Shown here: piece by piece, positions 1-64,000 of the stretch | Layout of the letters: each line of letters opens with the position of its first letter | Numbering within the stretch: the first letter of the stretch is position 1 | DNA from: a virus | Taxonomy: Duplodnaviria > Caudoviricetes | Length of the DNA stretch: 64,000 bases | Virus record (IMG/VR): IMGVR_UViG_3300043010_000145 | Reading direction: 5' to 3' (one strand) | The notes under the pieces: model-generated | What the model was told of the DNA's origin: nothing | Databases searched by the model: none | What the model saw: the letters and a program-made list of their open reading frames with translations, nothing else | Made by a program: the position numbers and the translations under genes

Positions 1-19
1 TAGAAATGAGGACACTCCC

Positions 20-475
20 GTGAAAAATTTTTGGAAAATCCTGATTGCCATAATCGTTCTAGTATTAGTATTTGTATTTACTGTCTGGACACCGCTGTTT
101 CATCAAGATAAAGTTGTTAATACAACCAATCACAGCATGTATGTAATTGTAAAGATTGATGATGCAGAAGAATTAACAGACAACTGGCTGGAATTATCGG
201 ACGGCAGATATGTGTATGCACAGAACGGACAGCCTTGGCAAGTAGCATCGGATGAAGAAGTAGATATTACCAAAGTATCTCTTGCAGGCACTACATCTTC
301 ATACACGGTATACGGTATGAAAGACTATGAGGAAACGGATATTATCCACAATGACGAAACCGAAATCGAATACTCTAAGGAGTTTGGTAAGCGAGTTACC
401 ACTTATAAAATTGTAGAATCTAATTCCCTTACTTTTGGCAAGAATGCTACCGAAACAGATTCCGCCGATGACTAA
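20..475 (+). CDS. Hypothetical N-terminally membrane-anchored acidic protein
   Basis: GAGG RBS before GTG; N-terminal basic + hydrophobic helix; followed by terminator. Confidence 0.75.
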   Translation: MKNFWKILIAIIVLVLVFVFTVWTPLFHQDKVVNTTNHSMYVIVKIDDAEELTDNWLELSDGRYVYAQNGQPWQVASDEEVDITKVSLAGTTSSYTVYGMKDYEETDIIHNDETEIEYSKEFGKRVTTYKIVESNSLTFGKNATETDSADD

Positions 476-508
476 AAAAAAGCAAGCAGCTACGCTGCTT
501 GCTTTTTT
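474..508. terminator. Bidirectional intrinsic terminator (ends gene 20-475 and the minus-strand mini-CRISPR transcript)
   Basis: A-run, AGCAAGCAGC-tac-GCTGCTTGCT hairpin, T-run. Confidence 0.85.
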
Positions 509-510
509 CT

Positions 511-633
511 TCTCGGTCTTTTGCCAGTATAGAACAAAGTCAGGAAACATCCCCCGCCCGTGCGGGGCAAATAGGCCTTGTACAGATTGCATACTTTTAG
601 CATAGGAAACATCCCCGCCCGTGCGGGGCTAAT
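511..633 (-). CRISPR. Orphan type I-E-like mini-array 1: repeat (605-633), 32-nt spacer (573-604), repeat (543-572), ~32-nt terminal spacer (511-542) running into the terminator
   Basis: Minus-strand repeats ATTAGCCCCGCACGGGCGGGGATGTTTCC and ATTTGCCCCGCACGGGCGGGGGATGTTTCC have the I-E layout (5 nt + CCCCGC/GCGGGG stem + 8-nt handle) and a 32-nt spacer; no cas genes in window. Confidence 0.85.
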
Positions 634-653
634 AAATTCCACTGGCAACTAAA

Positions 654-794
654 CAAGTAAAGCATTGCAGTAAACGTGCACTTTTACTGACCTATATCAT
701 TTGCTAGCTTTAAATGATGTAGGATTTCCCTGCATATGCTCACTTGATTGTTTCTTGCATAAGCAACATAATGTATAATGCTTTTACTTGTATG
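654..794 (-). ncRNA. Conserved structured leader RNA, copy 1, upstream of mini-array 1
   Basis: Homologous to 39725-39868; closing stem CAAGUAAAAGCAUU/AAUGCUUUACUUG enclosing three hairpins and a degenerate repeat GTGAGCATATGCAGGGAAATCC. Confidence 0.7.
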
Positions 795-799
795 ATTAA

Positions 800-827
800 A
801 GTATACCACTAAAATTACAATAAGCAA
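800..827 (-). promoter_or_regulatory. sigmaA-type promoter for leader RNA/mini-array 1
   Basis: TTGCTT-16 nt-TATACT with extended TG; GTGGTATACTTTAA shared with the promoter at 39690-39718. Confidence 0.7.
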
Positions 828-900
828 GAAGAATATGAAAGTTTAGCTAAATTTTTTCAGTACATTTTAAGCAAAAGCACAGTTTTCAACTGTACTCCTT
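824..900. repeat. ~77-bp direct repeat, copy A (minus-strand terminator + start of -35 region)
   Basis: GCAAGAAGAATATGAAAGTTTAGCTAAATTTTTTCAGTACATTTTAAGCAAAAGCACAGTTTTCAACTGT nearly identical to 1548-1625. Confidence 0.9.
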
Positions 901-998
901 TTCTTCTTTCTTTTTTCTCTCTTTGCTCTCTTTTACAGTACTCTATTTTTGTACCGAATGCAATTTTACAAAAAAAGACCTTATCCTAGTCGATAAGA

Positions 999-1496
999 TT
1001 AGTTCAAATAATAAGCATCAGATACTTCTTTAACGATTTCTCGTACAGATTGCATACTTTTCGTGTAGCTATACGGATTATGCACCAAGCTGAAACTCTG
1101 CTTTCCGTGTAGTTTTAAGGTATGCCCAACCATTTTCTCTAAGGTTTTTCTTTCCTTTTGCATACCGTTGTCATCACCATACAACACATCTTCTTTTACA
1201 GCTTGCATGGTTTTCTCAAAGTACTTTGCATTTTCAGCTTGCTGAAAATGTTCTTCTAATGTAAGAAGTTTTGCAAAACCTTTCTCTAAATGTATGAGCT
1301 GTCCTTTGAGAACTTTTGCGGCTGCTTCATTCAGATTGGTTAAATCGTAACTTCCGCTAGTTTCTTTGTAAACTCCTTCGTATTGCTCCTTGCTTACATT
1401 TCTATTTACAGGCAAGAAATAGCGGCCAGTAGTAGTTTCCAGAACGACTTTAATGGGGTATTGTTCTTCAATTTCTTTTGTAGTAGTTAGCATCAA
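999..1496 (-). CDS. Hypothetical protein (165 aa); its 3' end is matched by the mini-array 1 spacer
   Basis: GAAAGGAG RBS; flanked by the 77-bp direct repeats. Confidence 0.8.
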   Translation of the reverse strand: MMLTTTKEIEEQYPIKVVLETTTGRYFLPVNRNVSKEQYEGVYKETSGSYDLTNLNEAAAKVLKGQLIHLEKGFAKLLTLEEHFQQAENAKYFEKTMQAVKEDVLYGDDNGMQKERKTLEKMVGHTLKLHGKQSFSLVHNPYSYTKSMQSVREIVKEVSDAYYLN

Positions 1497-1547
1497 ATTC
1501 CTCTAACTCCTTTCTTTAAGTAATAATAAACTAATTACATATAATAT

Positions 1548-1625
1548 GCAAGAAGAATATTAAAGTTTAGCTAAATTTTTCAGTACATTTTAAGCAAAAA
1601 GCACAGTTTTTCAACTGTGCTTCTT
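1548..1625. repeat. ~77-bp direct repeat, copy B
   Basis: Matches 824-900; contains AAGCACAGTT/AACTGTGCTT hairpin. Confidence 0.9.
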
Positions 1626-1655
1626 CCTATATTTCTATTCTTCCGTTCTTTTATC

Positions 1656-1895
1656 TTATGTGTTCTTCACTTTTCGAATCTTCTTAATATCAATACCATT
1701 GATACAGAAACCATACTGATTGCTTAAAGAATCTACAATATCATCATAATCATAGTATTGCTCTAATTCTTCTTTGGATTCTGCTTCCAATCGAACTTTT
1801 ACAGTTTCAGGTAATCCTAACTCCTTAGAAGACATTTCTTCTTCATAATCTTCGGATGTATCCCAATCAACATATAATGTTACATCGTATTCTAT
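1656..1895 (-). CDS. Small acidic phage/plasmid-type protein (79 aa; VDWD...LPETV...LSNQYGFC), ATA at the expected start position; absent from ORF track
   Basis: Manual translation gives an 80-codon open frame downstream of AAGGAG; motif pattern recalls small acidic MGE proteins. Confidence 0.6.
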   Translation of the reverse strand: MEYDVTLYVDWDTSEDYEEEMSSKELGLPETVKVRLEAESKEELEQYYDYDDIVDSLSNQYGFCINGIDIKKIRKVKNT

Positions 1896-2025
1896 ATATC
1901 TTTTCTTTACTCCTTCCTTTCACTTTTTCTTATCCTTCCTCTTTCTTCTACCGCCTTTATCCTTTCAGAAAATCAACGGATACTCGCACAAAATAAAGAA
2001 AACACATATACCTTTCGAAAGTGAG

Positions 2026-4182
2026 GTGCATGGTAAATTGTTTGTCATAAGTATATTGTGCGGTATTATCGCTATAATATTAACTTTAATTTCTTGGTCA
2101 CTTCGACTTCTTGCATCAGGAGTAAAGATTACGAATAATGTTATTCGTTATAAAAGACATAAATATGCACAACGTGATACACTGGATGATGTTGTAGATG
2201 GCACATCAGCACTTATTAAATTGTTTTCAAAGATAATTCTAATTTTCCGAAACATATTAGCAGGAATCGCAGGTTTTGGTGGTACCTTGACAACTTTAGT
2301 TGTATTGCTTGTTGTGGCTGCCGTATCTGCTTATAGTGTCGTTCTAGCAGATGACTTGCAGACCGCCGTGGATTCCACCAGTGATACGTCAGATACCTGC
2401 TCTAATGCTAAGGCAGTAGGAGGGTATTGGGAAGAGCTAGACGTTTGCTATACAAAAGATGACGTACAAAAAATAAATACACCATTAGAGGATATATCTT
2501 TAACAACTAGTGACCAGTATAAATTGATACATGAAGACCCGAATTTTTCCGTGGATGAGTATGGTTTAGCTAGATTATATGATGAAGATTTAGACATTTA
2601 TTTTTTTGGAATTGCATGGAGTTATACGTATAATGCAGGTATTGGAGAAAAATACAGGGTTACTTTGGAAAAAGAGGACGGTTCCACAAATTATGTATAT
2701 GTGTTTATGCTTGATTTACGCAGAATGGAAGATTCTAGACCGGATGATAATGAAAAGTATAAATGGTGCTATAACAAGTATAGTGCTATAATGGAATTTT
2801 ATGTTGACAGAGCTACATATTATAAAAACTTTCCGGAAGTAGTAAATGACCCATCTAAGGATTTAACACAAATCAATTACGAGAGGGATATTGATGAAGA
2901 CCATATGTTTGCAGGCCCTATTGTTAAAATAGAACATTATTTAGGTATAGATGGTTCAGGTGACTCATTGGATGATATTCGTAAGGGCAATACAGAGTTC
3001 AACCGTGTAGAAGCAGAAGTTATTAAGTCTAAATATGCAGACGGAAAAACAACAAAGTCTACAAGTAAGAGTTGCGAGAAGTCTAGTACTATTAATTCAG
3101 TTGACGGCAGAATTATTTGGGTTGGGGATTCTAGAACAGTTGGTCTAGAGTCTGGCTGTAAATATAATGGTCAATGGGATGATGATAAAGATATTGCATT
3201 TGGTATAATTAGTGGTACTTATTCTTCATTTACAGGGGACCTACCCAATATTAATGCCATATTAGAATCTGGTGATACTATTGTTATAAATTATGGCGTA
3301 AATGACTTATGGGATGCTGATTTGTATATCGAGAAATTAAATGAATTAGCAGAAGGTGATTGGAAAGGTCATGATATCATTTTTATGTCTGTAAATCCTC
3401 TGGTGTATGATTTGTATAAAGCGAATTACACCGCGAGTACGTATACGGAGAATAGTGTTGCTGATTTTAATGAGCAGATGAAAGAAGGCTTAGCTAGTAG
3501 TATTACTTATTTAGATACATATACCTATATAAATGAAGATATTGCTGATATTTCTAGAATAGAAGCAAAAGATGGTTTGCATTGGAGTACAGCTTCCAAT
3601 GAAGATGGTGAGTACCCTTACCAAGTCTACGGCTATCTCTACGATGCTGTCCGAGCAGGCAAAGGTACGGTTGTTACCCGTGGTGTAGATAATATCAACA
3701 TTGATTTCAGCAATCGTTTCTACACTTATAACACAGATGGTGTTTACGGTTCTCCATCTGGACAAACTGTAACAGGTACAGCAACATTACCAGAATCTTA
3801 TTCCAGTACGGCATATGCATCAGGCAGAGCTTGGGAAGTTTTAAATTATGAAGGAACAGACCCAATGCCAACGAAATGGGTGCAGCAAGCATTAGATAAC
3901 CAAGAGTTATCTTGGTCAGACGGTTCTGCATGGGACGGTGAAGTATCTTTAACAACACCATTATATAATTCGATTCTCTTATATACTGTAGATGGTGAAG
4001 CACATGCTGCTTTCGTGGAAAATATAGTTGGTGGTTCCAATATACTTCTTTCTTGGACTTCAGAAAAAGAAGAAGTTGGTTACGGTTTCAACAACAAATG
4101 GTATGATTCCGTAGATGATTTTCTTAAAGAACAAAATGGAACATTGGTTTGCTATCTGAAGCCAAATGAAGATGGTAGGTGA
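2026..4182 (+). CDS. Membrane-anchored multi-domain cell-wall hydrolase of conjugation cluster (VirB1-like role): lysin-like domain + SGNH hydrolase + degenerate CHAP
   Basis: N-terminal TM helices; WVGDSRT, NYGVNDL, DGLHW (SGNH blocks); STAYASGRAWE...HAAFVE resembles CHAP with Cys replaced by Ser. Confidence 0.6.
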   Translation: MHGKLFVISILCGIIAIILTLISWSLRLLASGVKITNNVIRYKRHKYAQRDTLDDVVDGTSALIKLFSKIILIFRNILAGIAGFGGTLTTLVVLLVVAAVSAYSVVLADDLQTAVDSTSDTSDTCSNAKAVGGYWEELDVCYTKDDVQKINTPLEDISLTTSDQYKLIHEDPNFSVDEYGLARLYDEDLDIYFFGIAWSYTYNAGIGEKYRVTLEKEDGSTNYVYVFMLDLRRMEDSRPDDNEKYKWCYNKYSAIMEFYVDRATYYKNFPEVVNDPSKDLTQINYERDIDEDHMFAGPIVKIEHYLGIDGSGDSLDDIRKGNTEFNRVEAEVIKSKYADGKTTKSTSKSCEKSSTINSVDGRIIWVGDSRTVGLESGCKYNGQWDDDKDIAFGIISGTYSSFTGDLPNINAILESGDTIVINYGVNDLWDADLYIEKLNELAEGDWKGHDIIFMSVNPLVYDLYKANYTASTYTENSVADFNEQMKEGLASSITYLDTYTYINEDIADISRIEAKDGLHWSTASNEDGEYPYQVYGYLYDAVRAGKGTVVTRGVDNINIDFSNRFYTYNTDGVYGSPSGQTVTGTATLPESYSSTAYASGRAWEVLNYEGTDPMPTKWVQQALDNQELSWSDGSAWDGEVSLTTPLYNSILLYTVDGEAHAAFVENIVGGSNILLSWTSEKEEVGYGFNNKWYDSVDDFLKEQNGTLVCYLKPNEDGR

Positions 4183-5267
4183 CGTATTTGGCAAGAGATT
4201 ACAGTGGCGTTTTTAAACCAAGACCTGATTCAACTCGTTTGAGTTTACCAATTACAATGGATTACAAAGGTGGCAGAGCAGAGAAAACCAAGAACCGAGT
4301 ATTATGGGTTCTTGGCTGGATAGCAGTTACCTGTGTTATCTGTTTTGGTTTATTAACATCAAAAGATGGAACTTTTTTAGTAAAATTAGTACGAGCAATT
4401 GCGGTATCTTTCATATCAATAACAATACTTCGTTTTGGTTATTTAGATGAGGGGAAACTACGAAATGAGGAAATAAAGCTGCAAGATTCAGATTATCAAG
4501 TAGGAACATATGCCACATGGGGAATCTTAACCGTGCGGGAAAACATTCAAGGAATACCTATTTGTCAGTATAGGAATGGCCGCTCGGGTGTATTCGTTCG
4601 TATGGAAAAGAATGTATTCAAGGGTGATAAATCCGCTTCTAAATTCAGGCATAGGGAAGCAGTTGGAAACTTTTTCAATTTGCTTGCCCGCACACCAGAT
4701 TTGAAAGTTTCTCATATAGATATGATGGATTTTGTTGGTAGTGATGAGCGAATTGACCTAGCTATTGAAAGTACCAAGAAGTGTTCCAACCCATTGTTGA
4801 AGAAATGGGTATATACGATATACAGAAAGCTTAAAGAAGATTCTCAATATGAAATTTATGCCAGCGATATATTTATCTTCACATGGACAGGAAACAATGA
4901 TTTGAATATGCAGACCGTGCAAAATGCATTAGGTTTTTTGCAGCAGAATGCAGGCTATATTGGGTATGAATATATGGGTATGGCTGAGTTAGGTGAGTTG
5001 TACAAAGTATTATTCAATGTTGTAGATTTTGATACAACAAGAGCATGCACCTTGGCACAAGGTGAGATTGGAAATATGGGTATCACACCGTTGAAAGTTA
5101 TACATGGCAACGGCGGTGTAGACGTAATAAATTTAAGCAGAGAAGAAAAATTGCAACAAAGAGATAAAGAATCAATGCGTTCTACACAAGGGTATAACGG
5201 GCCAGTGGATACTATGTATTTACGAGACAAACATCAGGACGATATGCCTGATAGTTTTGAAATTTAA
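4179..5267 (+). CDS. Two-TM conjugation protein (PrgI/TcpE/VirB3-like position)
   Basis: Overlaps previous stop (GTGA); two TM helices then soluble domain; upstream of VirB4-like gene. Confidence 0.5.
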   Translation: MTYLARDYSGVFKPRPDSTRLSLPITMDYKGGRAEKTKNRVLWVLGWIAVTCVICFGLLTSKDGTFLVKLVRAIAVSFISITILRFGYLDEGKLRNEEIKLQDSDYQVGTYATWGILTVRENIQGIPICQYRNGRSGVFVRMEKNVFKGDKSASKFRHREAVGNFFNLLARTPDLKVSHIDMMDFVGSDERIDLAIESTKKCSNPLLKKWVYTIYRKLKEDSQYEIYASDIFIFTWTGNNDLNMQTVQNALGFLQQNAGYIGYEYMGMAELGELYKVLFNVVDFDTTRACTLAQGEIGNMGITPLKVIHGNGGVDVINLSREEKLQQRDKESMRSTQGYNGPVDTMYLRDKHQDDMPDSFEI

Positions 5268-5332
5268 CGTTTAAGTGCAAGTTTGTTGTACTTAAATAGC
5301 TATGCAATCCCTATAGAAAGGAAAATTATACT

Positions 5333-6652
5333 ATGAGAATAATGATATCTTTTGGTAAGAATACTGAAACTATTGTGCAAACACTGGCACATGAGTTGCC
5401 AGGTAATTCATATTATACGTATACAGGCGTAAAAACGTTTATTGAAAGCGACCAAAGCTATAATGAACGTATTGACCGTATTTTGATTGTGCCTGATTTT
5501 TTTAGAAATGTGCAAGTAGAGCTGCAAGAGTTGTATAACTATATTGCAAATGCAAGTTCTGCAACGGAAATTGTTGTGTTTTTAGTCCGTCAACGACAAA
5601 AGGATATGTCATTTATAGATTACTTCAATAATATCTTTATTGGACAGAACTATGCCATTTATTGTTCAGATGGAAATTTAGCAAAAGAAACATTAGTTTC
5701 TTTTGCAAGCAATACAACACTTACAGAGTTAAGAAATCGGTTTGCAGAGTTCATTATTGAGAATCCAATGAATCAAAACCAAAATATGGATAATATGAAC
5801 AATGGAAATCCACAAATGTATCCAAATCAAGTTCCGAATAGTAATATGAATATGGGGAATGTGGGCGTTATGCCTATGGATATGCAGAATCCTATTTCAC
5901 CTTCACAATGGAATTCTGAAATTCCGCAAGGAAACCCACAACCAATGTATAACAATGCACCTATGCCACCTATGCAGGAACAAGATGAGCAGATTTTGCC
6001 TATGGAAATGCAGACAAATCGTAAGGTAGTTATCTTTATTGGTGATTATGCAAGCGATTGGCATTATAATGCTGCTACTCTTGCTTTAACTGCAAATTGC
6101 AACAAAGTACTGATGGTTGATTTAGATGACGAGTATAATTATTTGCTAGGTGCTATCGGAACTGAGAAGTTCTTCAATCAAGGTCAAGAAAAAGGAATTA
6201 CTCGTTTACAGGCATTTGAAGAAGACAGAAAAGTTTCCGTTATGAGTAATGGTTACGGGTATAAAGTTACAAATAGTGACGTGGATAATTTAGTGAATCA
6301 GGTTGTCTTGAATAGCTATGCCAATGAAGATATTTATGACTTATATATTTTTGTATGCCCGCTCCACCGTATGAATTTGTTAAGTACTAAGCTAGTGGAA
6401 AGCAGTGATGTACGATTCATTGTACGTGGTGTACGAGAATCATTATTTGCTTTTGCACATGATTTGACAAATCGAAATATTGTTTCTGGACAGTTGGAAG
6501 ATATGTTATTCCGTAACGGCAGGGTATTTATTGTAACAGATAATGTAACGAACCCTGAAATTTTTGAAGAAGATAAAGCCTTGATGCATAAGTATGTGTA
6601 TTTCCCAAGAAACGATTGGTATTCTAAGTTTGAATATGTTCATAAAGGATAG
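5333..6652 (+). CDS. Hypothetical protein: receiver-like N-terminus, N/M/Q/P-rich linker, degenerate ParA/MinD/CpaE-like C-terminus
   Basis: KVVIFIG...KVLMVDLD without an intact Walker A; low-complexity linker. Confidence 0.45.
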   Translation: MRIMISFGKNTETIVQTLAHELPGNSYYTYTGVKTFIESDQSYNERIDRILIVPDFFRNVQVELQELYNYIANASSATEIVVFLVRQRQKDMSFIDYFNNIFIGQNYAIYCSDGNLAKETLVSFASNTTLTELRNRFAEFIIENPMNQNQNMDNMNNGNPQMYPNQVPNSNMNMGNVGVMPMDMQNPISPSQWNSEIPQGNPQPMYNNAPMPPMQEQDEQILPMEMQTNRKVVIFIGDYASDWHYNAATLALTANCNKVLMVDLDDEYNYLLGAIGTEKFFNQGQEKGITRLQAFEEDRKVSVMSNGYGYKVTNSDVDNLVNQVVLNSYANEDIYDLYIFVCPLHRMNLLSTKLVESSDVRFIVRGVRESLFAFAHDLTNRNIVSGQLEDMLFRNGRVFIVTDNVTNPEIFEEDKALMHKYVYFPRNDWYSKFEYVHKG

Positions 6653-6654
6653 AG

Positions 6655-7929
6655 GTGGTTTCCATGACATTCATTGTAACAACATTGAATAGGGTATATG
6701 GGCCACGATACAAAACATATCAAACAATTGAAGATGCACTCGAGCATATAAATGATGAACCATCCATTGATTTAATCTACCATAGAGCTATTGATGAGGA
6801 AACTGTGCCGTTAAGCAGTATCTTTAACTTAATCAAGAAAGCGAATAGGTGCTGGTATATTCATACAAAGGAAACAATGGATATGCGTATTCGTTTACTT
6901 ATGCATGGAAAAGGCGGAAAGATAATCAGTGATGAACTGTTTCTTGATAATGATACCGCTTTAGCAGATATTGAGAATTATGAAGATGCTGCTGATGGAA
7001 GCCATGATTTGCTTTTAACTATTTGCGATAAAGTAAATGCGGGTTTTACTATTGAAAGAGCTTATGCAATGCTTATAACAGATACTGCAAAAGATTTAAT
7101 TGTTCAAAATCAAACAATTAAAGATGATACAGAAAAGGAATGTAAGGCTGCATTTGATATTGTTAGTGAATTATTAAGTAAGAATTTTACATCACAGCAA
7201 GTTAGTCCACCAAATCAGGAATTTGTGCCAACGAATAATTCCAATACGTCCAATGAACAAGATGTTTATTCTGTTACAGATGTTACTCGCTCACGTATTT
7301 TGCCTGCTAGGGCTGCATATGAAAAGAAGAAATATAGCCTATTTCTAGTAAAAGATTTAGACCGTGTACAATATTTGACTACATTTATGCTTGGTTTGCA
7401 GTTTTATTTAATCAATGTATTAAAAATTAAGACAAGAATTGTTTTTATTGAAAATGTAGGCGAATTAGCCAAGATGAGGTATCCAGAAGGGTATTGGATT
7501 ACGTCTGAAAATCATAATACCGTAAGTATTACAAAAAATAGAGATATTATTCTATTGAATTTTCCAGATACTCGTTTGATTAAAACTATTATAGAAGACC
7601 CGAAATATAGATGTACCGTGATTGTGGATAGAACAACTTATACAACAAGGCATATTGTACAAACAGCTTATGAAAGTTCTGTTTATTATGCAGTACAGGA
7701 GTCTGCCTCTTTAAATATGATAAGACCAACTATTCCGTTAAATCGTGTTATTACCGCTAATGGCTTGATTAAAGATGCGGCTGTAACTGTGCGGTATGAT
7801 TCAGGATTTAGCAATACAAATAATCTTGCTGAAAAATGCTCATATTATATGGGAAGATATGCAAATGAATATAATAAATTAGTGCATGAATGTGGTAGCA
7901 TTAAAGACTATGTAATTGGTTTCAAATAA
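6655..7929 (+). CDS. Hypothetical protein in conjugation cluster
   Basis: Long ORF in operon context. Confidence 0.7.
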   Translation: MVSMTFIVTTLNRVYGPRYKTYQTIEDALEHINDEPSIDLIYHRAIDEETVPLSSIFNLIKKANRCWYIHTKETMDMRIRLLMHGKGGKIISDELFLDNDTALADIENYEDAADGSHDLLLTICDKVNAGFTIERAYAMLITDTAKDLIVQNQTIKDDTEKECKAAFDIVSELLSKNFTSQQVSPPNQEFVPTNNSNTSNEQDVYSVTDVTRSRILPARAAYEKKKYSLFLVKDLDRVQYLTTFMLGLQFYLINVLKIKTRIVFIENVGELAKMRYPEGYWITSENHNTVSITKNRDIILLNFPDTRLIKTIIEDPKYRCTVIVDRTTYTTRHIVQTAYESSVYYAVQESASLNMIRPTIPLNRVITANGLIKDAAVTVRYDSGFSNTNNLAEKCSYYMGRYANEYNKLVHECGSIKDYVIGFK

Positions 7930-7974
7930 TATGGTAGTTTACTACATATGTCTTTTCTGTATTTTAGATAGGAA

Positions 7975-10128
7975 GTGATGGTATTGTTACATTTGTTACG
8001 GCAATTACGGGGTCTTTCCGATAACAAACGTTCAAACACAAAGATTGGTGCGGTAAAGTTATGGGTACAGCATTGGGAAGATAGCCATAGAGAAGGACAT
8101 TCTGACAGGTTTGTAACTAGACCATATAATCAATATACAGACGGTTCAGGTATTTATTCACAAGACACTAACGTTACATATTTTTATACAATAGACAATT
8201 ACCCAATGGAACTGGCTAGTGATATGAAGCGACTTTTACGAAACAAAGTTCCTCGTGGTAGCCGTGTCCGTGTATCTTTTATAGATTTGTACGAGCAGAC
8301 AAGCATTGACTGGGATTCCGCCGCTGTTCGTGCCAAACTGAACACATGGCGTGTTTTAAAAGAAGAAACTAAAGAGGGCGATATTTACAACCTAAGTGAA
8401 ACAATTGGACAGACTGCAAGTATGGACTGGCGTGAGGCTTCCTTGGGTTATCTTGTTGAAGCACTTCGCAGCCGTGGAAGATATTTATATCGTGTAAGAA
8501 CCTTAATGATTATTTCAGGTGAGCGTGGTGAAGTGTATGATAAAGCTCTCCTTGAAATTTTGGAAGAATGCCGAACAAGTTTTGGGTTATCTGTCAATCG
8601 TATCAATGGCAATTTGGAAGATTACCTCGAAATGTTTTCACCTTTTACCTTAGAATATAAGGACAGAATTCGTAAGCGAGTAGGTAACTTTGCCATGACA
8701 GATGAGATTCTCGGGCAGCTTTACACATACAGTCAAGGAAAAGTAGGGTATGACGGTATTTATTGGGGAACTGATATTGATTCACGTTTCCCTGTATTCA
8801 AAAAAATGAAACCAAGAGCAGAAGATGCTGAGAATATTTTAATTACTGCACAGACTGGTGGTGGTAAATCATTCTTTGCTAAATCGCTTATCTTTCAGAT
8901 TTTAGCAGATGACCGTTTTAACGGTACAATTATGGACTTTGAAGGTAATGAATATGCTCCATTGACTGCATTCCTTTGTTCCCAAGACGGTTTTGGTCCA
9001 AGAGAAGTTATTACACTAAATATGGCAGAGGGTTCAGGTGCATATTTTGACCCTGTTGCTATTTGTATTTCCCAAGCTGGACAGGAAATGCGGCAAGATT
9101 CTTTGGAGAACAATGCTTTCAATATGGCAAAAGCATATTCTAAATCAATTATGACCGTATTATGTGGTGCTAATGCAAATCGAGATGATTATATTGGTAA
9201 TATTTTAAATGAAGCTATTGAAAGAACTTATGCCAAAGTAGGTGTTACAGATAACCCTAGTACATGGCGGTATTCTAAGGGGTTAACTTTAAAGAATATT
9301 TATGAAGCTATTTCTGAAATTGAAGTAAAATGGCAGAATTTAGAGCAAAAGAGCAGAGCTGGATATCAGTTGACTTCTGAGGAGCGTGCTCTATTAGACC
9401 CGAATTACAAAACAGCCTTAAATAAAATGATTATGATGCTGCGTAGTTATTTTTCCGAAGATGGCATCAATTCCTATATTTTCCGAAATCCAATTCGATT
9501 AGATGAAGTGAGTAATGCACGTTTAGTTGTTTGTTCTTTCGGTATGCAAGGGCGAAGCCCTGAAACGGTTGACCCGATTCAGATGGCTCTTATGGAAATT
9601 TATGCTGCCAATATTTCTCACATACGTTCTATTTATAGTAAAGATGCTGGTAAATTTAATTTTAAAGTTTGGGAGGAGTTTCAGCGATGGAGTGCTTTTG
9701 CAGGCAGTGAAGCTACAATTAAAACAGCTTTGACTGGTGGACGTAAAATGGGTGATGTCAATATTATCATTACCAATGCAGTAGAAGATTTGCTTGTGAA
9801 TGATACATATGCAGTTATGGGTAGTATTACATCTGCTGCAATTGGTTTGTTGCGGCAGGAAACAACTAGACAAATGCTTTGTGAACGATTATCTATACCC
9901 GAATCAAAAGCAAGATTAGATGAAATTGCAAATAAAAATGAGAACCGTGTCGAAATGAATACAAGAAAAGGTGCAAATAGCCGTAGTGAAACAAAAAGTG
10001 ATTACGATAAGGCTTTCTTAGTGTATCTTGACCAAGAAGTAACAACGGTAAGTAAAATGTATTTACCAAGCCAATTGATGCATAGTAAAATATTTAAAAC
10101 AGGTGTGGAATTACAGCACGGAAACTAA
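7975..10128 (+). CDS. VirB4-like conjugative ATPase
   Basis: ENILITAQTGGGKS Walker A, IMDFEGNEY, VWEEF Walker B, GRKMG motif. Confidence 0.8.
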   Translation: MMVLLHLLRQLRGLSDNKRSNTKIGAVKLWVQHWEDSHREGHSDRFVTRPYNQYTDGSGIYSQDTNVTYFYTIDNYPMELASDMKRLLRNKVPRGSRVRVSFIDLYEQTSIDWDSAAVRAKLNTWRVLKEETKEGDIYNLSETIGQTASMDWREASLGYLVEALRSRGRYLYRVRTLMIISGERGEVYDKALLEILEECRTSFGLSVNRINGNLEDYLEMFSPFTLEYKDRIRKRVGNFAMTDEILGQLYTYSQGKVGYDGIYWGTDIDSRFPVFKKMKPRAEDAENILITAQTGGGKSFFAKSLIFQILADDRFNGTIMDFEGNEYAPLTAFLCSQDGFGPREVITLNMAEGSGAYFDPVAICISQAGQEMRQDSLENNAFNMAKAYSKSIMTVLCGANANRDDYIGNILNEAIERTYAKVGVTDNPSTWRYSKGLTLKNIYEAISEIEVKWQNLEQKSRAGYQLTSEERALLDPNYKTALNKMIMMLRSYFSEDGINSYIFRNPIRLDEVSNARLVVCSFGMQGRSPETVDPIQMALMEIYAANISHIRSIYSKDAGKFNFKVWEEFQRWSAFAGSEATIKTALTGGRKMGDVNIIITNAVEDLLVNDTYAVMGSITSAAIGLLRQETTRQMLCERLSIPESKARLDEIANKNENRVEMNTRKGANSRSETKSDYDKAFLVYLDQEVTTVSKMYLPSQLMHSKIFKTGVELQHGN

Positions 10129-10209
10129 ATTTTTGCAAAACAAATATATAAGTAAAAAGAATAGAGAATTTAGTAATTCTCTATTTTATTATGCAGAAAG
10201 GACAATTAT

Positions 10210-11106
10210 ATGAATGGTATTAAGCAGTTTGTAACAAAGCATAAAGTCATATTGGGTATTATAGCAGCAGTAATTGTTGTGGCATGTTTTGCAGGCTACA
10301 AAGGTGTGCAATCCTATAAAAAGAAAAAGCAAACTGAGGCAGACATTGCTTGGATTGAAGCAAATAATGCAACAACTGAGGATTCTACGGATAAGTTGAC
10401 AGGTACATCCTCTCTGTTAATCTCTATGCAAGATAGTTTAACGGAGTCTTACGGTGAAGCACCAGACGGTTTTGTTTGGGATATGGACGGTACTTTAATC
10501 TCTATTGGGGATTCTAGTATGACCGCTGAGGAAGTTGTATATGCTTATTTACAGGCTTTGTCTAAATTAGATATTGATGCAGCTTCTAAGTATTCTCGTA
10601 AAGCGTCTACTGTTAGCCAATATTCTAAATATTATGATAGTACATCTTACACAAGTTACAGCGACCAGTTTAATAGAAATATGTATGCTGCTGTATTAAA
10701 GAGTATTCAGATTGATAAAGTTGAAAGCACGAGTACATTTTCTGCAAATAAACAGGTTTTCACAGTAAGTGCCACGATTATTGATTTAACAAATAAAGAC
10801 TTTTGGCTGAACGACAGACAAGAAGTGTTTGAAACATTGTACACATATGGTGTAGATGAATCCGATAGTACAAAAGCAGACCAGTATTTGTATGAGTATA
10901 TTCTTAGTTATTTTGACAGTGATGTAGCAATTACAAGAACTGTAACATTTGATTTAACTCTTGAAAAATTGACAGACTTCAACACAGGCTGGTTAGTTAC
11001 AGGAGACGGTGATTTAAATAATGCTTGTATCTATAAAGACGGAACAACTGTTTTAACTTATATCAAAGAGCAATATTATGATTACTTAGAGGATTTATAT
11101 TATTAA
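10210..11106 (+). CDS. Single-TM exported conjugation protein (NTF2/VirB8-like fold possible)
   Basis: GAAAGGA RBS; N-terminal TM; acidic extracellular domain; follows VirB4-like gene. Confidence 0.5.
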   Translation: MNGIKQFVTKHKVILGIIAAVIVVACFAGYKGVQSYKKKKQTEADIAWIEANNATTEDSTDKLTGTSSLLISMQDSLTESYGEAPDGFVWDMDGTLISIGDSSMTAEEVVYAYLQALSKLDIDAASKYSRKASTVSQYSKYYDSTSYTSYSDQFNRNMYAAVLKSIQIDKVESTSTFSANKQVFTVSATIIDLTNKDFWLNDRQEVFETLYTYGVDESDSTKADQYLYEYILSYFDSDVAITRTVTFDLTLEKLTDFNTGWLVTGDGDLNNACIYKDGTTVLTYIKEQYYDYLEDLYY

Positions 11107-11118
11107 GGGGTTTTCTAT

Positions 11119-11274
11119 ATGACAGCATTAGTAATGTTATTAACGTTTTTAATGATAATGACCTTTGGTTTCCTGTTTTCCTTAGAAATCAATGAAAATA
11201 GTAAAGCCACAGTTACATCGGTATTTATTATACTTTTAGTAATTTATATTTTAATTGTTCTGTTCTATCGTTAG
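11119..11274 (+). CDS. Small two-TM membrane protein (51 aa); absent from ORF track
   Basis: AAGGGG RBS; MTALVMLLTFLMIMTFGFLFSLEINENSKATVTSVFIILLVIYILIVLFYR. Confidence 0.65.
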   Translation: MTALVMLLTFLMIMTFGFLFSLEINENSKATVTSVFIILLVIYILIVLFYR

Positions 11275-11304
11275 ATATTTTGGATGTAGAAAGGAGATAA
11301 TTAA

Positions 11305-13686
11305 ATGAGTTATGCAGAAAATTTAAGACGCAGACCATCATTTCAGCCAGGTCAAGGTGATGATGACGATGATTTTATGAATAAAAAATCAGCAGCAGAC
11401 GATGATGACGATGATGACGATGACGGTGGTGGTTCATATACACCAAGAAGCAGTCTAAATATGGGCGATATACATAGGAGCAATTCGTTTGCAAACGGTG
11501 CAAGTGCTCTTTCGAGTAGACCCGCTGGTTTGAGTAATGCGAGTTCTTTTAATCAAGGTGGTGGCTTCGGAGGAAACTCTATGAGCGGTGGCTTCAGTGG
11601 TAATTCCCTAGGCGGTGGCTTTGGAGGAAACTCTATGGGTGGCAGCTTTGGTGGTAACACTATGGGCGGTCCAATGGGAATTAACAGAGGCTGGGGTATG
11701 CAACAGCAACAACAGCAACAACAAAAAACTGTGGAAGAACAGTTTTGGGCTGCGGGAAAAAGTGCAGCAAATACAAGTAAAACATTTTTCATAGCCGTAA
11801 AAGATACTTTTGCAGGCAGTAATGCAACAGGTAGAGTAAATGCGGCTTATAACACTTTAAAAATATCAGCTGCATGTTGTGGTTTAGGTGTAATTATGAT
11901 GTTGCTTGGTGCATTTTATCCATTATTTACAAATGGTTTCGGTGTTTTATTAGGTAGTTTAATCTCATTAGGTACTTCTATGTTGATTTACGCTACGCAA
12001 TTAGACCCCGCAAAGAAAGAAGTTCGAGATAGAAAAGCACAAACAGAGTTAGCTGGTATTTATGATAAGCAAGAACCTGAGCCAGTATATATTCCTGAGC
12101 CTGAACCAGAACCTGAGCCAGAACCTGAACCTGAACCAGAACCTTTCTTTCCAGAAGAGGAGGAAGAAGAGGAACCTTATGTTCCATATATTCCGCCTGA
12201 ACCAGAACCTGTGTATACAAAAATGGATGTAGAATCCGCTATGCGAACCATTCCAGATGTGCCAGCCCATGTATATACAAGAAGTTTCTTATTTGAGCAG
12301 TGTAACAAAGTATTGCCAACAATGCAGCCGGATTTTGATGCATGGAAAACTATTCCTGTAACCCAAAGTATTGCAGAAGAATTTCAAAATGCACTTATGG
12401 ATATTTGTATGGGTGCTGGTATAGATGAAGCCAAAGAGGAATATCCGCAAATCACGGAAGTTGCAGAGAATGGTTTTATGTATCGTATTTATATTGCAAA
12501 AGGGACAAAAACATTTTTAGCAAACTGTCAGAAATTTGGTGCAGAATTGGGTAAAATGATTGCCAGCGACCCAGTTACAGGTAGAGCAAGACCAGAATAC
12601 GAGGGTATGTATGGTATTGGTACAAAATTAGGTGTTCAAGTTTATTTCTACCTATTTAAAGGTAAAGCAAGCAATTCCCTTTTATCTTTAGGTGATTGCT
12701 ATTTGAATAAAAAAGTACAGGATTCTATTATGAATCCAAAAATGAGAATGCCTGTTATCTATGGTGTTTCTGAATTTGGGGATATTCATCTTGTCGATTT
12801 CTGGAATGTTGAATCTGCAATTGTATCAGGGCAGCCACGTTCAGGTAAATCTTGGCAAGTTCAGAGTATGCTGCTGCAAATGTGTATGTATAATTCACCA
12901 GAAGAACTCGTATTCGAGGTTATGGATGTCAAAGGTGTAACCAGCGATTATGTTGCTATGATGAAGCATCTTCCACATTTCCGTGTATTCCGCAGCGACC
13001 CAAGAGGTATTATTGAGCGATTAGAGTATTTATTAAATGTTGAAGCAAAACGTAGAGAATCTATTCTGCGACAAAATAACTGTATCAATATTAAAGACTT
13101 AAAAGAGAAATGTCCGACAATCAAGTTGCCATATTTATATGTAATCATTGACGAGATGGCTTCTTTGTCCAATCAGTTGAAAGAGTTAGACAGTTCTTTA
13201 CCTAAAAAAGACCAAGTATTTGTTCAGAAATATAATGGCTATTTACAGCGACTTGCAACACAAACACCTAACTTGGGCTTACGTGCAATTTATGTACCAC
13301 ACCGTTTGACAGATAAGATTATTTCTAAAACAACTTATGAAATGGTTGGAACTCGTATGTGTGTACGTGCAAACCGTGAAGATTTGATTGCAGGTATTGG
13401 TGCAAATGAACGTGTATTCCCTTATAGTTTATCTAACCCAGGTGATATGGGTATGCAAGATTCCCAGATTAACGGCGGTAGACCATTCTTCAATCATGGT
13501 CCAGCTATTGCAAAAGATAACGATGCCAATGAGGAAATTTTTAGCTATGTTGGTGCTTTATGGCAGCGGTTAGAACCTGATTATAAACCACATACAGAAC
13601 AAATTACATTGAGTTCCTTGGCAGAACATGATTATATTGATGTAGATTATTCTATGGAAGGAAATGTATTTGAACGAGAAGACTAG
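11305..13686 (+). CDS. FtsK/SpoIIIE-family DNA translocase (TcpA-like coupling protein)
   Basis: GQPRSGKS Walker A, MDVKG, YVIIDE Walker B; two TM helices; poly-D, GGF, poly-Q and (EP)n tracts. Confidence 0.8.
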   Translation: MSYAENLRRRPSFQPGQGDDDDDFMNKKSAADDDDDDDDDGGGSYTPRSSLNMGDIHRSNSFANGASALSSRPAGLSNASSFNQGGGFGGNSMSGGFSGNSLGGGFGGNSMGGSFGGNTMGGPMGINRGWGMQQQQQQQQKTVEEQFWAAGKSAANTSKTFFIAVKDTFAGSNATGRVNAAYNTLKISAACCGLGVIMMLLGAFYPLFTNGFGVLLGSLISLGTSMLIYATQLDPAKKEVRDRKAQTELAGIYDKQEPEPVYIPEPEPEPEPEPEPEPEPFFPEEEEEEEPYVPYIPPEPEPVYTKMDVESAMRTIPDVPAHVYTRSFLFEQCNKVLPTMQPDFDAWKTIPVTQSIAEEFQNALMDICMGAGIDEAKEEYPQITEVAENGFMYRIYIAKGTKTFLANCQKFGAELGKMIASDPVTGRARPEYEGMYGIGTKLGVQVYFYLFKGKASNSLLSLGDCYLNKKVQDSIMNPKMRMPVIYGVSEFGDIHLVDFWNVESAIVSGQPRSGKSWQVQSMLLQMCMYNSPEELVFEVMDVKGVTSDYVAMMKHLPHFRVFRSDPRGIIERLEYLLNVEAKRRESILRQNNCINIKDLKEKCPTIKLPYLYVIIDEMASLSNQLKELDSSLPKKDQVFVQKYNGYLQRLATQTPNLGLRAIYVPHRLTDKIISKTTYEMVGTRMCVRANREDLIAGIGANERVFPYSLSNPGDMGMQDSQINGGRPFFNHGPAIAKDNDANEEIFSYVGALWQRLEPDYKPHTEQITLSSLAEHDYIDVDYSMEGNVFERED

Positions 13687-13783
13687 GCAAATTGCTTAGT
13701 CTTTTTGTTTCTTTCTATTTGAGTAATACTGCCTGTTTTCTTGGTGAATCTTATCAAATTTAGTATAATATCTATGAAGAAAG

Positions 13784-15340
13784 TTGGTGATTCTTGTGAT
13801 ACCAGAAATCGGATTGGATATTTGGGCGAAGAATACAGACCGTAACCGCTATATGCAAGAAAGTTTTCGACCTACATTCACAAGATACGTTTGTGGAAAT
13901 ACAGAGGACGAGTATAACGATGTGTGTGCTTCATTAAATGCACAAATAAAATCACATCAAGAGATTACGGTATTCATCGAGGGAAACCCAGTCTTTGAGC
14001 CTGATTTGTCTGTTTTACAGCAGCTAAAATCAGAGCTTCCTAAAATGAATCTGTTAAATTTAACAAATGATGATTTAAGGCTCTTTACAGATGATAGAGT
14101 AAATACTTTATTTTTGCGAGCTTTAAATTTCTTATTGAAAGAGCAAAAACTTGCGAATAAATCTGCACAAGAAAACTTTGTTAGTACAATCGTTGTCTAT
14201 GCTCTTAGATACTTGCCAAAGTTGAAGTTTTCCGATGAAGAAACCTGCAAAGTTGTGCAGTACGGTACTTGTGATGATAGAGGAAAGAATTTTCTTTATC
14301 TTTGTCATTTAATGGGTATGGATGTGGTTAGCTTAACACCAATGGTGGATAACGATACTTGGCCTTCTATGTGTCAAGTCATTAAATACAATCGCATGCT
14401 TCGTCAATATCCATGGGAACAAAGATGCAAACTCGGAGTTGTTCATAACCAATACCAAACTTCCACTAGTTTAGCTGCTAAGAATGTGCAGTCTGTCCTT
14501 TTTGAAGGTGATACAAATTTCCGTCCTTGGAGTTTTCGAGAAGCTACAATCGAGCCTACTCTTTTAATTTCCACAGAAGCGGATATTGATATTTCTTGGA
14601 ATGAGCAAGCCCGTATGCGAGAAGGTTTCAAAGCAAGTGTTGAGCAGAAGATTTGTGTAATTCCGCATTTCTTTTATCTCTATGACGGTATCTGTAACGA
14701 TATGAATGTATATCGTGAGAAATTGCACCGTGCAACACATGTGAAAACTTGTTGTTTTGATGCCGTAGGTGGTAAGAAATTAGCTAAGCCGATACCTTCC
14801 TCTATTGCTGCAAGATTGATGTCTCAGGGTATGCAAGGAAAAGTATTCTCCTTAGACAAACTTTGGAGATTAGACTGGTATCCGTATACAGATTTGCCTG
14901 TTGATACACAACAACGAATTATTGGTGTTATCAATAAAATTATGGAAAACGGCAGACATATCTACCGTGGAACTTTAGATGAGCATTCCAAAGCAACCTT
15001 TGTAAGTTATGCTTTCGGTTTAAGCGATACAATTCTGAGTATGATTGACAATTTTGATTGTCCGTATGATGTGCCAAAAGTTGTCTTGTTATTGCAAGGA
15101 AAAGCTTTTCTTGATGACGGAACTTGCTTAATTCTTGGCTTGCTTTCACTTCTTGGCTTTGATATTGCGGTATATTCACCAGCAGGGAGAAGTGGTTTGT
15201 TGAAAGTGATTTCTTCCGAACAATGTTGCCATTTCCGTGGGGATAGAACTGTAACAGATTATCAGTTGCAACTTCCACCAGAACAGCAACCGCAACAAGA
15301 ACAGAAACGAAAAAGCTGGTTACAGGAGCTATTCGAGTGA
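13784..15340 (+). CDS. YceG-like protein (ter/yce stress cluster)
   Basis: FRPWSF, W.E.ARMREGF, FD.P..VPKVV, GFDIAVYSPAG motifs; linked to TelA and TerD as in the B. subtilis yceC-H operon. Confidence 0.75.
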   Translation: MVILVIPEIGLDIWAKNTDRNRYMQESFRPTFTRYVCGNTEDEYNDVCASLNAQIKSHQEITVFIEGNPVFEPDLSVLQQLKSELPKMNLLNLTNDDLRLFTDDRVNTLFLRALNFLLKEQKLANKSAQENFVSTIVVYALRYLPKLKFSDEETCKVVQYGTCDDRGKNFLYLCHLMGMDVVSLTPMVDNDTWPSMCQVIKYNRMLRQYPWEQRCKLGVVHNQYQTSTSLAAKNVQSVLFEGDTNFRPWSFREATIEPTLLISTEADIDISWNEQARMREGFKASVEQKICVIPHFFYLYDGICNDMNVYREKLHRATHVKTCCFDAVGGKKLAKPIPSSIAARLMSQGMQGKVFSLDKLWRLDWYPYTDLPVDTQQRIIGVINKIMENGRHIYRGTLDEHSKATFVSYAFGLSDTILSMIDNFDCPYDVPKVVLLLQGKAFLDDGTCLILGLLSLLGFDIAVYSPAGRSGLLKVISSEQCCHFRGDRTVTDYQLQLPPEQQPQQEQKRKSWLQELFE

Positions 15341-17298
15341 GTAAGTTAACATTAGGAAGCTTATTTGACGGTTCAGGTGGTTTTCCTCTTGCAGCTGAAT
15401 TATCAGGTATTAAATCTGTATGGGCTTCCGAGGTTGAACCGTTTCCCATAGCTGTTACTAGGAAAAATTTTCCAAATATGAAACAGTTGGGTGATGTGCG
15501 GAAAATAGATGGTGCAAAGATAGAACCCGTAGATATTATTACTTTTGGTAGCCCTTGTTTTCCAAAAGGTACACTTGTTCTTACAAAGAAAGGCTATGTA
15601 CCTATTGAAAAAATTTCTACGGAAGATTATGTACTTACACATACAGGAAATTGGCATAGAGTACTTCAGACTGGTTCAAAAGAGGCAAATACTGTTCTAT
15701 TGCATGGCTGCCATCAAGGTTTGGAATGTACACCAAATCATCCAATTTATTCTGCTGAGCTTATCTCTAAGAAAGCAATAGAGGGTACAAATACATATTT
15801 TGTGAATGAACCTACTGCGGAACATACTTGGCTGGCTGCTAATGATATGTTGGGGAAGTTATGGGCTGTACCAAAATGTATTAAAGAAATTGTAGCTATG
15901 CCTAGAGATTTTTCTTTTGATGAAATGCATGAGTTTGGTTTTTCTATTACTGAAGATTCTCACTTAGAATCTTGGATTTATACTATGTCTACTGATTTAC
16001 AGCATGCATTATTAAAAGGTATTATAGATAAAGTTGGTTCATATGAAGCAGAAAGCACATTTCAGCTTGTATTTAAATCACATCATCTAGCGGAGTCTAC
16101 ACGTTTACTCGCTGAAATATTGAATTATTCAACTACTGTTTCTTATTATGATAATTTATACCATTTGCTTATTGCTAGAATTCGTCCTGAAACAAGATGT
16201 GATGATAATTTGCATTCTTGGTATTTGGTGAATGATATTGAAAAGCTTGCGTACACTAAAACCGTATATAACTTAGAAGTTGAAACGGATAATAGCTATA
16301 TTGCAAATAATATTGTTGTACATAATTGTCAGGATTTGAGTGTTTCAGGTAAGCGTGCTGGTTTAGAAGGTAAGCAATCAAGCCTTTTTCTTGAAGCAAT
16401 TCGTATTGTAAAAGAAATGCGGGAAGCAACAAGTAATACCAAACCTAGATATATTGTTTGGGAAAATGTTTGTTTTATAAAAGATACTCTGATTACAACA
16501 CCAAATTCGTATGTACCAATTCAAAATATACATATTGGAGATATGGTTCGCACACATAAGGGTACATTTGAACAAGTGCAAGGTGTACAGTGTACAAAAA
16601 ATGTGCCAACTTATACTTTGTCTACTTTATCAAATACTGTTACTGCAACTGGTGAGCATCCTTTTCTTGTTCGGAAGAAAGATAGTAAGCCAGTTTGGAA
16701 GGAGCTTTCTAAGATTTCTGAAAATGAGTATATTTCATATACATTGAATGATTCTAATCTTGCACATATATCTGATTTACTAAATAACATACTTACTAAA
16801 CATACTTCTGCTAATTCCACAGATTATTTTATTTCTGAGAATAGATTGTGGGAGAAAGTTGTTTCAGTAAAGCATGCAAGTATTCAAACTGTATATAATA
16901 TAACCGTAGAAAGAGAACATACATATGAAGCAAACGGTATCACAGTTCACAACTGCGGAGCATTCTCAAGCCATAACGGAGAAGATTTCCGAACCGTCCT
17001 CGAAGAAATTGCAAAAGTCAAAGACCCCGAAGTTTCAATACCTAAATCTGAAAAGTGGGAACAGTCCGGCTGCATCATGGCAGACAATTACAGTATTGGA
17101 TGGCGAGTTCTCGATGCTCAATATTGGGGAGTTCCCCAAAGAAGAAGCAGAGTCTTCGTTGTCGCAGATTTTGCTGGAACAGGTGGCGAAGAAATATTAT
17201 TTAAGTCCGAAGGCCTGTCAGGGTATTCTGCGGAGGGCTTTAAACAAAAACAAGAAATTGCCAAACAATATGGCAGAGATTCTTCAAAAACAGGCTAA
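15337..17298 (+). CDS. C5 cytosine DNA methyltransferase, N-terminal part (motifs I-VIII), with two inteins
   Basis: LFDGSGG, GSP|CQ, WENV, QRRSRVF; lacks motifs IX-X. Confidence 0.9.
   Translation: MSKLTLGSLFDGSGGFPLAAELSGIKSVWASEVEPFPIAVTRKNFPNMKQLGDVRKIDGAKIEPVDIITFGSPCFPKGTLVLTKKGYVPIEKISTEDYVLTHTGNWHRVLQTGSKEANTVLLHGCHQGLECTPNHPIYSAELISKKAIEGTNTYFVNEPTAEHTWLAANDMLGKLWAVPKCIKEIVAMPRDFSFDEMHEFGFSITEDSHLESWIYTMSTDLQHALLKGIIDKVGSYEAESTFQLVFKSHHLAESTRLLAEILNYSTTVSYYDNLYHLLIARIRPETRCDDNLHSWYLVNDIEKLAYTKTVYNLEVETDNSYIANNIVVHNCQDLSVSGKRAGLEGKQSSLFLEAIRIVKEMREATSNTKPRYIVWENVCFIKDTLITTPNSYVPIQNIHIGDMVRTHKGTFEQVQGVQCTKNVPTYTLSTLSNTVTATGEHPFLVRKKDSKPVWKELSKISENEYISYTLNDSNLAHISDLLNNILTKHTSANSTDYFISENRLWEKVVSVKHASIQTVYNITVEREHTYEANGITVHNCGAFSSHNGEDFRTVLEEIAKVKDPEVSIPKSEKWEQSGCIMADNYSIGWRVLDAQYWGVPQRRSRVFVVADFAGTGGEEILFKSEGLSGYSAEGFKQKQEIAKQYGRDSSKTG
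15556..16326 (+). mobile_element. Intein 1 (257 aa, degenerate LAGLIDADG remnant) inserted immediately before the catalytic Cys
   Basis: CFPKGTLV...CTPNHPI...LLKGIIDKVG...VYNLEV...VVHN|C. Confidence 0.9.
16471..16953 (+). mobile_element. Intein 2 (161-aa mini-intein) inserted after the ENV motif
   Basis: CFIKDTLI...ATGEHPF...VYNITV...TVHN|C. Confidence 0.9.
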
Positions 17299-17953
17299 TG
17301 CACAGATAGATAATGATATACAAATATGTGGTACAGTTTCAGGAGTGGCATTTACTCAAAATCAACGAGATGAAGTGAGAATTTTAGGAGATAAAGTTGG
17401 TGCTCTGGCTGCACATTCGGGTTCACATCAAACGAATTATATCTTGCTTTGCTCTGAGCCACCCAATGAAGTTGTTTCGGGAAAGCCTATTGTGGCTACT
17501 TTAATGGCCAGTCATGGTAAAAAGTGCTATCTTGGTAATCAAGATTCTTTTTCTGGTGATTATTTCTTCAATCAACCTTTGTATATTTATAATGAGGAAA
17601 TGAATAGTGTATCTGAAACAGATATTCGTATTCGCAAACTTACACCTAAGGAATGTGCTAAATTACAAGGATTTCCAGAAAATTGGGCATCAAATTTAGG
17701 TGTTGCTAATCCCACGGAGGAGCTTATACAACAAAATCAGAATATATTCAGTATATATGCAGCCACCATAGGAAATGCAGGTAAAAAGAAAACAGAAAAG
17801 CAAATTCGTAAATGGCTTGCTAATCCACACAGCGATACAGCTGAGTATACAATGTGGGGCAATGGTGTTGCATTACCTTGTGTGTATTTCATTATGGAGG
17901 GTATTGTTTGGCATGCAGCCCAAGGAAATGCCGAATATAATTTAGAAATTTAG
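16925..17953 (+). CDS. C5 methyltransferase C-terminal part (variable region + motifs IX-X) fused to an alternative-frame peptide; likely start near ATG 17114
   Basis: SLSQIL...KYYLSPKACQGILRRA; RKLTPKECAKLQGFP; WGNGVALPCV; overlaps the upstream ORF in another frame. Confidence 0.8.
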   Translation: MKQTVSQFTTAEHSQAITEKISEPSSKKLQKSKTPKFQYLNLKSGNSPAASWQTITVLDGEFSMLNIGEFPKEEAESSLSQILLEQVAKKYYLSPKACQGILRRALNKNKKLPNNMAEILQKQANAQIDNDIQICGTVSGVAFTQNQRDEVRILGDKVGALAAHSGSHQTNYILLCSEPPNEVVSGKPIVATLMASHGKKCYLGNQDSFSGDYFFNQPLYIYNEEMNSVSETDIRIRKLTPKECAKLQGFPENWASNLGVANPTEELIQQNQNIFSIYAATIGNAGKKKTEKQIRKWLANPHSDTAEYTMWGNGVALPCVYFIMEGIVWHAAQGNAEYNLEI

Positions 17954-17972
17954 AAAGGAAATTTTTTACTCT

Positions 17973-19190
17973 ATGAATTTAGACTTAGAAAAGCAAGAAT
18001 CAAATTCCACAGATTCTTCTGTTATTACTGCTTCATTTGAAGAAAGTCCATTTGATGAAAATCCGTTTGCTGCTGAAAACTCCTATGTTCCAGCCGTTTC
18101 CGTAGACAAGGAACTAAGCAAACGAGATACTACTGTAATGGAAGCACCAGAGGAATACAAGGCACGCCTGAAACAACTTCCACAAGTACAAGAATTAACC
18201 AACAAAATTGATATCAACAATCCTCGTACTGTTGAAATGTTCGGTCAAGAAGCAGGAGACGGTATTAGTCGAGTTGCTGACAATATGTTAGCAAGTACAC
18301 GAGCCATTAAAACTTCTGAAATTACTGCAATGATGGACCAGTTATCCAATGTAATGAAGAAAGTAGATGCTTCTGAACTAGATTTAGATGACATGTCAGG
18401 CAAAAGAGGTTTCTTTGGTAAATTACGAATGAGAGCCAAAGAATCCTTAGAAGAATTGATTAACCGTTATGACAATGTAGGTAAAGAAGTAGATAAGATT
18501 GCCCAGATATTAAACGGGTATATGACTGACATTGACCAGACAAATAAAAATCTGCTGAAAATGTACGATGCCAATATGCAATTCTACAAACAGCTTGAAT
18601 GGTATATTGCTGCTGCTGATTGCGGATTAGATGAGTTGACTGCTGAAATTGACAAAGTAAATGCAGATACAACTAAACCAAACGAAGAAAAAAGTTTCTT
18701 AGTAAGCAAATATACAGAAGTAGCAAACCGTCTTGAACAAAGAAAAGTAGACTTACAAACTGCCGAAGTGGTATCTTTACAGTTGCAGCCTACAATTATG
18801 ATGATGATGTCTTCTAATTATCGTCTTATGGGTAAAATTAACACTTCCTTCATCATTACATTGCCTGTTTTCAAAATTGCTCTATCCAATGCAATTATGT
18901 TGAAACGACAAGAAATTGAAGCAAGAAGTATTGCACAATTAGATGCTACCACAAATGATTTCCTCGAAAGAAATGCAAAAAATACAGCAACTCAAACAAA
19001 AGCGATTGCTAAAATGGCAAATCAGACAGGTATTAAAATCGAAACTCTTGAAAAAGTACAAACTACAATCATTCAAGGTGCAGAAGAAACACAACAGATT
19101 ATTGCAGAAGCTTCTCGTAAACGTAAAGAAGATTCCGCTCAAATGGATAAGATGATTTACCAGATGAAACAAAAAGGTTTCGCACAGTAA
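17973..19190 (+). CDS. telA: Toxic anion resistance protein (TelA/YceH family)
   Basis: Coiled-coil; KINTSFIITLPVFK, TNDFLERNA motifs; follows YceG-like gene. Confidence 0.85.
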   Translation: MNLDLEKQESNSTDSSVITASFEESPFDENPFAAENSYVPAVSVDKELSKRDTTVMEAPEEYKARLKQLPQVQELTNKIDINNPRTVEMFGQEAGDGISRVADNMLASTRAIKTSEITAMMDQLSNVMKKVDASELDLDDMSGKRGFFGKLRMRAKESLEELINRYDNVGKEVDKIAQILNGYMTDIDQTNKNLLKMYDANMQFYKQLEWYIAAADCGLDELTAEIDKVNADTTKPNEEKSFLVSKYTEVANRLEQRKVDLQTAEVVSLQLQPTIMMMMSSNYRLMGKINTSFIITLPVFKIALSNAIMLKRQEIEARSIAQLDATTNDFLERNAKNTATQTKAIAKMANQTGIKIETLEKVQTTIIQGAEETQQIIAEASRKRKEDSAQMDKMIYQMKQKGFAQ

Positions 19191-19299
19191 ATTTTAAGCA
19201 AGGCAATTTCCCGCCTTGCTTTTTCTTTTTCAAAGATTTTTCCATTTCAAAAAAATCTATATTTAATAGAACAAATAAGAAAGGAAGATAAACCTATTT

Positions 19300-20535
19300 A
19301 TGAAACCTTATACACATCTTGTAATGGTAAATAATGATAAGAACAACTACAAATTCTATGATATGTATGTTGAGAATTATACGGTTCGTTGTGTTTATGG
19401 ACGAATTGGTGCTGGAAGACAACAGCAGAAAGTGTATTCCCTTAGTGAATTCGATAAAATATATAACTCTAAAATAAGAAAAGGATATGTAGACCAGACA
19501 GATTATGTTGTGGAATCCACATCACAGCAGCAAACGGTTCTAAATGAAGAAAAGAAAGAAAAAGTAAAGAACGAAGCCAAGGTAACAGATGAACAGATAG
19601 AACTCTGGTATTTTCTTAAAACTTTAACAGACAATGCCAATCGCCGAGTTTTCACCAATGTCGGAGCAATTAGCAGAGCGGGTATCCGTCATGCCAAAGA
19701 ATTGCTTGAAGAAATGAAATACCATGCCAGTAAAGGTGATGTAAATTCTTTTAATGAGTGCATTATGGAAATAATGGCTATTTGCCCAAGAAATGTATCA
19801 GGCAACGGACAATATGGTGTTCAATCTTGGTTGACAGATATTTCTTATGATGCAGATGTGCAAGCTCGAATGATGCAGAGAATCATAAATCGTGAGGAGA
19901 ACATTATTCTTTCCATGAGTTCTCAGCTTGCTTACAATAACAGCAGTATTATTGTCGATAACCAAGAAGTCGGGTATATCACAGATACGGTTAAAGAAGC
20001 TACACCATATCAAGAACAGATTGTTCGTAAACATCTGACCGATTCTTTAAACAAAAAAGTTTACAAAATCTATCGTGTCATTCCAGAAGAACAAGGCAAA
20101 AAATACAAATTCTATTGCGATAAGTATGATATTCACAAAAAGAAACTCTTATGGCACGGCAGCCGTAATGAAAACTGGTTGAGTATCATTGAAACTAGCT
20201 TATCATTAAATCCAAAAGCAAAAATCACAGGCCGAATGTTCGGAAATGGTATATACTTTGCTAACAATCCTCGTAAGAGTTTCGGGTATACATCTAGCGA
20301 AAGTGCCTATTGGACGAATGAACATAGTGATTATGCGATTATGGGTTTATATGAAACTGCTTATGGTAATCCGCACGATTGCTATGCACCACATCACTAT
20401 TCCCAAAGAGAATTAAATGCAGAACATAAGAATTGTGTACATGCACACAAAGGACAGTATCTCTACAATGATGAAATCATTTATTATGATGAAGATGCAA
20501 TTTGCTTGCAATATATCGTAGTTTTCTATGCCTAA
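19300..20535 (+). CDS. Bacterial PARP-like ADP-ribosyltransferase with WGR domain
   Basis: NNYKFY...YGRIG (WGR); LLWHGS, GRMFGNGIYFA, KSFGY, NDEIIYY (H-Y-E triad). Confidence 0.9.
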   Translation: MKPYTHLVMVNNDKNNYKFYDMYVENYTVRCVYGRIGAGRQQQKVYSLSEFDKIYNSKIRKGYVDQTDYVVESTSQQQTVLNEEKKEKVKNEAKVTDEQIELWYFLKTLTDNANRRVFTNVGAISRAGIRHAKELLEEMKYHASKGDVNSFNECIMEIMAICPRNVSGNGQYGVQSWLTDISYDADVQARMMQRIINREENIILSMSSQLAYNNSSIIVDNQEVGYITDTVKEATPYQEQIVRKHLTDSLNKKVYKIYRVIPEEQGKKYKFYCDKYDIHKKKLLWHGSRNENWLSIIETSLSLNPKAKITGRMFGNGIYFANNPRKSFGYTSSESAYWTNEHSDYAIMGLYETAYGNPHDCYAPHHYSQRELNAEHKNCVHAHKGQYLYNDEIIYYDEDAICLQYIVVFYA

Positions 20536-20548
20536 TATTCTTACATAG

Positions 20549-20602
20549 AAGAGTAAGTACTCACTTACTCTTTTTTTCGTTTCTACAAGAACTGTTCGCC
20601 CG
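20549..20602 (+). repeat. ~54-bp direct repeat, copy A (includes terminator), left of RM cassette
   Basis: AAGAGTAAGTACTCACTTACTCTTTTTTTCGTTTCTACAAGAACTGTTCGCCCG repeated at 24294-24346. Confidence 0.9.
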
Positions 20603-20744
20603 CTTCTTCGGGAAAGGACTTGCTTTGTTGTATAATAGTAATAGAAATATTGTTAGGTAAGCATACTCTAACTCATACCAATTGTATGTTGCACTGAGTA
20701 TAGGCATGACCTTGAAATGTTTAACATTAGAGAGGGTATTAGCT

Positions 20745-21758
20745 ATGAAGATAAATAATCGAAGATATACGGGAAGTAAGTATAAATTAATGCCATGGAT
20801 TAAAGAATTAATTCTTGAAAACTGTTCTGAGCATAACACTTTATTTGATGTATTTGGTGGAACTGGTGTTGTTACTGCTGAACTTCTAGATGTTTTTAAT
20901 AGTGTAACAATAAATGATTTTCTTTTTTCAAATGAAGTTATTTATAAGGCTTTTTTTGGAAAGGATATCTATGATGAACAGAAATTATACGAGTATGTAA
21001 GAAAGTATAATTCATTGGATACAGATAAAATTGAAGATAATTATGTCTCTTTAAATTATGGAGGTAAGTATTTTCAGTATACTGATGCTAAGGTTATAGG
21101 GGAAATAAGGGAAGATATCGAGTCTGAGTATGTGCAGAAAAATATTAATACTCGTGAATACAATATTTTGCTTGCATCTTTACTGTATTCTTTTGATAGA
21201 TGTGCTAATACAGTAGGACATTATGAAGCTTATATTAAAGGAAAAGAGATTCCAAAAAAATTTTCTTTTAATTTGATTGAACCTTTACACATTGAAAATG
21301 AAATAACAATTTATCGTTCTGATGCAAATGAGCTAGCATCTTTGATTACAGCAGATGTTGCTTTTATTGACCCACCTTATAATAGTAGGCAATATTCTCG
21401 TTTTTATCATGTTATGGAGACAATTACGAAATGGGATAAGCCCAAACTTACAGGTGAGGCCATGAAACCACCAGTTGAAAATATGTCTGATTATTGTAGA
21501 AGTACAGCTCCTAGTGTTTTTGCGGATTTAATAGGAAAAATACAGGCCAAATATATTGTTGTTACTTACAACAATACTTATAATTCAAAAAGTACATCTT
21601 CTAGAAATAAGATTTCGTTAGAACAGATAAAAGATATTCTAGATACAAGGGGTAAAACGAAAGTGTATGAAAAAGCATATCATAGGTTTAATGCAGGTAA
21701 AACCGATACGAAAGGGCATAAAGAGTATGTCTTTATAACAGAGGTGTACGCTGAATGA
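20745..21758 (+). CDS. N6-adenine DNA methyltransferase (D12 class), M1 of a type IIS RM system
   Basis: RRYTGSKYKL, DVFGGTG, DPPY; GAGG RBS before ATG 20745. Confidence 0.85.
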   Translation: MKINNRRYTGSKYKLMPWIKELILENCSEHNTLFDVFGGTGVVTAELLDVFNSVTINDFLFSNEVIYKAFFGKDIYDEQKLYEYVRKYNSLDTDKIEDNYVSLNYGGKYFQYTDAKVIGEIREDIESEYVQKNINTREYNILLASLLYSFDRCANTVGHYEAYIKGKEIPKKFSFNLIEPLHIENEITIYRSDANELASLITADVAFIDPPYNSRQYSRFYHVMETITKWDKPKLTGEAMKPPVENMSDYCRSTAPSVFADLIGKIQAKYIVVTYNNTYNSKSTSSRNKISLEQIKDILDTRGKTKVYEKAYHRFNAGKTDTKGHKEYVFITEVYAE

Positions 21759-22672
21759 AAGACAATGTTTTACGTTCTCCGTTCTTTTATGTTGGTGATA
21801 AGTATAAATTGATGCCACAACTAAGAGAACTTTTTCCTAAGGATATTGATACCTATGTTGAGCCATTTGTTGGGGGTGGTAGTTCTTTCTTAAATGTAAC
21901 TGCAAAACATTATGTCGTGAATGACATTGATGCGAGCATAATTGAGTTACATAAATGGCTAACTTCCTATAAAGGAAAGGACGAGCAACTCTTAAATTTG
22001 CTATATGAACATATAGATAAATATGGTTTATCTTGTTCTTACAAAGGTATTTGTGTGCCAAATGAACTAAAGAAGAAATATGTTAAGACTTATTATTCAC
22101 ATTATAATCGTGAAGCATATCAAACTATGAAGAATGATTATAATAAAGAGAGCAGTACAGACCTTTTGTATCTTTTGTTAATTTATGGTTTTAATCATAT
22201 GATTAGGTTTAATAAGTCTGGTGAGTTTAATGTTCCAGTGGGGAATTTAGACTTCAATAAGAATGTCTTTAATGCAATACAAGGATATTTGAGTTTTATG
22301 ACTCAGAATATTGTAGAGTTCTATAACATGGATTTTATGGCATTTTTAGAACAGGTAAAGTTGAATGAACATTCTTATGTGTATCTTGACCCACCTTATT
22401 TAATCACAGGTTCTGAGTATACTAAATATTGGAATGAAAGTGAAGAAATAAGATTATGCAAATATTTAGATTTTTTGAACGATAAAGGCATAAGGTTTGG
22501 TATTACTAATCTTATTAACCATAAAGGAAAATTGAATGAAATATTCCTAAAATGGTCGAAAAAGTATTATGTTTATAATATTAATAGTAACTATATTAGT
22601 TTTAACGATAATACTGTGAAAAAAGAATCTAAGGAGGTATTTGTAACAAATTATGGCAAAAAGGAAATTTAA
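21755..22672 (+). CDS. Dam-family N6-adenine methyltransferase, M2
   Basis: SPFFYVGDKYKL, EPFVGGG, RFNKSGEFNVP, DPPY. Confidence 0.85.
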   Translation: MKDNVLRSPFFYVGDKYKLMPQLRELFPKDIDTYVEPFVGGGSSFLNVTAKHYVVNDIDASIIELHKWLTSYKGKDEQLLNLLYEHIDKYGLSCSYKGICVPNELKKKYVKTYYSHYNREAYQTMKNDYNKESSTDLLYLLLIYGFNHMIRFNKSGEFNVPVGNLDFNKNVFNAIQGYLSFMTQNIVEFYNMDFMAFLEQVKLNEHSYVYLDPPYLITGSEYTKYWNESEEIRLCKYLDFLNDKGIRFGITNLINHKGKLNEIFLKWSKKYYVYNINSNYISFNDNTVKKESKEVFVTNYGKKEI

Positions 22673-24218
22673 GCCTCTATCGTTTTCTACAACAATTCGA
22701 AATCCAGAAAGAATTCCTAAATTTTTAGCTTGTATATTACCGTATGAGAATGAAATACTTACATCAGAGATTATACATGAAATTGTTAAGATGCTTATAC
22801 GAGAGAAAGAATATAGACCGAGATATATTTTAGAAAATGATGAATTAAAAGCAATATATAAGGATTCAGATAAGACATATTCAGATAAGCAAATTGAAAC
22901 TATAATTAAGTATTCACCACAGAAACATAAAGAGGCTGGGTTTAAAAGTGGGTGGGATTCTAGATTTGATACATGGTATAAGATGTTAAAGGAACTTGGA
23001 TTTATAAAATATAAAATGGGTGCACCAATACAAATTACTGAAACTGGACATATGCTTATTGATGACTTCAACGATTCGTCCTCGAATAGCACAAAAACAA
23101 GATTAGTGTTCTTAAATGCATTAATGAAATACCAAACAAATAACCCACTTAGAAAAATCTCAAATGAAAATGCACCTTTGCCTTTACTATTAAATGTTCT
23201 GAAATATTTTAAAGAAGATGAAGAAGAAACAGATGCAGGTATTGCACGCCAAGAATTACCTATACTTATTTGTTGGACAAATAATGATGCAAAGGCAGCT
23301 TATCTTTATATAAAGAATATGCGGAAAGAGGTAGGTTTTAAGTATTCTGACGAGTATATTTATGATAAGTGTCTTTCTATTTTAGGTAATAATAATAAGA
23401 AATATTTGAAAATGAGTAAGATATGTCATGAATCTGTGGACGAATATATACGCAAAATGAGAATGACAAATCTAGTTTCTTTAAGAGGAAATGGTAGATT
23501 TTTAGATATTAATAGTTTTGAATGGGCTACTGTAAATTATATAATTGAAAATTACACAGATTACCTAAAATATGAGGATGAGGACACGTATATTGAATAT
23601 ATGTGTACCATAGATAGTAAGCTATTTAAGTTTGATGCACCACAACAGTCAAATAGTGCTGATGTTAAACAAAAGACACTATATAAGTATGCATCTACTT
23701 TAAGTACTGATGTTGTGCAAAAAGAACTTAAATTATTGTGCAAAAAGCAAGAGAGTACAAATGAGCTTTTCCGTTTTATTCCACCAGCAACTCGTTTGGA
23801 ATTCTTAACAAGTATTGTATTAGTCCAATGCTTTAAGTCATTAGATGTTAAGCCAAATTATGCTGTTGATGACGAGGGCTTACCTACATTTACTGCTGGC
23901 GGTGGCCTTGCAGATATAGAGTGCACCAGTAAAGATTACACAGGGTATGTTGAGGTAACATTACAATGTAGCAAAGTTAATCAAGTAAATAATGAGATAA
24001 TACCTATTTCTAGACATTTATTAGAAGCTAAACAGAATCATGAACAGCCTATGTTTACTATTTTATTAGCACCTAATATTCATTCAGATACAAAAGAAGC
24101 AGCTGATTGGCAAAGATATAAGTATGGTGCGGATATAAGAACTGTGGCTATGCCTGAGTTTTTAGATACTATACATAACAACAAAGATATAGAACTTGAA
24201 CAGGTTGGGAAACAGTAA
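22653..24218 (+). CDS. AlwI-family type IIS restriction endonuclease
   Basis: PLSFSTTIRNPERI, DDEGLP...GGGLADIEC...VEVTL; paired with two MTases. Confidence 0.8.
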   Translation: MAKRKFKPLSFSTTIRNPERIPKFLACILPYENEILTSEIIHEIVKMLIREKEYRPRYILENDELKAIYKDSDKTYSDKQIETIIKYSPQKHKEAGFKSGWDSRFDTWYKMLKELGFIKYKMGAPIQITETGHMLIDDFNDSSSNSTKTRLVFLNALMKYQTNNPLRKISNENAPLPLLLNVLKYFKEDEEETDAGIARQELPILICWTNNDAKAAYLYIKNMRKEVGFKYSDEYIYDKCLSILGNNNKKYLKMSKICHESVDEYIRKMRMTNLVSLRGNGRFLDINSFEWATVNYIIENYTDYLKYEDEDTYIEYMCTIDSKLFKFDAPQQSNSADVKQKTLYKYASTLSTDVVQKELKLLCKKQESTNELFRFIPPATRLEFLTSIVLVQCFKSLDVKPNYAVDDEGLPTFTAGGGLADIECTSKDYTGYVEVTLQCSKVNQVNNEIIPISRHLLEAKQNHEQPMFTILLAPNIHSDTKEAADWQRYKYGADIRTVAMPEFLDTIHNNKDIELEQVGKQ

Positions 24219-24293
24219 GTTCTAATATTGTTTAAATCAAAGTTTTCCTATATTTCCTATTCGTGCAGAGTGTATTTCTACTTCTATTCCATA

Positions 24294-24346
24294 AAGAGTA
24301 AGTACTCACTTACTCTTTTTTCGTTTCTACAAGAACTGTTTGCCCG
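24294..24346 (+). repeat. ~54-bp direct repeat, copy B, right of RM cassette
   Basis: Matches 20549-20602 with one indel and one substitution. Confidence 0.9.
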
Positions 24347-24411
24347 TATTTTTGGAAAAAATATGGAAACTAGTATAATAAAAGCATAGAGAAGAAAGGA
24401 CGGTTTGAAAT

Positions 24412-25110
24412 ATGCTTAATTTCACCGAATCTGCATCAAGCGGTTTTAGTGGCAATTCTGCCTTAGACCTTGATATTACAAAACAAGACTTATCTTTGGA
24501 CCTTTCCAAAACTCCTACATACTTAAATAAAATTTATGTTGGTGCTTCTTGGGATGCTCCAATTTTTGACTCACAGGGGGAAAGTTATGACCTTGACCTT
24601 ATCGCTGTATTCCTGAATGCAAATGGAAAACTGCTAGGTTTCAATCGTGCCAATGTACAAACAGCTATTAAGGGTATGCTTTGGTATCACAATCCAACAG
24701 CTCCGGGTATGCGATTCACAACTGGCGACAACCTAACAGGTTCTAGTGCACAAAATCGTATGAATACTGCAACAGATGATGAGGAAATTGAAATCTGTTT
24801 GAACGAAGTTCCAGCAGATTTGTGCAAAATTGTCTTCTGGATTGACATTAACGAAATCAGAGGAACAGGCCCTGCTATGTATAAACTGAGCCAAACGTTC
24901 GGACAAATCGAAAATGCACGAATTACTGTCTATGACGAAAATAAAAATGTACTGGCTCGTTTAAATCTGAATCAGGACTATGTAACAGACACAGCAGTTT
25001 GTGCGGGACAGTTAGAAAGAACACCGTCAGGCTGGGAATACAATGTTGTAGATGCTAAAAATCGTCATGGTATTTTTGATGTAAACGGCATTTGGCAGCA
25101 ATACATCTAA
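24412..25110 (+). CDS. terD: TerD-family stress protein
   Basis: VGASWD, DLDL, GDNLTG...DDEEIEI, FGQIENA. Confidence 0.85.
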   Translation: MLNFTESASSGFSGNSALDLDITKQDLSLDLSKTPTYLNKIYVGASWDAPIFDSQGESYDLDLIAVFLNANGKLLGFNRANVQTAIKGMLWYHNPTAPGMRFTTGDNLTGSSAQNRMNTATDDEEIEICLNEVPADLCKIVFWIDINEIRGTGPAMYKLSQTFGQIENARITVYDENKNVLARLNLNQDYVTDTAVCAGQLERTPSGWEYNVVDAKNRHGIFDVNGIWQQYI

Positions 25111-25129
25111 TTTTGAATGAGGAAACTTT

Positions 25130-25768
25130 ATGAGCATGTTAGACCTTGACCTCACAAAAGTTGAGGGTATCGACCTTACCAAAGGTGATTTATTAGACTT
25201 ATCCAAAGGTGGCTTAGAGACACACAAGTTACGAGTCGGAGCTGGCTGGAACTGTGTTGAGCGAGAAATGGGTTCTTTTATGGGCTTTCTGTTTGGCAAA
25301 ACACAAATGCTAGACGTAGACCTTGACCTTATTGCTGTTCTTGAAGATAAAAATGGCAGAGAACTCGAACGAGTTTACTTCAACCATAAGACGGATAGAC
25401 ACAATGCTATCCGTTTGGATAAAGATGACCGCCAAGGAGAAGCGGTAAGAATCAACATCGACTACCGTTGTACAAATACTTGCAAAGATACAGAAAACAT
25501 GACCGTTATCTTATCTAACTTGCCTGACAATGTACAGCATGTACGATTTGCCGTAGCCATTTATGATGAAAATACATTCCGTGATGTTCCACAAGCTTAT
25601 TGCAAACTTGTAGATGAAACAGAAGGACGGGTATTATGTAGTTTCAAAATGTCCGAAGACGGCGGAAGAAACAAGTCCATTCGTATGCTGACTTTACATA
25701 GAGCTGGCACAAGCTGGACTTTGGAAGCTATTGGTGAATACACACCAAATCGTTGGAACAATGTGTAA
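25130..25768 (+). CDS. TerD/TerZ-family stress protein
   Basis: VGAGW, DVDLDL, VYFNH, DDRQG, WTLEAIGE. Confidence 0.8.
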   Translation: MSMLDLDLTKVEGIDLTKGDLLDLSKGGLETHKLRVGAGWNCVEREMGSFMGFLFGKTQMLDVDLDLIAVLEDKNGRELERVYFNHKTDRHNAIRLDKDDRQGEAVRINIDYRCTNTCKDTENMTVILSNLPDNVQHVRFAVAIYDENTFRDVPQAYCKLVDETEGRVLCSFKMSEDGGRNKSIRMLTLHRAGTSWTLEAIGEYTPNRWNNV

Positions 25769-25797
25769 TTCATAGATACAGAAAGGAAAATAGATTT

Positions 25798-28431
25798 TTG
25801 ACAAAAGAAAATTACGGCTTGACCACCGAGCAAGCCGCAGAGAGCAAGAAGAAATACGGGACGAATGCTCTTTCTGTTAAAGAAGGCGACAGTTTCTGGA
25901 AAATCTACTTAGGTACTTTTGAAGATACTTGGATTCGTATTCTCTTAGCTGCTGCAATTATCGACTTATTGATTTATGTACTTGGTATTTTCTGGCCTCA
26001 GTATTTCTCTGGGGATTTAATTGAAGTTGCTGGTGTAGTATTTGCTATGCTTCTTTCTACGGGAGTTTCTGCTCTGACAGAATGGAAGAACAACAAGCAA
26101 TACAACACACTGCAAGCAGAAGCAAGTAAAATCAAGACAAAAGTATATCGTGACGGGGAACTTCACGAAATGCTTATTGACGACCTTGTAAAAGGAGATG
26201 TAGTTCTGCTTCAAGCAGGCGACCAAGTACCAGTTGACGGTTTAATTCTGAAAGGTTCTTGCGAAGTTTCACAGGCTGCCTTGAACGGAGAAAGTGAACC
26301 ATGCAAGAAAGAAGTAGCACCTGAAACCTTAGACCGAGATACGATTGATGAAGATTATGTCAATCCATACTGGGTATATCGTGGTTCTGTTATTACAGAA
26401 GGTGAAGTACTTGTCGAAGCTCGTGTAATTGGTGATTCTACTGTATTAGGTACGATTGCTGATGCCATTGGCGAGAAAACAAAACCTAGTCCGTCTGCTG
26501 AAAAAATGGACAAACTGGCTGGTTCTATTGGTAAATTAGGCTTATACGGTGCAACATTAGCTGTTATTGCTAACATTGTCATTACTCTTATGAGTGCGGA
26601 CTTATCTACTTATACAATCGGTTCTTATCTGTCCTTGGGTATTGCTAACTTAATGCTCTTTGTTGCTATTATCATTATGGCTGTACCAGAAGGTTTGCCA
26701 ATGATGAACAGCCTTGTTGCAAGTATGAACTGTGGACGAATGATTAAAGAAAATGTACTCGTTCGCCATGCAGAATCCATTGAAACAACAGGGTATATGA
26801 ATGTATTGTTCTCTGATAAAACAGGAACAATTACAAAAGGGCAACTCGAAGTAGTAGATATCATTGATGTAAACGGAAATGTAGTTCCAGCTGCTGACCG
26901 TATCAACCAAGATAATGTGATTGCACAAGAACTTGTAAAAGGACTTGGCTTGAACAATGATGCTATGGAAGCAGACGGAAAAGCTATTGGTTCTAACGGT
27001 ACTGACCGTGCATTACTGAACTTCTTGATTGAAAATGATAAATATGAAACTCTTGACCGTTCCCTTGTTGGCGAAAAAGAACCATTCACATCTGCTACAA
27101 AATGTGCAAGAGTGCATACACCAGACGGTATTTATTGGAAAGGTGCACCAGAAGCTGGCTTAGAAGTTGCTAAATATTGCATGTACGATGATGGTGTAAT
27201 TAAACCATTGAACAATCATCGTATGGAACAGATTACAAAAGCAATGAAAGACCAAATGGGCAGAGCCATGCGACTGCTTCTGATTATGAAAGAAACACCG
27301 GGCTTTGAATCACCTATCTTCTTGGGTATCGTATGTATTCGTGATGAAGTTCGTCCTGATGTAGTTCATACTGTTGAGCAAATGAACACAGCAGGCTGTG
27401 CCGTTGTTATGGTTACAGGTGATTCTGCTGATACTGCACAAGCTATTGCAAGAGATGCTGGCATTTTAAAACACGAATCTGATGTAGTTTTAACTTCCAA
27501 ACAACTCGCTGCCATGTCAGATGATGAAGTAAAAGAAGTATTACCATTCCTTCGTGTTGTAAGTCGTGCTAGACCAATGGATAAACGTAGATTAGTCCAG
27601 CTTGCCCAAGACATCGACATGGTTTGCGGTATGACGGGTGATGGTGTCAATGATGCTGCCGCTTTATCTGCTGCTGATGTTGGCTTTGCTATGGGTGACG
27701 GAACTTCTGTTGCAAAAGATGCTTCTGACATCGTTATTGTTGACAACTCTCTGACTTCTATTGGAACTGCTATGAAATATGGTCGTACTATGACAAAATC
27801 AGTCCAGAAATTCTTGATTTTCCAGCTGACTGTCAATATTACAACTATTCTGATGAATGTACTTGCACCATTCTTAGGCTTCTCCGAACCATTTACAATC
27901 GTGCAAATTCTCTGGATTAACTTAATTATGGATACACTGGCTGCTCTTGCTTTTGGTGAAGAACCAGCCTTAGACAGATATATGGACGAGAAACCAGTTT
28001 CCCGCAATGCTTCTGTATTAACACATTACATGAAGTCCTCTATTGGAACTGCTGCTATCTATATCGCTGTTATTTCTGTATTAGGTTACTGCACAAACTG
28101 GCTGAATACTTATCTGTCAATCAGTACAGACAAGGGTATTCGTAGTTTTGTATTCTGCACATTCATCTATGCAGTAATCTTCAATGCATTCAATACTCGC
28201 TCTTCCGATTACAACATCTTCGAGGGTATTACGAAAAACAAGAAGTTCCTCTATGTAATGGGTTCTATCTTTGTTCTGCAAACTCTCTTAATCTATGTAG
28301 GCGGAGCCGTATTCGGTACTGTACCAATGGATGCTCAAACATTGCTTGCAAGCATTGGACTTGGTTTCTTAATTATTCCAGTTGATATGGTTAAGAAATT
28401 TATCTATAAACACTTTGTAAGCGAAGAATAA
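25798..28431 (+). CDS. Ca2+-transporting-type P-type ATPase (likely TTG start at 25798)
   Basis: NGESEP, AVPEGLP, DKTGT, KGAPE, MVTGD, TGDGVND, QILWINLIMDT; GAAAGGA RBS. Confidence 0.9.
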   Translation: MTKENYGLTTEQAAESKKKYGTNALSVKEGDSFWKIYLGTFEDTWIRILLAAAIIDLLIYVLGIFWPQYFSGDLIEVAGVVFAMLLSTGVSALTEWKNNKQYNTLQAEASKIKTKVYRDGELHEMLIDDLVKGDVVLLQAGDQVPVDGLILKGSCEVSQAALNGESEPCKKEVAPETLDRDTIDEDYVNPYWVYRGSVITEGEVLVEARVIGDSTVLGTIADAIGEKTKPSPSAEKMDKLAGSIGKLGLYGATLAVIANIVITLMSADLSTYTIGSYLSLGIANLMLFVAIIIMAVPEGLPMMNSLVASMNCGRMIKENVLVRHAESIETTGYMNVLFSDKTGTITKGQLEVVDIIDVNGNVVPAADRINQDNVIAQELVKGLGLNNDAMEADGKAIGSNGTDRALLNFLIENDKYETLDRSLVGEKEPFTSATKCARVHTPDGIYWKGAPEAGLEVAKYCMYDDGVIKPLNNHRMEQITKAMKDQMGRAMRLLLIMKETPGFESPIFLGIVCIRDEVRPDVVHTVEQMNTAGCAVVMVTGDSADTAQAIARDAGILKHESDVVLTSKQLAAMSDDEVKEVLPFLRVVSRARPMDKRRLVQLAQDIDMVCGMTGDGVNDAAALSAADVGFAMGDGTSVAKDASDIVIVDNSLTSIGTAMKYGRTMTKSVQKFLIFQLTVNITTILMNVLAPFLGFSEPFTIVQILWINLIMDTLAALAFGEEPALDRYMDEKPVSRNASVLTHYMKSSIGTAAIYIAVISVLGYCTNWLNTYLSISTDKGIRSFVFCTFIYAVIFNAFNTRSSDYNIFEGITKNKKFLYVMGSIFVLQTLLIYVGGAVFGTVPMDAQTLLASIGLGFLIIPVDMVKKFIYKHFVSEE

Positions 28432-28507
28432 GCCAAATACAAACAACCGTGTGCAACAGCACACGGTTTTCTTTTTGCACAATTCTAAAATTTCTTTCTA
28501 TTTTTAG

Positions 28508-28536
28508 TTGACAACACTTTATACATACTATATACT
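28508..28536 (+). promoter_or_regulatory. Near-consensus sigmaA promoter
   Basis: TTGACA-17 nt-TATACT. Confidence 0.75.
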
Positions 28537-28541
28537 ATGAG

Positions 28542-28730
28542 TGTATCTACTAAAAGAAACGCTGTAGATATATTTAGATTTTGCAAAATGTTTCAACACA
28601 TTCGGTACTTCTGTACCTAATGACAACTGTTCCGTCCAATTGCAGTTTATGAAATATTTTCGCCTAATCATTCGTTAAATTAAATATCCTCTTGAATTAG
28701 CGGTGTGGCCATCAAACACATCGCTTTTTC
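28542..28730 (+). ncRNA. Candidate structured small RNA
   Basis: Between promoter and terminator AGCGGTGTG/CACATCGCT-T run; several stems; no RBS-led ORF. Confidence 0.55.
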
Positions 28731-29414
28731 TTTTTCCTTTTTCTTGCTCTCCCTCTCCTATTCCTAATTCTGCCTGTACTTATATCGCTTCTGCTTGCAC
28801 CAGCTTGCATGGGTATGCCAGTCAAGTCTTCCTATCTAGGATTAGCTTATCTAATATTAGTCTATCTAATATTAGATTATCTGCACATCTTCGTGTGCAC
28901 CTAAATTTGCTAACAGAAAATTTTTCTAAGGAAAACTGCTATATAAAAGGGGAAGTATGGAAAAAGACTAGGGCTGTCTACAAGCTTTTTACTTAGCTAA
29001 AAAGCCTTATTTGTAGCCTTTTCTAGCCTTTTTGCTTGTCTGCAACAAACTTCTCGCAAGCATTTTATGATTTCTGCAACCAGATTTTTCTTTGCACAAG
29101 CTAACAGCTATAACCAGAGATGATTGCTCCAATGCTCCAATGCTCCAATCTCAATCCCAACTCTATCTTCGCCCAGAAACCGCTTGCCCCAAGTTGTCTG
29201 CAACCAGAAAGAACTGTGTCTGTTAGCACGAAGTGTTTTGTTGCAAATTTCTTTGGCTGTTTTTGTCTTGGCGAAGATTTTTTATTGACAGAAAATATGG
29301 GCTAATAGGTTTATATTTAGCTTTCTTTTAGCTTTCTTATAGCTAATAAGATAGGCGGGCGACCTCGTTTTCGTTTCACTCAAACGGACTTCCCGCCTAT
29401 CGTTGTAGGTAGTT

Positions 29415-29574
29415 AAACCAAGGCAAAGCTAAATTTAGGCATAGATAAACCAAGGTAAAGCTAGAACTAGCCATAGCTAAATCAAGGCAAAGCTAGAACT
29501 AGCCGTAGCTAAACCAAGGCAAAGCTAGAACTAGCCGTAGCTAAATCAAGGCAAAGCTAGAACTAGCCGTAGCT
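29415..29574 (+). repeat. 5 x 32-bp iteron-like tandem repeat
   Basis: AAA(C/T)CAAGGCAAAGCTAGAACTAGCCGTAGCT consensus, between two GATAGGCG-led stem-loop elements. Confidence 0.85.
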
Positions 29575-30429
29575 AAGATAGGCGAGCAACCTAGCCTGTT
29601 TTCGTTTCACTACAACAGTCGTGGCTAAAAGCACCCCTAAACACGAAGTGTTCTAGTGGTGCTTACAGGCATATGTAAAGCATATGCCTGTCTGCTGCCA
29701 CCCTGACCGCTCGCCTCCGCCCCTCACAGTATTACTTTTCGGGGCTATCGTTGTAGGTAGCTAAAACAAGGTGTAGCCTTTTTGCTTGTCTGCAACAAAC
29801 TCTTTGCAAGCATTTTACGATTTTCTTCAACCAGAGATGTCTGCTCCAATACATCAATACATCAATACTCCAATGCCAATTCCATTCTTCAACCAGAAAC
29901 CGCTTGCCCCTTATTAGCTATACAAATCAATAAATTGATTTATATAGCTATTCTGCAACCGGAAAGAACCTGTGCCTGTTGGCACGATTTGATTTGTTGC
30001 AAATATCTTTGGCTGTTTTTGTCTTGGCGAAGATTTTTATTGATATAAAATATGGAATGCTAGGGATAGATTTAGTTTTCTTATAATACTTACGATAGGC
30101 GAGCAACCAATTTTATTCCGCTTTGCTTCATAAAATCGCCGCTCGCCTATCGTTGTAGGTAGCTAAAACAACATATATCCTTTTTGCTTGTCTGCAAATA
30201 TCCCCTATGACTGGTGCCTTCCGCAGCCAGATTTTTTGCCCAAGCCTACATCTGCACCCAATCTAACTAGGCGGAACTCCCCAGCACTTCGTGTAGCTAA
30301 TCAGTCAAGCTATTGACTGATTAGCTCCGTCTCTATCTCTAAATCTGAACGATTAGCCACACGAAGCAAGATGAACTTGCTTCATATGGCTGAGAATTTG
30401 CTATAATAAATATAGAAAGGAGCACCACC

Positions 30430-30957
30430 ATGCCCAGCAAGAGAACCCCAGCCCATTTCTACACGAGAGGGAAATTTGGGAAGCGACTTCGAGAAGTCGC
30501 TGACCAAGAGAACCCCTACTTATATTCACAAGGAAGGTATGCAACGAAGTTGCAACCTTCCGACCTCCCCAATACTTACATATCTATTCACAGCAGAAGC
30601 TTATGGTACACCGAAGGCTTTATCCAAACAGCGAATGTCGTAGACATCTGCTACATACCGCTGCATCTAAATCATCTATTCAAAGATGACTATTTATACA
30701 TCAGTTATTCCGCAGACCGACCTCTGCAAATCGAGCCAACCCGATATGGCATTCCCGAATGCCTAAGCTACGACATATGTATCTGTGGCAATGACATACC
30801 GAAGCTGCTAGAAGCCATCGCTCTCAACTCCCCACACTGCCATAATCTCTCTGAGACCAAAGCCTCTGTGAAAGAGAAAGTAGAATGGTTTGCCACTCGT
30901 TACCCCGAGAGCTCTAAATCCATCAATTATCTGCATGAGCACTATGACTGGTTATAA
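30430..30957 (+). CDS. Hypothetical protein (175 aa)
   Basis: TATAAT -10 and GAAAGGAG RBS; non-repetitive protein sequence. Confidence 0.75.
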   Translation: MPSKRTPAHFYTRGKFGKRLREVADQENPYLYSQGRYATKLQPSDLPNTYISIHSRSLWYTEGFIQTANVVDICYIPLHLNHLFKDDYLYISYSADRPLQIEPTRYGIPECLSYDICICGNDIPKLLEAIALNSPHCHNLSETKASVKEKVEWFATRYPESSKSINYLHEHYDWL

Positions 30958-31150
30958 CCAGTCATTTTTATTACCTATCTCCAATATTCTCGCCTGTCTT
31001 TTATCGCCTGTCCTCTATCTCGCCTATCTGCTCTCGCCTGTCTGCTCTCGCCCGTCTATCCTTGTTGTAGTTCAGCCAGCCTATCCTATCCACCTAGCAC
31101 CACTTCTTCGGGTATCTTGTCGTAGCAGATGTTTCTGCCACCTTCTGCCT

Positions 31151-31220
31151 TGCCTTATCTTGCCTTATCTTGCCTTATCTTGCCTTATCTTGCCTTATCT
31201 TGCCTTATCTTGCCTTATCT
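31151..31220 (+). repeat. (TGCCTTATCT)x7 tandem repeat
   Basis: Direct reading. Confidence 0.95.
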
Positions 31221-31362
31221 TGCATCATTTCTATCTTGTAGGGTACTTTTGTCTTGGCTTAGCTTTATTCTCGCCTATCTCTATCTTGGCTTAGCTCTAT
31301 CTCTGCCTAGAAAGGCGGCCACGGTTCTCATTACATTTCGAACCTAAGACCCGCCTTTGTCT

Positions 31363-31520
31363 AGGCAAAGCAATCATTCAGGCAAAGCAATCATTCAGGC
31401 AAAGCAATCATTCAGGCAAAGCAATCATTCAGGCGAAGTAATTATTCAGGCGAAGTAATTATTCAGGCGAAGCAATTATTTAGGCGAAGTAATCTCTTGG
31501 CGAGTAATTATTTAGGAGAA
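31363..31520 (+). repeat. 17-bp tandem array AGGC(A/G)AAG(C/T)AAT(C/T)ATTC, about 9 units
   Basis: Four exact units then degenerate units. Confidence 0.9.
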
Positions 31521-33000
31521 GATACACCAAATGCTTGAAGTCCAGCACACTTCATCGGGTATCTTGTCATAGCAGATGTTTCAACAGACTGGTTATCTTG
31601 CCTTGCCTTGCACTATCTTGCCTTATTCCTATCTTGCAGTGTACTTCTGTTTTGTATTAGATTTACTCTTGCCTATCTTTATCTCAGTCTAGCTTTATTC
31701 TCGCCTATCTTTTGTCTTGGCTTAGCTTTTGTCTTGGCTTAGCTTTTGTCTTGGCTTAGCTTTTGTCTTGGCTTAGCTTCTGTATTGGCTAGCTATATCT
31801 AGGTATAGAAAGGCGGCCACCTTGGTAACTTCTCTATCCTCGTTACCCGCCTTTGTCTAGGCGAAGCATTTAACTAGGCGAAGCATTTAACTAGGCGAAG
31901 TAATGATTCAGGCTAAGTAATTATTCAGGCGAAGCAATCAACTCTGCATAAATATATCTGGCAAAGCATATTCTACTTGCATACAGCATGAATCAAGCAT
32001 CAGTCTATATCTGCATGCAGTGTTATTCTCGCCTGTCTGCTTTCTCGCCTGTCTATCCTCGCCTGTCTTTTCTCGCCTGTCTCTCCCTGTTGTAGTTCAG
32101 CCAGCCAGCCTATCTGCTCTCGCCTATCCTCCCACCTCCTCACTTCATTGGGTATCTTGCAGTAGCAGATGCTTCTACCTACTGGTTATCTTGCCTTGCC
32201 TTATCTTGCATCATTTCTATCTTGTAGGGTATTCTTGTCTGGGCTATCTTTTGTCTTAGCCTATCTTTATTCTTGCCTATCTTTATTCTTGCATATCTTT
32301 ATTCTTGGCTTAGCTCTATCTCTGTCTATCTTTATTCTCGCCTATCTTTTGTCTTGCCTTAGCTCTATCTCTGTCTATCTTTTGTCTTGCCTTAGCTCTA
32401 TCTCTGTCTATCTTTTGTCTTGCCTTAGCTCTATCTCTGTCTATCTTTTGTCTTGCCTATCTTTTGTCTTAGCCTAGCTATATCTAGGTATAGAAAGGCG
32501 GCCACGGTACTCCATTGCATTTCGTACCTAAGACCCGCCTTTGTCTAGGCGAAGCAATATTTAGGCAAAGCAATCATTTAGGCGAAGTTATTATCTAGGC
32601 AAAGTAATTAACTAGGCGAAGCAAACCATATATTTGCACACAGTACGGTTCTTGCATATACCCAACAAGGAGAAGCAATTGCAAGCAAGAATATGTTTGC
32701 ATGAAGCGATATCTACACCCGCCTTTGCATAGGTAACTAATTATTCAGGCACAGATATATTCAGGCGAAGCAATTAATCAGGCTGCTATACTGCACATCA
32801 TTTCTGCACCAAGAAAGCCTATATTTAGATATTTTTGTATCTTGCCTTACTATGTATCATCGCCTGATATAATCTCGCCTGTTTATTCTCGCCCTACACC
32901 ACTTCCTAGGGTATCCCTTCCACCCTTACAGTTGTGGCATACAGAAACACCTAGGCGGAGACGGATTTGCATACATATTATCTTCGCCCAGATTTATTTA

Positions 33001-33068
33001 TCGCCTGTACTTATTCTTCGCCTGTACTTATTCTTCGCCTGTACTTATTCTTCGCCTGTACTTATTCT
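33001..33068 (+). repeat. (TCGCCTGTACTTATTCT)x4
   Basis: Direct reading. Confidence 0.9.
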
Positions 33069-33545
33069 TCGCCTAGCTTTATCTCGCTTGCTATATTCTT
33101 GTCATAGTTTTAGCTTAGAAAAGGCGGTGGACATCGTTGCACGAGACCCACCGCCTTTGCCAATAGAAGCAGTCAGGTGCAGAAGATATAAGGAACAGTA
33201 TGAAGCAGTTCTAAGCAGGCATAAGGCACATAAACAAGGAGGGCAGGGTATTTACATCTAGCCACAGGCGAAACCTGGAATTGTACTATCTTGATGATAG
33301 CGGTGTTCGTGTATGGTTTTACAAGAAGCCTTCTCTAAGCCAAATAAAGGTTGCATGCAATTCTTCTAAATGCAGAAAATATCGCCGCTCGCACGAAGTA
33401 CGAGCGGCCCTCTGCATATGCACACAGCTAATATTGGAGCAGCCTTTCAGTTTTCACACAACAAACGGTTTCACATAGTATAATAAAAGTGAAACAACAC
33501 AACTCGTAAGCCAGCGGGTAATATTTCAAGGAGGAACAAGGAGAA

Positions 33546-34415
33546 ATGGCAAAAAACACAGTGAAGCAAGCAGGCGAATATGTCTGCAACGGCAAGTATT
33601 TTGTAAAAAGAGTACTAAAAGGTGGCGGAGACAGTCATATTTATCTAGCAACAGATGTAAAGTATGGTCAGGCATACTGCATCAAAGAATATGTGCACAA
33701 CAGTTCCGATGACGGTACCTTGCATGCAGGCAAGTTGATGCAGAAATTAAACCACCCCGCAATTCCCCGCATTATTTCCATTGAGCAAGAAGGCTACACA
33801 GATTACACAGTAATGGAATATGTGCAAGGAGATAATCTTCTTGACATAATTATTCTGGAAGAAGGTGGTTTGCCATTAGACAAAGCGGTGAATTATATGA
33901 AGCAGCTCTGTGGAGCGGTAGGGTATCTGCATGAAAAAACGGAAGGCAAGCCGGCGATTCTTTACAGAGACATGAAGCCTTTGAATATCATCATTTCGCC
34001 AGACGGAATGGTACATTTATTAGACTTTGATATAGCCGTAGAGCTTGAGGAAGAAGAAACAGGCGAGGCAGAAGTATCTATGGCAGCCAGTGAAAAGAAC
34101 ATCAACCGTCACCCAGTAGGAACACCTGGGTATGCCGCACCGGAGTTGTATCGCAAAGGTGCCAAGTATGATTTACGTTCCGATATTTTTGGATTAGGAG
34201 CAACATTCTACCATATGCTTACAGGGACTATTCCGAATCGGTATGTGAATTGCCGTGGTGAGTTAGAAAATCTTCCAAAAGTACATGATACCAAGCCAGA
34301 TATTCCGCCCGAAGTAGATGAAATTATAGATAAAGCTTTGAATACAGACATGGATAAGCGGTATGCAACTGTGTATGAGCTGTATCAGGCATTATGTGAA
34401 CTACCATATTGTTAA
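33546..34415 (+). CDS. Soluble Hanks-type Ser/Thr protein kinase
   Basis: GGGDSHIY, IKEY, YRDMKPLN, DFD, GTPGYAAPE, DIFGLG; AAGGAG RBS; terminator after. Confidence 0.9.
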   Translation: MAKNTVKQAGEYVCNGKYFVKRVLKGGGDSHIYLATDVKYGQAYCIKEYVHNSSDDGTLHAGKLMQKLNHPAIPRIISIEQEGYTDYTVMEYVQGDNLLDIIILEEGGLPLDKAVNYMKQLCGAVGYLHEKTEGKPAILYRDMKPLNIIISPDGMVHLLDFDIAVELEEEETGEAEVSMAASEKNINRHPVGTPGYAAPELYRKGAKYDLRSDIFGLGATFYHMLTGTIPNRYVNCRGELENLPKVHDTKPDIPPEVDEIIDKALNTDMDKRYATVYELYQALCELPYC

Positions 34416-35051
34416 TACAAACAAAAGGCTCGCCTACTGCGAGCCTTTTGTTGCATCTTATACTTATTTGTTGTGGCTTCTGCCTGCTCTACTATTACTT
34501 GGCATAGTTCCTGTGCACATTCATATTGGGTATTTCAACATTAGCGAAAATCAGGCAAACTTCACCTATGTGTAATGCAATCAGCCAAGCACAAAAAGCA
34601 GCCGAAGTCAACACTTCTCTTCACTTTTTATTTTTATCACATCACAACTCGTGTAGGTATACAATCAGGCAAAAGATAGTATCAGCTAGAGGAATATTAC
34701 TTTGGCGTCTTTAATGTGAAGTATATATGGGCGAAGATATTTTTTAGCACTAGTACCAGTCATACAAAGCAAGTAAACTTGCTTTGTATGACTATCTAGA
34801 TGAAGCAAGAATTCAAGTGGGGTTTTACTCTACAATAAGTCATTATTTTAATTTTAGCAATTGCCTTTAAGTAAAGCATATTAGGGTATGCATGCACTTT
34901 GGGTTGAATCTAATGCAAGCCCAATTTCTAATTCTAATTCTAATTCTAATGCAAATGAAAACACAGAAAAACTAACAAAGTAAAAAGCAAGCAGTACTTT
35001 GCTTGCTTTTTACTTAAATGTGGTTTCTAAATCTTGATACTCACCAAGCAC

Positions 35052-35221
35052 AAAAAAAGCAGCCTGTGGCTGCTGTAAACATGCTCGCTGTGAGCAATCC
35101 TGATTGCATCTGATGACAGATAGCTGCAATCGTACATCATTTTTCAGACTTTGGATTTGCAGTCCATTTTATATGTCAGAGCAGTTCTAAGGTACTTGTA
35201 CTAGCAATCATCCCCAAGTAC
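35052..35221 (-). ncRNA. Candidate structured small RNA
   Basis: TTGACT-17 nt-TATACT promoter (35228-35256, minus); terminator GCAGCC-aca-GGCTGC-T7; internal hairpins. Confidence 0.55.
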
Positions 35222-36197
35222 ATTCATAGTATAGCCCAGCCGCCAGCCAAAGTCAACACTTTTCTTCACTTTTTATATTTTATTGCATCACAACTTGTGC
35301 GGGTATTTTACAGGCAGAATACATCTTGAAGGAAAGGTATCTGGGCGAAGACAAATTATGCACGAGTTAGCCATACAAAGCGAGTTTACCTACCATAAGT
35401 AAGTTAACTTACTTATGGTAGGTGGCTGTATGGCTGGTTGGATGCAGGCAGAAATCAAGTGAAGTTCTAATCTACAAGCAGTTATTATTCAACACTAACA
35501 AACACCTTTAAATAAAGCACATTCTGGTATTTTTAACTAGTAAGCATTCACCAGAGTGATTTCTGGGTATACTTGTTAGCACTTGTCTTGATTTTTGCTT
35601 AGAGTGTATGCTCTCGTGCTTTATTTCGTAAAAGCTCGGAAACAGCAATTTCCGAGCTTCTGCAAGTCCAGAAACTGCACTATTTGAGCTTTTAGCAAAG
35701 TAACAACTTTATCTACTTTTTCTAAGGAAAGTCAGTTAATTTTAAAATACATCTTCACTCAGCCATACATCTGCATCTCACCAGCTACAAAAAGCAAGGC
35801 ACCTTGCTTTTTGTAGCTAATCTCGTGCCAGCCACCTACCAGAAGCAAGAGACCTTGCTTCTGGTAGGTAGTCTTCGCCTAGCTCAATCTCTCATATTGT
35901 CATTTTATTAAGCAAGGGCGGACCCGAAGACAAGCTCATTACATTCGCTTACTTCTACACCCGCCCTTTGCTTGTTGTAGTTTCTGCCTGATGTAGTTTC
36001 TTACTTGTCGTAATTTCTTCTTGCCCTAGTTTCTGCTAGCTGCCTTCTTTGCCCACAGTAATTTCTGCCCGCTCAGCTCTTGTCTTGCCCTATCTATTAT
36101 ATTCTTGCAGAACTTCAGTCTAACACTCTTCACATTTTATAGCTAATAATCAAGGAATATAAAAAGCCACATCGTAGATGTGGCTTTATTTCTTCAC

Positions 36198-36941
36198 CTA
36201 AATATTAAACCCCTCAGGAGCATCAGGCCAAGCAGCCTGATAGAAGGCCATCTTACCATTTTCATCAAAGAAGAGGCGAAAAGCACCATAAGGCATATCT
36301 GTTGTATAATCCAGAACCATTTCCTTTTTTCTTGCCTTAGCAAATTCACTCAGTTTAGTTACCAACTCAGCAAAGTCGATATCAGCATACGGAGCACCCC
36401 AAGCAAAGTTCAGTTTGTTGCCCGAACCTTCCATATAGCAATCTTCCAACATATCCCAATTAGCAATTTCTTGCACCGCATCGCTGTCTGCTGTAATGCA
36501 AGCCATACCATCTGTTTCATACTGTACCGCAGAGCTATGTTGTGCAATCACAGACTGGGTATCTACATAATCTTCCAACTTAGCTTCATTCGGCAGCACC
36601 ATAGTATCCCAATCCCAAACAACATCGCAGCCGTACTCATCCTCCTGAGCATAGATTCTTTTAGCGAATGGCAAGCCTAGTTTGTTTTTCTTACCATTGT
36701 CGTGATATTCCGCCACAACTTGCAAGTTCGGGTATAGGGAAGTCATATGAGTAATATGACCAATGATTTCTTGCACATCATTGACACAATACACAAGGTA
36801 TTCTGCCGTAGCATGCAGACAATCATTCTTCAATATTACAGAGGAACAGTATTGTTTGAATTCTCTTTTCATTGTTTTTACTGCATCAAGCACATCGCCT
36901 GTTCCATTTGAGAATAAGTGTATCGTTAAATTCAGTTGCAT
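36198..36941 (-). CDS. Hypothetical protein, paralog of 38542-39243 (start MQLNL after GAAAGGAG)
   Basis: Shared T..YP....IYA and C-terminal G.[FY]R.FF..NGK...Y.A.[WF]PD pattern. Confidence 0.8.
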   Translation of the reverse strand: MQLNLTIHLFSNGTGDVLDAVKTMKREFKQYCSSVILKNDCLHATAEYLVYCVNDVQEIIGHITHMTSLYPNLQVVAEYHDNGKKNKLGLPFAKRIYAQEDEYGCDVVWDWDTMVLPNEAKLEDYVDTQSVIAQHSSAVQYETDGMACITADSDAVQEIANWDMLEDCYMEGSGNKLNFAWGAPYADIDFAELVTKLSEFAKARKKEMVLDYTTDMPYGAFRLFFDENGKMAFYQAAWPDAPEGFNI

Positions 36942-38541
36942 TGTTTTTCTCCTTTCTTGCATCTTCATCTATGTATTTGCAAGTTTTTATCTTTTTCTAT
37001 ATTTATATATTAGCACAGTATAGTTTTATTTGCAAATATTTATTCAATAATTAGTACGATATAGATAAGTACTCGCATAGCAAAGTTCGGGTATTTTCAG
37101 GCGGAGTCAGATTCAGGCGAAGATATGTTTAGCACGAGTTAGCCATACAAAGCAAGTTTCCTTGCTTTGTATGGCTAGGTAGATGAAGCAAGAATTCAAG
37201 TGAAGTGTTCCTCTACAATCAGTCATTATTCCAATTTAGCAATCACCTTTACATAAATTCCCAGCTATGCAAAGCAAATTTATTTTGCTTTGTATAGCTA
37301 ATCGTTCTTACAGAATGATTATTTGGGTATTCTTAGCCAGCAGACATTCACCAGAGCGATTTCTAGGGTCACATGTTACCACTTGTCTTGATTTTTGCTT
37401 AGAGTATATGCTCACGGGCTTTATTTCGTAAAAATGCGGAGAGTGAACTCTCCGCATTTGCAGAAACTCGGAAATTGCACTATTTGGACTTTTAGAAAAG
37501 ATACGGCTTTATCTACTTTTTCTAAGAAAATGTGGCTTAACACACCACGATACTGCCACAGGCAGTTAATTTTTGAGTACATCTTCACTTAACCACATAT
37601 TTTCATCCATCCAAGGATATGTGCAATCCACCTACCAGAAGCAAGGTCTCTTGCTTCTGGTAGGTGTTCTTCGCCTAGCTCCACCTCTGCCTAGCTTTAT
37701 ATCTAAACAAACAAGGGCGGACCCGAAGACAAGCTCATTACATTCGCTTGCTTCTAAACCCGCCCTTGCTTGCCGTAGTTTCTTGCTTGCCGTAGTTTCT
37801 TGCTTGTTGCAGTTTCTTCGCTCCCTTATGGCATCTACTGTGGGGATGCTTGCCATAGCTTTTGCCTGTTGCAATTATTTCTTATTGTATTTTTCACTTG
37901 CTCTATATTTATCTTGCCCACTATTCCTCCTCCCTTTTGCCTGCTTCACTTCATCGGGTATTTTGTAAGCAATTTGTTTTCTAACCTAGCAGATAAGGTA
38001 TATGTACCGAAACATAGCAAGCTATGAATTACATAAGGCAGTAAGCAAAAGTTCGGCGGGTACGACAGTTAGGCGAAGCTGCATTATGCACGAGCCAGCC
38101 ATACCAAGCGAGTTTTCTCGCTTGGTATGGACAGTTAGATGTATGCAGAAACCAAGTGAAGTTGTATCTAAAATCATCCAGTATTCAATACAAGCAATCA
38201 CCTTTATATAAAGTATATTGGGGTATTTTCAAACAGCAGACATTCACCAGAGTGATTTCTAGGTGCACTTATTACCACTTGTCTTGATTTTTGCTTCAAG
38301 TATGCACTCACGAGCTTTATTTCGTAAAAGCTCGGAAACTGCGATTTCCGAGCTTGCAGAACATCAGAAATTGCACTATTTGAGCTTTTAGATAAGGAAC
38401 AACTTTATCTAATTTTTTCTAAGAAAAGACAGTTAATTTCTGAATAAATCTTCTCTCAGCCAAGGAACTTCATCCAGCCAATTCTCGTGCTAGGTAATTT
38501 CTCCGCCCAACAAAAAACCATGCCGAACGGCATGGTTTTAT

Positions 38542-39243
38542 TTATTTCAAATCTTTCACAACTAAATCAGGGAATTCAGCCTTATAAGAATCCACTTTAC
38601 CATTCTTAAAGAAGAATCTGTAATATCCATCCCATGTATCTGATTCCAGTTCCAGCTTAATCATCTTTTCCGTATGCTTGCTTGCTTCCAACAGCAGTCT
38701 CAGCAGCGGTTCTAATTCCAACTCACAGCTTCCGTCATCATAGAAAGTCAGGCATTTGCCAGTCCAGTTGCCATTATATCCATCAGCCATATACTCAGGC
38801 AAGCCAACAGTGTTCAATGCTCTTTTTGGAGCATAGATGCAGCCGCTTACAACTTCAAAAACGGAAGGAATTTCCAACTCAATATGCAAAAGCAGGCATT
38901 TATCCAAGGCAACAAAATCTTTTTCCTTTGGTTCTTTAGGCAGATACAAATAGTAGGTTGCTCTTTTCTTGCCAAGTGCATAAATTACATAGCTGTGGTC
39001 TTCGTGCAAATCCGGGTTGAATGCTTGCAAACTGAACAGCACATCTGGGTATACCTTAGTAATTTCGTCCAGCAGCCAGTTTACCCAGTACTGTGTAGAC
39101 CAGTCCAAGCTTTTGTAATCAGACCAGCTATACGATGCAAAGTTTCTGATAAAATCCTCATTTGGTAAAAGTGATTGAAGTGTGCCTCCCACATTTTCCG
39201 TTTTTTGCGGGTCGGAAAGCAGTTCTAATACATACATTGCCAT
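38542..39243 (-). CDS. Hypothetical protein (233 aa); its 5' end is matched by the mini-array 2 spacer
   Basis: AAAGGAG RBS; terminator at ~38512-38540. Confidence 0.8.
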   Translation of the reverse strand: MAMYVLELLSDPQKTENVGGTLQSLLPNEDFIRNFASYSWSDYKSLDWSTQYWVNWLLDEITKVYPDVLFSLQAFNPDLHEDHSYVIYALGKKRATYYLYLPKEPKEKDFVALDKCLLLHIELEIPSVFEVVSGCIYAPKRALNTVGLPEYMADGYNGNWTGKCLTFYDDGSCELELEPLLRLLLEASKHTEKMIKLELESDTWDGYYRFFFKNGKVDSYKAEFPDLVVKDLK

Positions 39244-39689
39244 TTTAATTAACTCCTTTTATTCATTCTCAGGGTATTCCACCCTCGTCTCTATCTGTAA
39301 TTATCTTACTATATTTTCTATCCTTTTTCAAGTGGTATGTAAGAATATTTATGAAATAGTATAGAATAATTTTATATTCACACACATCTTTGCTCAGGAA
39401 GTTTTTCTAAAAAAACCGCTTGCATTCACCTTCTATCTGTGATATATTATGGTTGCCCTCCGAAGAGGACAGTTATTTTTTTTGGACATGTTAAGACAAA
39501 AGCCACAGCGAATGCTGTGGCTTTTGTCTTTTAGTATTCATATTCTTCATCTTCGTCAGTTTCTACTGGCTCGTAAATCTTATATCTAGGTGTTGCATAT
39601 AGTTTTGCTTTTCATATGTAGTTCTTCTCCTTTTCAACTATTTCAATGTCGTACTAATTTTTTTTGTAAAAATTTAAATCATTTTTTTA

Positions 39690-39718
39690 TTGCATACTTA
39701 TTTTATTTGTGGTATACT
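39690..39718 (+). promoter_or_regulatory. sigmaA promoter for leader RNA/mini-array 2
   Basis: TTGCAT-17 nt-TATACT with extended TG. Confidence 0.75.
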
Positions 39719-39724
39719 TTAAAC

Positions 39725-39868
39725 AGACAAGGAAAAGCATTAGATATTAGGGTGCTTGGGTGAAAAACCTAAGTGAGCCCCGCACGGGCGGGGAAATCCT
39801 ATATTATTTAAAGCTAGCAAAATGATATAGGTCAGTAAAAGTGCACGTTTACTGCAATGCTTTCCTTC
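39725..39868 (+). ncRNA. Conserved structured leader RNA, copy 2, with embedded repeat-like unit at 39773-39799
   Basis: Closing stem AAGGAAAAGCAUU/AAUGCUUUCCUU; hairpins CCUAUAUUAUUU/AAAUGAUAUAGG and CAGUAAA/UUUACUG; GTGAGCCCCGCACGGGCGGGGAAATCC. Confidence 0.7.
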
Positions 39869-39998
39869 TAAAGATGTCAGGCTTGGGAACTAGTATGTCT
39901 TAACTATTCGATTGGAAAACACAGATATGTTGCAAATTTGCGGATTTGTAACAAGGTATACCAAGTTAAGTATGAAAACGGAAAAGCATCTTTCTAGT

Positions 39999-40108
39999 AC
40001 TTGCCCCATAAGGGTGGGAATGTTTCTGTATGTATTAGAACTACTTGTTGACCGTTTGCCCCGCACGGGCGGGGATATGTTTCTTGTTTCAACAATCTAT
40101 ACAAGTTG
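39999..40108 (+). CRISPR. Orphan type I-E-like mini-array 2: degenerate repeat (39999-40027), 26-nt spacer (40028-40053), repeat (40054-40084), short terminal spacer
   Basis: ACTTGCCCCATAAGGGTGGGAATGTTTCT and GTTTGCCCCGCACGGGCGGGGATATGTTTCT; preceded by AT-rich leader ending TTTCTAGT. Confidence 0.8.
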
Positions 40109-40135
40109 GCACTCCGCAAATGCGGAGTGTTTTTT
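40109..40135 (+). terminator. Intrinsic terminator closing mini-array 2
   Basis: GCACTCCGC-aaat-GCGGAGTGT + T run. Confidence 0.85.
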
Positions 40136-40203
40136 CTATTGTCTAACAAGATAAAGCAGCGATACCTCGACACATAGGTCGGACTTCGCTGCTTTATCTT
40201 GTA

Positions 40204-40763
40204 TCAGATTTTATCTAACCATAACATTTGTTTTGTAGCAGATTTCACCTCGCTACAGTCTTTGTTTTGTACTAGATTTTGTCTAGTCGCAATCTTTATT
40301 TTGTTCCAGTATTTATCTTGTCCTATTTTCTCTACTCCACCTCTTCTGCCAGCACCAAACATTCTATGCATCAGCATTATACCCATACTATGATATTCTG
40401 CACCACCAGTAGAAGCACAGCAATCCTCTATTACAATAGGAATAATACCCGCATCCCAGAGCGAAATAGCACAGGCAAGCACACAAATTCCCAGCTATGC
40501 AAAGCAAATTTAGTTTGCTTTGCATAGCTAATTATTCTGTTAGAATAATTGCAAGTAAGCTCCTGTTCCGTAGCAGATTCCATTTTCATCCAACCTATTG
40601 CTTTTTCGTAGATACTTCCTTGTTCATTCTTGAATTGGGTACAAATTACGGTATCAAATTTCTTATTAGCAACCAGCTTCTGTATTCTTTCTGCACAAAC
40701 TTTTGTGTTTTCGTCTAAAAGAAAGCCTTGTTGTACATCTACAATCAGTAATATCTTCTGCAT
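40204..40763 (-). pseudogene. Isochorismatase/cysteine hydrolase pseudogene disrupted by a palindromic element at ~40486-40532
   Basis: LLIVDVQQGF in one frame, CVLACAISLWDAGIIPIVIEDCCAS in another; intervening conserved segment missing. Confidence 0.8.
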
Positions 40764-40873
40764 TTTCCATTTCCACCTATCTATTTCTTCTTCTTTTATT
40801 TGTTTCCTCCTTTTCACCATTCACTCGCTCTATTTTCTTGAACCAACTTTCCATTCAGCACCAAGGGGAAATT

Positions 40874-41139
40874 ATGAACCAGCTCATTCTCGACATACTC
40901 CTATTTCGCCCGCAGACAGCTCCTATTATTACATCATTTCAGCAGCAGTTCTGCCAGAGCATCAAGGCAAAGGCATAGCTACGAAATTAATGCACAAACT
41001 TCTAATCAGTCTGCCTAGTTCTTGCAGTACCATTACAGCATCAGCCGTTTCTCACGAGGGTATCTCCTTGCTTGAAGCAAATGGTTTTGTCGCAGTGCAT
41101 TCTGCATCTACTTATACGGTTTATTGCAAGAACATCTAG
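40874..41139 (+). pseudogene. GNAT acetyltransferase fragment
   Basis: AVLPEHQGKGIATKLM...LLEANGF; the RBS-led ATG (40874) is out of frame. Confidence 0.6.
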
Positions 41140-41266
41140 TCGCACATATTCCCCGTTCCATTTTTTGTCTTGTGCCATTCTATTGCTTGTTCCTAGCCTT
41201 ATTTTTCTATATTTGTACAAGGTAAATTACTTATACTCTTTGAACAACAAGGAGTTGAGTTTAACT

Positions 41267-41893
41267 ATGATAAAATTTGGAAAATACAGAGTTCAGGCAT
41301 ATATTACTCTAACTCAAAAAGAAATCAATGAGATACTCACGGAGCAGAGCAACGGCTTGTATTTTTGGGAATACAATCGAAAACTAGACGATTATTGCGG
41401 GTATAAAAAGGGGAAACCCAGTGAAGAAGCATCACGAGAAGTTCGCCGAATTCTTAGCAGATATTACCATGTACGAATTACAGATATAATTTTTGTAGAT
41501 TTTTTTGAAACTGAAGAAGAGCCACCAGAAGATGAGTATATACCTTATTTTTGCATGCGAGTTGCTACATCAAAGCTTTTACCTGCTACCGTAGAATATG
41601 GTGCTGAGTATATGATAGAAATGCCGAAGCAAGAAGCTTTGAAATTATTGCAGAAAATAAATCCAGATATCGAATATTTAACTCATATCGTTAATAGTTT
41701 GGCATATAAGCTGAGGAATGATGACTATGAGTATTATGACAGTATGGATTTAGTTGCCACTTTATCTGCTTATTTTGGTATAGAGGTGTTCGATATCACT
41801 ACAAATATTACTAGGTATGTCTATATAAATGATAGGTATAAGTCTACTGAGTTCGACACAGTGTATTTTCACCTATTTCACTTCGACAAGTAA
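41267..41893 (+). CDS. Hypothetical protein with tandem duplicated domain, probable paralog of 41996-42556
   Basis: AAGGAG RBS before ATG 41267; ILSRYYHVRITDI / TLSAYFGIEVFDI internal repeat. Confidence 0.75.
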   Translation: MIKFGKYRVQAYITLTQKEINEILTEQSNGLYFWEYNRKLDDYCGYKKGKPSEEASREVRRILSRYYHVRITDIIFVDFFETEEEPPEDEYIPYFCMRVATSKLLPATVEYGAEYMIEMPKQEALKLLQKINPDIEYLTHIVNSLAYKLRNDDYEYYDSMDLVATLSAYFGIEVFDITTNITRYVYINDRYKSTEFDTVYFHLFHFDK

Positions 41894-41995
41894 TCATTTC
41901 ATGTATTCTTCTATTCACGGAGGAAGTACTTCGTTTTTTCTCTATTTTCAACCAGAAAACTCATATAATTTCTGAAACAAAAGGAGATGTAGAAA

Positions 41996-42556
41996 ATGTA
42001 TCAAGTATGCAACACAGAAGTAAAAAACTTGCTTGAAATTAAATATGAAGATTTAAAGAAACTTGTTTCAAATTTATCCAAAGGCTCTTTGTCCGTACAA
42101 TATGACCCATGGAGCTGCACAGGAGTAGATAAAGCAACAGGCGAAGCATCCGAGGAAGCAACAGCAGCAGTCTGCCAGCTTTTAACCAAATACTTTCAAG
42201 TACCAGTTGTCGGCTTACATTATTGGGACCCAGCTGGCTGGCGAGAAGCTGTCATCAAATTGGTTTTAGATGTAGATAGACCTCTGCGGTCAATCAAAGG
42301 GTATCCAGTGAAAAACACGATTGTGTTTGATTGGAATAGTTTTGATGCAAATGTGCATAATGCAGACACGAATTACAACGGTATGACAAGAGATACGGAT
42401 TTCAATCTGCTGTACAAAGATGCACACGGTACAGAGCACCCAGCAGAAGAATATTTCCCTAAGTTGTCTAAGATTTTAGGCGTGCATGTTTCCCATGTGT
42501 ATATGGACGCTGACGATGATTATTGCACAACATTGTATGTTGAGTATACAATTTAG
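41996..42556 (+). CDS. Hypothetical protein with tandem duplicated domain
   Basis: AAGGAG RBS; LLTKYFQVPVVGL / KLSKILGVHVSHV; terminator after. Confidence 0.8.
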   Translation: MYQVCNTEVKNLLEIKYEDLKKLVSNLSKGSLSVQYDPWSCTGVDKATGEASEEATAAVCQLLTKYFQVPVVGLHYWDPAGWREAVIKLVLDVDRPLRSIKGYPVKNTIVFDWNSFDANVHNADTNYNGMTRDTDFNLLYKDAHGTEHPAEEYFPKLSKILGVHVSHVYMDADDDYCTTLYVEYTI

Positions 42557-42880
42557 GTAAAGCAAAAGCACTCAATCGAGTGCTTTTTCTTTTGCCAGTT
42601 TCTATTTGCAGCAATCTTTGGAGAATACATATTGGAAGTTTCTATTAAGATACGGGCAGCACTAGTTGTTTATTGTACAAAACACAATTTATGATTAAAA
42701 AATTTGCACATTATTTTTTTACTTCATAGATTAAAATAAGGTTAAAATGATAAAAATAAGTGAAGTATGCTTTGACATATATTTGATTTTTATATTTATA
42801 AGCATGCACACTTGTATGCAGCATTTAAAAGGTAATACTGCAATACTACGATTAGTTTTATGGTTAAAGGAGATGATATT

Positions 42881-42913
42881 ATGTTTCTTAATATTCATTT
42901 AGCCTACCCTTAA
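42881..42913 (+). promoter_or_regulatory. Candidate leader peptide MFLNIHLAYP upstream of giant surface protein
   Basis: AAAGGAG RBS 8 nt upstream; its 3' CCCTT can pair with the downstream AAGGGG RBS. Confidence 0.45.
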
Positions 42914-42956
42914 TCTTTATTATTGGGGATTAAAAGAAAAAAGGGGTGAAATAAAT

Positions 42957-45900
42957 TTGGATAAATTAAAACGAACAGTATTGTTCTTATTTCTTGGAAT
43001 TCTAGTATTAGCAGATACTAGTATGTCTATTTTCGCAGCGGGAAGTAGAGCGGCTGACGTAATTTGGGGCGATATACGAACATATTCACAAGAGGACATG
43101 CCTTATTTAAGTGATGCAATCACAGCGGGAAATATAAGTTATTCAACGGCTTATCAAAGAGGTCGTTCCTCCTCAGATACAGTTAAGACAAGTGTATATC
43201 AGAGCCAGAGGTTTAGTTCTGAGTATTCCAGTGGTTATTTTGCACCACAAGCAGGTCGTGAAATGGCGGGATTATCTAGTACGGCTGCAAGTACGGGTAA
43301 AGTTAGTTTAGGTTATTCATGGACATATAATGGTGAAGCATCCTATTGGTATAGCAACACGGTATGTTGGAATTTCACAAATACAGCTTATAACTCAAAT
43401 ATATTTGTTTATTATAAGCAAGGGGCTTTTTATAAGGGTGAGTATTATGATGTTAAGGTGTATTATTGGATGGAAAAGACATCTGGTCTTGATACTTCTT
43501 ATAAAGTGTATTCTAGCGGCTCTGTACAGGTTGTAGTAGATGCTAATGGGGATACTGCAAGACAAGCCTGTAGTCAGGTACATATGAAGATGTATTTCTT
43601 TAAGTCAGATGATACAAATGTAACATTCACGGATAGTACAGACAAAAGTAATAATGGTGAGGGTTATAAATTAGCAACTTATTCTACTGTGCCTGCTAAT
43701 TCTAAGGCTGCTGAGTTCAAAGGTGTTCTTTGTATAACAGATATGGACGCTGGCGAGGGTATGTACTTTAAGAGTGGTGTAGCGAGTGCTGCAAATGTTT
43801 ATTTGTCATCCAATACATTTATACGTAGGGTGCATTCTGACTCAGATATGCATGGTGCTTTTAATGAATATTATAATACAGGTTATACTAGTGAATTAGA
43901 CACAGGTAGTTTGTATGGTGTTGTTGCATCGGAGAATGCTAGCTCAAATCTGTCTACATTACTTAAAGAATATATTGCAGACGGGATGAATGCATCTACT
44001 AAGAAATTCCCATTAGGAACAAGTACAGTTGCTTCAACCTTACAATCTGGTTATGATACTGGTTTAATGTATGTGAGTGCATTTAGTAATGTGAGCCCGG
44101 ATTCTTCGAATAGCTTGTTAGGTAATGAGCCTGAATATATGTCTATGTGGGCAGAGTTTTTTTCATCATATTCTACACCAACGGAATTGGTTTATTTTAC
44201 GCCAAGTTCTCGTGGTGCAGACATTGGTTACCGAGGTGTGAATATTAACTATCAGAGTGTAGTTGTAGATAATGACTGTCTCCAAACTACTGCTAAAAAA
44301 TCTAAGGAGCTGGCAGCAGACCATGCAACTGCTTACGGTTCTTATCCTGTAACAAACGCTAGTTCTGCGTATGCTCAGGCACAGAGTGTTTATGGTTCCA
44401 ATTATACTGTTGAGGGTATTTATGCAGATTCAACATTAAAAACAAAGTATACTAGTGAGGATATTATAAAATTAACAGATGAAGATATTACATTATATGT
44501 AAAGATAATACCTACATATACTGTTACTGCGAAATCTTCTACTGGGGGCGTTACAGTTACACCGTCTAGTACTACATTGGCAGAGGGTGATTCTTGTAAA
44601 ATATCTTGGACTGCCCAAACTGGGTATGTAATTGCGGATATTACTGTTACAGCTCAACAAACAACAGCTGCCTATGGCCTAGTTAGTTTAGGTGGCGAAT
44701 CACATGGTGTAACTAGTACGTATACAATGCCATCCAGTAATACTGTTACAGGTGGTTATGTTACTATTACAGAAAAAGACCAAGCCGCCACAGGAAGTAC
44801 ACATAACACACATCGAAATTATGTTGTGAATGTAAGAGCAGTGCCTATAACCACGGATACTGTGGAAAGTTCTTATCAGTATGAAGTGCCTGTAACCTTT
44901 AATCTGACAAAAACAGATTCAGGAGATTCTACGGTATTACTGCAAGGAGCTACATATAGTTTAAGTCCATATAAGGCATTATCAGGTTCAACTTCTTATA
45001 GTGCTGTAACGTCTGCAAATAGTACGGCTACAACAAGCAGCACGGGAAAAATATCGAAAAAGTTTACAGTTGCCTCAGGTACATCTAGTACGTATTCTAC
45101 TTCTATAAAGTATATTCAGTCATCTGATATACTATCTTCATATAGTTCAACGGCTCAGAAGAATTTATTTGAAACAGCTTATAAGAGTACTTATACAGAA
45201 TCAACAGTACGAGCGAATGCTGAATCAACAAATGTAACAAGTTTCACAAATTGGCTTACGTCCAGTAAATTGGTTGGCAGCAAGATACAAGTAAAATACA
45301 CAGAAACAACTGCACCGACAGGTTATCAGTTATCTTCTACTACGAAAACTAGTTCTTCTGCTACGGTGGGTAGTTTTTCAGCAGGCACAGATGGTGTTTA
45401 TAGACCAACAACTGCATTGACAATAACAGCAACAGATACAAATACACCGTATAGCGGTACAAGACAAGAAGCGAATTATTCTTGTAATTATCTTGTTTAT
45501 GTTCCTATAACCGTAACCTTAACTAAGAAAGATGCAGGTACAAGTGATTTATTATCTGGTGCTAAATTCAGTATGTCTAGTGCCATTACGACCAATTCCT
45601 CCGGTGTAACATTAAGTTTAACAAACAATACTGCAACGGCTACAACCAATACAAATGGAACATTAACGTTTACCTTCCAAGTAAAAGGTTCTTTCACAAA
45701 GAATCTCACATATTATTATTACGATATGGATTCCTTGACAGGTTCAGCTAAAACTGCAGCACAAGCAGACGTGAATGCAAATTCCAATGTGTATGCAACT
45801 AAAGATGAAGCAACAAAAGCAGTTCAAGCAGCAGTTCTAGCAGAAGCAAATGCTACTGCAACCAAGCTGAGTAATGTAGTTATAACTGTTTCAGCTAAAG

Positions 45901-48900
45901 AAACTACTGCACCTACGGGGTATGATTTACCTAGTTCTGCTACAACTACTAAAACTGTAACATTAGGAACATTGCCTTACGATTCTTCCACTACGAGTTA
46001 TGGAACTACTGTAACTTCCTCTATGACTGTTACAGATACGGCTACGGCAGGCACAACAGCTACGGCATCTAAAACACAGACTTATACTTATGAAATTCCT
46101 ACAAGTTTAGTTATTACAAAAACAGATGCTACATCAAATTCTGCTTTATCTGGTGCTGTTTTTTCTGTAACTAGTACTGCAACAGATTCTACAAAGACGT
46201 TAACAAGTGAAACTACAAACACACAATCCGTTACAACAAATAGCAGTGGTAAAGCAACGTATTCTAATACATTGACAGGCTCTTTCACATTGACAACAAA
46301 GAATTATACGTATTATACGAATTATTCTTCGTTAAAGGGTTCTGCATTAAAAGATGCAAATAATGCAATTAATAACACAACAGTTTTCAAAACAAAATCA
46401 GAAGCTGAAGCTGCCGCTGATTCCGAATTAGCAACACTGCTTTCATCTAAGCAAACAGATTTAAAGAATATTGCGGTTACATTCTCTGCTAAGGAAACAA
46501 CTGCACCCAGTGGTTATGCTTTAGATACAACAACACATACATCTTCCAGCATTAAATCATCAGCATTTACAACTTCTGGTACGAAATTAACTGGTTCTAT
46601 ATCTACAACTATGTCCGTAACAGACACTCCATCAGGTGGTTCCTTGTCTGTTTTGACTGCACAAACAAAGCAGTATAACTACACAATTCCAGTGTCTATT
46701 AAATTAACTAAGAAGGATTCTACTACTAATGATGCTCTTGCTAATGCTACATTTACTGTAGTGAGCAAGTTTGGTTCTGAATCTTACGGTAATTCTGTCT
46801 CCAAAACGACAGATGAAAACGGTTTATTAACAGCAACTAGAAATATTACAGGTACAATTTCTGTTACAACATCCGCTTATTTGTATTATACAGATTATTC
46901 TAGCCTCGTAAGCTCTGCAAAAACGGAAGCAGATACAAAGATAGCCAATGGTGAAGCTTATAAAACGAAAGAAGATGCACAGGCTGCCGCTGATGCAGAA
47001 TTGCCTAATTTGGTTAAAGCAAAGTTAGCTTCCTCCGTTACGAGTCAAGCGATTCAGGCAAAAGCAACAGAAACAAAAGCACCATCAGGGTATACGTTAG
47101 ATACTACTGCACATGAAAGCAGTAAAGTGTATCCTAGCAATTATACTCTATCTGGAACAACTGCAACGTATTCAACTGTATCCGTGGATATTGGTACAGT
47201 TACAAATGATGCAGCAGGTGCAGCTACGGCACAGGTAGAAGCTACTACAAAAGAATATACCTACAGTATTCCTGTAAGTATTTCTTTAACGAAAACAGAC
47301 GCTGATTCTGGTAATTTGTTGAGTGGTGCAGTTTTTGATATTACAACGAAAGGTGCTTCCGATACAACGTTTACAAGAAAACAGTCTAAAACAACAGATT
47401 CGAATGGTGCAATAACCACAACGGACACTATTACAGGGAAATTCTCAGTTACATCTAAGGCGTATAAGTATTATGTAGATTATGATTCACTTGTAAGCAC
47501 TGTCAAGACAGAGGCAGATAAAAAAATTGCAAGTGGTGAGATGTATAAAGATGAAACGGCAGCCAGAGCTGCCATGCTTGCTTCTTTGCCTAGTCTAGCA
47601 GAAGAATATCTTAAAACAAATATTTCTGCGGTTGCATTACAGGCACAAGCAATAGAAACCACAGCACCAGCAGGGTATGAACTTGATGCTACTGCACATA
47701 CAAGTAAAGAGGTTAAGCCAACAACGTATTCTTTATCTGACACTGTATTTACATATGATACTGTGGCTTTACAAATAGGTACAATTACAAATGAGCCAAA
47801 AGGTGCAGCAACATCTACATTGTCATCTGTAACACAAAATTATTCGTATACAATTCCCCTGCAAATTACTTTGACAAAGAAGGATTCAGATTCTGACAAT
47901 CTGTTACAAGGTGCGGTATTTGATATCACCACAAAGTCTGCCACAGATTCTAGTTTTACAAGAAAACAATCAAAGACAACAGATAATAACGGTGCTATTT
48001 CTACTGCGGATACAGTCAATGGTACCTTTACAATAACGTCTAATACATTTAAGTATTATGATGATTATGATTCTCTTGTAGGTACAGTAAAAGACGAAGC
48101 AGATAAGAAAATAGCGTCTAATCAAGTTTATAAAACAAAAGCAGATGCACAAGCAGCACAAGCTGCTTCATTACCCGTTCTTGCAAAGGAGTATGTTGAA
48201 GCAAATATTTCTGCAAAAGGAATTCAAGCACAGGCAATAGAAACAACAGCACCTGACGGATATACATTAGATACAACTGTACATACAAGTGAGGAAGTTA
48301 AACCTGATAAGTATACATTATCTGGCACAACTTTCACATACAATACTGTAACATTACCTATTGGTACAGTTATAAACACACCAAAAGGAGCTTCTGTTTC
48401 TACCGTAGCTGCCATTGAAAAGCAGTATTCGTATGTAATTCCTTTACAAGTTACTTTGACCAAGAAAGATTCCAGTACATCTTCCTTGTTAAAAGGTGCT
48501 ACATTTGACATTACAACTAAGGGATTGAATGATGTTGACTTTACAAGGAAACAAACAAAAACAACGGATACTAATGGAAGTATTATTGTAACAGACAGTA
48601 TAAATGGTACATTTAAGGTTAAATCCAAGGAATTTAAATACTATGATGATTATAATGCACTTGTAAGTACAGTTAAAGAAAATGCAGATAAGAAAATTGC
48701 TGCGGGAGAGATGTATAAAACAAAAGCAGATGCAGAGGCTGCCCAAGCCGCTTCGATTCCAGTATTAGCTACGGAATATCTCGCAAATAATATTTCCACG
48801 GAATCTATTCAGGCTCAGGCAATAGAAACAGCAGCACCTGACGGGTATACATTAGACACAACTGCACACCTTAGTAAAGAAGTTACACCAAGCAAATATT

Positions 48901-51860
48901 CTTTAACAGATTCTGTATTTACGTATGAAACTGTAAATTTAGATATTGGAGATATTACAAACACACCTAAAGGTGCAACAATTTCTACAATAGAACCAGT
49001 TACAACCACGTATACTTACACTATACCTATGTCTGTAACCTTAACAAAGAAAGATTCTACTGCGGATATTATGTTGGCGGATGCAAATTATACTTTGTCT
49101 ACAAAAACTTTGAAAGATTCAGACTTTGTTCGTAGTCAGAATGCTACCACAGATAAGAATGGCTCTTTAAATGTATTGGATTCTGTAAGTGGTACGTTTG
49201 ATGTAAAAACTTCTTCTTATAAGTATTATGATGACTATGACGCACTGGTAAGCACTGTAAAAGAAGAAGCAGATAAGAAAATTGCAGCCAACGAAGTATA
49301 TAAAACAAAAGCAGATGCACAGGCTGCACAAGCAGCTTCTATTCCAGTATTAGCTAAGAATTATGTAGAAAATAATATTTCAACGGAAGTCATACAGGCA
49401 AAAGCAGTGGAAACTAAGGCACCTAGTGGGTATGTATTGGACACAACAGAACATGTTAGTAAAGAAGTAAAACCAACAAAATATACTTTGACAGATACTA
49501 CTTTTATGTATGATACTGTGAATTTAAGCATAGGAACTTTAACGAATACACCTAAGTCTGCTGATGTAGAAACATTGAATGAAGTTACAACAAAGTATAC
49601 TTATACTATACCAATGTCTGTAACGTTAACAAAGAAAGATGCTACCGCTGATATTCTGCTGGCAGATGCTAGTTACACCTTGGCTACAAAGACTTTGCTA
49701 GATGCAGATTTTTCAAGAGCACAAGTGTCTGCTACAAATGAAGATGGAGTTTTAACTGTGAACGATAGTGTCAGTGGGGAATTTAGTGTAACAACATCTT
49801 CTTATAGCTATTATACAGACTATGATTCTTTGGTTAGTACAGTGAAGGAAGACGCAGATAGTAAAATTGCGGCTAAGGAAGTATATAAGACAAAAGAAGA
49901 TGCACAGGTTGCATTAAATGCGTCTATACCAGTTCTTGCTAAACTTTATCTTGAAAAGAATATTTCATCACAAGATATTCAAGCTAGTGCTACGGAAATT
50001 AAAGCACCTGATGGGTATGTAGTAGATTCAGAAGTGCATATTAGTGATGCAGTTAAACCAACAAATTCAACTTTGACAAATACAGAATTCACGTATGATA
50101 AAGTTTCCTTGAATATTGGTACTTTAACAAATACGCCTAAGCCCGCAGTAGTTGATGAGTTAGATGCTCAAACAAAAGAATATTCCTATAATTTACCAGT
50201 AGATATACAGTTAGTGAATCAAGATGTAGATACTGAGGAGCCCTTGATTGGTTCAGATTTTACTATTACATCTGCCACTTCTCAGAAAGATAGTTCTTTT
50301 GCGGAAACTTATAATGAAACAACAAATGAAGTCGGCAAAATTAACTTATCTCGGGAAATCACGAATAAATTCACTGTAACGTCTAGTTCTTACAAATATT
50401 ACGATGATTACGATGCACTTGTAAGTACTGTAAAAGCAGAAGCAGATGAAAAGATTGCAAATAATGAAATTTATCAGTCTAAGGAAACTGCACAAGCAGC
50501 TCTTGAAGAAGAACAAGAAAAGCTTGCCAATCAGTATATGACGAATAATATTTCAACTACAACACTACAATCTACTGCAAAACAAACGAAAGCTGCTACA
50601 CCTTATGTTCTTAATACAGAGACCTATGAGTTGAATGATGTTCCAATGACGAACTATGCTTTTGACGAAGATACAAATACCTTCAATTATGAAACAGTAA
50701 TTATGGATTATAAAGTTGTAAATAATTTGAAGTATCTTGTGGAATTAGTGAATATAGAGAATGAAGTATTAGAAGGTGCAGAATTCCAGATTCAAGATGT
50801 AAATGGTACTGTAATTGACGAATGGGTATCCTCCGAAGAGCCACATGCTATACCGGAACTCGTAGATAATCAAACATATACAATTGTAGAGGTGAAAGCA
50901 CCACAAGGCTATGTTTTAGCAAATTCAACTACATTTGAAACGATTGATGAACATAATACAAAGATAACCATTGTAAACGGTAAGTATAGTGTATCTCTTG
51001 TAGATTCCCAAGAAGAAACTATCGAAGGTGCAAAATTCCAGCTTTTAGATGAAGAAGGTAATATCTTAGAAGAATGGGTATCTACCGAAGATGTTTATAT
51101 TCCTGATTCTTTAACTGTTGGTAAAACGTATACTATTGTTGAAACATATACGCCAACTGGATTTAATCAAATGCAGCCTTATACATTCACAGTAGCAAAT
51201 GAAAATGAAGCTATTGTTTTAAAGAATAATTGCACAAGTATCTATAAGAAAACTTCCACGGGCAAAGCCGTGGTAGGTGCTGCATTACAGATACAAGACG
51301 AGGAAGGTAATGTAATTGATAGCTGGCTAAGTGGTCAACAAGTTGTTTCACTTGAGGATTCCGTAGTTAAAGAAGCAAATGAAAAGGGTATTGCATATAT
51401 TGTAAAACCTGATATTTCAGAGAATTCAACTGAAGAAACTATACCGTCTGATGAAGATTTAGCTATTATTATTATGCAGAAGGTTAAGCCAACAACAACC
51501 GAAAATACATATGTTTTGATAACAGAATATTCTGACGGTAATTGGACTTATCAAGAAGTTGATAGTAAAGGTATTGAATTAGGACATAGAGCAAATCTTA
51601 TCTCTGATACCAATTATGAACTTGTGGAAACTAAAGCACCAGATGGTTTTGAACTTGCTTCTAATATGAGTTTTATTGCAAAAGCCGATACAGATTATTC
51701 TGTAACAATGATTGATGAATATAAAGTAGAAGCTGCAATTCATAAGCTAGCTACGGGTATTCATTCTAACATTACATATATTGCAGTTGGTTTCGCAGCC
51801 ATTGTAATTCTTGTCGTTATTTTTGTTTTGCGAAAGAAAAAACATACTGCCACAAACTAG
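42957..51860 (+). CDS. Giant cell-surface protein (2967 aa): N-terminal head, ~200-aa SpaA/CnaB-like repeats, C-terminal sorting signal
   Basis: Signal peptide; repeated LTKKD..L.GA.F...ET.AP.GY.L..TN; KLATG + TM + basic tail. Confidence 0.9.
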   Translation: MDKLKRTVLFLFLGILVLADTSMSIFAAGSRAADVIWGDIRTYSQEDMPYLSDAITAGNISYSTAYQRGRSSSDTVKTSVYQSQRFSSEYSSGYFAPQAGREMAGLSSTAASTGKVSLGYSWTYNGEASYWYSNTVCWNFTNTAYNSNIFVYYKQGAFYKGEYYDVKVYYWMEKTSGLDTSYKVYSSGSVQVVVDANGDTARQACSQVHMKMYFFKSDDTNVTFTDSTDKSNNGEGYKLATYSTVPANSKAAEFKGVLCITDMDAGEGMYFKSGVASAANVYLSSNTFIRRVHSDSDMHGAFNEYYNTGYTSELDTGSLYGVVASENASSNLSTLLKEYIADGMNASTKKFPLGTSTVASTLQSGYDTGLMYVSAFSNVSPDSSNSLLGNEPEYMSMWAEFFSSYSTPTELVYFTPSSRGADIGYRGVNINYQSVVVDNDCLQTTAKKSKELAADHATAYGSYPVTNASSAYAQAQSVYGSNYTVEGIYADSTLKTKYTSEDIIKLTDEDITLYVKIIPTYTVTAKSSTGGVTVTPSSTTLAEGDSCKISWTAQTGYVIADITVTAQQTTAAYGLVSLGGESHGVTSTYTMPSSNTVTGGYVTITEKDQAATGSTHNTHRNYVVNVRAVPITTDTVESSYQYEVPVTFNLTKTDSGDSTVLLQGATYSLSPYKALSGSTSYSAVTSANSTATTSSTGKISKKFTVASGTSSTYSTSIKYIQSSDILSSYSSTAQKNLFETAYKSTYTESTVRANAESTNVTSFTNWLTSSKLVGSKIQVKYTETTAPTGYQLSSTTKTSSSATVGSFSAGTDGVYRPTTALTITATDTNTPYSGTRQEANYSCNYLVYVPITVTLTKKDAGTSDLLSGAKFSMSSAITTNSSGVTLSLTNNTATATTNTNGTLTFTFQVKGSFTKNLTYYYYDMDSLTGSAKTAAQADVNANSNVYATKDEATKAVQAAVLAEANATATKLSNVVITVSAKETTAPTGYDLPSSATTTKTVTLGTLPYDSSTTSYGTTVTSSMTVTDTATAGTTATASKTQTYTYEIPTSLVITKTDATSNSALSGAVFSVTSTATDSTKTLTSETTNTQSVTTNSSGKATYSNTLTGSFTLTTKNYTYYTNYSSLKGSALKDANNAINNTTVFKTKSEAEAAADSELATLLSSKQTDLKNIAVTFSAKETTAPSGYALDTTTHTSSSIKSSAFTTSGTKLTGSISTTMSVTDTPSGGSLSVLTAQTKQYNYTIPVSIKLTKKDSTTNDALANATFTVVSKFGSESYGNSVSKTTDENGLLTATRNITGTISVTTSAYLYYTDYSSLVSSAKTEADTKIANGEAYKTKEDAQAAADAELPNLVKAKLASSVTSQAIQAKATETKAPSGYTLDTTAHESSKVYPSNYTLSGTTATYSTVSVDIGTVTNDAAGAATAQVEATTKEYTYSIPVSISLTKTDADSGNLLSGAVFDITTKGASDTTFTRKQSKTTDSNGAITTTDTITGKFSVTSKAYKYYVDYDSLVSTVKTEADKKIASGEMYKDETAARAAMLASLPSLAEEYLKTNISAVALQAQAIETTAPAGYELDATAHTSKEVKPTTYSLSDTVFTYDTVALQIGTITNEPKGAATSTLSSVTQNYSYTIPLQITLTKKDSDSDNLLQGAVFDITTKSATDSSFTRKQSKTTDNNGAISTADTVNGTFTITSNTFKYYDDYDSLVGTVKDEADKKIASNQVYKTKADAQAAQAASLPVLAKEYVEANISAKGIQAQAIETTAPDGYTLDTTVHTSEEVKPDKYTLSGTTFTYNTVTLPIGTVINTPKGASVSTVAAIEKQYSYVIPLQVTLTKKDSSTSSLLKGATFDITTKGLNDVDFTRKQTKTTDTNGSIIVTDSINGTFKVKSKEFKYYDDYNALVSTVKENADKKIAAGEMYKTKADAEAAQAASIPVLATEYLANNISTESIQAQAIETAAPDGYTLDTTAHLSKEVTPSKYSLTDSVFTYETVNLDIGDITNTPKGATISTIEPVTTTYTYTIPMSVTLTKKDSTADIMLADANYTLSTKTLKDSDFVRSQNATTDKNGSLNVLDSVSGTFDVKTSSYKYYDDYDALVSTVKEEADKKIAANEVYKTKADAQAAQAASIPVLAKNYVENNISTEVIQAKAVETKAPSGYVLDTTEHVSKEVKPTKYTLTDTTFMYDTVNLSIGTLTNTPKSADVETLNEVTTKYTYTIPMSVTLTKKDATADILLADASYTLATKTLLDADFSRAQVSATNEDGVLTVNDSVSGEFSVTTSSYSYYTDYDSLVSTVKEDADSKIAAKEVYKTKEDAQVALNASIPVLAKLYLEKNISSQDIQASATEIKAPDGYVVDSEVHISDAVKPTNSTLTNTEFTYDKVSLNIGTLTNTPKPAVVDELDAQTKEYSYNLPVDIQLVNQDVDTEEPLIGSDFTITSATSQKDSSFAETYNETTNEVGKINLSREITNKFTVTSSSYKYYDDYDALVSTVKAEADEKIANNEIYQSKETAQAALEEEQEKLANQYMTNNISTTTLQSTAKQTKAATPYVLNTETYELNDVPMTNYAFDEDTNTFNYETVIMDYKVVNNLKYLVELVNIENEVLEGAEFQIQDVNGTVIDEWVSSEEPHAIPELVDNQTYTIVEVKAPQGYVLANSTTFETIDEHNTKITIVNGKYSVSLVDSQEETIEGAKFQLLDEEGNILEEWVSTEDVYIPDSLTVGKTYTIVETYTPTGFNQMQPYTFTVANENEAIVLKNNCTSIYKKTSTGKAVVGAALQIQDEEGNVIDSWLSGQQVVSLEDSVVKEANEKGIAYIVKPDISENSTEETIPSDEDLAIIIMQKVKPTTTENTYVLITEYSDGNWTYQEVDSKGIELGHRANLISDTNYELVETKAPDGFELASNMSFIAKADTDYSVTMIDEYKVEAAIHKLATGIHSNITYIAVGFAAIVILVVIFVLRKKKHTATN

Positions 51861-52053
51861 CAACTATCTCTAAATTAAAAGGAAAGGCAACCTCTCCTCC
51901 CACTCCGTGAGAGGAAGACCGCCTTTCCTTTTCTTGTGTTGACATTTCTTTTTTGCAGCAAAATAGGTTCTTTCGCATTTTATTTCTAATATTTTTACTC
52001 TGCTCTTATCAAACAAACAAAACCAATATAAATATCGAGAGGAAGGTTTTTAT

Positions 52054-52599
52054 ATGTACAAGAGATTGTTTATATTAACATTAGCCGTTATATTAGCAGG
52101 CTGCGGTTCAAAAACCCAAACATTTTATGAGGAAGGCGAAGAGAACAAAGCTATTTCTGGTGATTATACAGAGCAAGCAACAACAGTTGTTTCCGAGGGC
52201 TTACCTGGTACAAATGCAGCGAATACTATGAAATTGTTAAGTACTGTATTAACAGGTATTACTTTGTATGATGCAGAAGCGGTTCCAGACACTAACAGGG
52301 TATCTTATCACATGTATTATGGGGAAAAGACAGACGGTACACATGTTATCGTTCAGGCAGATAAAGATACAGGTGAAATTGCTTATCTAAATGTCTATCT
52401 TGATGCAGGTGATATTTCCAAGCAAGATACTGTTGTTAAGATTATTTCCAGTATAGGGTATGAGGACGTATCCTATGACGATTACTATGCTTTCTTTAGT
52501 AAGGAATACAACGATACACAAGTGTTTGGTTCTAGTATTGCAAGTTATTCGTATAATATGACAGCTTTTGAATATACAATCAAATCTTGTGGTATTTAA
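52054..52599 (+). CDS. Lipoprotein
   Basis: MYKR-hydrophobic-LAGC lipobox. Confidence 0.8.
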   Translation: MYKRLFILTLAVILAGCGSKTQTFYEEGEENKAISGDYTEQATTVVSEGLPGTNAANTMKLLSTVLTGITLYDAEAVPDTNRVSYHMYYGEKTDGTHVIVQADKDTGEIAYLNVYLDAGDISKQDTVVKIISSIGYEDVSYDDYYAFFSKEYNDTQVFGSSIASYSYNMTAFEYTIKSCGI

Positions 52600-52613
52600 A
52601 ATAAAGAAAGGAA

Positions 52614-55600
52614 TTGATTAATTTGGGGTGTTTAAAGCGAACATTTACGGTTTTTACAGCCTTATTTATAGTATTGTGCAGTTCTATCACTATGTTGTTT
52701 GCTGAAGAGCAAGAGTCATTAAAAAAGCAATATCATGACGCAAACACTTTTAATAAAGATTTAGAGAATTTTGAGTGGGGTGATGTTAGAACATATCCTA
52801 CGGAAACCATTGGTTGGTTATCTAATGCTATAAGTAAGGGTTATATTAAATATACAACAGATGCTGAACGTGGCGGTTCTTCTATTTATGCAAAGAACGG
52901 AAATACATCAAATTCAAAGTGTCATAGTTTCCGACAAGAGTACTCTAACGGGTATTTTTCCCCGCAGGGTGGCCACACAAAAGCTACAATTAGTTCTAAG
53001 TTGCGAGTAGCAACTTATGATGATTACAATAATTCACCAAGCTACAAAGCATTTCTCAATAATTTCGATGTTATTATAACGAATCATAATGAAAGTCGAA
53101 CAAATACATCCGTGGAGAGTTATTGGGCCATAGATAACGATATGTGGACTTTCTTTAATACTAGCTATAATGACAACATATATGTATATTATAAAGAGGG
53201 TGCTTTCTATAATGGTGAATATTATGACGTAAAGGCATATTACTGGACTGAAAGTACAGTAGAGGATTCCACAGATGTACCTATTCGTTATTCTGTGTTA
53301 TCTAGTGGTTCTATCTCAAATGGTTGGGCTGGCTCTGCTAGGAACGCACAAGCATTTACACAGGTGCATTGTAAGTTTTATTTCTTTAAATCATCTGATT
53401 ATCCTAATGCAAATGCAGATAATGCCCCTGCTAATTCTAAGGCAGTTGATTTTAAAGGTGTGTTTGGTATAACAGATTTAGATGCTGGGGAAGGTGTAAA
53501 ATTTATAAGCGGTGTGCAGTCTGACGAGAATGTGTATTTATATCAAAATACATTTGTTAAGAAGGCCACAGAGAGTACAATTCATGGTTTATTTAATGAG
53601 TTTTTCAATACGCAAAATTCTAGTACAGAAGATGGTGTTATTACTGCAAATGATGAAGAGTTAAACTTATTATATATTCAGGCTATGAAAGGCGGGGCTT
53701 CGAGTATTAACACTACAAATTGCCCATTTATTGCTACAACAGGTTTCAATACTACAACACATAAGTATGATTTAGCTAAAAGCACAGTCCCAACCAGTAT
53801 TTCTGGTACAGACGGTTCTTATGCTTTAACATATGTTGGTTCTTTTGATAATGTGAGTAGTAATTATTTATTAGGTAATGATGTGGAATCTATGATGCTC
53901 TGGGCGGAATTTTCCTCCACAGCTTCCGAGCCATTTGAAATAACTTATTTTAGTCCAAGTACTCGTTGCACAGATATTGCTTATAAAGGTCTAACTATTA
54001 ATTATAAGGCGAAAGTAGAAGATAATAATTGCTTGTCTAGCAGTAAGAAAACTACAACCGATTTAGCCACAGATTATGCAGATTATTATGGTACATATAC
54101 TTTACGTACCTTAGACGACACAAGTACTGATGGTTATACTGCTGAAAAATCTTTACTGCAAAAAGTAAAAGCAGAATATGGTGATGGTTACACTGTACAG
54201 GGTATTTATACAGATTCTACATTTAAAACACTAGCACCCGCAAGTGTAAGTTTAGGTGAAACTGACTTAACCTACTATGTCCTTGTTACACCAACCTACA
54301 ATGTAACTGCCGTAACAGATGCTGGTGCAACTCTGCTAACAGACGCTTCGGTTACAGGTCTAGCGGAAACATCTTCTACCAACACAAAGCTTGTGGAGGG
54401 CAGTACTGCAACCACTGTTAAATGGGAAGCAAAGAAAGGGTATATCATATCTGACGTAAAGATAGAAGCAATTCCCGCCACAGATACCGATTATTATGGT
54501 AATAGCAGTAAGATAAAAGATGTATCTAATACAGCGTATGCAAACAAGAATTATACATTGACAAGCGGTTCTGTTCAGATATGCGAGAAAGATGAAGATA
54601 ATATTCATAGAAATTACAAGGTAACTATATCTACGGTGGCCATAGGTTCTAAAGAAGATACTACATCTTTTGCATTAGAAGTTCCCGTCACATTTGAATT
54701 AACAAAAACGGATAGTGCCAATTCCAGTTTATTGCTAGAAGGAGCTACTTATGATGTTACATTCATGAAGGATTCAAAAGCAGTAACCACAGTGCAGGCT
54801 ACAACAGATGCAACAGGAAAATTAAGTGCAACTGCCGTTGTAGATTCTTACACGTATTCCAAATCTTTTGATACCACTAAATCATATATTGCGGGAACAT
54901 TGCCAAAGACGTATTCCAGTACAACACAGCAAGCATTGGTACAGAATGCAATTTCCAGCGGTAATTATTATGCAAATGAAAGTGCGGCATTAGCAGCATC
55001 TAAGGCTTTACGAGAAGAAGATTGGTTGAATGCAATAAAGAATAGAACTTCCAATATTACGGTGAAATATAAAGAAACGTCAGCACCATCCGGGTATGAA
55101 TTGTCTAGTAAAGAAAAGACTACATCAAGCATTACAGTGAATTCATATGCTGCCGATTCCAGTGGTGTGTATAAGCCTACAACAACAGTAAAACTTACTG
55201 CAACTGATACAAACACACCATATAGTGGTACACGAAAGACAGTTTCTAAGAGTGCTACTTATAATGTTTCTGTGCCTGTAAGTTTCCAAGTTACAAAGAA
55301 AGATGGCAGCACGAATGATTTATTATCTGGTGCAGATTTCTCAATCACAGGTACTATCTCTTCAAATACAACAGGTGTGAATTTGTCTTTAGCAAATTCT
55401 ACATCGACAGGTACAACAGATAGTAATGGTGTAGTAACTTATTCAACAAACTTGACGGGTTCGTTTACGAAAAATGCTACATGCTATTATTATGATTTAT
55501 CTTCCTTAGCAGGCTCTGCTAAAACAGAAGCACAGAAAGAGATAGATTCTAATAGTAATGTTTTTGCAACACAAGCGGAAGCAGAAGCGGCTGCATTAAA

Positions 55601-58283
55601 AGAAGTGGAAAGTGCTGCCCAAACAACGGCTAACGCATTAAAAGATGTCGAATTAACTTTTAAAGCAACAGAAACAAAAGCACCAAGCGGGTATAATCTT
55701 CCAGCAAATGCTGCCACAAGTAAAACTGCTACATTGGGTGAGTTGACATATGACAGTACTAAGAAACTATTTAGTACGAATGTTTCAGCAAAAACAGATG
55801 TTACAAATACAGCCACAGATGGTGTAACAGCTAAAACGTCTGCTAGCAGTACATATACTTACGAGATTCCAGTTACATTTACTTTAACAAAGACGGATGA
55901 AGCAAAGAATACACCATTAGCCAATGCAACATATTCGGTTGCTATGAACGTAGTTGACCCAACAGGCACTGTAACTTTACCAAATACATCTTCACAATCT
56001 GTAACAACGAATGATAAAGGTGAAGCAACAGTTACAAACACTTTGACAGGTACATTCCAGTTGGAAACTGGTCAATATAGCTATTATACAGACTACAGTT
56101 CTTTAAAAGGTGAAGCTTTAACAAAAGCAACAGCTGCTATTGATAATAAAACAGTATTTAAAACAAAAGAAGACGCAGATGCAAAAGCGAAACAAGATTT
56201 AGCTGAGTTATTGAAAGCAAAGCAAGAATCTTTAAAGACAATTTCTGTAAGTTATACGGCAACAGAAACAAAAGCACCAGACGGGTATACTTTGAGTTCC
56301 ACAGAGCTTACTACAAATGCAGTAAGTCCTACGGATGTTCAAGTGAACGGTACAAAATTATCTTCCACTATTTCCTTAAACTTAGAAGCAACAGATAAAC
56401 CAATTGAGCCAAGTATTGATGTGATTCAAGCTGTTGCAAATGAGTTTACATATAAAATTCCTCTTGAAACAACTTTGAAGAAAGTAAATGCAGAAACAAA
56501 TGACGGTTTGCAAGGTGCTGAGTTTACAATTCAAAGTAAATTAGGTGAAGATAACTTTACAGATACAGTTACACAAACAACTGACGATAATGGCTTATTA
56601 ACAGATACTCGTGAAATTACAGACACGTTTAAAGTCAAAACTTCTGCTTATTTGTATTATACAAATTATGATTCACTCGTAAGTACTGCCAAGATTGATG
56701 CTGATGCCAAGATAGCTTCCGGCGAAGTTTATAAGACAAAAGCAGACGCTGAGGCAGCAAGAGATGCAGAAATAACAAAGCTTTTAGAAGAATATACAGA
56801 AAAAAATATCACATCGCAATCTGTACAAGTACAAGCAACTGAAATTAAAGCTCCAACAGGTTATGTATTAGATATGACTGCACATGTAAGTGATGAGGTG
56901 AAACCGTCTAATTATACACTTAACGGTTCAACATTAACGTATGAAACAGTTAAATTTGATTTAGGTACAATCAAGAATGTGCAATATCTTGTTGAAAAAG
57001 TAGATAAGTCTAATACTTCCCTAGAAAATGCAGAATTGCAAGTTGTAGATTCCAGTGATACTGTAATTGATTCTTGGGTATCAGCAGCAGAGCCACATGC
57101 TGTTGATGGTTTAAAAGCAAATCAGACATATACTTTAGTGGAAACAAAAGCTCCGAAAGGGTATGCTATTGCAAAGCCTATTGAATTTACAACAGATGCT
57201 GAGGCTACCACAAAAGTAACTATGACAGATGTGAAGATTTCTATTTCTTTATTAGATGAGCATGATATGCCAGTGGAAGGTGCACAGTTACAATTGACTG
57301 ATGAAGATGGGAATGTAATTGCCACTTGGACTGTAACAGACGAACCTTATATTCCAGAAGGTTTAGAAGTTGGTAAAAAATATACTATTACCGAAATCTA
57401 TACACCGGATGGTTTTAATCAAATGCAGCCATATACTTTCACAGTTGGCGAAGAAGATATGAATATTGTTGTAAGAAATGGAGCAACTTTACTTTATAAG
57501 AAATCGCCTGATGAGAAAGAAGTAAAAGGTGCAGAATTGCAGCTTGAATCTAAAGACGGTACAGTAATAGATTCTTGGGTATCTGGGCAAGAGATTGTGC
57601 AATTAACGGATGAGTTGAAGCAAGAAGCAGATACAACAGGTGTTGCATATCTGATTGATAACAAGGAAGATACGCTATCCGTTTCTCTGAATAAAGAGCC
57701 TGATGAATCAAATAATTCTACCACCTTAGCAGATAGCTCTACTACTGTATCTGATATCGTATCTGAAACCACATCGGATACTGCCTTGGCAAGCGAAGAT
57801 GAAGATATTGTTTCTTACAATGAACCAAATAAACAGGCAAGTGATTCTGATGCAAATACTGAGAAAACGATTGTCATGCAGAAAATTAAACTAGCTTACA
57901 CAAAGAATTGCTATACTTTAATTACACAGTATAGTGATGATACTTGGACATATCAGGAAGTTAATGCGTATGGTAATGAAGCTGGGCATAGGGCAAGCCT
58001 TGTTGAAGGTGAAGAGTATTCTTTTGTAGAATCAAAAGCACCAAAAGGATACGAAGAAGCTGCTACGATTACATTTAAAGCAGAAGCTGAACAATCTTAT
58101 ACTTTAACTATGTATGACGAGTATCTCGTGGAAGGTGCAAGGAATAAAGCCGACACTGGTATTATGGGTAATAGTACTGTTATTGCAGTGGCTGCGATTG
58201 CTGCTGTGATATTGTTAGTCCTTATTCTTCTTGTTTTGAAAAAGAAAAAGAGTAAGCATACTTCCGATAATAGTTTGAATTGA
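52614..58283 (+). CDS. Giant cell-surface protein paralog (1889 aa)
   Basis: Same head (WGD.RTY, GAFY.GEYYDVK.YYW) and repeats; KADTG + TM + basic tail. Confidence 0.9.
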   Translation: MINLGCLKRTFTVFTALFIVLCSSITMLFAEEQESLKKQYHDANTFNKDLENFEWGDVRTYPTETIGWLSNAISKGYIKYTTDAERGGSSIYAKNGNTSNSKCHSFRQEYSNGYFSPQGGHTKATISSKLRVATYDDYNNSPSYKAFLNNFDVIITNHNESRTNTSVESYWAIDNDMWTFFNTSYNDNIYVYYKEGAFYNGEYYDVKAYYWTESTVEDSTDVPIRYSVLSSGSISNGWAGSARNAQAFTQVHCKFYFFKSSDYPNANADNAPANSKAVDFKGVFGITDLDAGEGVKFISGVQSDENVYLYQNTFVKKATESTIHGLFNEFFNTQNSSTEDGVITANDEELNLLYIQAMKGGASSINTTNCPFIATTGFNTTTHKYDLAKSTVPTSISGTDGSYALTYVGSFDNVSSNYLLGNDVESMMLWAEFSSTASEPFEITYFSPSTRCTDIAYKGLTINYKAKVEDNNCLSSSKKTTTDLATDYADYYGTYTLRTLDDTSTDGYTAEKSLLQKVKAEYGDGYTVQGIYTDSTFKTLAPASVSLGETDLTYYVLVTPTYNVTAVTDAGATLLTDASVTGLAETSSTNTKLVEGSTATTVKWEAKKGYIISDVKIEAIPATDTDYYGNSSKIKDVSNTAYANKNYTLTSGSVQICEKDEDNIHRNYKVTISTVAIGSKEDTTSFALEVPVTFELTKTDSANSSLLLEGATYDVTFMKDSKAVTTVQATTDATGKLSATAVVDSYTYSKSFDTTKSYIAGTLPKTYSSTTQQALVQNAISSGNYYANESAALAASKALREEDWLNAIKNRTSNITVKYKETSAPSGYELSSKEKTTSSITVNSYAADSSGVYKPTTTVKLTATDTNTPYSGTRKTVSKSATYNVSVPVSFQVTKKDGSTNDLLSGADFSITGTISSNTTGVNLSLANSTSTGTTDSNGVVTYSTNLTGSFTKNATCYYYDLSSLAGSAKTEAQKEIDSNSNVFATQAEAEAAALKEVESAAQTTANALKDVELTFKATETKAPSGYNLPANAATSKTATLGELTYDSTKKLFSTNVSAKTDVTNTATDGVTAKTSASSTYTYEIPVTFTLTKTDEAKNTPLANATYSVAMNVVDPTGTVTLPNTSSQSVTTNDKGEATVTNTLTGTFQLETGQYSYYTDYSSLKGEALTKATAAIDNKTVFKTKEDADAKAKQDLAELLKAKQESLKTISVSYTATETKAPDGYTLSSTELTTNAVSPTDVQVNGTKLSSTISLNLEATDKPIEPSIDVIQAVANEFTYKIPLETTLKKVNAETNDGLQGAEFTIQSKLGEDNFTDTVTQTTDDNGLLTDTREITDTFKVKTSAYLYYTNYDSLVSTAKIDADAKIASGEVYKTKADAEAARDAEITKLLEEYTEKNITSQSVQVQATEIKAPTGYVLDMTAHVSDEVKPSNYTLNGSTLTYETVKFDLGTIKNVQYLVEKVDKSNTSLENAELQVVDSSDTVIDSWVSAAEPHAVDGLKANQTYTLVETKAPKGYAIAKPIEFTTDAEATTKVTMTDVKISISLLDEHDMPVEGAQLQLTDEDGNVIATWTVTDEPYIPEGLEVGKKYTITEIYTPDGFNQMQPYTFTVGEEDMNIVVRNGATLLYKKSPDEKEVKGAELQLESKDGTVIDSWVSGQEIVQLTDELKQEADTTGVAYLIDNKEDTLSVSLNKEPDESNNSTTLADSSTTVSDIVSETTSDTALASEDEDIVSYNEPNKQASDSDANTEKTIVMQKIKLAYTKNCYTLITQYSDDTWTYQEVNAYGNEAGHRASLVEGEEYSFVESKAPKGYEEAATITFKAEAEQSYTLTMYDEYLVEGARNKADTGIMGNSTVIAVAAIAAVILLVLILLVLKKKKSKHTSDNSLN

Positions 58284-58471
58284 TTGAAATAAAGGTTAGT
58301 ACTATGTACTAACCTTTACTATTTTTTTGAATTGCATTTTGTAACTCATACATTAAACATAGATTAAATAAATATAAATATTGAAAGTGAGATTATTTTT
58401 CACTTATATTTTTTACGTATTACAGGCATACTGCCACAAGTATAATTTATTTAAGAAAGGAACGGTATTTT

Positions 58472-58531
58472 ATGTTTATGTATAAATTTTTGGTTCATTG
58501 TGCTTCTCCTCCCCCCCTAATGTTCTATTAG
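58472..58531 (+). promoter_or_regulatory. Candidate leader peptide MFMYKFLVHCASPPPLMFY with C7 tract
   Basis: GAAAGGA RBS; TTCTCCTC is complementary to the downstream GAGGAGAA RBS. Confidence 0.45.
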
Positions 58532-58568
58532 TATTTCAATTTAGTAATATAGAGAGGAGAAAGATAAT

Positions 58569-64000: not shown

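Follow-up and report, generated by a model that had tools for sequence, protein, structure and literature searches.

Why would a stretch of DNA whose checked genes include none of a Cas family carry two transcription units that resemble type I-E CRISPR arrays, each with a spacer similar to the gene beside it? The units, here called A and B, lie in a 64,000-nucleotide sequence (IMGVR_UViG_3300043010_000145; the window), and the analysis below follows up a sequence-only reading of that window.

Architecture of the units

The features of unit A and its neighbouring gene are:

827..474, minus: whole unit, with promoter, leader, two repeats, spacer, trailer and terminator
800..827, minus: promoter, with -35 element TTGCTT (827..822), 16-nt spacer and TG-extended -10 element TATACT (805..800)
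652..793, minus: leader RNA of about 140 nt, 79% identical to that of unit B, with a consensus fold
605..633, minus: repeat 1, 29 nt, canonical type I-E geometry, 8-nt tail ATGTTTCC
573..604, minus: spacer, 32 nt, matching 1067..1036
543..572, minus: repeat 2, 30 nt, with one additional G after the stem
542..509, minus: conserved trailer, present as well in one RNA contig (run X3)
508..474, minus: bidirectional intrinsic terminator, with terminator-like partial Rfam matches
999..1496, minus: neighbour gene, an ORFan of 164-165 amino acids by protein and Pfam searches
1036..1067, minus: protospacer-like site for spacer A in the resident gene (ORF 999..1496, towards its 3' end)

Those of unit B and its neighbour are:

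39690..40137, plus: whole unit, with the same order of parts as unit A
39690..39718, plus: promoter, with TTGCAT, 17 nt and TG-extended TATACT
39725..39870, plus: leader RNA, containing an intact repeat hairpin
39871..39998, plus: additional leader segment, common to unit C and at least one further copy
39999..40027, plus: degenerate repeat, stem CCCCAT/GTGGGA, tail ATGTTTCT
40028..40053, plus: short spacer, 26 nt, matching 39235..39210
40054..40084, plus: repeat 2, 31 nt, with two additional nucleotides between stem and tail
40085..40137, plus: trailer and intrinsic terminator (stem 40108-40131)
38542..39243, minus: neighbour gene, a transcribed 233-amino-acid ORFan with a distant paralogue at 36198..36968
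39210..39238, minus: target of spacer B in the resident gene (ORF 38542..39243, codons 3-11), with AAT before it

Both loci are thus where the sequence-only reading had placed them, with their parts in the order it gave; what it took for terminal spacers is instead a conserved trailer, of which a TCTATAC-containing stretch is common to A, B and another copy. A third unit, C, was located about 9.5 kb beyond the window. It has a single repeat, accompanied by promoter and terminator and followed by 51 nt of gene remnant, which is identical to the neighbour gene at 41 of 51 positions and keeps the in-frame tail with its stop codon. The -10 element TGgTATACT is conserved across the three units; a simple promoter scanner did not list the promoter of unit A because its -35 element is weak.

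Repeat class

The repeat consists of a 5-nt 5' part, a CCCCGC/GCGGGG stem with a 4-nt loop, and the 8-nt tail, and the stem, loop length, 5' part and tail are maintained over six repeats. Its 17-nt core occurs four times in the window and in none of 100 shuffles. It is identical at 24 of 29 positions, with the same stem and 8-nt tail, to the repeat of an array in Saccharopolyspora (L015) that directly adjoins cas2-cas1-cas6e-cas5e, encoding Cas2 (PF09707), Cas1, Cas6e (PF08798) and Cas5. By its geometry, which is exact, and by this similarity to a repeat beside type I-E cas genes, the repeat is truly of type I-E class, as the sequence-only reading had it. The Rfam CRISPR-DR models gave no match to the repeats even at E up to 10. 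Unit A has the canonical 61-nt period (29-nt repeat plus 32-nt spacer), the 26-nt spacer of unit B gives a period of 55 nt, off the type I-E norm, and unit C has no second repeat.

Leader family and copy number

The leaders of units A and B are 79% identical over 189 nt, and a consensus fold of the leaders of A, B and C shows compensatory pairs. In unit A the predicted fold is closed by a stem and contains three hairpins: a variable one, of which one arm resembles a decayed repeat, one of 12 bp with GCTAGC as its loop, and one of 7 bp with GTGCAC as its loop; the minimum free energy z-score is -2.4 in A and -5.0 in B. The leader of B contains a repeat that had not been listed before (repeat 39773-39801, hairpin 39778-39793, tail altered); this embedded repeat is intact in B and decayed in A and C. 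The fold had been described as unrecognised, and no Rfam family matches the leader: nothing in the window passes the gathering thresholds, and only terminator-like chance matches appear at E up to 10.

The additional leader segment of unit B belongs to the family as well: the BLAST alignment of B with C extends through it, and the joint that supports it is present in runs X1, X2 and X3. The conserved leader does not adjoin the first repeat, and leader-repeat junctions vary among units, a placement and variability unlike those of leaders that support adaptation.

In the source run, X1, the read depth of the leader is about 11 times that of its flanks, which suggests some ten leader copies in the source sample; one further copy in this run has a 32-nt spacer between two repeats. 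With three units on the replicon and this roughly ten-fold depth, the module is repeated, as the sequence-only reading had proposed.

Transcription

Transcription at the repeats is seen in assembled contigs of RNA libraries, which by their nature carry no information on processing or RNA ends. Contigs from two gut metatranscriptome studies contain the leader family at depths of 100-450, with a depth of 5-10 for neighbouring mRNA and 0 for the promoter-proximal intergenic stretch. One contig of run X3 spans leader, repeat, spacer A, repeat and trailer, the whole unit A precursor. RNA contigs of unit B begin downstream of its promoter (39357-39704 has zero cover), and an exact RNA contig (38575-39283) shows that ORF 38542..39243 is transcribed. 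For the family and for unit A it is shown that each unit's own strong promoter drives a leader-plus-array precursor.

Guides and the neighbouring genes

Spacer A matches 1067..1036 at 25 of 32 positions, 19 of them contiguous, where 0.08 chance matches are expected; the site has AGC as its 5' flank and mismatches at seed positions 3 and 4, and the spacer, when read in frame, gives variant codons of the neighbour gene. Spacer B matches 39235..39210 at 22 of 26 positions and perfectly at positions 1-15, with AAT as the 5' flank; its target lies 6 nt past the start codon of ORF 38542..39243, and its differences from the resident gene include a synonymous CTG/CTA. The guide RNAs of A and B have the same sense as the neighbouring mRNA, and all three units have guides related to the adjacent gene. 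The matches of spacers A and B are far beyond chance. That each spacer matches its own neighbour, the central claim of the sequence-only reading, stands in that the matches are real; they are partial, and the differences can be read as coding divergence. The spacers are better read as deriving from diverged homologues of the neighbouring genes.

Neither relatives nor other alleles of the three neighbour genes were found in the searched databases, nor was a related element. A search of 5.8 billion proteins with the product of ORF 999..1496 returned only itself, and Pfam gave only sub-threshold matches; ORF 38542..39243 had no relatives in the searches run, and is 25% identical to its paralogue in the window. 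Because all three genes are ORFans, no foreign allele with a perfect protospacer was found.

The carrier element and candidate effectors

The element that carries the units is a large restriction-site-free mobile element from animal gut. The window contains no GATC (215 expected) and no GCGC (72 expected), the 20 kb upstream likewise lack both, and genes of the replicon were found on contigs of up to 577 kb. Its gene content is rich in ORFans and in defence and anti-restriction genes; none of the genes identified on it is a hallmark of phages or plasmids. We infer its mobile nature from the absence of the two motifs and from the gene content, by which it behaves like the mobile genetic element that the sequence-only reading had supposed.

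The same reading had reported that no cas gene is present. This holds for the window ORFs checked, in which a Pfam scan and precomputed Pfam matches found no Cas family, and does not hold for the replicon, which possesses two Cas3-HD-only genes and an adaptation-less type I-C system (cas3, cas5d and cas8c confirmed) with two arrays, 14-42 kb beyond the window end. One of these arrays is:

L062:20814-21800: type I-C array, with a repeat unrelated to the type I-E-type repeat of the units

The units lie at least 56 kb from this locus, the only cas locus seen, which is of another subtype; the repeats being unrelated, the type I-C system is an unlikely partner. Its spacer 6 is identical, in frame and at 27 of 34 positions, to the gene directly adjoining that array. 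Huge-phage CRISPR systems without adaptation genes (Al-Shayeb et al. 2020, PMC7162821) resemble the replicon in its type I-C effector module and two arrays; the difference here is a second, unrelated repeat of type I-E class in the units.

About 135 kb (the window and some 70 kb of flanks) of a replicon of at least 577 kb showed no type I-E cas genes, only type I-C and Cas3_HD. Exact-match patterns found no low-GC array with the units' repeat in 185,579 species representatives, in JGI metagenome contigs or in IMG/VR, the source species being absent from the genome collection; no partner effector is therefore known. The proposed search for repeat, leader and type I-E cas genes yielded the third unit and the leader copies, and no cognate type I-E system or array in the places searched. 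No type I-E effector having been found there, the co-option of a Cascade encoded in trans is still something that we infer.

A proposed mini-CRISPR role in exclusion between elements

We favour, with modest confidence, the explanation that a very large mobile element of a Bacillota gut host carries several copies of a cas-less type I-E unit, mini-CRISPR or crRNA-like in kind, with a role in inter-element exclusion. A Cas6e-type enzyme would cut at the base of the repeat hairpins to release a guide with an 8-nt 5' handle, and the guide would load into a type I-E Cascade that acts in trans, encoded either by the host or elsewhere on the element. Guides from diverged homologues of the adjacent gene would then direct interference against related elements with the other allele. 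PAM or seed mismatches would protect the resident allele in A and C; in B, a shortened, PAM-distally mismatched guide might bind the resident allele without licensing Cas3. In favour of this explanation are the repeat geometry and its similarity to a repeat beside type I-E cas genes, the promoter and leader common to three units, the leader depth and the RNA contigs, the guide matches and their coding divergence, the mobile-element character and the guide-beside-gene pattern of the type I-C array. Against it count the failure to find a type I-E cas gene, a matching low-GC array or a foreign allele with a perfect protospacer in the places searched, the leader set apart from the first repeat, and unit C, in which a repeat is joined to a 51-nt gene remnant, something that Cas1-Cas2 cannot make. 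The function of the leader fold is left unexplained, and the perfect seed and AAT flank of unit B on its own gene fit regulation or autoimmunity better than exclusion.

The sequence-only reading had noted that mini-arrays on mobile elements, CreR RNAs and RNA anti-CRISPRs were each described separately. Those pieces are indeed known; it missed the closest precedent, the cas-less viral mini-arrays with leaders of the portogloboviruses SPV1 and SPV2 (Medvedeva et al. 2019, PMC6858448), whose spacers match array-proximal regions of related viruses and whose carrier has a mutated orthologous site. Mini-arrays of phages and prophages are attributed to Faure et al. 2019 where PMC6858448 and PMC11656645 cite it. 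The key feature is thus already published, exclusion between elements has already been proposed for virus-borne mini-arrays, and the units are a bacterial example of cas-less mini-arrays with unusual extras. They share with SPV1/SPV2 the one or two spacers, the promoter-bearing leader, the lack of cognate cas genes nearby, the location on a mobile element (here a probable one), spacers related to genes near the array with the carrier's copy mutated (here diverged), and solitary repeats in the same genomes. In contrast to SPV1/SPV2, the units here are bacterial, with a type I-E repeat, and the element is low in GC and measures several hundred kilobases or more; some ten dispersed units, to judge by leader depth, have a common long structured leader set apart from the first repeat; the guide of unit B is truncated and its seed matches the unit's own gene perfectly; and unit C is fused to a gene remnant.

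Alternative explanations

It is possible, though we think it unlikely, that the units act like the crRNA-like CreR/CreA regulators, so that Cascade with a short or partly matching guide occupies the neighbour gene and represses it without cleavage; if so, expression of the element's accessory genes would be tied to the presence of a host type I-E system. Unit B suits such a role: its first repeat is degenerate, its guide of 26 nt is shorter by one Cas7 step, the 15 PAM-proximal nucleotides match perfectly beside an AAT flank, and its target is just inside a transcribed gene; viral type I-E arrays with 21-24-nt pseudo-spacers act in this way (10.1101/2024.10.29.618823). Degenerate repeats, a shortened guide with PAM-proximal match, and phage- or plasmid-borne mini-arrays, type I-E ones among them, organised as multiplexed transcription units are likewise features of CreA/CreR RNAs (Shmakov et al. 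2023, 10.1101/2023.03.03.530964) and of these viral Cracr arrays. However, Cascade should not bind the resident genes of A and C because of their seed mismatches and, in A, the lack of AAT; a roadblock at the A site, so close to the gene's 3' end, has little effect; and within the ORF it is the template strand with which the guide of B pairs. Known regulators of this kind have promoters as targets and either reside in CRISPR-cas loci or are directed at cas genes of the host. For CreA/CreR and Cracr RNAs the targets are promoters of cas or toxin genes in the host's CRISPR locus, whereas the units lie 56 kb or more from the only cas locus seen and their targets are coding sequences of the element's own adjacent ORFans, with a seed match missing in two of three units and PAM plus seed only in B.

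More speculatively, units and type I-C arrays could be RNA-guided "allele drive" cassettes, in which a guide is linked to the resistant allele of an accessory gene; we hold this improbable. During co-infection the rival allele would be cut, and recombinational repair would copy the resistant allele together with the guide unit, so that array-plus-gene cassettes would spread like free-standing homing endonuclease genes. Such a process, if real, would explain why the spacers of mini-arrays lie so close to their targets, which is published but without an explanation, would make unit C a frozen guide-target recombination joint, and would make the leader fold an added functional RNA. The analogy is with free-standing homing endonucleases and with TnpB/IscB, whose omega RNA guides are read from transposon flanks: a specificity determinant would sit beside a gene, other alleles would be recognised and the resident allele would be immune, and the guide of unit C may be likened to a TnpB/IscB guide in being DNA that flanks the unit. 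Unlike these systems, the units encode no nuclease, and spacers A and B are repeat-flanked rather than flank-derived.

Less probable still is that the units are RNA anti-CRISPRs, decoys that soak up Cas6e and Cascade subunits of a host type I-E system which would otherwise attack the element, with the guides secondary. Strong promoters, terminators, high RNA depth and multiple dispersed copies are all in keeping with this, as are the solitary repeat of C and the additional repeat hairpin buried in the leader of B; the altered stem-tail junctions of the terminal repeats should yield aberrant products. Racrs occur on phages and plasmids as solitary repeat units (Camara-Wilpert et al. 2023, PMC10651486). 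They have in common with the units that a mobile element carries a repeat mimic together with a promoter and a terminator, and canonical-length spacers and a conserved 140-nt fold are peculiar to the units. That fold, the canonical 32-nt spacers and the relation of three guides out of three to adjacent genes are left unexplained by a decoy.

Least probable is that the repeats are relics in decay, or GC hairpins arisen by coincidence, in an unrelated small-RNA family, with no CRISPR function today and with the gene-like stretches as rearrangement debris of tandem paralogous cassettes: the guide of C is simply what is left of the tail and terminator belonging to a paralogous cassette to which the unit is fused, the repeats of B are degenerate, A and C have the leader-embedded one in decayed form, the searches gave no cognate effector, and a terminator scanner also flagged the repeat hairpins as terminator-like, but the parts of the repeat are kept over six repeats, the 29+32 period of A is exact, the repeat is near-identical to that of a bona fide type I-E locus, and RNA contigs read through the repeats.

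Architecture of units A and B

The sequence-only reading had described two homologous units sharing one architecture, and alignment supports it: units A and B are 79% identical across 189 nt, beginning at a TG-extended -10 box (TGgTATACT), and a 17-nt core of their repeats occurs four times in the window but in none of 100 shuffles. The aligned stretch spans a leader of ~140 nt, downstream of which the sequences diverge; past that point, repeats are followed in each unit by a short conserved trailer and then an intrinsic terminator. In the repeat, a 5-nt 5' part precedes a CCCCGC/GCGGGG stem that encloses a 4-nt loop, and the tail ATGTTTCC follows. The layout of unit A is canonical, with a period of 61 nt, and that of unit B is irregular.

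Features of units A and B
827..474, minus: unit A (promoter, leader, repeats, trailer, terminator)
633..605, minus: unit A repeat 1, 29 nt
604..573, minus: unit A spacer, 32 nt
572..543, minus: unit A repeat 2, one extra G
39690..40137, plus: unit B (promoter, leader, repeats, trailer, terminator)
39773-39801, plus: repeat hairpin in the unit B leader, intact
39999-40027, plus: unit B repeat 1, degenerate
40028-40053, plus: unit B spacer, 26 nt
40054-40084, plus: unit B repeat 2, two extra nt

The stretch 39493-39620, between unit B and its neighbour gene (ORF 38542..39243), has a terminator with a 17-bp stem and, next to it on the minus strand, an acidic gene tail that ends in a stop codon and lacks a credible start, perhaps a further gene remnant.

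Unit C and further copies

A third unit was found along a JGI contig (L055) that bears the same DNA, ~9.5 kb beyond the window end.

L055:10909-11290: unit C

Unit C has a promoter as in A and B, a leader 74-77% identical to theirs, one intact repeat and an extra leader segment found in B as well. The 51 nt directly after its repeat match the last codons of the adjacent small gene (L055:10410-10721) at 41 positions and continue in frame to a stop codon, followed by the gene remnant's own terminator. The DNA downstream of unit C resembles the DNA upstream of this gene, which suggests that unit C is located within a one-time tandem paralogous cassette. The arrangement of a repeat plus 51 nt was ruled out as a product of Cas1-Cas2; it has the look of a joint formed by recombination or fusion. 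An 88-nt intergenic stretch near unit C (L055:9593-9678) is 74% identical to one near unit B (window 38276-38361); the two may be members of a further family, of small-RNA or fold-back type.

In the sequencing run that contains the window, contig depth is 326 in the leader core versus 29 alongside, which suggests about ten leader copies. An additional copy from this run has the first part of the leader joined directly to a repeat, after which come a 32-nt spacer and another repeat; its guide has no match in ~135 kb of replicon sequence. No unit besides A, B and C was found in the 9 kb upstream of the window or to ~38 kb past its end.

Repeat class and Cas genes

A scan of one genome per species located an array in Saccharopolyspora that has the same stem and 8-nt tail as the repeat of the units, 24/29 identical positions and a 61-nt period. 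Because the ORFs adjoining this array encode a Cas2 of the I-E kind, Cas1, Cas6e and Cas5, assignment of the units' repeat to the type I-E class can be considered established by sequence comparison as well as by shape. Scans for the repeat pattern in species genomes, JGI metagenome contigs and IMG/VR returned only unrelated high-GC terminators and I-E arrays. The possibility that the repeats are plain terminators was rejected, since RNA contigs continue through them. The repeat of the units avoids GCGC and CGCG; many I-E repeats, by contrast, contain these sequences.

The description of the units as Cas-less holds for the window, where Pfam detected no Cas family among the ORFs scanned, but not for the replicon, which encodes Cas proteins at two places past the window end, the second in replicon sequence L062.

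Cas genes of the replicon
L055:16099-16992 (297 aa) and 17456-18571 (371 aa): tandem Cas3_HD-only genes, 14-17 kb past the window end
L062:20814-25436: type I-C locus with a 13-spacer array, helicase-only Cas3, Cas5d and Cas8c, ~55-60 kb past unit B

The two stand-alone Cas3_HD proteins, encoded ~17 kb from the helicase-only Cas3, may constitute a split Cas3 together with it. The I-C repeat is 33 nt long and ends in the usual I-C handle; because repeat and handle are unrelated to those of the units, the I-C system is not a likely partner and was rejected as such. Spacer 6 of the I-C array agrees in frame at 27/34 positions with the gene that adjoins the array on its left (L062:20177-20210), so a Cas-complete system on the same element shows a guide-to-neighbour relation too. 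In one I-C repeat near the end of the array, an arm is duplicated and the stem shows a compensatory change; a short spacer follows this repeat.

Guide matches to adjacent genes

That the internal spacers of units A and B match the adjacent genes was confirmed, with partial identity. Spacer A is identical to positions 1067..1036 within ORF 999..1496 at 25/32 nucleotides, 19 of them contiguous (0.08 chance matches expected); the resident site has the 5' flank AGC, and guide positions 3 and 4 are mismatched. Spacer B matches 39235..39210, corresponding to codons 3-11 of ORF 38542..39243, at 22/26 nucleotides; positions 1-15 agree perfectly, positions 16 and 20-22 are mismatched, and AAT flanks the site on the 5' side. 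Where guides and genes differ, the pattern resembles coding divergence; one such difference in B, CTG/CTA, is synonymous.

Each of the four guides (those of units A, B and C, and I-C spacer 6) has the sense of the matched gene's mRNA, four being a small number. Action of the A, B and C guides as antisense RNAs was rejected, because RNAs of mRNA sense are excluded from antisense pairing with the message. All three neighbour genes of the units are ORFans: homologue searches returned only the query itself and no foreign allele, an exhaustive HMMER search with the 233-aa neighbour protein of unit B found nothing but the query, and nothing usable on this protein came from the ESM Atlas.

Leader RNA and transcription

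Leader copies A, B and C fold alike (n=3), with a closing stem, a variable hairpin, a 12-bp hairpin with a GCTAGC loop and a 7-bp hairpin with a GTGCAC loop. In B the second arm of the variable hairpin is formed by the repeat hairpin, which has decayed in A and C. Two base pairs are exchanged on both sides with pairing kept, one in the closing stem (U-A to G-C) and one in the 12-bp hairpin (C-G to A-U). Folding energy z-scores are -2.4, -5.0 and -2.1 for this predicted fold, whose conservation among three sequences is suggestive only. Between the conserved part of the leader and the first array repeat lie 35 to 130 nt that are specific to each unit, unlike the arrangement in leaders that guide spacer integration. 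The leader matches no Rfam family, with terminator-like chance hits only. The leader core had no exact match in species genomes, JGI metagenome contigs or IMG/VR, and blast searches with the units found nothing among phage and plasmid records; the coverage of the exact scans is incomplete, because protein look-up places the element in JGI samples.

The unit family is transcribed, and leader and array are transcribed together: a single contig from a gut run spans the leader, repeat 1, spacer A, repeat 2 and trailer of unit A. Two gut metatranscriptome runs from different studies contain exact contigs of the unit B neighbour gene (38575-39283) at depth 5-10, nothing across 39357-39704, and leader-family contigs at depth 100-450, contig depth being a poor measure of expression. 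These RNA data are assembled contigs, which show no ends or processing, and they leave unit B's own array uncovered, which is not evidence of absence.

Precedents and possible function

Cas-less mini-arrays with one or two spacers and promoter-bearing leaders are present in archaeal viruses (Medvedeva et al. 2019, PMC6858448), in which the carrier's own orthologous sites are mutated and the reason for the closeness of spacer and target was called unclear. Phage mini-arrays with spacers targeting adjacent genes of related viruses were reported by Faure et al. 2019 (as cited in PMC6858448), and an exclusion model is summarised in a review (PMC11656645). Viral I-E arrays of crRNA-like RNAs have guides of 21-24 nt (10.1101/2024.10.29.618823), and Racrs (RNA anti-CRISPRs) are the subject of PMC10651486. 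Because cas-less mini-arrays of mobile elements are already published, the core finding is a new bacterial variant of a described phenomenon. Its unusual aspects are a dispersed multi-copy family sharing a long structured leader, the short guide of unit B, whose seed matches one of the element's own genes perfectly, and the fusion of the unit C repeat to a gene remnant.

The observation is real and non-random, and the units are very probably CRISPR-derived. In the best reading, drawn from inference and precedent, they would use a trans-encoded I-E effector to exclude related elements, a proposal that stands, as a whole, slightly on the probable side. Regulation (chiefly by unit B), decoy action and decay of the units are less probable alternatives that are not mutually exclusive. 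If exclusion through a trans-encoded effector is correct, this is a bacterial, gut-associated mobile element that has armed itself with guides for an effector encoded elsewhere; even with inactive units, the locus would document array decay and recombination on a mobile element in a clean form. Three natural variants occur together (a canonical spacer, a shortened own-gene guide with a perfect seed, and a repeat-gene remnant fusion), all accompanied by a conserved, highly expressed leader fold. With four independent guide/adjacent-gene pairs on one replicon, three of I-E type and one I-C, the spacer-target closeness of mini-arrays left unexplained in PMC6858448 becomes directly testable.

Character of the replicon

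The replicon is interpreted as a very large mobile element whose host belongs to the Bacillota. Contigs bearing its genes reach 576,898 nt, and the only lead from the ESM Atlas, obtained with the P-type ATPase, was 'Bacillota'. Hallmark genes of phages or plasmids were not seen on it.

13784-28431: Ter-type cluster (YceG-domain protein, TelA, two TerD, P-type ATPase)

This cluster is interleaved with methyltransferases, of which the region has several, a PARP-like (PARP/WGR) protein and the restriction genes, including that of an AlwI-family endonuclease. The region also encodes HerA- and FtsK-like ATPases, a kinase and giant SpaA-type surface proteins. GATC is absent from the window versus 215 occurrences expected, and GCGC and CGCG occur zero times and once, respectively, versus 72 expected each; the next 20 kb upstream (L064 1-20495) present the same GATC/GCGC picture. 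This depletion points to extreme restriction-site avoidance, which is known from some phages. Two D12-class adenine methyltransferases and the AlwI-family endonuclease are encoded at 20682-24218 of this GATC-free replicon; enzymes of the AlwI type have a recognition site that contains GATC, and the element may be intrinsically immune to its own enzyme.

Follow-up and report, generated by a model that had tools for sequence, protein, structure and literature searches.

The 64,000 nucleotides of DNA analyzed here, which are catalogued as viral (IMGVR_UViG_3300043010_000145) and are called the window below, carry near one end a single CRISPR spacer held between two repeats. A first inspection, made from the sequence alone, had noted that this spacer resembles part of an adjacent gene. 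The locus raises the question of why an element would encode a guide that so nearly matches one of its own genes, where the guide was taken from, and which machinery could make use of it.

The carrier appears to be a giant, pXO16-like element of the conjugative-plasmid kind from gut metagenomes. Among the genes of the window is a transfer module that includes a DUF87/VirB4-like ATPase and an FtsK-like protein, and the best plasmid matches of the ATPase (35.6%) are to 350-kb Bacillus thuringiensis plasmids. The element has a GC content of ∼36%. The same DNA is present in several gut-type metagenome assemblies with arrays that are 100% identical, and no spacer turnover was seen between samples, the arrays being the same in every sampled copy. 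Samples containing the element are JGI 3300035506 and 3300043085 as well as SRR11793927 and SRR11793928. The next relatives of the element share only 35 to 37% protein identity (measured on a 718-aa protein); they keep the transfer genes and have neither arrays nor homologues of the ORFan genes described below.

Several other features of the window were recorded. A C-5 cytosine DNA methylase (15337–17953) is interrupted by an intein with Hint/intein splicing domains; two methylases of the Dam class and an AlwI-type endonuclease come after it (20682–24218). Genes for a protein with PARP-catalytic and WGR domains (19300–20535), a Ser/Thr protein kinase (33546–34415), TelA (17973–19190), and two TerD proteins (24412–25768) are also present. 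Several dense blocks of 10-, 16-, and 17-nt tandem repeats at 29400–32900 are iteron-like and lie in a region where the GC skew turns, and this region may be a replication origin. Two giant ORFs of 2967 and 1889 aa (42957–51860 and 52614–58283) hold 585-nt internal repeats of the kind found in Gram-positive surface adhesins.

Anatomy of a cas-less array with type I-E character

Array 1 is organized as a compact transcription unit on the minus strand (473–827) that comprises a promoter, a leader, a repeat-spacer-repeat segment, and a terminator. The promoter, as read from the sequence (800–827), consists of TTGCTT, 13 nt, and an extended −10 element, TGGTATACT. The pattern TTGCxx...TGGTATACT is kept in all three cassettes (alignment A2), two of which are described in a later section. 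A consensus promoter scan missed the array 1 promoter because at least four of the six positions of the −35 hexamer had to match. Downstream of the promoter is a leader or structured RNA of about 165 nt (634–799), which the same three-way alignment reveals to be common to the sister units termed locus 2 and cassette 3. This leader gives inverted matches (I1, I2, and I7) with 79 to 91% identity to positions 39706–39880, and a decayed repeat relic is embedded in it at 745–722.

The first repeat, R1 (605–633, 29 nt, sequence GTTTGCCCCGCACGGGCGGGGATGTTTCC), is composed of ATTAG, a hairpin of CCCCGC/ACGG/GCGGGG, and ATGTTTCC. Thus, 5 nt precede a 6-bp GC hairpin with a 4-nt loop, and an 8-nt handle completes the repeat, with a computed folding energy of −12.8 kcal/mol. 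The 32-nt spacer occupies positions 573 to 604. The second repeat, R2 (543–572, 30 nt), has an extra G between stem and handle and would supply the 3′ hairpin of a crRNA. About 32 nt (511–542) separate R2 from the terminator, and this stretch, considered as a possible terminator-capped second guide, has no match to the 3′ region of the neighboring gene. The unit closes with a predicted bidirectional intrinsic terminator (473–508), which has a 10-bp stem at 481–503 with T/A runs on both sides. This terminator ends both the array 1 transcript and the gene at 20–475, and it is the last hairpin in the computed fold of the array 1 transcript, a fold that beats those of shuffled sequences (z = −4.2). 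A terminator-promoter unit found at 1540–1639 recurs on the minus strand at 816–914 (direct repeats D2–D4, 75 to 96% identical), and this second copy places array 1 in a “gene slot” behind the neighboring gene.

In type I-E systems, repeats of 28 to 29 nt contain a GC-rich hairpin of 6 to 7 bp, a 4-nt loop, and an 8-nt handle, and spacers of 32 to 33 nt give a 61-nt period; R1, the 32-nt spacer, and the 61-nt period of array 1 agree with this. The layout of R1 is also the same as that of the Escherichia coli I-E repeat. Given this layout, Cas6e-type cutting would yield one canonical 61-nt crRNA with the 8-nt handle ATGTTTCC, a 32-nt guide, and a 21-nt hairpin.

No I-E cas genes (cse1, cse2, cas7e, cas5e, cas6e, or cas3) were found by Pfam among 30 ORFs of the window, and precomputed Pfam matches covering about 45 kb past the window contain none either. 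The Cas-related genes seen in the parts of the element examined are limited to a type I-C module and two genes that match only the Cas3_HD family. The exact array 1 repeat is absent from the GTDB species genomes and from IMG/VR, the leader is likewise absent from IMG/VR, and an Rfam search gave no match, whether at the gathering threshold or with E values relaxed to 10.

A relaxed repeat scan of the GTDB species genomes, in which the loop was left free, yielded mostly single chance matches or terminators. It also recovered two multi-repeat arrays with 61-nt spacing and the same handle, one in Saccharopolyspora soli and one in a Desulfobulbaceae metagenome-assembled genome. The S. soli array is a canonical I-E array located directly behind cas5e-cas6e-cas1-cas2. 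Array 1 resembles it in repeat length, hairpin, 8-nt handle, and 61-nt periodicity, and the two repeats are identical at 24 of 29 positions, with five substitutions. Unlike the S. soli array, array 1 has no adjacent cas operon, holds a single spacer, and resides in a low-GC mobile element.

The spacer as a diverged allele of the neighboring gene

The spacer is identical at 25 of 32 positions, including a perfect core of 19 nt, to the coding strand of the gene at 999–1496 (minus strand), where the resident copy of the protospacer spans 1067 to 1036. The match is in frame, with the spacer encoding YAKSMQSVQG where the gene encodes YTKSMQSVRE. These values had been given by the sequence-only reading and were the same when recomputed. 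A shared 19-mer is expected by chance about 5e-7 times in 128 kb of two-strand sequence, and random 32-mers from the window usually reach only 20 to 22 of 32 at their best position elsewhere.

The extent of this homology is informative. Identity to the gene drops to chance level on both sides of the spacer (17/68 after R2 and 24/68 before R1), and local alignment outside the spacer borders found no further homology to the gene. Because the homology ends exactly at the spacer edges, the segment corresponds to a capture of spacer size rather than to the leftover of a gene copy. We accordingly rejected a gene remnant of the type found in cassette 3 (below) as an explanation for the array 1 spacer, since its homology passes neither repeat. 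Judged by its borders and reading frame, the array 1 spacer is a spacer-sized capture from a diverged allele, with about 78% nucleotide identity, of the neighboring gene.

The mismatches between spacer and gene fall at spacer positions 3, 4, 6, 26, 29, 30, and 31. The earlier list had the first three right and omitted the four that are distal to the PAM. Position 6 is reportedly not read by I-E complexes. The genuine seed mismatches of the resident site are those at positions 3 and 4. This agrees with the proposal that the self copy is “seed-escaped,” with protection itself being a prediction.

Whether the self copy is also “PAM-escaped,” as had been suggested, is less clear. The 5′ flank of the resident site was confirmed to be AGC (1070–1068), whose C equals the last base of the repeat. 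In the E. coli I-E system, the last repeat base derives from the PAM. This correspondence between the −1 base and the last repeat base holds for the self copies of all three cassettes, and AA is present at −3 and −2 in two of the three. An AAY PAM is therefore a plausible and reasonable guess. PAM escape of the array 1 self copy is unproven because the self copies of locus 2 and cassette 3 both retain AAT. In E. coli, a change of AAG to AGG, which is analogous to the AGC seen here, is also said to leave a working PAM.

The neighboring gene lies 463 bp from the spacer and encodes 165 aa if translation begins at TTG. A start at the ATG at 1493, which is preceded by a GAGGA ribosome-binding site, would give 164 aa, and these signals make the gene look real. 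Its product is an ORFan. A word-indexed search of 5.8 billion clusters, covering proteins of near or shorter length, and a full HMMER search of 1.84 billion representatives each recovered only the protein itself. Searching plasmids and phages with tblastn gave nothing, Pfam gave only sub-threshold matches, PHROGs gave none, and the ESM Atlas held nothing above noise. The AlphaFold model is unusable (pLDDT of 37).

As support, the earlier reading had named a perfect spacer match, preceded by AAC, in a homologue of the 165-aa gene from plasmid, phage, or metagenome databases. Neither such a match nor a homologue was found in the libraries searched. A perfect protospacer is absent from PLSDB, GenBank phages, IMG/VR, and the JGI metagenome contigs, and in blastn comparisons of the 32-mer with the first two of these collections, all matches had E values of about 1 to 10. 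Scanning with the 19-nt core returned one chance match in IMG/VR and 11 in the JGI metagenome contigs, none of which exceeds 25/32. Since the 165-aa gene is an ORFan, the donor must be an allele outside every library. The lack of a perfect target and of a homologue may be a sampling effect. The claim that the spacer came from a homologue of the adjacent gene thus stands as far as spacer-sized, in-frame divergence is concerned, but a homologue or perfect protospacer to go with it is missing from the libraries searched.

The second allele might never have belonged to a related element. If the spacer had been taken from the ancestral gene of the element itself, and if that gene had later diverged under selection for escape, then differences would be expected in the seed and flank. 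Such differences are present at positions 3 and 4 of the seed and at −2 in the flank, and no second allele has ever been sampled. However, four of the seven mismatches are PAM-distal (26 to 31), where they bring no gain in escape, and these four alter two amino acids. The similar divergence of 15 to 22% in four guide-gene pairs (see below) also fits a single diverged donor lineage better than it fits escape on four separate occasions. We give a self-derived spacer a very slim chance of being correct.

Sister units and the recurrence of guide-neighbor pairing

Two further units share the promoter and leader of array 1. Locus 2 (39773–40084, plus strand) begins with a solitary repeat, R0 (39773–39799), which is followed by the leader, a degenerate repeat, RA (39999–40027), a guide of 26 nt (40028–40053), and a repeat, RB (40054–40084), that carries an extra AT. 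A second metagenome sample contains this locus with 100% identity. Its guide matches a resident copy on the minus strand (39210–39235) at 22 of 26 positions, with the first 15 nt perfect and a flank of AAT. This site comprises the first codons of a divergent gene (38542–39243) and is matched in frame (YVLELLVDR versus YVLELLSDP). The presumed PAM and a 15-nt seed are retained in this self copy, and locus 2 is therefore a misfit with any simple rule by which self is always escaped.

With its short guide, intact seed, and position at a start codon, locus 2 looks more like the source of a regulatory crRNA-like RNA than of a killer guide. A comparable role was considered for array 1, in which Cascade would bind the resident 165-aa gene without cutting and tune its expression. 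The partial complementarity to a neighboring gene resembles the logic of CreR and CreA, and locus 2, with 26 nt of guide, 15 PAM-proximal matches at a start codon, and an AAT flank, fits this scheme better. Guides of the CreR, CreA, and Cracr type are recognized by a shortened psi-spacer (21 to 24 nt in I-E regulators) whose PAM-proximal part matches a promoter target over 9 or more contiguous positions. In contrast, array 1 has canonical repeats and a full-length 32-nt spacer that is broken at seed positions 3 and 4, and its site is at the 3′ end of the coding sequence (codons 141–151 of 165), far from the promoter. We consider a regulatory function for array 1 to be highly improbable.

Cassette 3 (L102 12022–12420, about 9.5 kb past the end of the window) has the same promoter and leader and one I-E-style repeat. 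The 51 nt directly after this repeat correspond to the last 16 codons and the stop codon of a diverged copy of the neighboring gene. They match the 3′ end of that gene at 41 of 51 positions, or at 27 of 33 over the length of a spacer, with 7 of the 10 mismatches at third codon positions and with AAT as the flank in the neighbor. This apparent fusion is evidence that guides and genes do recombine at these loci. The 6 nt that follow the repeat (GTTTGC) equal the start of a repeat, which hints at an illegitimate join, and the cassette is flanked by small paralogous genes (MKY...).

Short-read assemblies break inside the leader and repeat that the cassettes share (contig ends of L003, L103, and L104), and consequently such units will often fall at contig ends and be missed.

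A fourth pairing was found in the type I-C module of the element (L108 12518–20706, about 33 kb past the end of the window). This module encodes a cas3 helicase that lacks a listed HD domain, together with cas5d, csd1, and cas7, and cas1, cas2, and cas4 are absent from the I-C stretch seen. Its two arrays hold at least 27 spacers. The element is thus invested in CRISPR conflict through an interference module of its own. One I-C spacer matches the gene just left of its array at 27 of 34 positions, with all mismatches in the PAM-proximal half. Two tandem genes at L102 17216–19688 (297 and 371 aa) match only the Cas3_HD family; they lie about 20 kb from the helicase-only cas3, and the two parts may constitute a split Cas3.

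Taken together, the guides from array 1, locus 2, cassette 3, and the I-C array are each about 78 to 85% identical to a gene within about 1 kb, a pairing that recurs four times in one element of >150 kb. We estimate the chance adjacency of a guide and its matched gene at about 1e-2 per guide. Of the 21 mismatches in the three I-E guides together, 12 are at the third position of a codon (P = 0.02). This bias indicates that the divergence occurred while the sequences were coding. IMG/VR contained no match to the locus 2 guide, the cassette 3 guide, or the I-C spacer.

These units could be fossils that no longer function, left either by past adaptation or by acquisition from a host array through recombination between spacer and protospacer, and that persist in a near-clonal element. 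Neither a cognate Cas system nor a target was found in the collections searched, and the arrays are identical in all sampled copies, as this explanation would predict. Decay is visible in the repeat relic at 745–722, the extra G of R2, the degenerate RA, and the extra AT of RB, and cassette 3, with its repeat joined to a 51-nt gene remnant, looks like a product of recombination rather than of adaptation. Against this, the GC-rich hairpins have been retained in six repeat copies, all still foldable, although the surrounding DNA has only 36% GC, and the stem changes in RA are compensatory. Furthermore, three copies have kept the promoter and terminator, and array 1 itself is a clean 29-32-30 unit. 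We regard a purely fossil origin as unlikely.

The repeats might alternatively act as RNA decoys. Strongly transcribed repeats similar to those of Racrs or Cracrs would soak up host Cas6e and Cascade subunits and thereby shield the element, and the guide would be incidental. Such Racrs and Cracr arrays, including I-E examples, are documented on phages and plasmids (PMC10651486; bioRxiv 10.1101/2024.10.29.618823), and the element carries several cas-less repeat units with strong promoters, among them the solitary R0. Array 1, however, is no solitary unit and is built from two near-canonical repeats with a full 32-nt spacer. A decoy would also leave the nonrandom, in-frame relation between guide and neighbor, seen for all three of the I-E-style guides, unexplained. 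We judge this explanation to be decidedly unlikely for array 1.

A possible function and its relation to known mini-arrays

Our preferred reading, whose chances we put at about even, is that array 1 is a cas-less, I-E-style mini-CRISPR in which the captured allele of a rival serves as the guide, so that relatives are targeted through host Cascade acting in trans and self is spared. The conserved promoter would drive transcription of the leader and the repeat-spacer-repeat segment, Cas6e-type processing would release the 61-nt crRNA, and this RNA would be loaded into type I-E Cascade supplied by the host cell. The loaded complex could then send Cas3 to relatives with the donor allele, whether these are incoming or co-resident, and the resident allele would be spared at least by its mismatches at seed positions 3 and 4. 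The observed features are the anatomy of the unit, an in-frame homology of spacer size, the mismatches in the seed, and the repeated occurrence of the pattern. From these we infer a related element as the donor, reliance on an I-E system of the host, and interference itself.

This targeting of relatives would also offer a reason for the closeness of array and target. A guide would be safe only while linked to a resistant allele, and recombinants that separate the two would therefore be suicidal. Recombination-based capture and homing are alternatives that could likewise bring array and target together. By extension, the four pairs of guide and resistant allele might constitute linked killer-immunity modules that act as a natural, CRISPR-guided allele drive. 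In such a drive, the guide would direct cleavage of the allele carried by a co-resident rival, at the homologous position, and recombinational repair from the array-bearing copy would spread the array together with the resistant allele. We see only a slim chance that this extension is correct; if true, it would account for the proximity of arrays and targets first seen in SPV1 and SPV2.

These Sulfolobus portogloboviruses provide the closest comparison. Their mini-arrays are accompanied by mutated self loci, and the targets are close to the arrays, a closeness that was left unexplained (Medvedeva et al. 2019, PMC6858448). Array 1 resembles them in its small number of spacers (one or two in SPV1 and SPV2), its promoter-bearing leader, and its lack of cas genes. 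In both cases, moreover, the orthologous site in the carrier is mutated (25/32 for array 1), and the target is near the array. The SPV1 and SPV2 spacers are aimed at close relatives, whereas array 1 has no perfect match in the collections searched. Array 1 also differs from the archaeal examples in being bacterial, in having a type I-E-style repeat, and in its location on a giant element of the conjugative-plasmid kind. In addition, guide-neighbor pairing occurs four times in this one element, and in one sister unit the repeat runs directly into a gene remnant.

Plasmid-borne arrays are a second point of reference. Their spacers are directed mostly at other plasmids, and orphan arrays are proposed to rely on Cas proteins acting in trans (Pinilla-Redondo et al. 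2022, PMC9071438). Like the orphan arrays and CRISPR-Cas loci of that survey, array 1 appears to be plasmid-borne, and its element also has its own I-C module. Guides that are alleles of an adjacent gene, as seen here, are not reported in the survey, which left two-repeat arrays out of most of its analyses.

A Racr consists of a solitary repeat and has no guide (Camara-Wilpert et al. 2023, PMC10651486), and Cracr guides are short (21 to 24 nt in the I-E example) and match the promoters of host cas or toxin genes (Liu et al., bioRxiv 10.1101/2024.10.29.618823). Array 1 shares with both the property of being a cas-less repeat mimic on a mobile element, a group that includes I-E forms sometimes stacked as small arrays. 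In contrast to Racrs, array 1 has a repeat-spacer-repeat organization, and R0 is the only solitary repeat. In contrast to Cracrs, it has a full 32-nt guide that comes from the coding sequence of a gene family of the element itself.

Array 1 thus belongs to a known class, the mini-CRISPR arrays of mobile elements, and the sequence-only interpretation is partly supported. Mini-arrays directed against the relatives of their own carriers are documented mainly in archaeal viruses. Array 1 would be a bacterial example of I-E style, and its carrier, a giant conjugative element, has an I-C module of its own as well. Array 1 illustrates that interpretable information can reside in arrays of two repeats, which are discarded by standard CRISPR finders. 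The main interest lies in the fourfold linkage of guide and neighbor, which turns the proximity puzzle posed by the SPV arrays and their targets into a testable question for which selection for linkage between guide and immune allele, recombination-based capture, and homing are the candidate answers.

Follow-up and report, generated by a model that had tools for sequence, protein, structure and literature searches.

The region from 38542 to 40137 of the window, by which we mean the whole 64,000-nucleotide stretch of DNA that was analysed, holds one self-contained plus-strand transcription unit, which runs from the divergent gene at 38542-39243 (minus strand) to 40137. On balance, we lean towards reading this unit, referred to here as cassette B, as a mini-CRISPR without cas genes, whose spacer copies the first codons of another allele of the neighbouring gene and which would serve as a weapon against sibling elements. 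The unit has the anatomy of such an array, its spacer matches the neighbouring gene with differences that follow the codons, and four other guides on the same contig are aimed at neighbouring genes as well. RNA contigs cover both the leader of the cassette and the neighbouring gene, and no cognate cas genes are present in the 115 kb that could be assembled around the locus by walking outward via exact-protein look-ups (a merged 106 kb, plus 9 kb upstream of the window). We favour this reading because the match is beyond chance and its differences keep to the reading frame, because five of five guides of this kind point to a gene close by, some of them with a resident copy that is mismatched in the seed, because a promoter, a terminator and RNA are all present, and because the same pattern has been published for other elements.

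All parts of cassette B lie on the plus strand. The promoter at 39690-39718 (TTGCAT, 17 nt, then a TG-extended TATACT), read from the sequence and from an alignment, is conserved in the three cassettes A, B and C. It is followed by a conserved structured leader RNA of ∼140 nt (39727-39868), for which three copies were aligned, and by a linker between the leader RNA and the first repeat (39869-39998), which in the alignment has a homologue in cassette C and no counterpart in cassette A. The array proper consists of a degenerate repeat 1 (39999-40027), a spacer of 26 nt (40028-40053) and an intact repeat 2 (40054-40084), and ends in a trailer with an intrinsic terminator (40085-40137; stem at 40108-40131, then a T run). 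The trailer is held in common with array 1, which is the array of sister cassette A. The trailer motif was also seen in loose ends of other copies in the RNA and DNA contig data.

The core of repeat 2 is the same as in array 1 and cassette C, with a 2-nt insertion (AT) before the handle. Repeat 1, when compared with the repeat of cassette C, is changed at 7 of the 21 positions of its hairpin part, the basal pair of the stem among them, and at none of the eight positions of the handle (ATGTTTCT); the 5-bp hairpin itself is kept by means of one compensatory pair and one wobble. The 19-nt repeat core occurs four times in the 64-kb window, against an expectation of zero. Its period is 55 nt in cassette B and 61 nt in array 1, from which it follows that the cassette B spacer is 6 nt shorter than the 32-nt spacer of array 1, as originally noted. 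A repeat of ∼29 nt with a GC hairpin and an 8-nt 3′ handle, which together with a 32-nt spacer gives the 61-nt period, is the shape of repeat in these arrays, and it is by this shape only that the cassette B array would be called type I-E, type I-E cas genes not having been found in the 115 kb. The Rfam CRISPR-DR models gave no match to the repeats.

The spacer is identical at 22 of its 26 positions to the coding strand of the divergent gene (39235-39210, codons 3-11). Positions 1-15 match perfectly and the mismatches fall at position 16 and at positions 20-22, such that 7 of the last 11 positions match as well. Elsewhere in the 64-kb window no match is better than 18 of 26, and none of 400 shuffled spacers attained 22 anywhere in the window, the highest value being 21. 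The match is thus beyond chance, and it begins exactly at spacer position 1; the sequence comparison and the shuffles together confirm the count, the perfect first 15 nt and the PAM-distal mismatches that had been pointed out for this spacer at the outset. Together with its 5′ AAT, the resident protospacer-like site occupies 39210-39238 on the minus strand (site 39235-39210, AAT 39238-39236), and the sequence also bears out the remark that the T of this flank equals the last base of repeat 1, the repeat that precedes the spacer. The corresponding 5′ flanks of the resident sites for cassettes C and A are AAT and AGC, all three being flanks of resident near-matches and not of true protospacers.

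Translated in the frame of the gene, the spacer gives YVLELLVD where the resident gene has YVLELLSD. The mismatches comprise a synonymous difference (CTG/CTA) and one whole codon (TCC/GTT, Ser/Val). To judge from the codons, this is the way in which two alleles of a coding gene would differ, and not the way in which a guide tuned for partial pairing would. When the N-terminus of the gene was used in a tblastn search of the 106 kb, nothing was found besides the gene itself and the spacer.

Carrying a diverged copy of a neighbouring gene in a guide is the rule on this contig and not a singular case. Sister cassette A (543-830, minus strand) has the same promoter, RNA and trailer as cassette B, and an array made up of a repeat (633-605), a 32-nt spacer (604-573) and a second repeat (572-543). 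Its resident near-match (1036-1067, minus strand) is in the 3′ end of a 164-aa gene, 999-1493, upstream of the cassette; spacer and resident copy agree at 25 of 32 positions, 19 of the matches being contiguous and seed positions 3, 4 and 6 being mismatched. Translated in frame, the spacer gives YAKSMQSVQG, against YTKSMQSVRE for the resident gene. Cassette C (locus L019, about 11725-12110) has a solitary repeat that is followed directly by a 51-nt guide, a diverged in-frame copy of the last 16 codons and the stop of the upstream gene. The DNA run contains a fourth mini-array, whose spacer, also of 32 nt, is a different one; this spacer was found in run X1 only and has no match in the 106 kb. 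At least four cassettes with a common structured leader RNA are maintained in one genome.

The remaining two guides belong to a type I-C system. An adaptation-less type I-C operon (cas3, cas5d, cas8c and cas7) is present on the contig with two arrays, each of which has one spacer against the immediately flanking gene (27 of 34 positions identical for the left-hand array, 29 of 34 for the right-hand one). The five differences between the right-hand spacer and the resident gene are all synonymous. When the 31 type I-C spacers were compared with the 106 kb, the only matches came from these two. All five guide-to-neighbour matches (those of cassettes A, B and C and of the two type I-C spacers) are hence in-frame but diverged copies of a gene that lies less than 1 kb from the guide, and all five guides within the 106 kb are in the sense polarity of their target gene. 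Over the five pairs, 22 of the 33 differences fall at third codon positions (binomial P about 9e-5). In three of the five pairs, those of cassettes A and C among them, the seed contains mismatches to the resident copy, as is expected for self-immunity.

From these observations we infer a contest between related elements. Sibling elements would carry a rival allele of the 233-aa gene, and the matching effector (type I-E-like or type IV-like, judging by repeat shape) would be supplied by the host. Guided by the crRNA, this effector would attack or silence incoming siblings that have the rival allele, the outcome being the exclusion of related elements. In the resident allele, the four PAM-distal differences (one wobble base and one whole codon) would stop R-loop completion, sparing the carrier cleavage. 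With the guide less than 1 kb from the immune allele, recombination between siblings would only rarely unite guide and target in one genome. This is close to the alternative offered by the original prediction, namely that the source of the spacer is a homologue of the gene carried by a competing element, which the evidence favours; the competing element itself was not found. A perfect protospacer was not encountered either, exact spacers A and B being absent from viral contigs and a blastn search with 38400-40300 giving no match in plasmid and phage collections.

Several observations count against the weapon reading. The rival allele is absent from every collection searched, and no cognate effector was found in the 115 kb. 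The resident site of cassette B, unlike those of A and C, keeps its putative PAM and a perfect 15-nt seed, so that immunity at this site would have to come from the mismatches distal to the PAM or from some unknown PAM rule. Type I-E of E. coli tolerates some distal mismatches. Furthermore, given the degenerate repeat 1 and the short spacer, the crRNA may not mature.

The target gene itself offers few clues. The 233-aa gene (P0001; 38542-39243, minus strand), which carries the resident near-match to the spacer, is an ORFan. Its product has no Pfam or PHROG family and nothing usable in the ESM Atlas, no homologue was found among 5.8 billion clusters or 1.84 billion representatives, and the AlphaFold model (pLDDT 45) is of too low a quality to be used in a fold search. 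The idea that the protein might be a toxin or an anti-defence factor accordingly found nothing in its support. The neighbour proteins of the cassettes, of 233 aa, 164 aa and 66 aa, are all ORFans without homologues.

Transcription of the gene was followed by aligning contigs from three animal-gut metatranscriptome studies to 38400-40200, contigs being data that do not prove levels, strands or ends. A consensus scan places a predicted promoter of the gene at 39303-39331 on the minus strand (TTGAAA-17-TAAGAT). In all three studies, contigs from the RNA libraries are 100% identical to the gene over 38575-39283, that is, from just inside the gene terminator to ∼40 nt upstream of the ATG, and they run across the protospacer-like site. 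The intergenic stretch 39315-39680 has no RNA contig cover, yet it is covered by the DNA run. This pattern fits a transcript that starts at the predicted promoter (39331-39303) and passes through the protospacer-like site. From the position of the promoter and the RNA contig end at 39283, the site would lie at about +60 to +86 from the predicted transcription start, inside the ORF. The samples that carry the locus are all identical over it, with no population variation.

These data bear on the proposal, central to the original prediction, that the gene is silenced while Cascade is active and derepressed when Cascade is lost. In its CreA/CreR-like form, host Cascade would bind the resident site via the PAM and 15 nt without cleavage and repress the 233-aa gene, and loss or inhibition of Cascade would relieve the repression. 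We regard such autoregulation as unlikely. The layout does closely parallel that of CreR of the Salmonella type I-E system, where the 8-nt 5′ handle survives in the first pseudo-repeat and the 3′ hairpin in the second, with an uninterrupted 15-nt match beside a trinucleotide PAM (10.1101/2023.03.10.532045). Repeat 1 of cassette B similarly retains 8 of 8 handle bases and its hairpin while 7 of the 21 other positions have changed, the target belongs to the adjacent divergent gene, and regulatory crRNA-like RNAs borne by mobile genetic elements (MGEs) do exist (10.1101/2024.10.29.618823). However, the known regulatory crRNA-like RNAs act at promoters (10.1101/2023.03.10.532045), and the site here is neither in nor beside the promoter. 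The crRNA would, moreover, pair with the template strand. In type I-E CRISPRi in E. coli, a target in a transcribed region led to repression only if it was on the non-template strand or inside the polymerase footprint, and no repression by Cascade was seen on the template strand beyond that footprint (PMC4288209).

The pairing itself also argues against autoregulation, since the matches continue past the 15-nt block and the mismatches follow codons, which suggests allelic divergence and not a designed, limited pairing. The resident sites of cassettes A and C, mismatched in the seed and placed at gene 3′ ends, cannot be regulators, and cassette B would then need an explanation separate from theirs. 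To this are added the RNA contigs, identical to the gene, that cross the site in three studies, the lack of an associated cas operon or toxin gene, a target protein without a recognisable family, and the lack of a cognate Cascade within reach; taken together, these points leave the silencing proposal poorly supported. It had further been stated that a short guide can bind without efficient cleavage, but E. coli crRNAs with spacers of more than 20 nt still interfere, and a spacer of 26 nt is thus still interference-proficient there (PMC5159557), so that a short spacer would not by itself turn a guide into a repressor. A side effect on the resident 233-aa gene, in a host with the right Cascade, is nevertheless possible, because the PAM and seed are intact and the layout is like that of CreR. 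The locus also allows a test of whether a guide that is directed elsewhere leads, as a by-product, to the binding or silencing of a resident site that retains PAM and seed.

The cas genes within reach do not help to identify an effector. Pfam and gene tables for the 115 kb (window -9 kb to +106 kb) show no cas genes of type I-E or type IV, and the sole cas operon there is the type I-C one; it starts 58 kb from cassette B. No cas gene at all lies within 39 kb of cassette B, the nearest being two Cas3-HD-only genes at about window 78.6-81.1 kb. The contig's own type I-C Cascade was considered as the effector of the mini-arrays and rejected, its repeat and handle being unrelated to the mini-array repeat.

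A different source of evidence is the leader RNA. Its three copies share a consensus fold, with a closing stem and three hairpins, that includes two compensatory pairs; within it, and in the cassette B copy only, is a full repeat-like hairpin (39773-39799). The leader RNA matches no Rfam family. In three gut RNA libraries the leader region has a very high contig depth and several sequence variants, from which we conclude that the leader RNA forms a family of several copies with a strong presence in RNA. Run X3 contains the cassette A spacer as RNA. No RNA contig lies over the spacer of cassette B, which, these being contig data, is not evidence of absence.

Might cassette B then be a decaying relic, a once-functional mini-array that is eroding and of which perhaps only the abundant leader RNA still matters? 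The seven substitutions in repeat 1, which include the base pair at the stem foot, a spacer of 26 nt rather than 32 nt and the single repeat of cassette C all point in this direction, as do the failure to find cognate cas genes or a host array and the contrast, in the RNA libraries, between the high contig depth on the leader and the lack of a contig on the spacer of cassette B. Against this, the handle is fully conserved and the hairpin has been kept through a compensatory pair. The consensus promoter and the terminator are intact and common to the three cassettes, and RNA of the leader and of spacer A is present as contigs, without information on strand or ends. Since the cassette A spacer is found as RNA and several cassettes persist in the same genome, we consider a relic to be quite unlikely.

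Another way to account for the position of the targets is that the cassettes are natural units which cut the rival allele and carry a recoded copy of it, a sibling being either killed or converted to the carrier allele together with the cassette. If this were true, such units would explain why the targets lie beside mini-arrays and why, in cassette C, the tail of a gene is joined to a single repeat; we think it very doubtful. Least probable of all is the specific form in which cassette B is a homing unit: its guide would cut the rival allele of a co-resident sibling, repair from the carrier would copy in the resistant allele along with the cassette, and the cassette would spread in the manner of a gene drive. 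In its favour, the five guides each aim within 1 kb, and co-conversion needs such a placement, whereas simple competition does not; this proximity of targets has been called unexplained in the literature (PMC6858448). The cassette C guide, 51 nt of gene tail as far as the stop and placed directly after a single repeat, looks like a product of recombination and not of insertion by Cas1-Cas2, and the resident alleles are mostly silently recoded. However, neither an invaded and empty pair of loci nor any relatives were found, the guide of cassette B is inverted relative to the gene and hence is not a displaced gene fragment, and degradation of the Cas3 type, being processive, does not obviously lend itself to precise conversion. 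The argument from linkage, in addition, accounts for the proximity without homing. A TnpB/omega-RNA-like or transposon-end reading of the hairpin with its flanking guide was set aside, given that cassettes A and B are true repeat-spacer-repeat arrays, with a 61-nt period and no adjacent nuclease gene.

The searches for relatives of the locus, on which the favoured reading of a mini-CRISPR against sibling elements would draw, found none. The exact 19-nt repeat core, searched for in 185,579 species genomes, gave single chance matches in GC-rich taxa only, and no array. Exact scans for a 31-nt leader piece, for a gapped leader signature and for the repeat with its handle found none in genome, viral or metagenome contigs; the metagenome set does not include the window's own contig, so this is a weak negative. 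The carrier contigs, of 79-577 kb and of animal-gut origin, consist mostly of ORFans; among their other genes are several methylases, a restriction enzyme, Ter genes and SpaA adhesins. Resemblance to VirB4-like and FtsK-like ATPases is weak and below threshold, and no phage hallmark was seen. In general aspect the carrier is a long, mobile-looking piece of animal-gut microbial DNA.

It remains to place cassette B among known systems. With CreR and the other crRNA-like RNAs (10.1101/2023.03.10.532045; 10.1101/2024.10.29.618823) it shares a degenerate first repeat that keeps the 5′ handle, an intact repeat with the 3′ hairpin, a shortened spacer and 15 matching nt beside an AAN trinucleotide. 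CreR/CreA and the crRNA-like RNAs, however, are located in or beside cas loci and target the promoters of cas or toxin genes, whereas cassette B is far from any matching cas operon. Unlike that of CreR, its match falls in coding sequence past the promoter, on the strand where RNA polymerase is not blocked in E. coli, and goes on beyond the 15-nt block in a codon pattern. The likeness to plasmid type IV-A CRISPR-Cas in inter-plasmid conflict (PMC7038947; 10.1101/2023.06.23.546257) consists in element-borne guides with type I-E-like repeats, aimed at competitors and with adaptation in trans; unlike those plasmids, the present contigs have no csf or dinG genes that we could see, and cassette B has a single spacer and a leader RNA of its own.

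The closest parallel is with virus-borne mini-arrays, which comprise a leader and one or two spacers without cas genes, and whose spacers match regions near the array in closely related viruses (PMC6858448; review PMC11656645). In the Saccharolobus portogloboviruses SPV1 and SPV2, point mutations are found at the orthologous locus of the carrier itself (Medvedeva et al. 2019, PMC6858448), and the proximity of the targets to the mini-arrays is there described as unexplained. The mini-arrays of phages and prophages described by Faure et al. (2019), as cited in PMC6858448, target adjacent genes of close relatives. Cassette B resembles SPV1, SPV2 and the phage mini-arrays in having one or two spacers, a leader that bears a promoter and no matching cas genes nearby. 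Like these mini-arrays, it occurs with solitary repeats in the same element, and near the array is the element's own copy of the target gene with point differences. Cassette B fits the kind of cas-less mini-array borne by MGEs on the features that can be tested; what it lacks are the two for which relatives are needed, namely a protospacer that matches perfectly and an array in the host that has this repeat.

Several features nevertheless set it apart from the virus-borne mini-arrays. Cassette B is bacterial and type I-E-like, belongs to an animal-gut element and comes without known relatives or a host array; its resident site keeps PAM and seed; its leader is a conserved structured RNA of ∼140 nt that is strongly represented; and its contig has its own adaptation-less type I-C system, the arrays of which also contain neighbour-directed spacers. 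The leader RNA, which has not been described before and reaches a very high contig depth in gut RNA libraries, adds to the interest of the locus. The mini-array pattern itself is already published (Medvedeva 2019; Faure 2019), and the present locus is a further example of it, in which a single contig provides five independent pairs of guide and resident allele within 106 kb, and with them the material to test linkage against homing.

In all five of the guide/gene pairs, made up of three cas-less cassettes (mini-arrays A and B and the solitary-repeat cassette C) and one spacer from each of two type I-C arrays, each resembling a gene less than 1 kb away, the guide has the polarity of the mRNA of the gene that it resembles, so that the template strand is the one with which a crRNA from any of the five would pair. 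Agreement of this kind would be expected by chance about once in 16.

The type I-C locus lies on L024, one of the loci neighbouring the window (11800–20800, about window 96500–105450); it encodes cas3, cas5d, cas8c and cas7, is adaptation-less and carries its two arrays with duplicated leaders. In each array a single spacer matches the gene immediately flanking that array, and the right-hand spacer differs from its flanking gene at five synonymous sites only. The Cas3 of this locus gave no HD-domain match in its N-terminal 240 residues. Two tandem, stand-alone genes for Cas3-HD-domain proteins of 297 and 371 aa, which lack a helicase, are located on the neighbouring locus L019 (16908–17801 and 18265–19380, about window 78650–81120). 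Their distance to cassette C is ∼5 kb, and that to the type I-C operon ∼17 kb.

Cassette C (L019 11725–12110, about window 73470–73850) has a single repeat, directly followed by a 51-nt guide and then by a terminator. The guide reproduces, in diverged form and in frame, the final 16 codons and the stop codon of the neighbouring gene. Because its first six bases are identical to the start of a repeat, the sequence of the join suggests a recombination junction rather than a Cas1–Cas2 insertion. A fourth mini-array, elsewhere in the same genome, was found in a contig from the DNA run X1 that joins 39794 to 40054. It has the repeat of the other cassettes and a different 32-nt spacer, for which there was no match anywhere in the 106 kb examined.

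A small unit (window 39385–39530, plus strand) sits between the 233-aa ORFan gene and cassette B. Its promoter has a TG-extended −10 element, its short RNA includes a hairpin containing CCUCC, and its terminator is a strong hairpin of 17 bp (39493–39530); the unit lies outside the coverage of the RNA contigs. Elsewhere in the window, several blocks of dense, iteron-like direct repeats of 10 and 16/17 nt occupy 30900–33100, and after these fields come three copies of a 90–260-nt unit (about 34730–35730, 37115–37530 and 38071–38426). The same element as the cassettes also carries a stress or defence-like island (17973–28431), in which TelA and two TerD proteins are clustered with a WGR-PARP protein and a P-type cation ATPase. 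At 15337–17298 lies a C5 cytosine methylase that is interrupted by an intein (Hint and intein-splicing domains); its neighbours include several further methylases as well as an AlwI-like restriction enzyme (20682–24218).

Upstream in each cassette is a conserved, structured leader RNA of ∼140 nt (window 39727–39868; window 654–800, minus strand; L019 11752–11893), which folds into a closing stem and three hairpins, with two compensatory pairs among the three copies. No Rfam family was found for it. In three gut RNA libraries its contigs reach very high depth, in several sequence variants, and the RNA may have a role beyond that of a CRISPR leader.

Follow-up and report, generated by a model that had tools for sequence, protein, structure and literature searches.

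The locus raises the question of what a strongly folding segment of ~140 nt does at the front of short CRISPR-like units. In a preliminary description of the window, the whole 64,000-nt stretch of DNA that was analysed, positions 39725-39868 were presented as a multi-stem RNA standing by itself, with a second copy at 654-790. The multi-stem segment is indeed found there, at 39729-39867 on the plus strand (copy 2; MFE -49.8 kcal/mol, z -5.5), and the second copy proved to be its paralogue, situated at 789-655 on the minus strand and 79% identical to it (copy 1). A third copy was reached by exact-protein look-ups along the contig beyond the window; it lies at L008 12064-12204, ~9.5 kb past the window end on the same contig, and a profile of the three copies detected no further one in ~135 kb of contig. 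All three belong to a single contig of an uncultured Bacillota organism, each located just 3' of a predicted promoter. The stand-alone reading did not hold: every copy forms the 5' part of a predicted transcription unit, in which it is followed by I-E-like repeats, a guide and a terminator, and it is referred to here as the head.

The heads share a fold composed of a closing helix, a variable stem 2 and two hairpins, stems 3 and 4. RNAalifold, applied to the three copies, returned a closing helix of 12 pairs, stem 2, stem 3 with 12 pairs and stem 4 with 7 pairs. In copy 2, the closing helix is formed by AAGGAAAAGCAUU (39729-39741) and AAUGCUUUCCUU (39856-39867), arms of 13 and 12 nt; stem 3 is a 12-bp helix (39798-39809/39820-39831) with the loop AAAGCUAGCA, and stem 4 a 7-bp helix (39833-39839/39848-39854) with the loop AGUGCACG. 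These three helices were read where they had first been described. Stem 2 (39754-39761/39767-39774, plus strand) varies among the heads; the pairing first proposed for it in both window copies is well formed only in copy 1. Conservation is strong in the promoter and the closing helix and above all in the 3' half of the head, which comprises stems 3 and 4.

The consensus structure places standard pairs in 94.7% of cells, compared with 36-48% when the partners are slid by 1-3 columns. Two pairs changed cleanly on both sides, each time by double transversion: in copy 1 a G-C of the closing helix is replaced by U-A, and in copy 3 a C-G of stem 3 by A-U. The first is the swap that had been reported earlier; of the compensatory changes claimed between copies 1 and 2, it survives as one clean double compensation, confined to that single pair, the stem 3 changes between these copies being one-sided. 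Four one-sided changes retain pairing through G.U or G-C, and in stem 4 of copy 3 the changes C-G to U.G and A-U to G.U keep the pairing only in the RNA of the sense strand. The closing helix of copy 3 contains two uncompensated mismatches, and a one-sided change in stem 3 of copy 1 produces a C.A mismatch. Across the three copies, the observed covariation was reached by 21 of 500 column shuffles. Its support is weak because only three sequences are available, all of them paralogues of one genome; it is suggestive of an RNA fold and falls short of proof.

Folding energies were compared between strands. The sense strand folds better in copy 2 (MFE -49.8 against -39.8 kcal/mol for the antisense) and in copy 3 (-31.9 against -17.3 kcal/mol), and the antisense strand in copy 1 (-32.3 for the sense against -38.7 kcal/mol). 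As single-stranded RNA, copy 2 adopts the multi-stem fold as its MFE structure; the MFE structure of copy 1 departs from it, while its centroid and full-length fold show it. The closed head domain persists in the full-transcript folds of units 1 and 2, and in that of unit 3 stems 3 and 4 are kept and the closing helix is lost. Prediction of long-range duplexes between head and tail was uninformative. Taken as predictions, these folds make a genuine conserved structure plausible, most securely for stems 3 and 4, although with three paralogues it is statistically unproven.

The segment had been called unrecognised, and this was borne out by the search against Rfam 15, which gave no match at the gathering threshold over the whole window and none on the head even at E<=10 (39600-40200). 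No credible ORF was found in the head, the only frames inside it being unconserved ones of 20-26 aa; a small-protein reading was rejected, as a 57-aa frame at 39590-39763 overlaps just the first 35 nt. In blastn searches the unit was compared with plasmids and phages and the array with plasmids; these yielded nothing or chance matches. Exact and degenerate patterns (stem 4; the stem 3 loop with stem 4; the repeat) revealed no homologue among viral contigs, nor did such searches of metagenome contigs find one of the head or the repeat; the stem 4 pattern matched two genome contigs, L001 and L002, and both matches were judged to be due to chance. The repeat, sought in 401 sampled Clostridia genomes, was not found in those searched. 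Two JGI metagenomes (3300035506 and 3300043085) and two Logan assemblies contain the DNA itself at 100% identity and so contribute no variation.

Upstream of the head, GTGGTATACT is invariant in all three units and reads as a TG-extended -10; the conserved extended -10 promoter TGGTATACT precedes every head, with a predicted -35 of the form TTGCNN located 16-17 nt upstream of it. The predicted promoter of unit 2 (39690-39718, plus strand) consists of TTGCAT, 17 nt and the TG-extended -10 TATACT, placing the start near 39725, and that of unit 1 (800-827, minus strand) of TTGCTT, 16 nt and TATACT. A simple consensus promoter scan did not call the unit 2 promoter, its -35 being weak; transcription and its start site are therefore what we infer from conservation. 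The closing helix would begin ~4 nt from the predicted 5' end of the transcript.

The three units differ downstream of the head. In unit 1 (window 633-474, minus strand) the head is followed after 21 nt by a mini-array at 474-633, composed of a repeat (633-605), a 32-nt spacer (604-573), a second repeat (572-543), a terminal stretch of 34 nt (542-509) and a terminator (508-474). Unit 2 carries, in order, the head, a poorly conserved linker of ~60 nt and a leader module of ~55 nt (together 39868-39998, the module at ~39935-39990), a degenerate repeat psiR1 (39999-40027), a 26-nt guide (40028-40053), the repeat R2 (40054-40084), and a guide-like stretch of 24 nt with an intrinsic terminator (40085-40135; hairpin 40108-40131, then a T run), all on the plus strand. 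Unit 3, which as a whole occupies L008 12015-12420 (~73.45-73.86 kb in window numbering), comprises head, linker, leader module, a single repeat and 71 nt running into the terminator. Since the downstream sequence differs while promoter and head are common to all three, the head is the constant part of the units. In pairwise alignment the leader module is ~85% identical between units 2 and 3 (39935-39990; L008 12235-12290) and absent from unit 1; it has a hairpin of 9 bp, GUUGCAAAU/AUUUGUAAC, and after it the palindrome GGTATACC. A separate observation concerns the unit 2 terminator (window 40104-40135), in which GTTGGCACTCC...GGAGTG shares arms and 5' flank with the repeat of the type I-C arrays on the same contig, GTTGCACTCC...GGAGTGC; for the arms GCACTCC/GGAGTG no other such site exists in the window, and chance would give 0. 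A MITE was also considered as the origin of the copies and rejected: there are only three, in constant context, and the homology runs through the promoter and ~20 nt downstream.

The placement in unit 1, where 21 nt separate the head from the first repeat, is that of a CRISPR leader, and the element could act as DNA, its palindromes binding a dimeric regulator or the spacer-integration machinery. Stem 4, a near-perfect palindrome of 22 bp, would suit such a role. In units 2 and 3, however, the head lies 85-130 nt from the repeat, which is abutted by another module; a compensatory change in arms 115 nt apart indicates folding of a single strand and not an operator; for copies 2 and 3, pairing that depends on G.U points to the sense RNA; and profile and array comparison revealed no similarity of the head to the leaders of the contig's I-C arrays. 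We regard a DNA-level function as very unlikely.

The repeats of the units are I-E-like, ~29 nt long, with a CCCCGC-N4-GCGGGG hairpin and an 8-nt handle ATGTTTCY; we take them to be of subtype I-E by comparison with the E. coli repeat. Six such repeats occur in the ~135 kb that could be read, and 6/6 lie downstream of a head, within the three units. The repeat hairpin CCCCGCACGGGCGGGG has four sites in the window (552, 613, 39778 and 40059) against 0.02 expected by chance. The repeat cores of unit 1, at 613 and 552, have a 61-nt period and a 32-nt spacer between them, with the handle ATGTTTCC. In unit 2, psiR1 consists of CCCCAUAAGGGUGGGA plus AUGUUUCU and is orthologous to the single repeat of unit 3, with one stem pair compensated between them, and R2 bears a 2-nt insertion in its handle, AUAUGUUUCU.

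The fourth hairpin site lies within head copy 2 and belongs to an embedded I-E-like repeat, R0 (39773-39801, plus strand). A full repeat hairpin had been noted there earlier, rightly so: 39778-39793 is identical to the working repeats at 40059, 613 and 552. R0 has 19 nt in common with them, and its flanks differ, with GTGAG on the 5' side and AAATCCTA on the 3' side in place of the ATGTTTCY handle. Copy 1 (GCATATGCAGGG), in which the deleted version described before was recovered in degenerate form, and copy 3 (GCAATTTAGAACGGTGGA) both carry a disrupted counterpart, leaving R0 intact in one of three copies. To judge from these sequences, an intact putative Cas6e site in the head is a peculiarity of copy 2, not a conserved feature; it may have been maintained, or refreshed by conversion from the repeat 281 nt downstream.

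R0 recalls the Racrs, promoter-proximal solitary repeat units carried by mobile elements; for RacrIF1, Cas7 is described as binding the segment between start site and repeat (PMC10651486). By analogy, the head with a repeat hairpin, either R0 (copy 2) or, in every copy, the first repeat of the array, might bind the I-E Cas6e of the host, and perhaps Cas7, so that dead-end complexes lower interference. A hairpin identical to the working repeats lies ~55 nt from the promoter, whose TGGTATACT is ~60 nt upstream and thus inside the 250-bp distance used for Racrs; no I-E cas genes adjoin it in the annotated parts of the contig; and the 16-nt hairpin has stayed unchanged despite 20-30% divergence of the copies, which suggests maintenance or gene conversion. 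This reading, which had been put forward for the segment, is nevertheless not supported as a conserved function, R0 being destroyed in two of three copies and followed, where intact, by AAATCCTA, unlike the ATGTTTCY handle. Furthermore, R0 is not solitary, as psiR1 and R2 follow within unit 2; the tightly paired region upstream of it would be a poor substrate for Cas7 coating; and blocking the Cas proteins would sit badly with the apparently usable guides of the units, which depend on them too. A Racr-like decoy is on balance unlikely.

The remnants of R0 in all copies suggest an array-like ancestor, and the head could instead be a relic with no function of its own, a decayed repeat/palindromic pseudo-spacer/repeat series or a piece of palindromic DNA that duplicates along with the promoter. 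Among changes that preserve pairing on one strand, G.U in the sense occurs in 6 cells and A.C (G.U in the antisense) in 3, roughly as expected for transitions in an unselected palindrome, and a 44-nt block identical between copies 1 and 2 is consistent with gene conversion. On the other side, the linker beside the head has diverged far more than the head between units 2 and 3: head and leader module are conserved while the intervening linker has diverged, with indels amounting to ~30 nt, which argues for constraint on the head and against purely neutral hitch-hiking. The two double-transversion compensations speak against a relic as well. Stem 4 with the 3' arm was also tried as a degenerate repeat, with which it shares GCACG (ATGCTTTCC versus ATGTTTCC), and this similarity is not significant (p = 0.18). 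A relic is possible, though we do not hold it to be probable.

Next to the heads, the guides resemble neighbouring genes. The unit 1 spacer matches 1067-1036, in the 3' part of the upstream gene 999-1496, at 25/32 positions, with mismatches at positions 3, 4 and 6 and the 5' flank AGC. The 26-nt guide of unit 2 matches codons 3-11 of the divergent gene 38542-39243 at 22/26 positions, the first 15 nt being perfect and the 5' flank AAT. The tail of unit 3, which begins right after AAT, repeats in frame and in diverged form (41/56) the final codons of the upstream gene together with its stop. All three run in the sense direction of the matched gene, from which they differ by what look like synonymous or conservative codon changes; no significant match was obtained anywhere for the terminal guide-like stretches of units 1 and 2. 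Each unit directly adjoins the gene that its guide resembles (474-1496; 38542-40135; L008 11527-12420), and the 'guide' of unit 3 is a gene tail, in frame but displaced, which gives the impression of recombination between spacer and protospacer. The neighbour genes (165, 233 and 103 aa) found no homologue but themselves in 5.8 billion proteins. The 165- and 233-aa products matched no Pfam or NCBIfam family and nothing in PHROGs; the 103-aa product has a weak match to phrog_2920 (E 0.0008), whose function is not known. The published view is that mini-arrays of mobile elements are directed against relatives of the carrying element (PMC11656645), and the matches to neighbouring genes appear to fit this pattern.

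The guides also bear on the proposal that the head encodes a CreT-like RNA toxin restrained by an adjacent crRNA-like guide. Its position beside a unit with a degenerate repeat and a short spacer recalls creA, and a mini-frame AUG-AUA-UAG can be read in stem 3. The defining features of such a toxin, a Shine-Dalgarno sequence with AUG and tandem rare codons, and a guide directed against its own promoter, were looked for and are missing: the head has no Shine-Dalgarno sequence and no tandem rare codons, its AUG is buried in a helix, and the internal or single guides match coding regions of neighbours, none of them the head or its promoter. Nor is the head in or beside a cognate cas operon, the sole cas locus found being of type I-C, ~58 kb away and with a different repeat. 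The toxin reading is extremely unlikely.

A further feature of the fold is the sequence of the two hairpin loops. Their hexamers, GCUAGC and GUGCAC, are perfect palindromes, invariant in all three copies while adjacent loop bases vary; they are predicted to be unpaired in full-length transcript folds (probability 0.68-0.99), and the computed self-duplex energy is ~ -8 kcal/mol for each. GUGCAC with flanking purines is the dimerisation initiation site loop of HIV-1 in some subtypes, and the likeness raises the idea of a self-associating or trans-acting RNA, in which the loops would form kissing dimers or chains and the released head would serve as a scaffold, a sequestering body or a regulator. 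Against this, the whole 3' half is highly conserved, and 12 invariant nt there are not significant alone; a palindromic loop centre arises trivially in a hairpin derived from a DNA palindrome; and both hexamers have ordinary frequencies in the window, being neither unusually rare nor common. The same ordinary frequencies led us to reject a restriction-site account of the palindromes. Self-association as the function of the head is doubtful. We think it quite unlikely, moreover, that the head is an accessory domain combining the two properties, with kissing-loop self-association and a repeat hairpin by which it would tether or concentrate Cas6e/Cascade of the host on the guide transcripts of the element, or else sequester them; if true, it would represent a new class of RNA domain accompanying mobile guides, a structured RNA hijacking the type I system of the host.

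Any function that involves I-E proteins depends on their source. No I-E cas genes were present in the annotated parts of the contig, namely ~1-28.4 kb, 33546-34415 and 36-61 kb of the window, the last apart from the two large adhesin ORFs 42957-51860 and 52614-58283, and 61-106 kb; the units would therefore need I-E proteins supplied by the host or by an unread part of the genome. A single cas locus was found on the contig, ~58 kb downstream: an adaptation-less system of type I-C (cas3-cas5d-csd1-cas7), whose repeat GTTGCACTCCATACGGAGTGCGTGGATTGAAAT is unrelated to those of the units. It corresponds to window ~97-106 kb, with the cas genes at L016 13599-19408 between arrays at 12500-13560 and 19650-20760; no cas1, cas2 or cas4 lies between the two arrays, the cas3 has no recognised HD domain, and the two array leaders are near-identical. 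Two stand-alone Cas3_HD genes are located ~20 kb upstream of this locus (L008 17216-18109 and 18573-19688).

Pfam scans of the window, covering most ORFs of at least 100 aa in these parts up to 61 kb, revealed weak VirB4-like and FtsK-like ATPases, DNA methyltransferases, an AlwI-type nuclease, PARP/WGR, TelA/TerD, a P-type ATPase and a Ser/Thr kinase. The units are probably carried by a mobile element. For most other window proteins, the family was undetectable or the matches were very weak. Several other features of the window were recorded. A C-5 cytosine DNA methyltransferase gene (15337-17953) is split by an intein with Hint and intein splicing domains. The ~5 kb at 28500-33500 is almost devoid of long ORFs and holds tandem repeats of 10-, 16- and 17-nt period on both strands, for example CTTGCCTTAT x7 and arrays of CATTCAGGCAAAGCAAT. 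A family of near-perfect hairpin palindromes of 37-42 nt, such as AGCTATGCAAAGCAAATTTAGTTTGCTTTGCATAGCT and ACCTACCAGAAGCAAG...CTTGCTTCTGGTAGGT, lies between small genes (34758-37666; 40493-40529). The giant ORFs 42957-51860 (2967 aa) and 52614-58283 (1889 aa) are built of 585-nt repeats, the former bearing a precomputed SpaA-domain annotation.

Considering the position of the head in all three units, we tentatively favour, from predicted structure, the view that it is a cis-acting 5' folding and stability domain of the mini-array transcripts. This reading is supported because the head is common to the three units, its fold is consistent among them and the sense strand folds better in copies 2 and 3. 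In Bacillota, 5'-terminal structures protect RNA, and RNase J degrades from the 5' end. The head, as a closed multi-helix junction, would act in cis on the RNA of its own unit, protecting the start of the pre-crRNA-like transcript against 5'-end-dependent decay and keeping upstream sequence from mispairing with the repeat hairpins. Host-supplied Cas6e and Cascade would then process the transcript and load the guides, and cleavage at the first repeat would set the head free as a stable 5' fragment with a Cas6e-bound hairpin at its end; both the stability role and the involvement of Cas6e are presumed here. A simple hairpin would suffice to protect a 5' end, and the cis-stability reading leaves the 140-nt junction and the palindromic loops unexplained.

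The 5' stabilisers of Bacillota mRNAs, such as the ermC and aprE leaders, are single hairpins that place a stable helix a few nt from the 5' end; the head likewise has a helix near its 5' end, but is a four- or five-helix junction with conserved loops. To our knowledge, a structured 140-nt domain between promoter and repeats is not described for mini-arrays or solitary repeat units, and a conserved structured head on such units appears not to have been reported before. Mini-arrays and solitary repeats of mobile elements are tools of inter-element conflict, including anti-CRISPR activity, and so far they have been viewed simply as repeats with spacers; a conserved structured RNA domain joined to them would be a further component, be it for stability, processing control, Cas sequestration or multimerisation. 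The head could also inform the design of compact guide-expression cassettes. With three paralogues from a single uncultured genome, the finding is a lead and not a result.

Among known systems, the closest counterparts are the mini-CRISPR arrays and solitary repeat units of viruses and plasmids (PMC11656645; PMC6858448), which, like the units described here, lack neighbouring cognate cas genes and carry either one to two spacers or just a single repeat. Further likenesses are the element-like DNA, the guides that resemble the element's own genes, i.e., alleles in related elements, and a repeat that differs from that of the element's own cas locus. Unlike in known mini-arrays, every unit here directly adjoins the gene that its guide resembles. 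With the Racrs (Camara-Wilpert et al. 2023, PMC10651486), copy 2 shares a promoter-proximal, spacerless repeat-like hairpin, R0, on a putative mobile element; in contrast to them, R0 is unconserved among the copies, sits inside a larger fold, is followed by further repeats and guides, and has a different handle.

CreA, CreR, Cracr and the SRU-derived crlRNAs (10.1101/2024.10.29.618823; 10.1101/2024.12.27.630466) resemble the downstream guides of the units, not the head. The likeness consists of degenerate repeats, a shortened spacer, perfect PAM-proximal pairing to a nearby gene, and units made of a single repeat, a guide and a 3' hairpin. I-E Cracrs have pseudo-spacers of 21-24 nt (preprint 10.1101/2024.10.29.618823), and by analogy the 26-nt guide of unit 2 would fit such crRNA-like regulators. 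Unlike in these regulators, the targets are coding regions (gene 3' ends for units 1 and 3) and not promoters, and the guide mismatches look like allelic coding differences. Overall, the units are a variant of the known mini-arrays and solitary-repeat RNAs of mobile elements.
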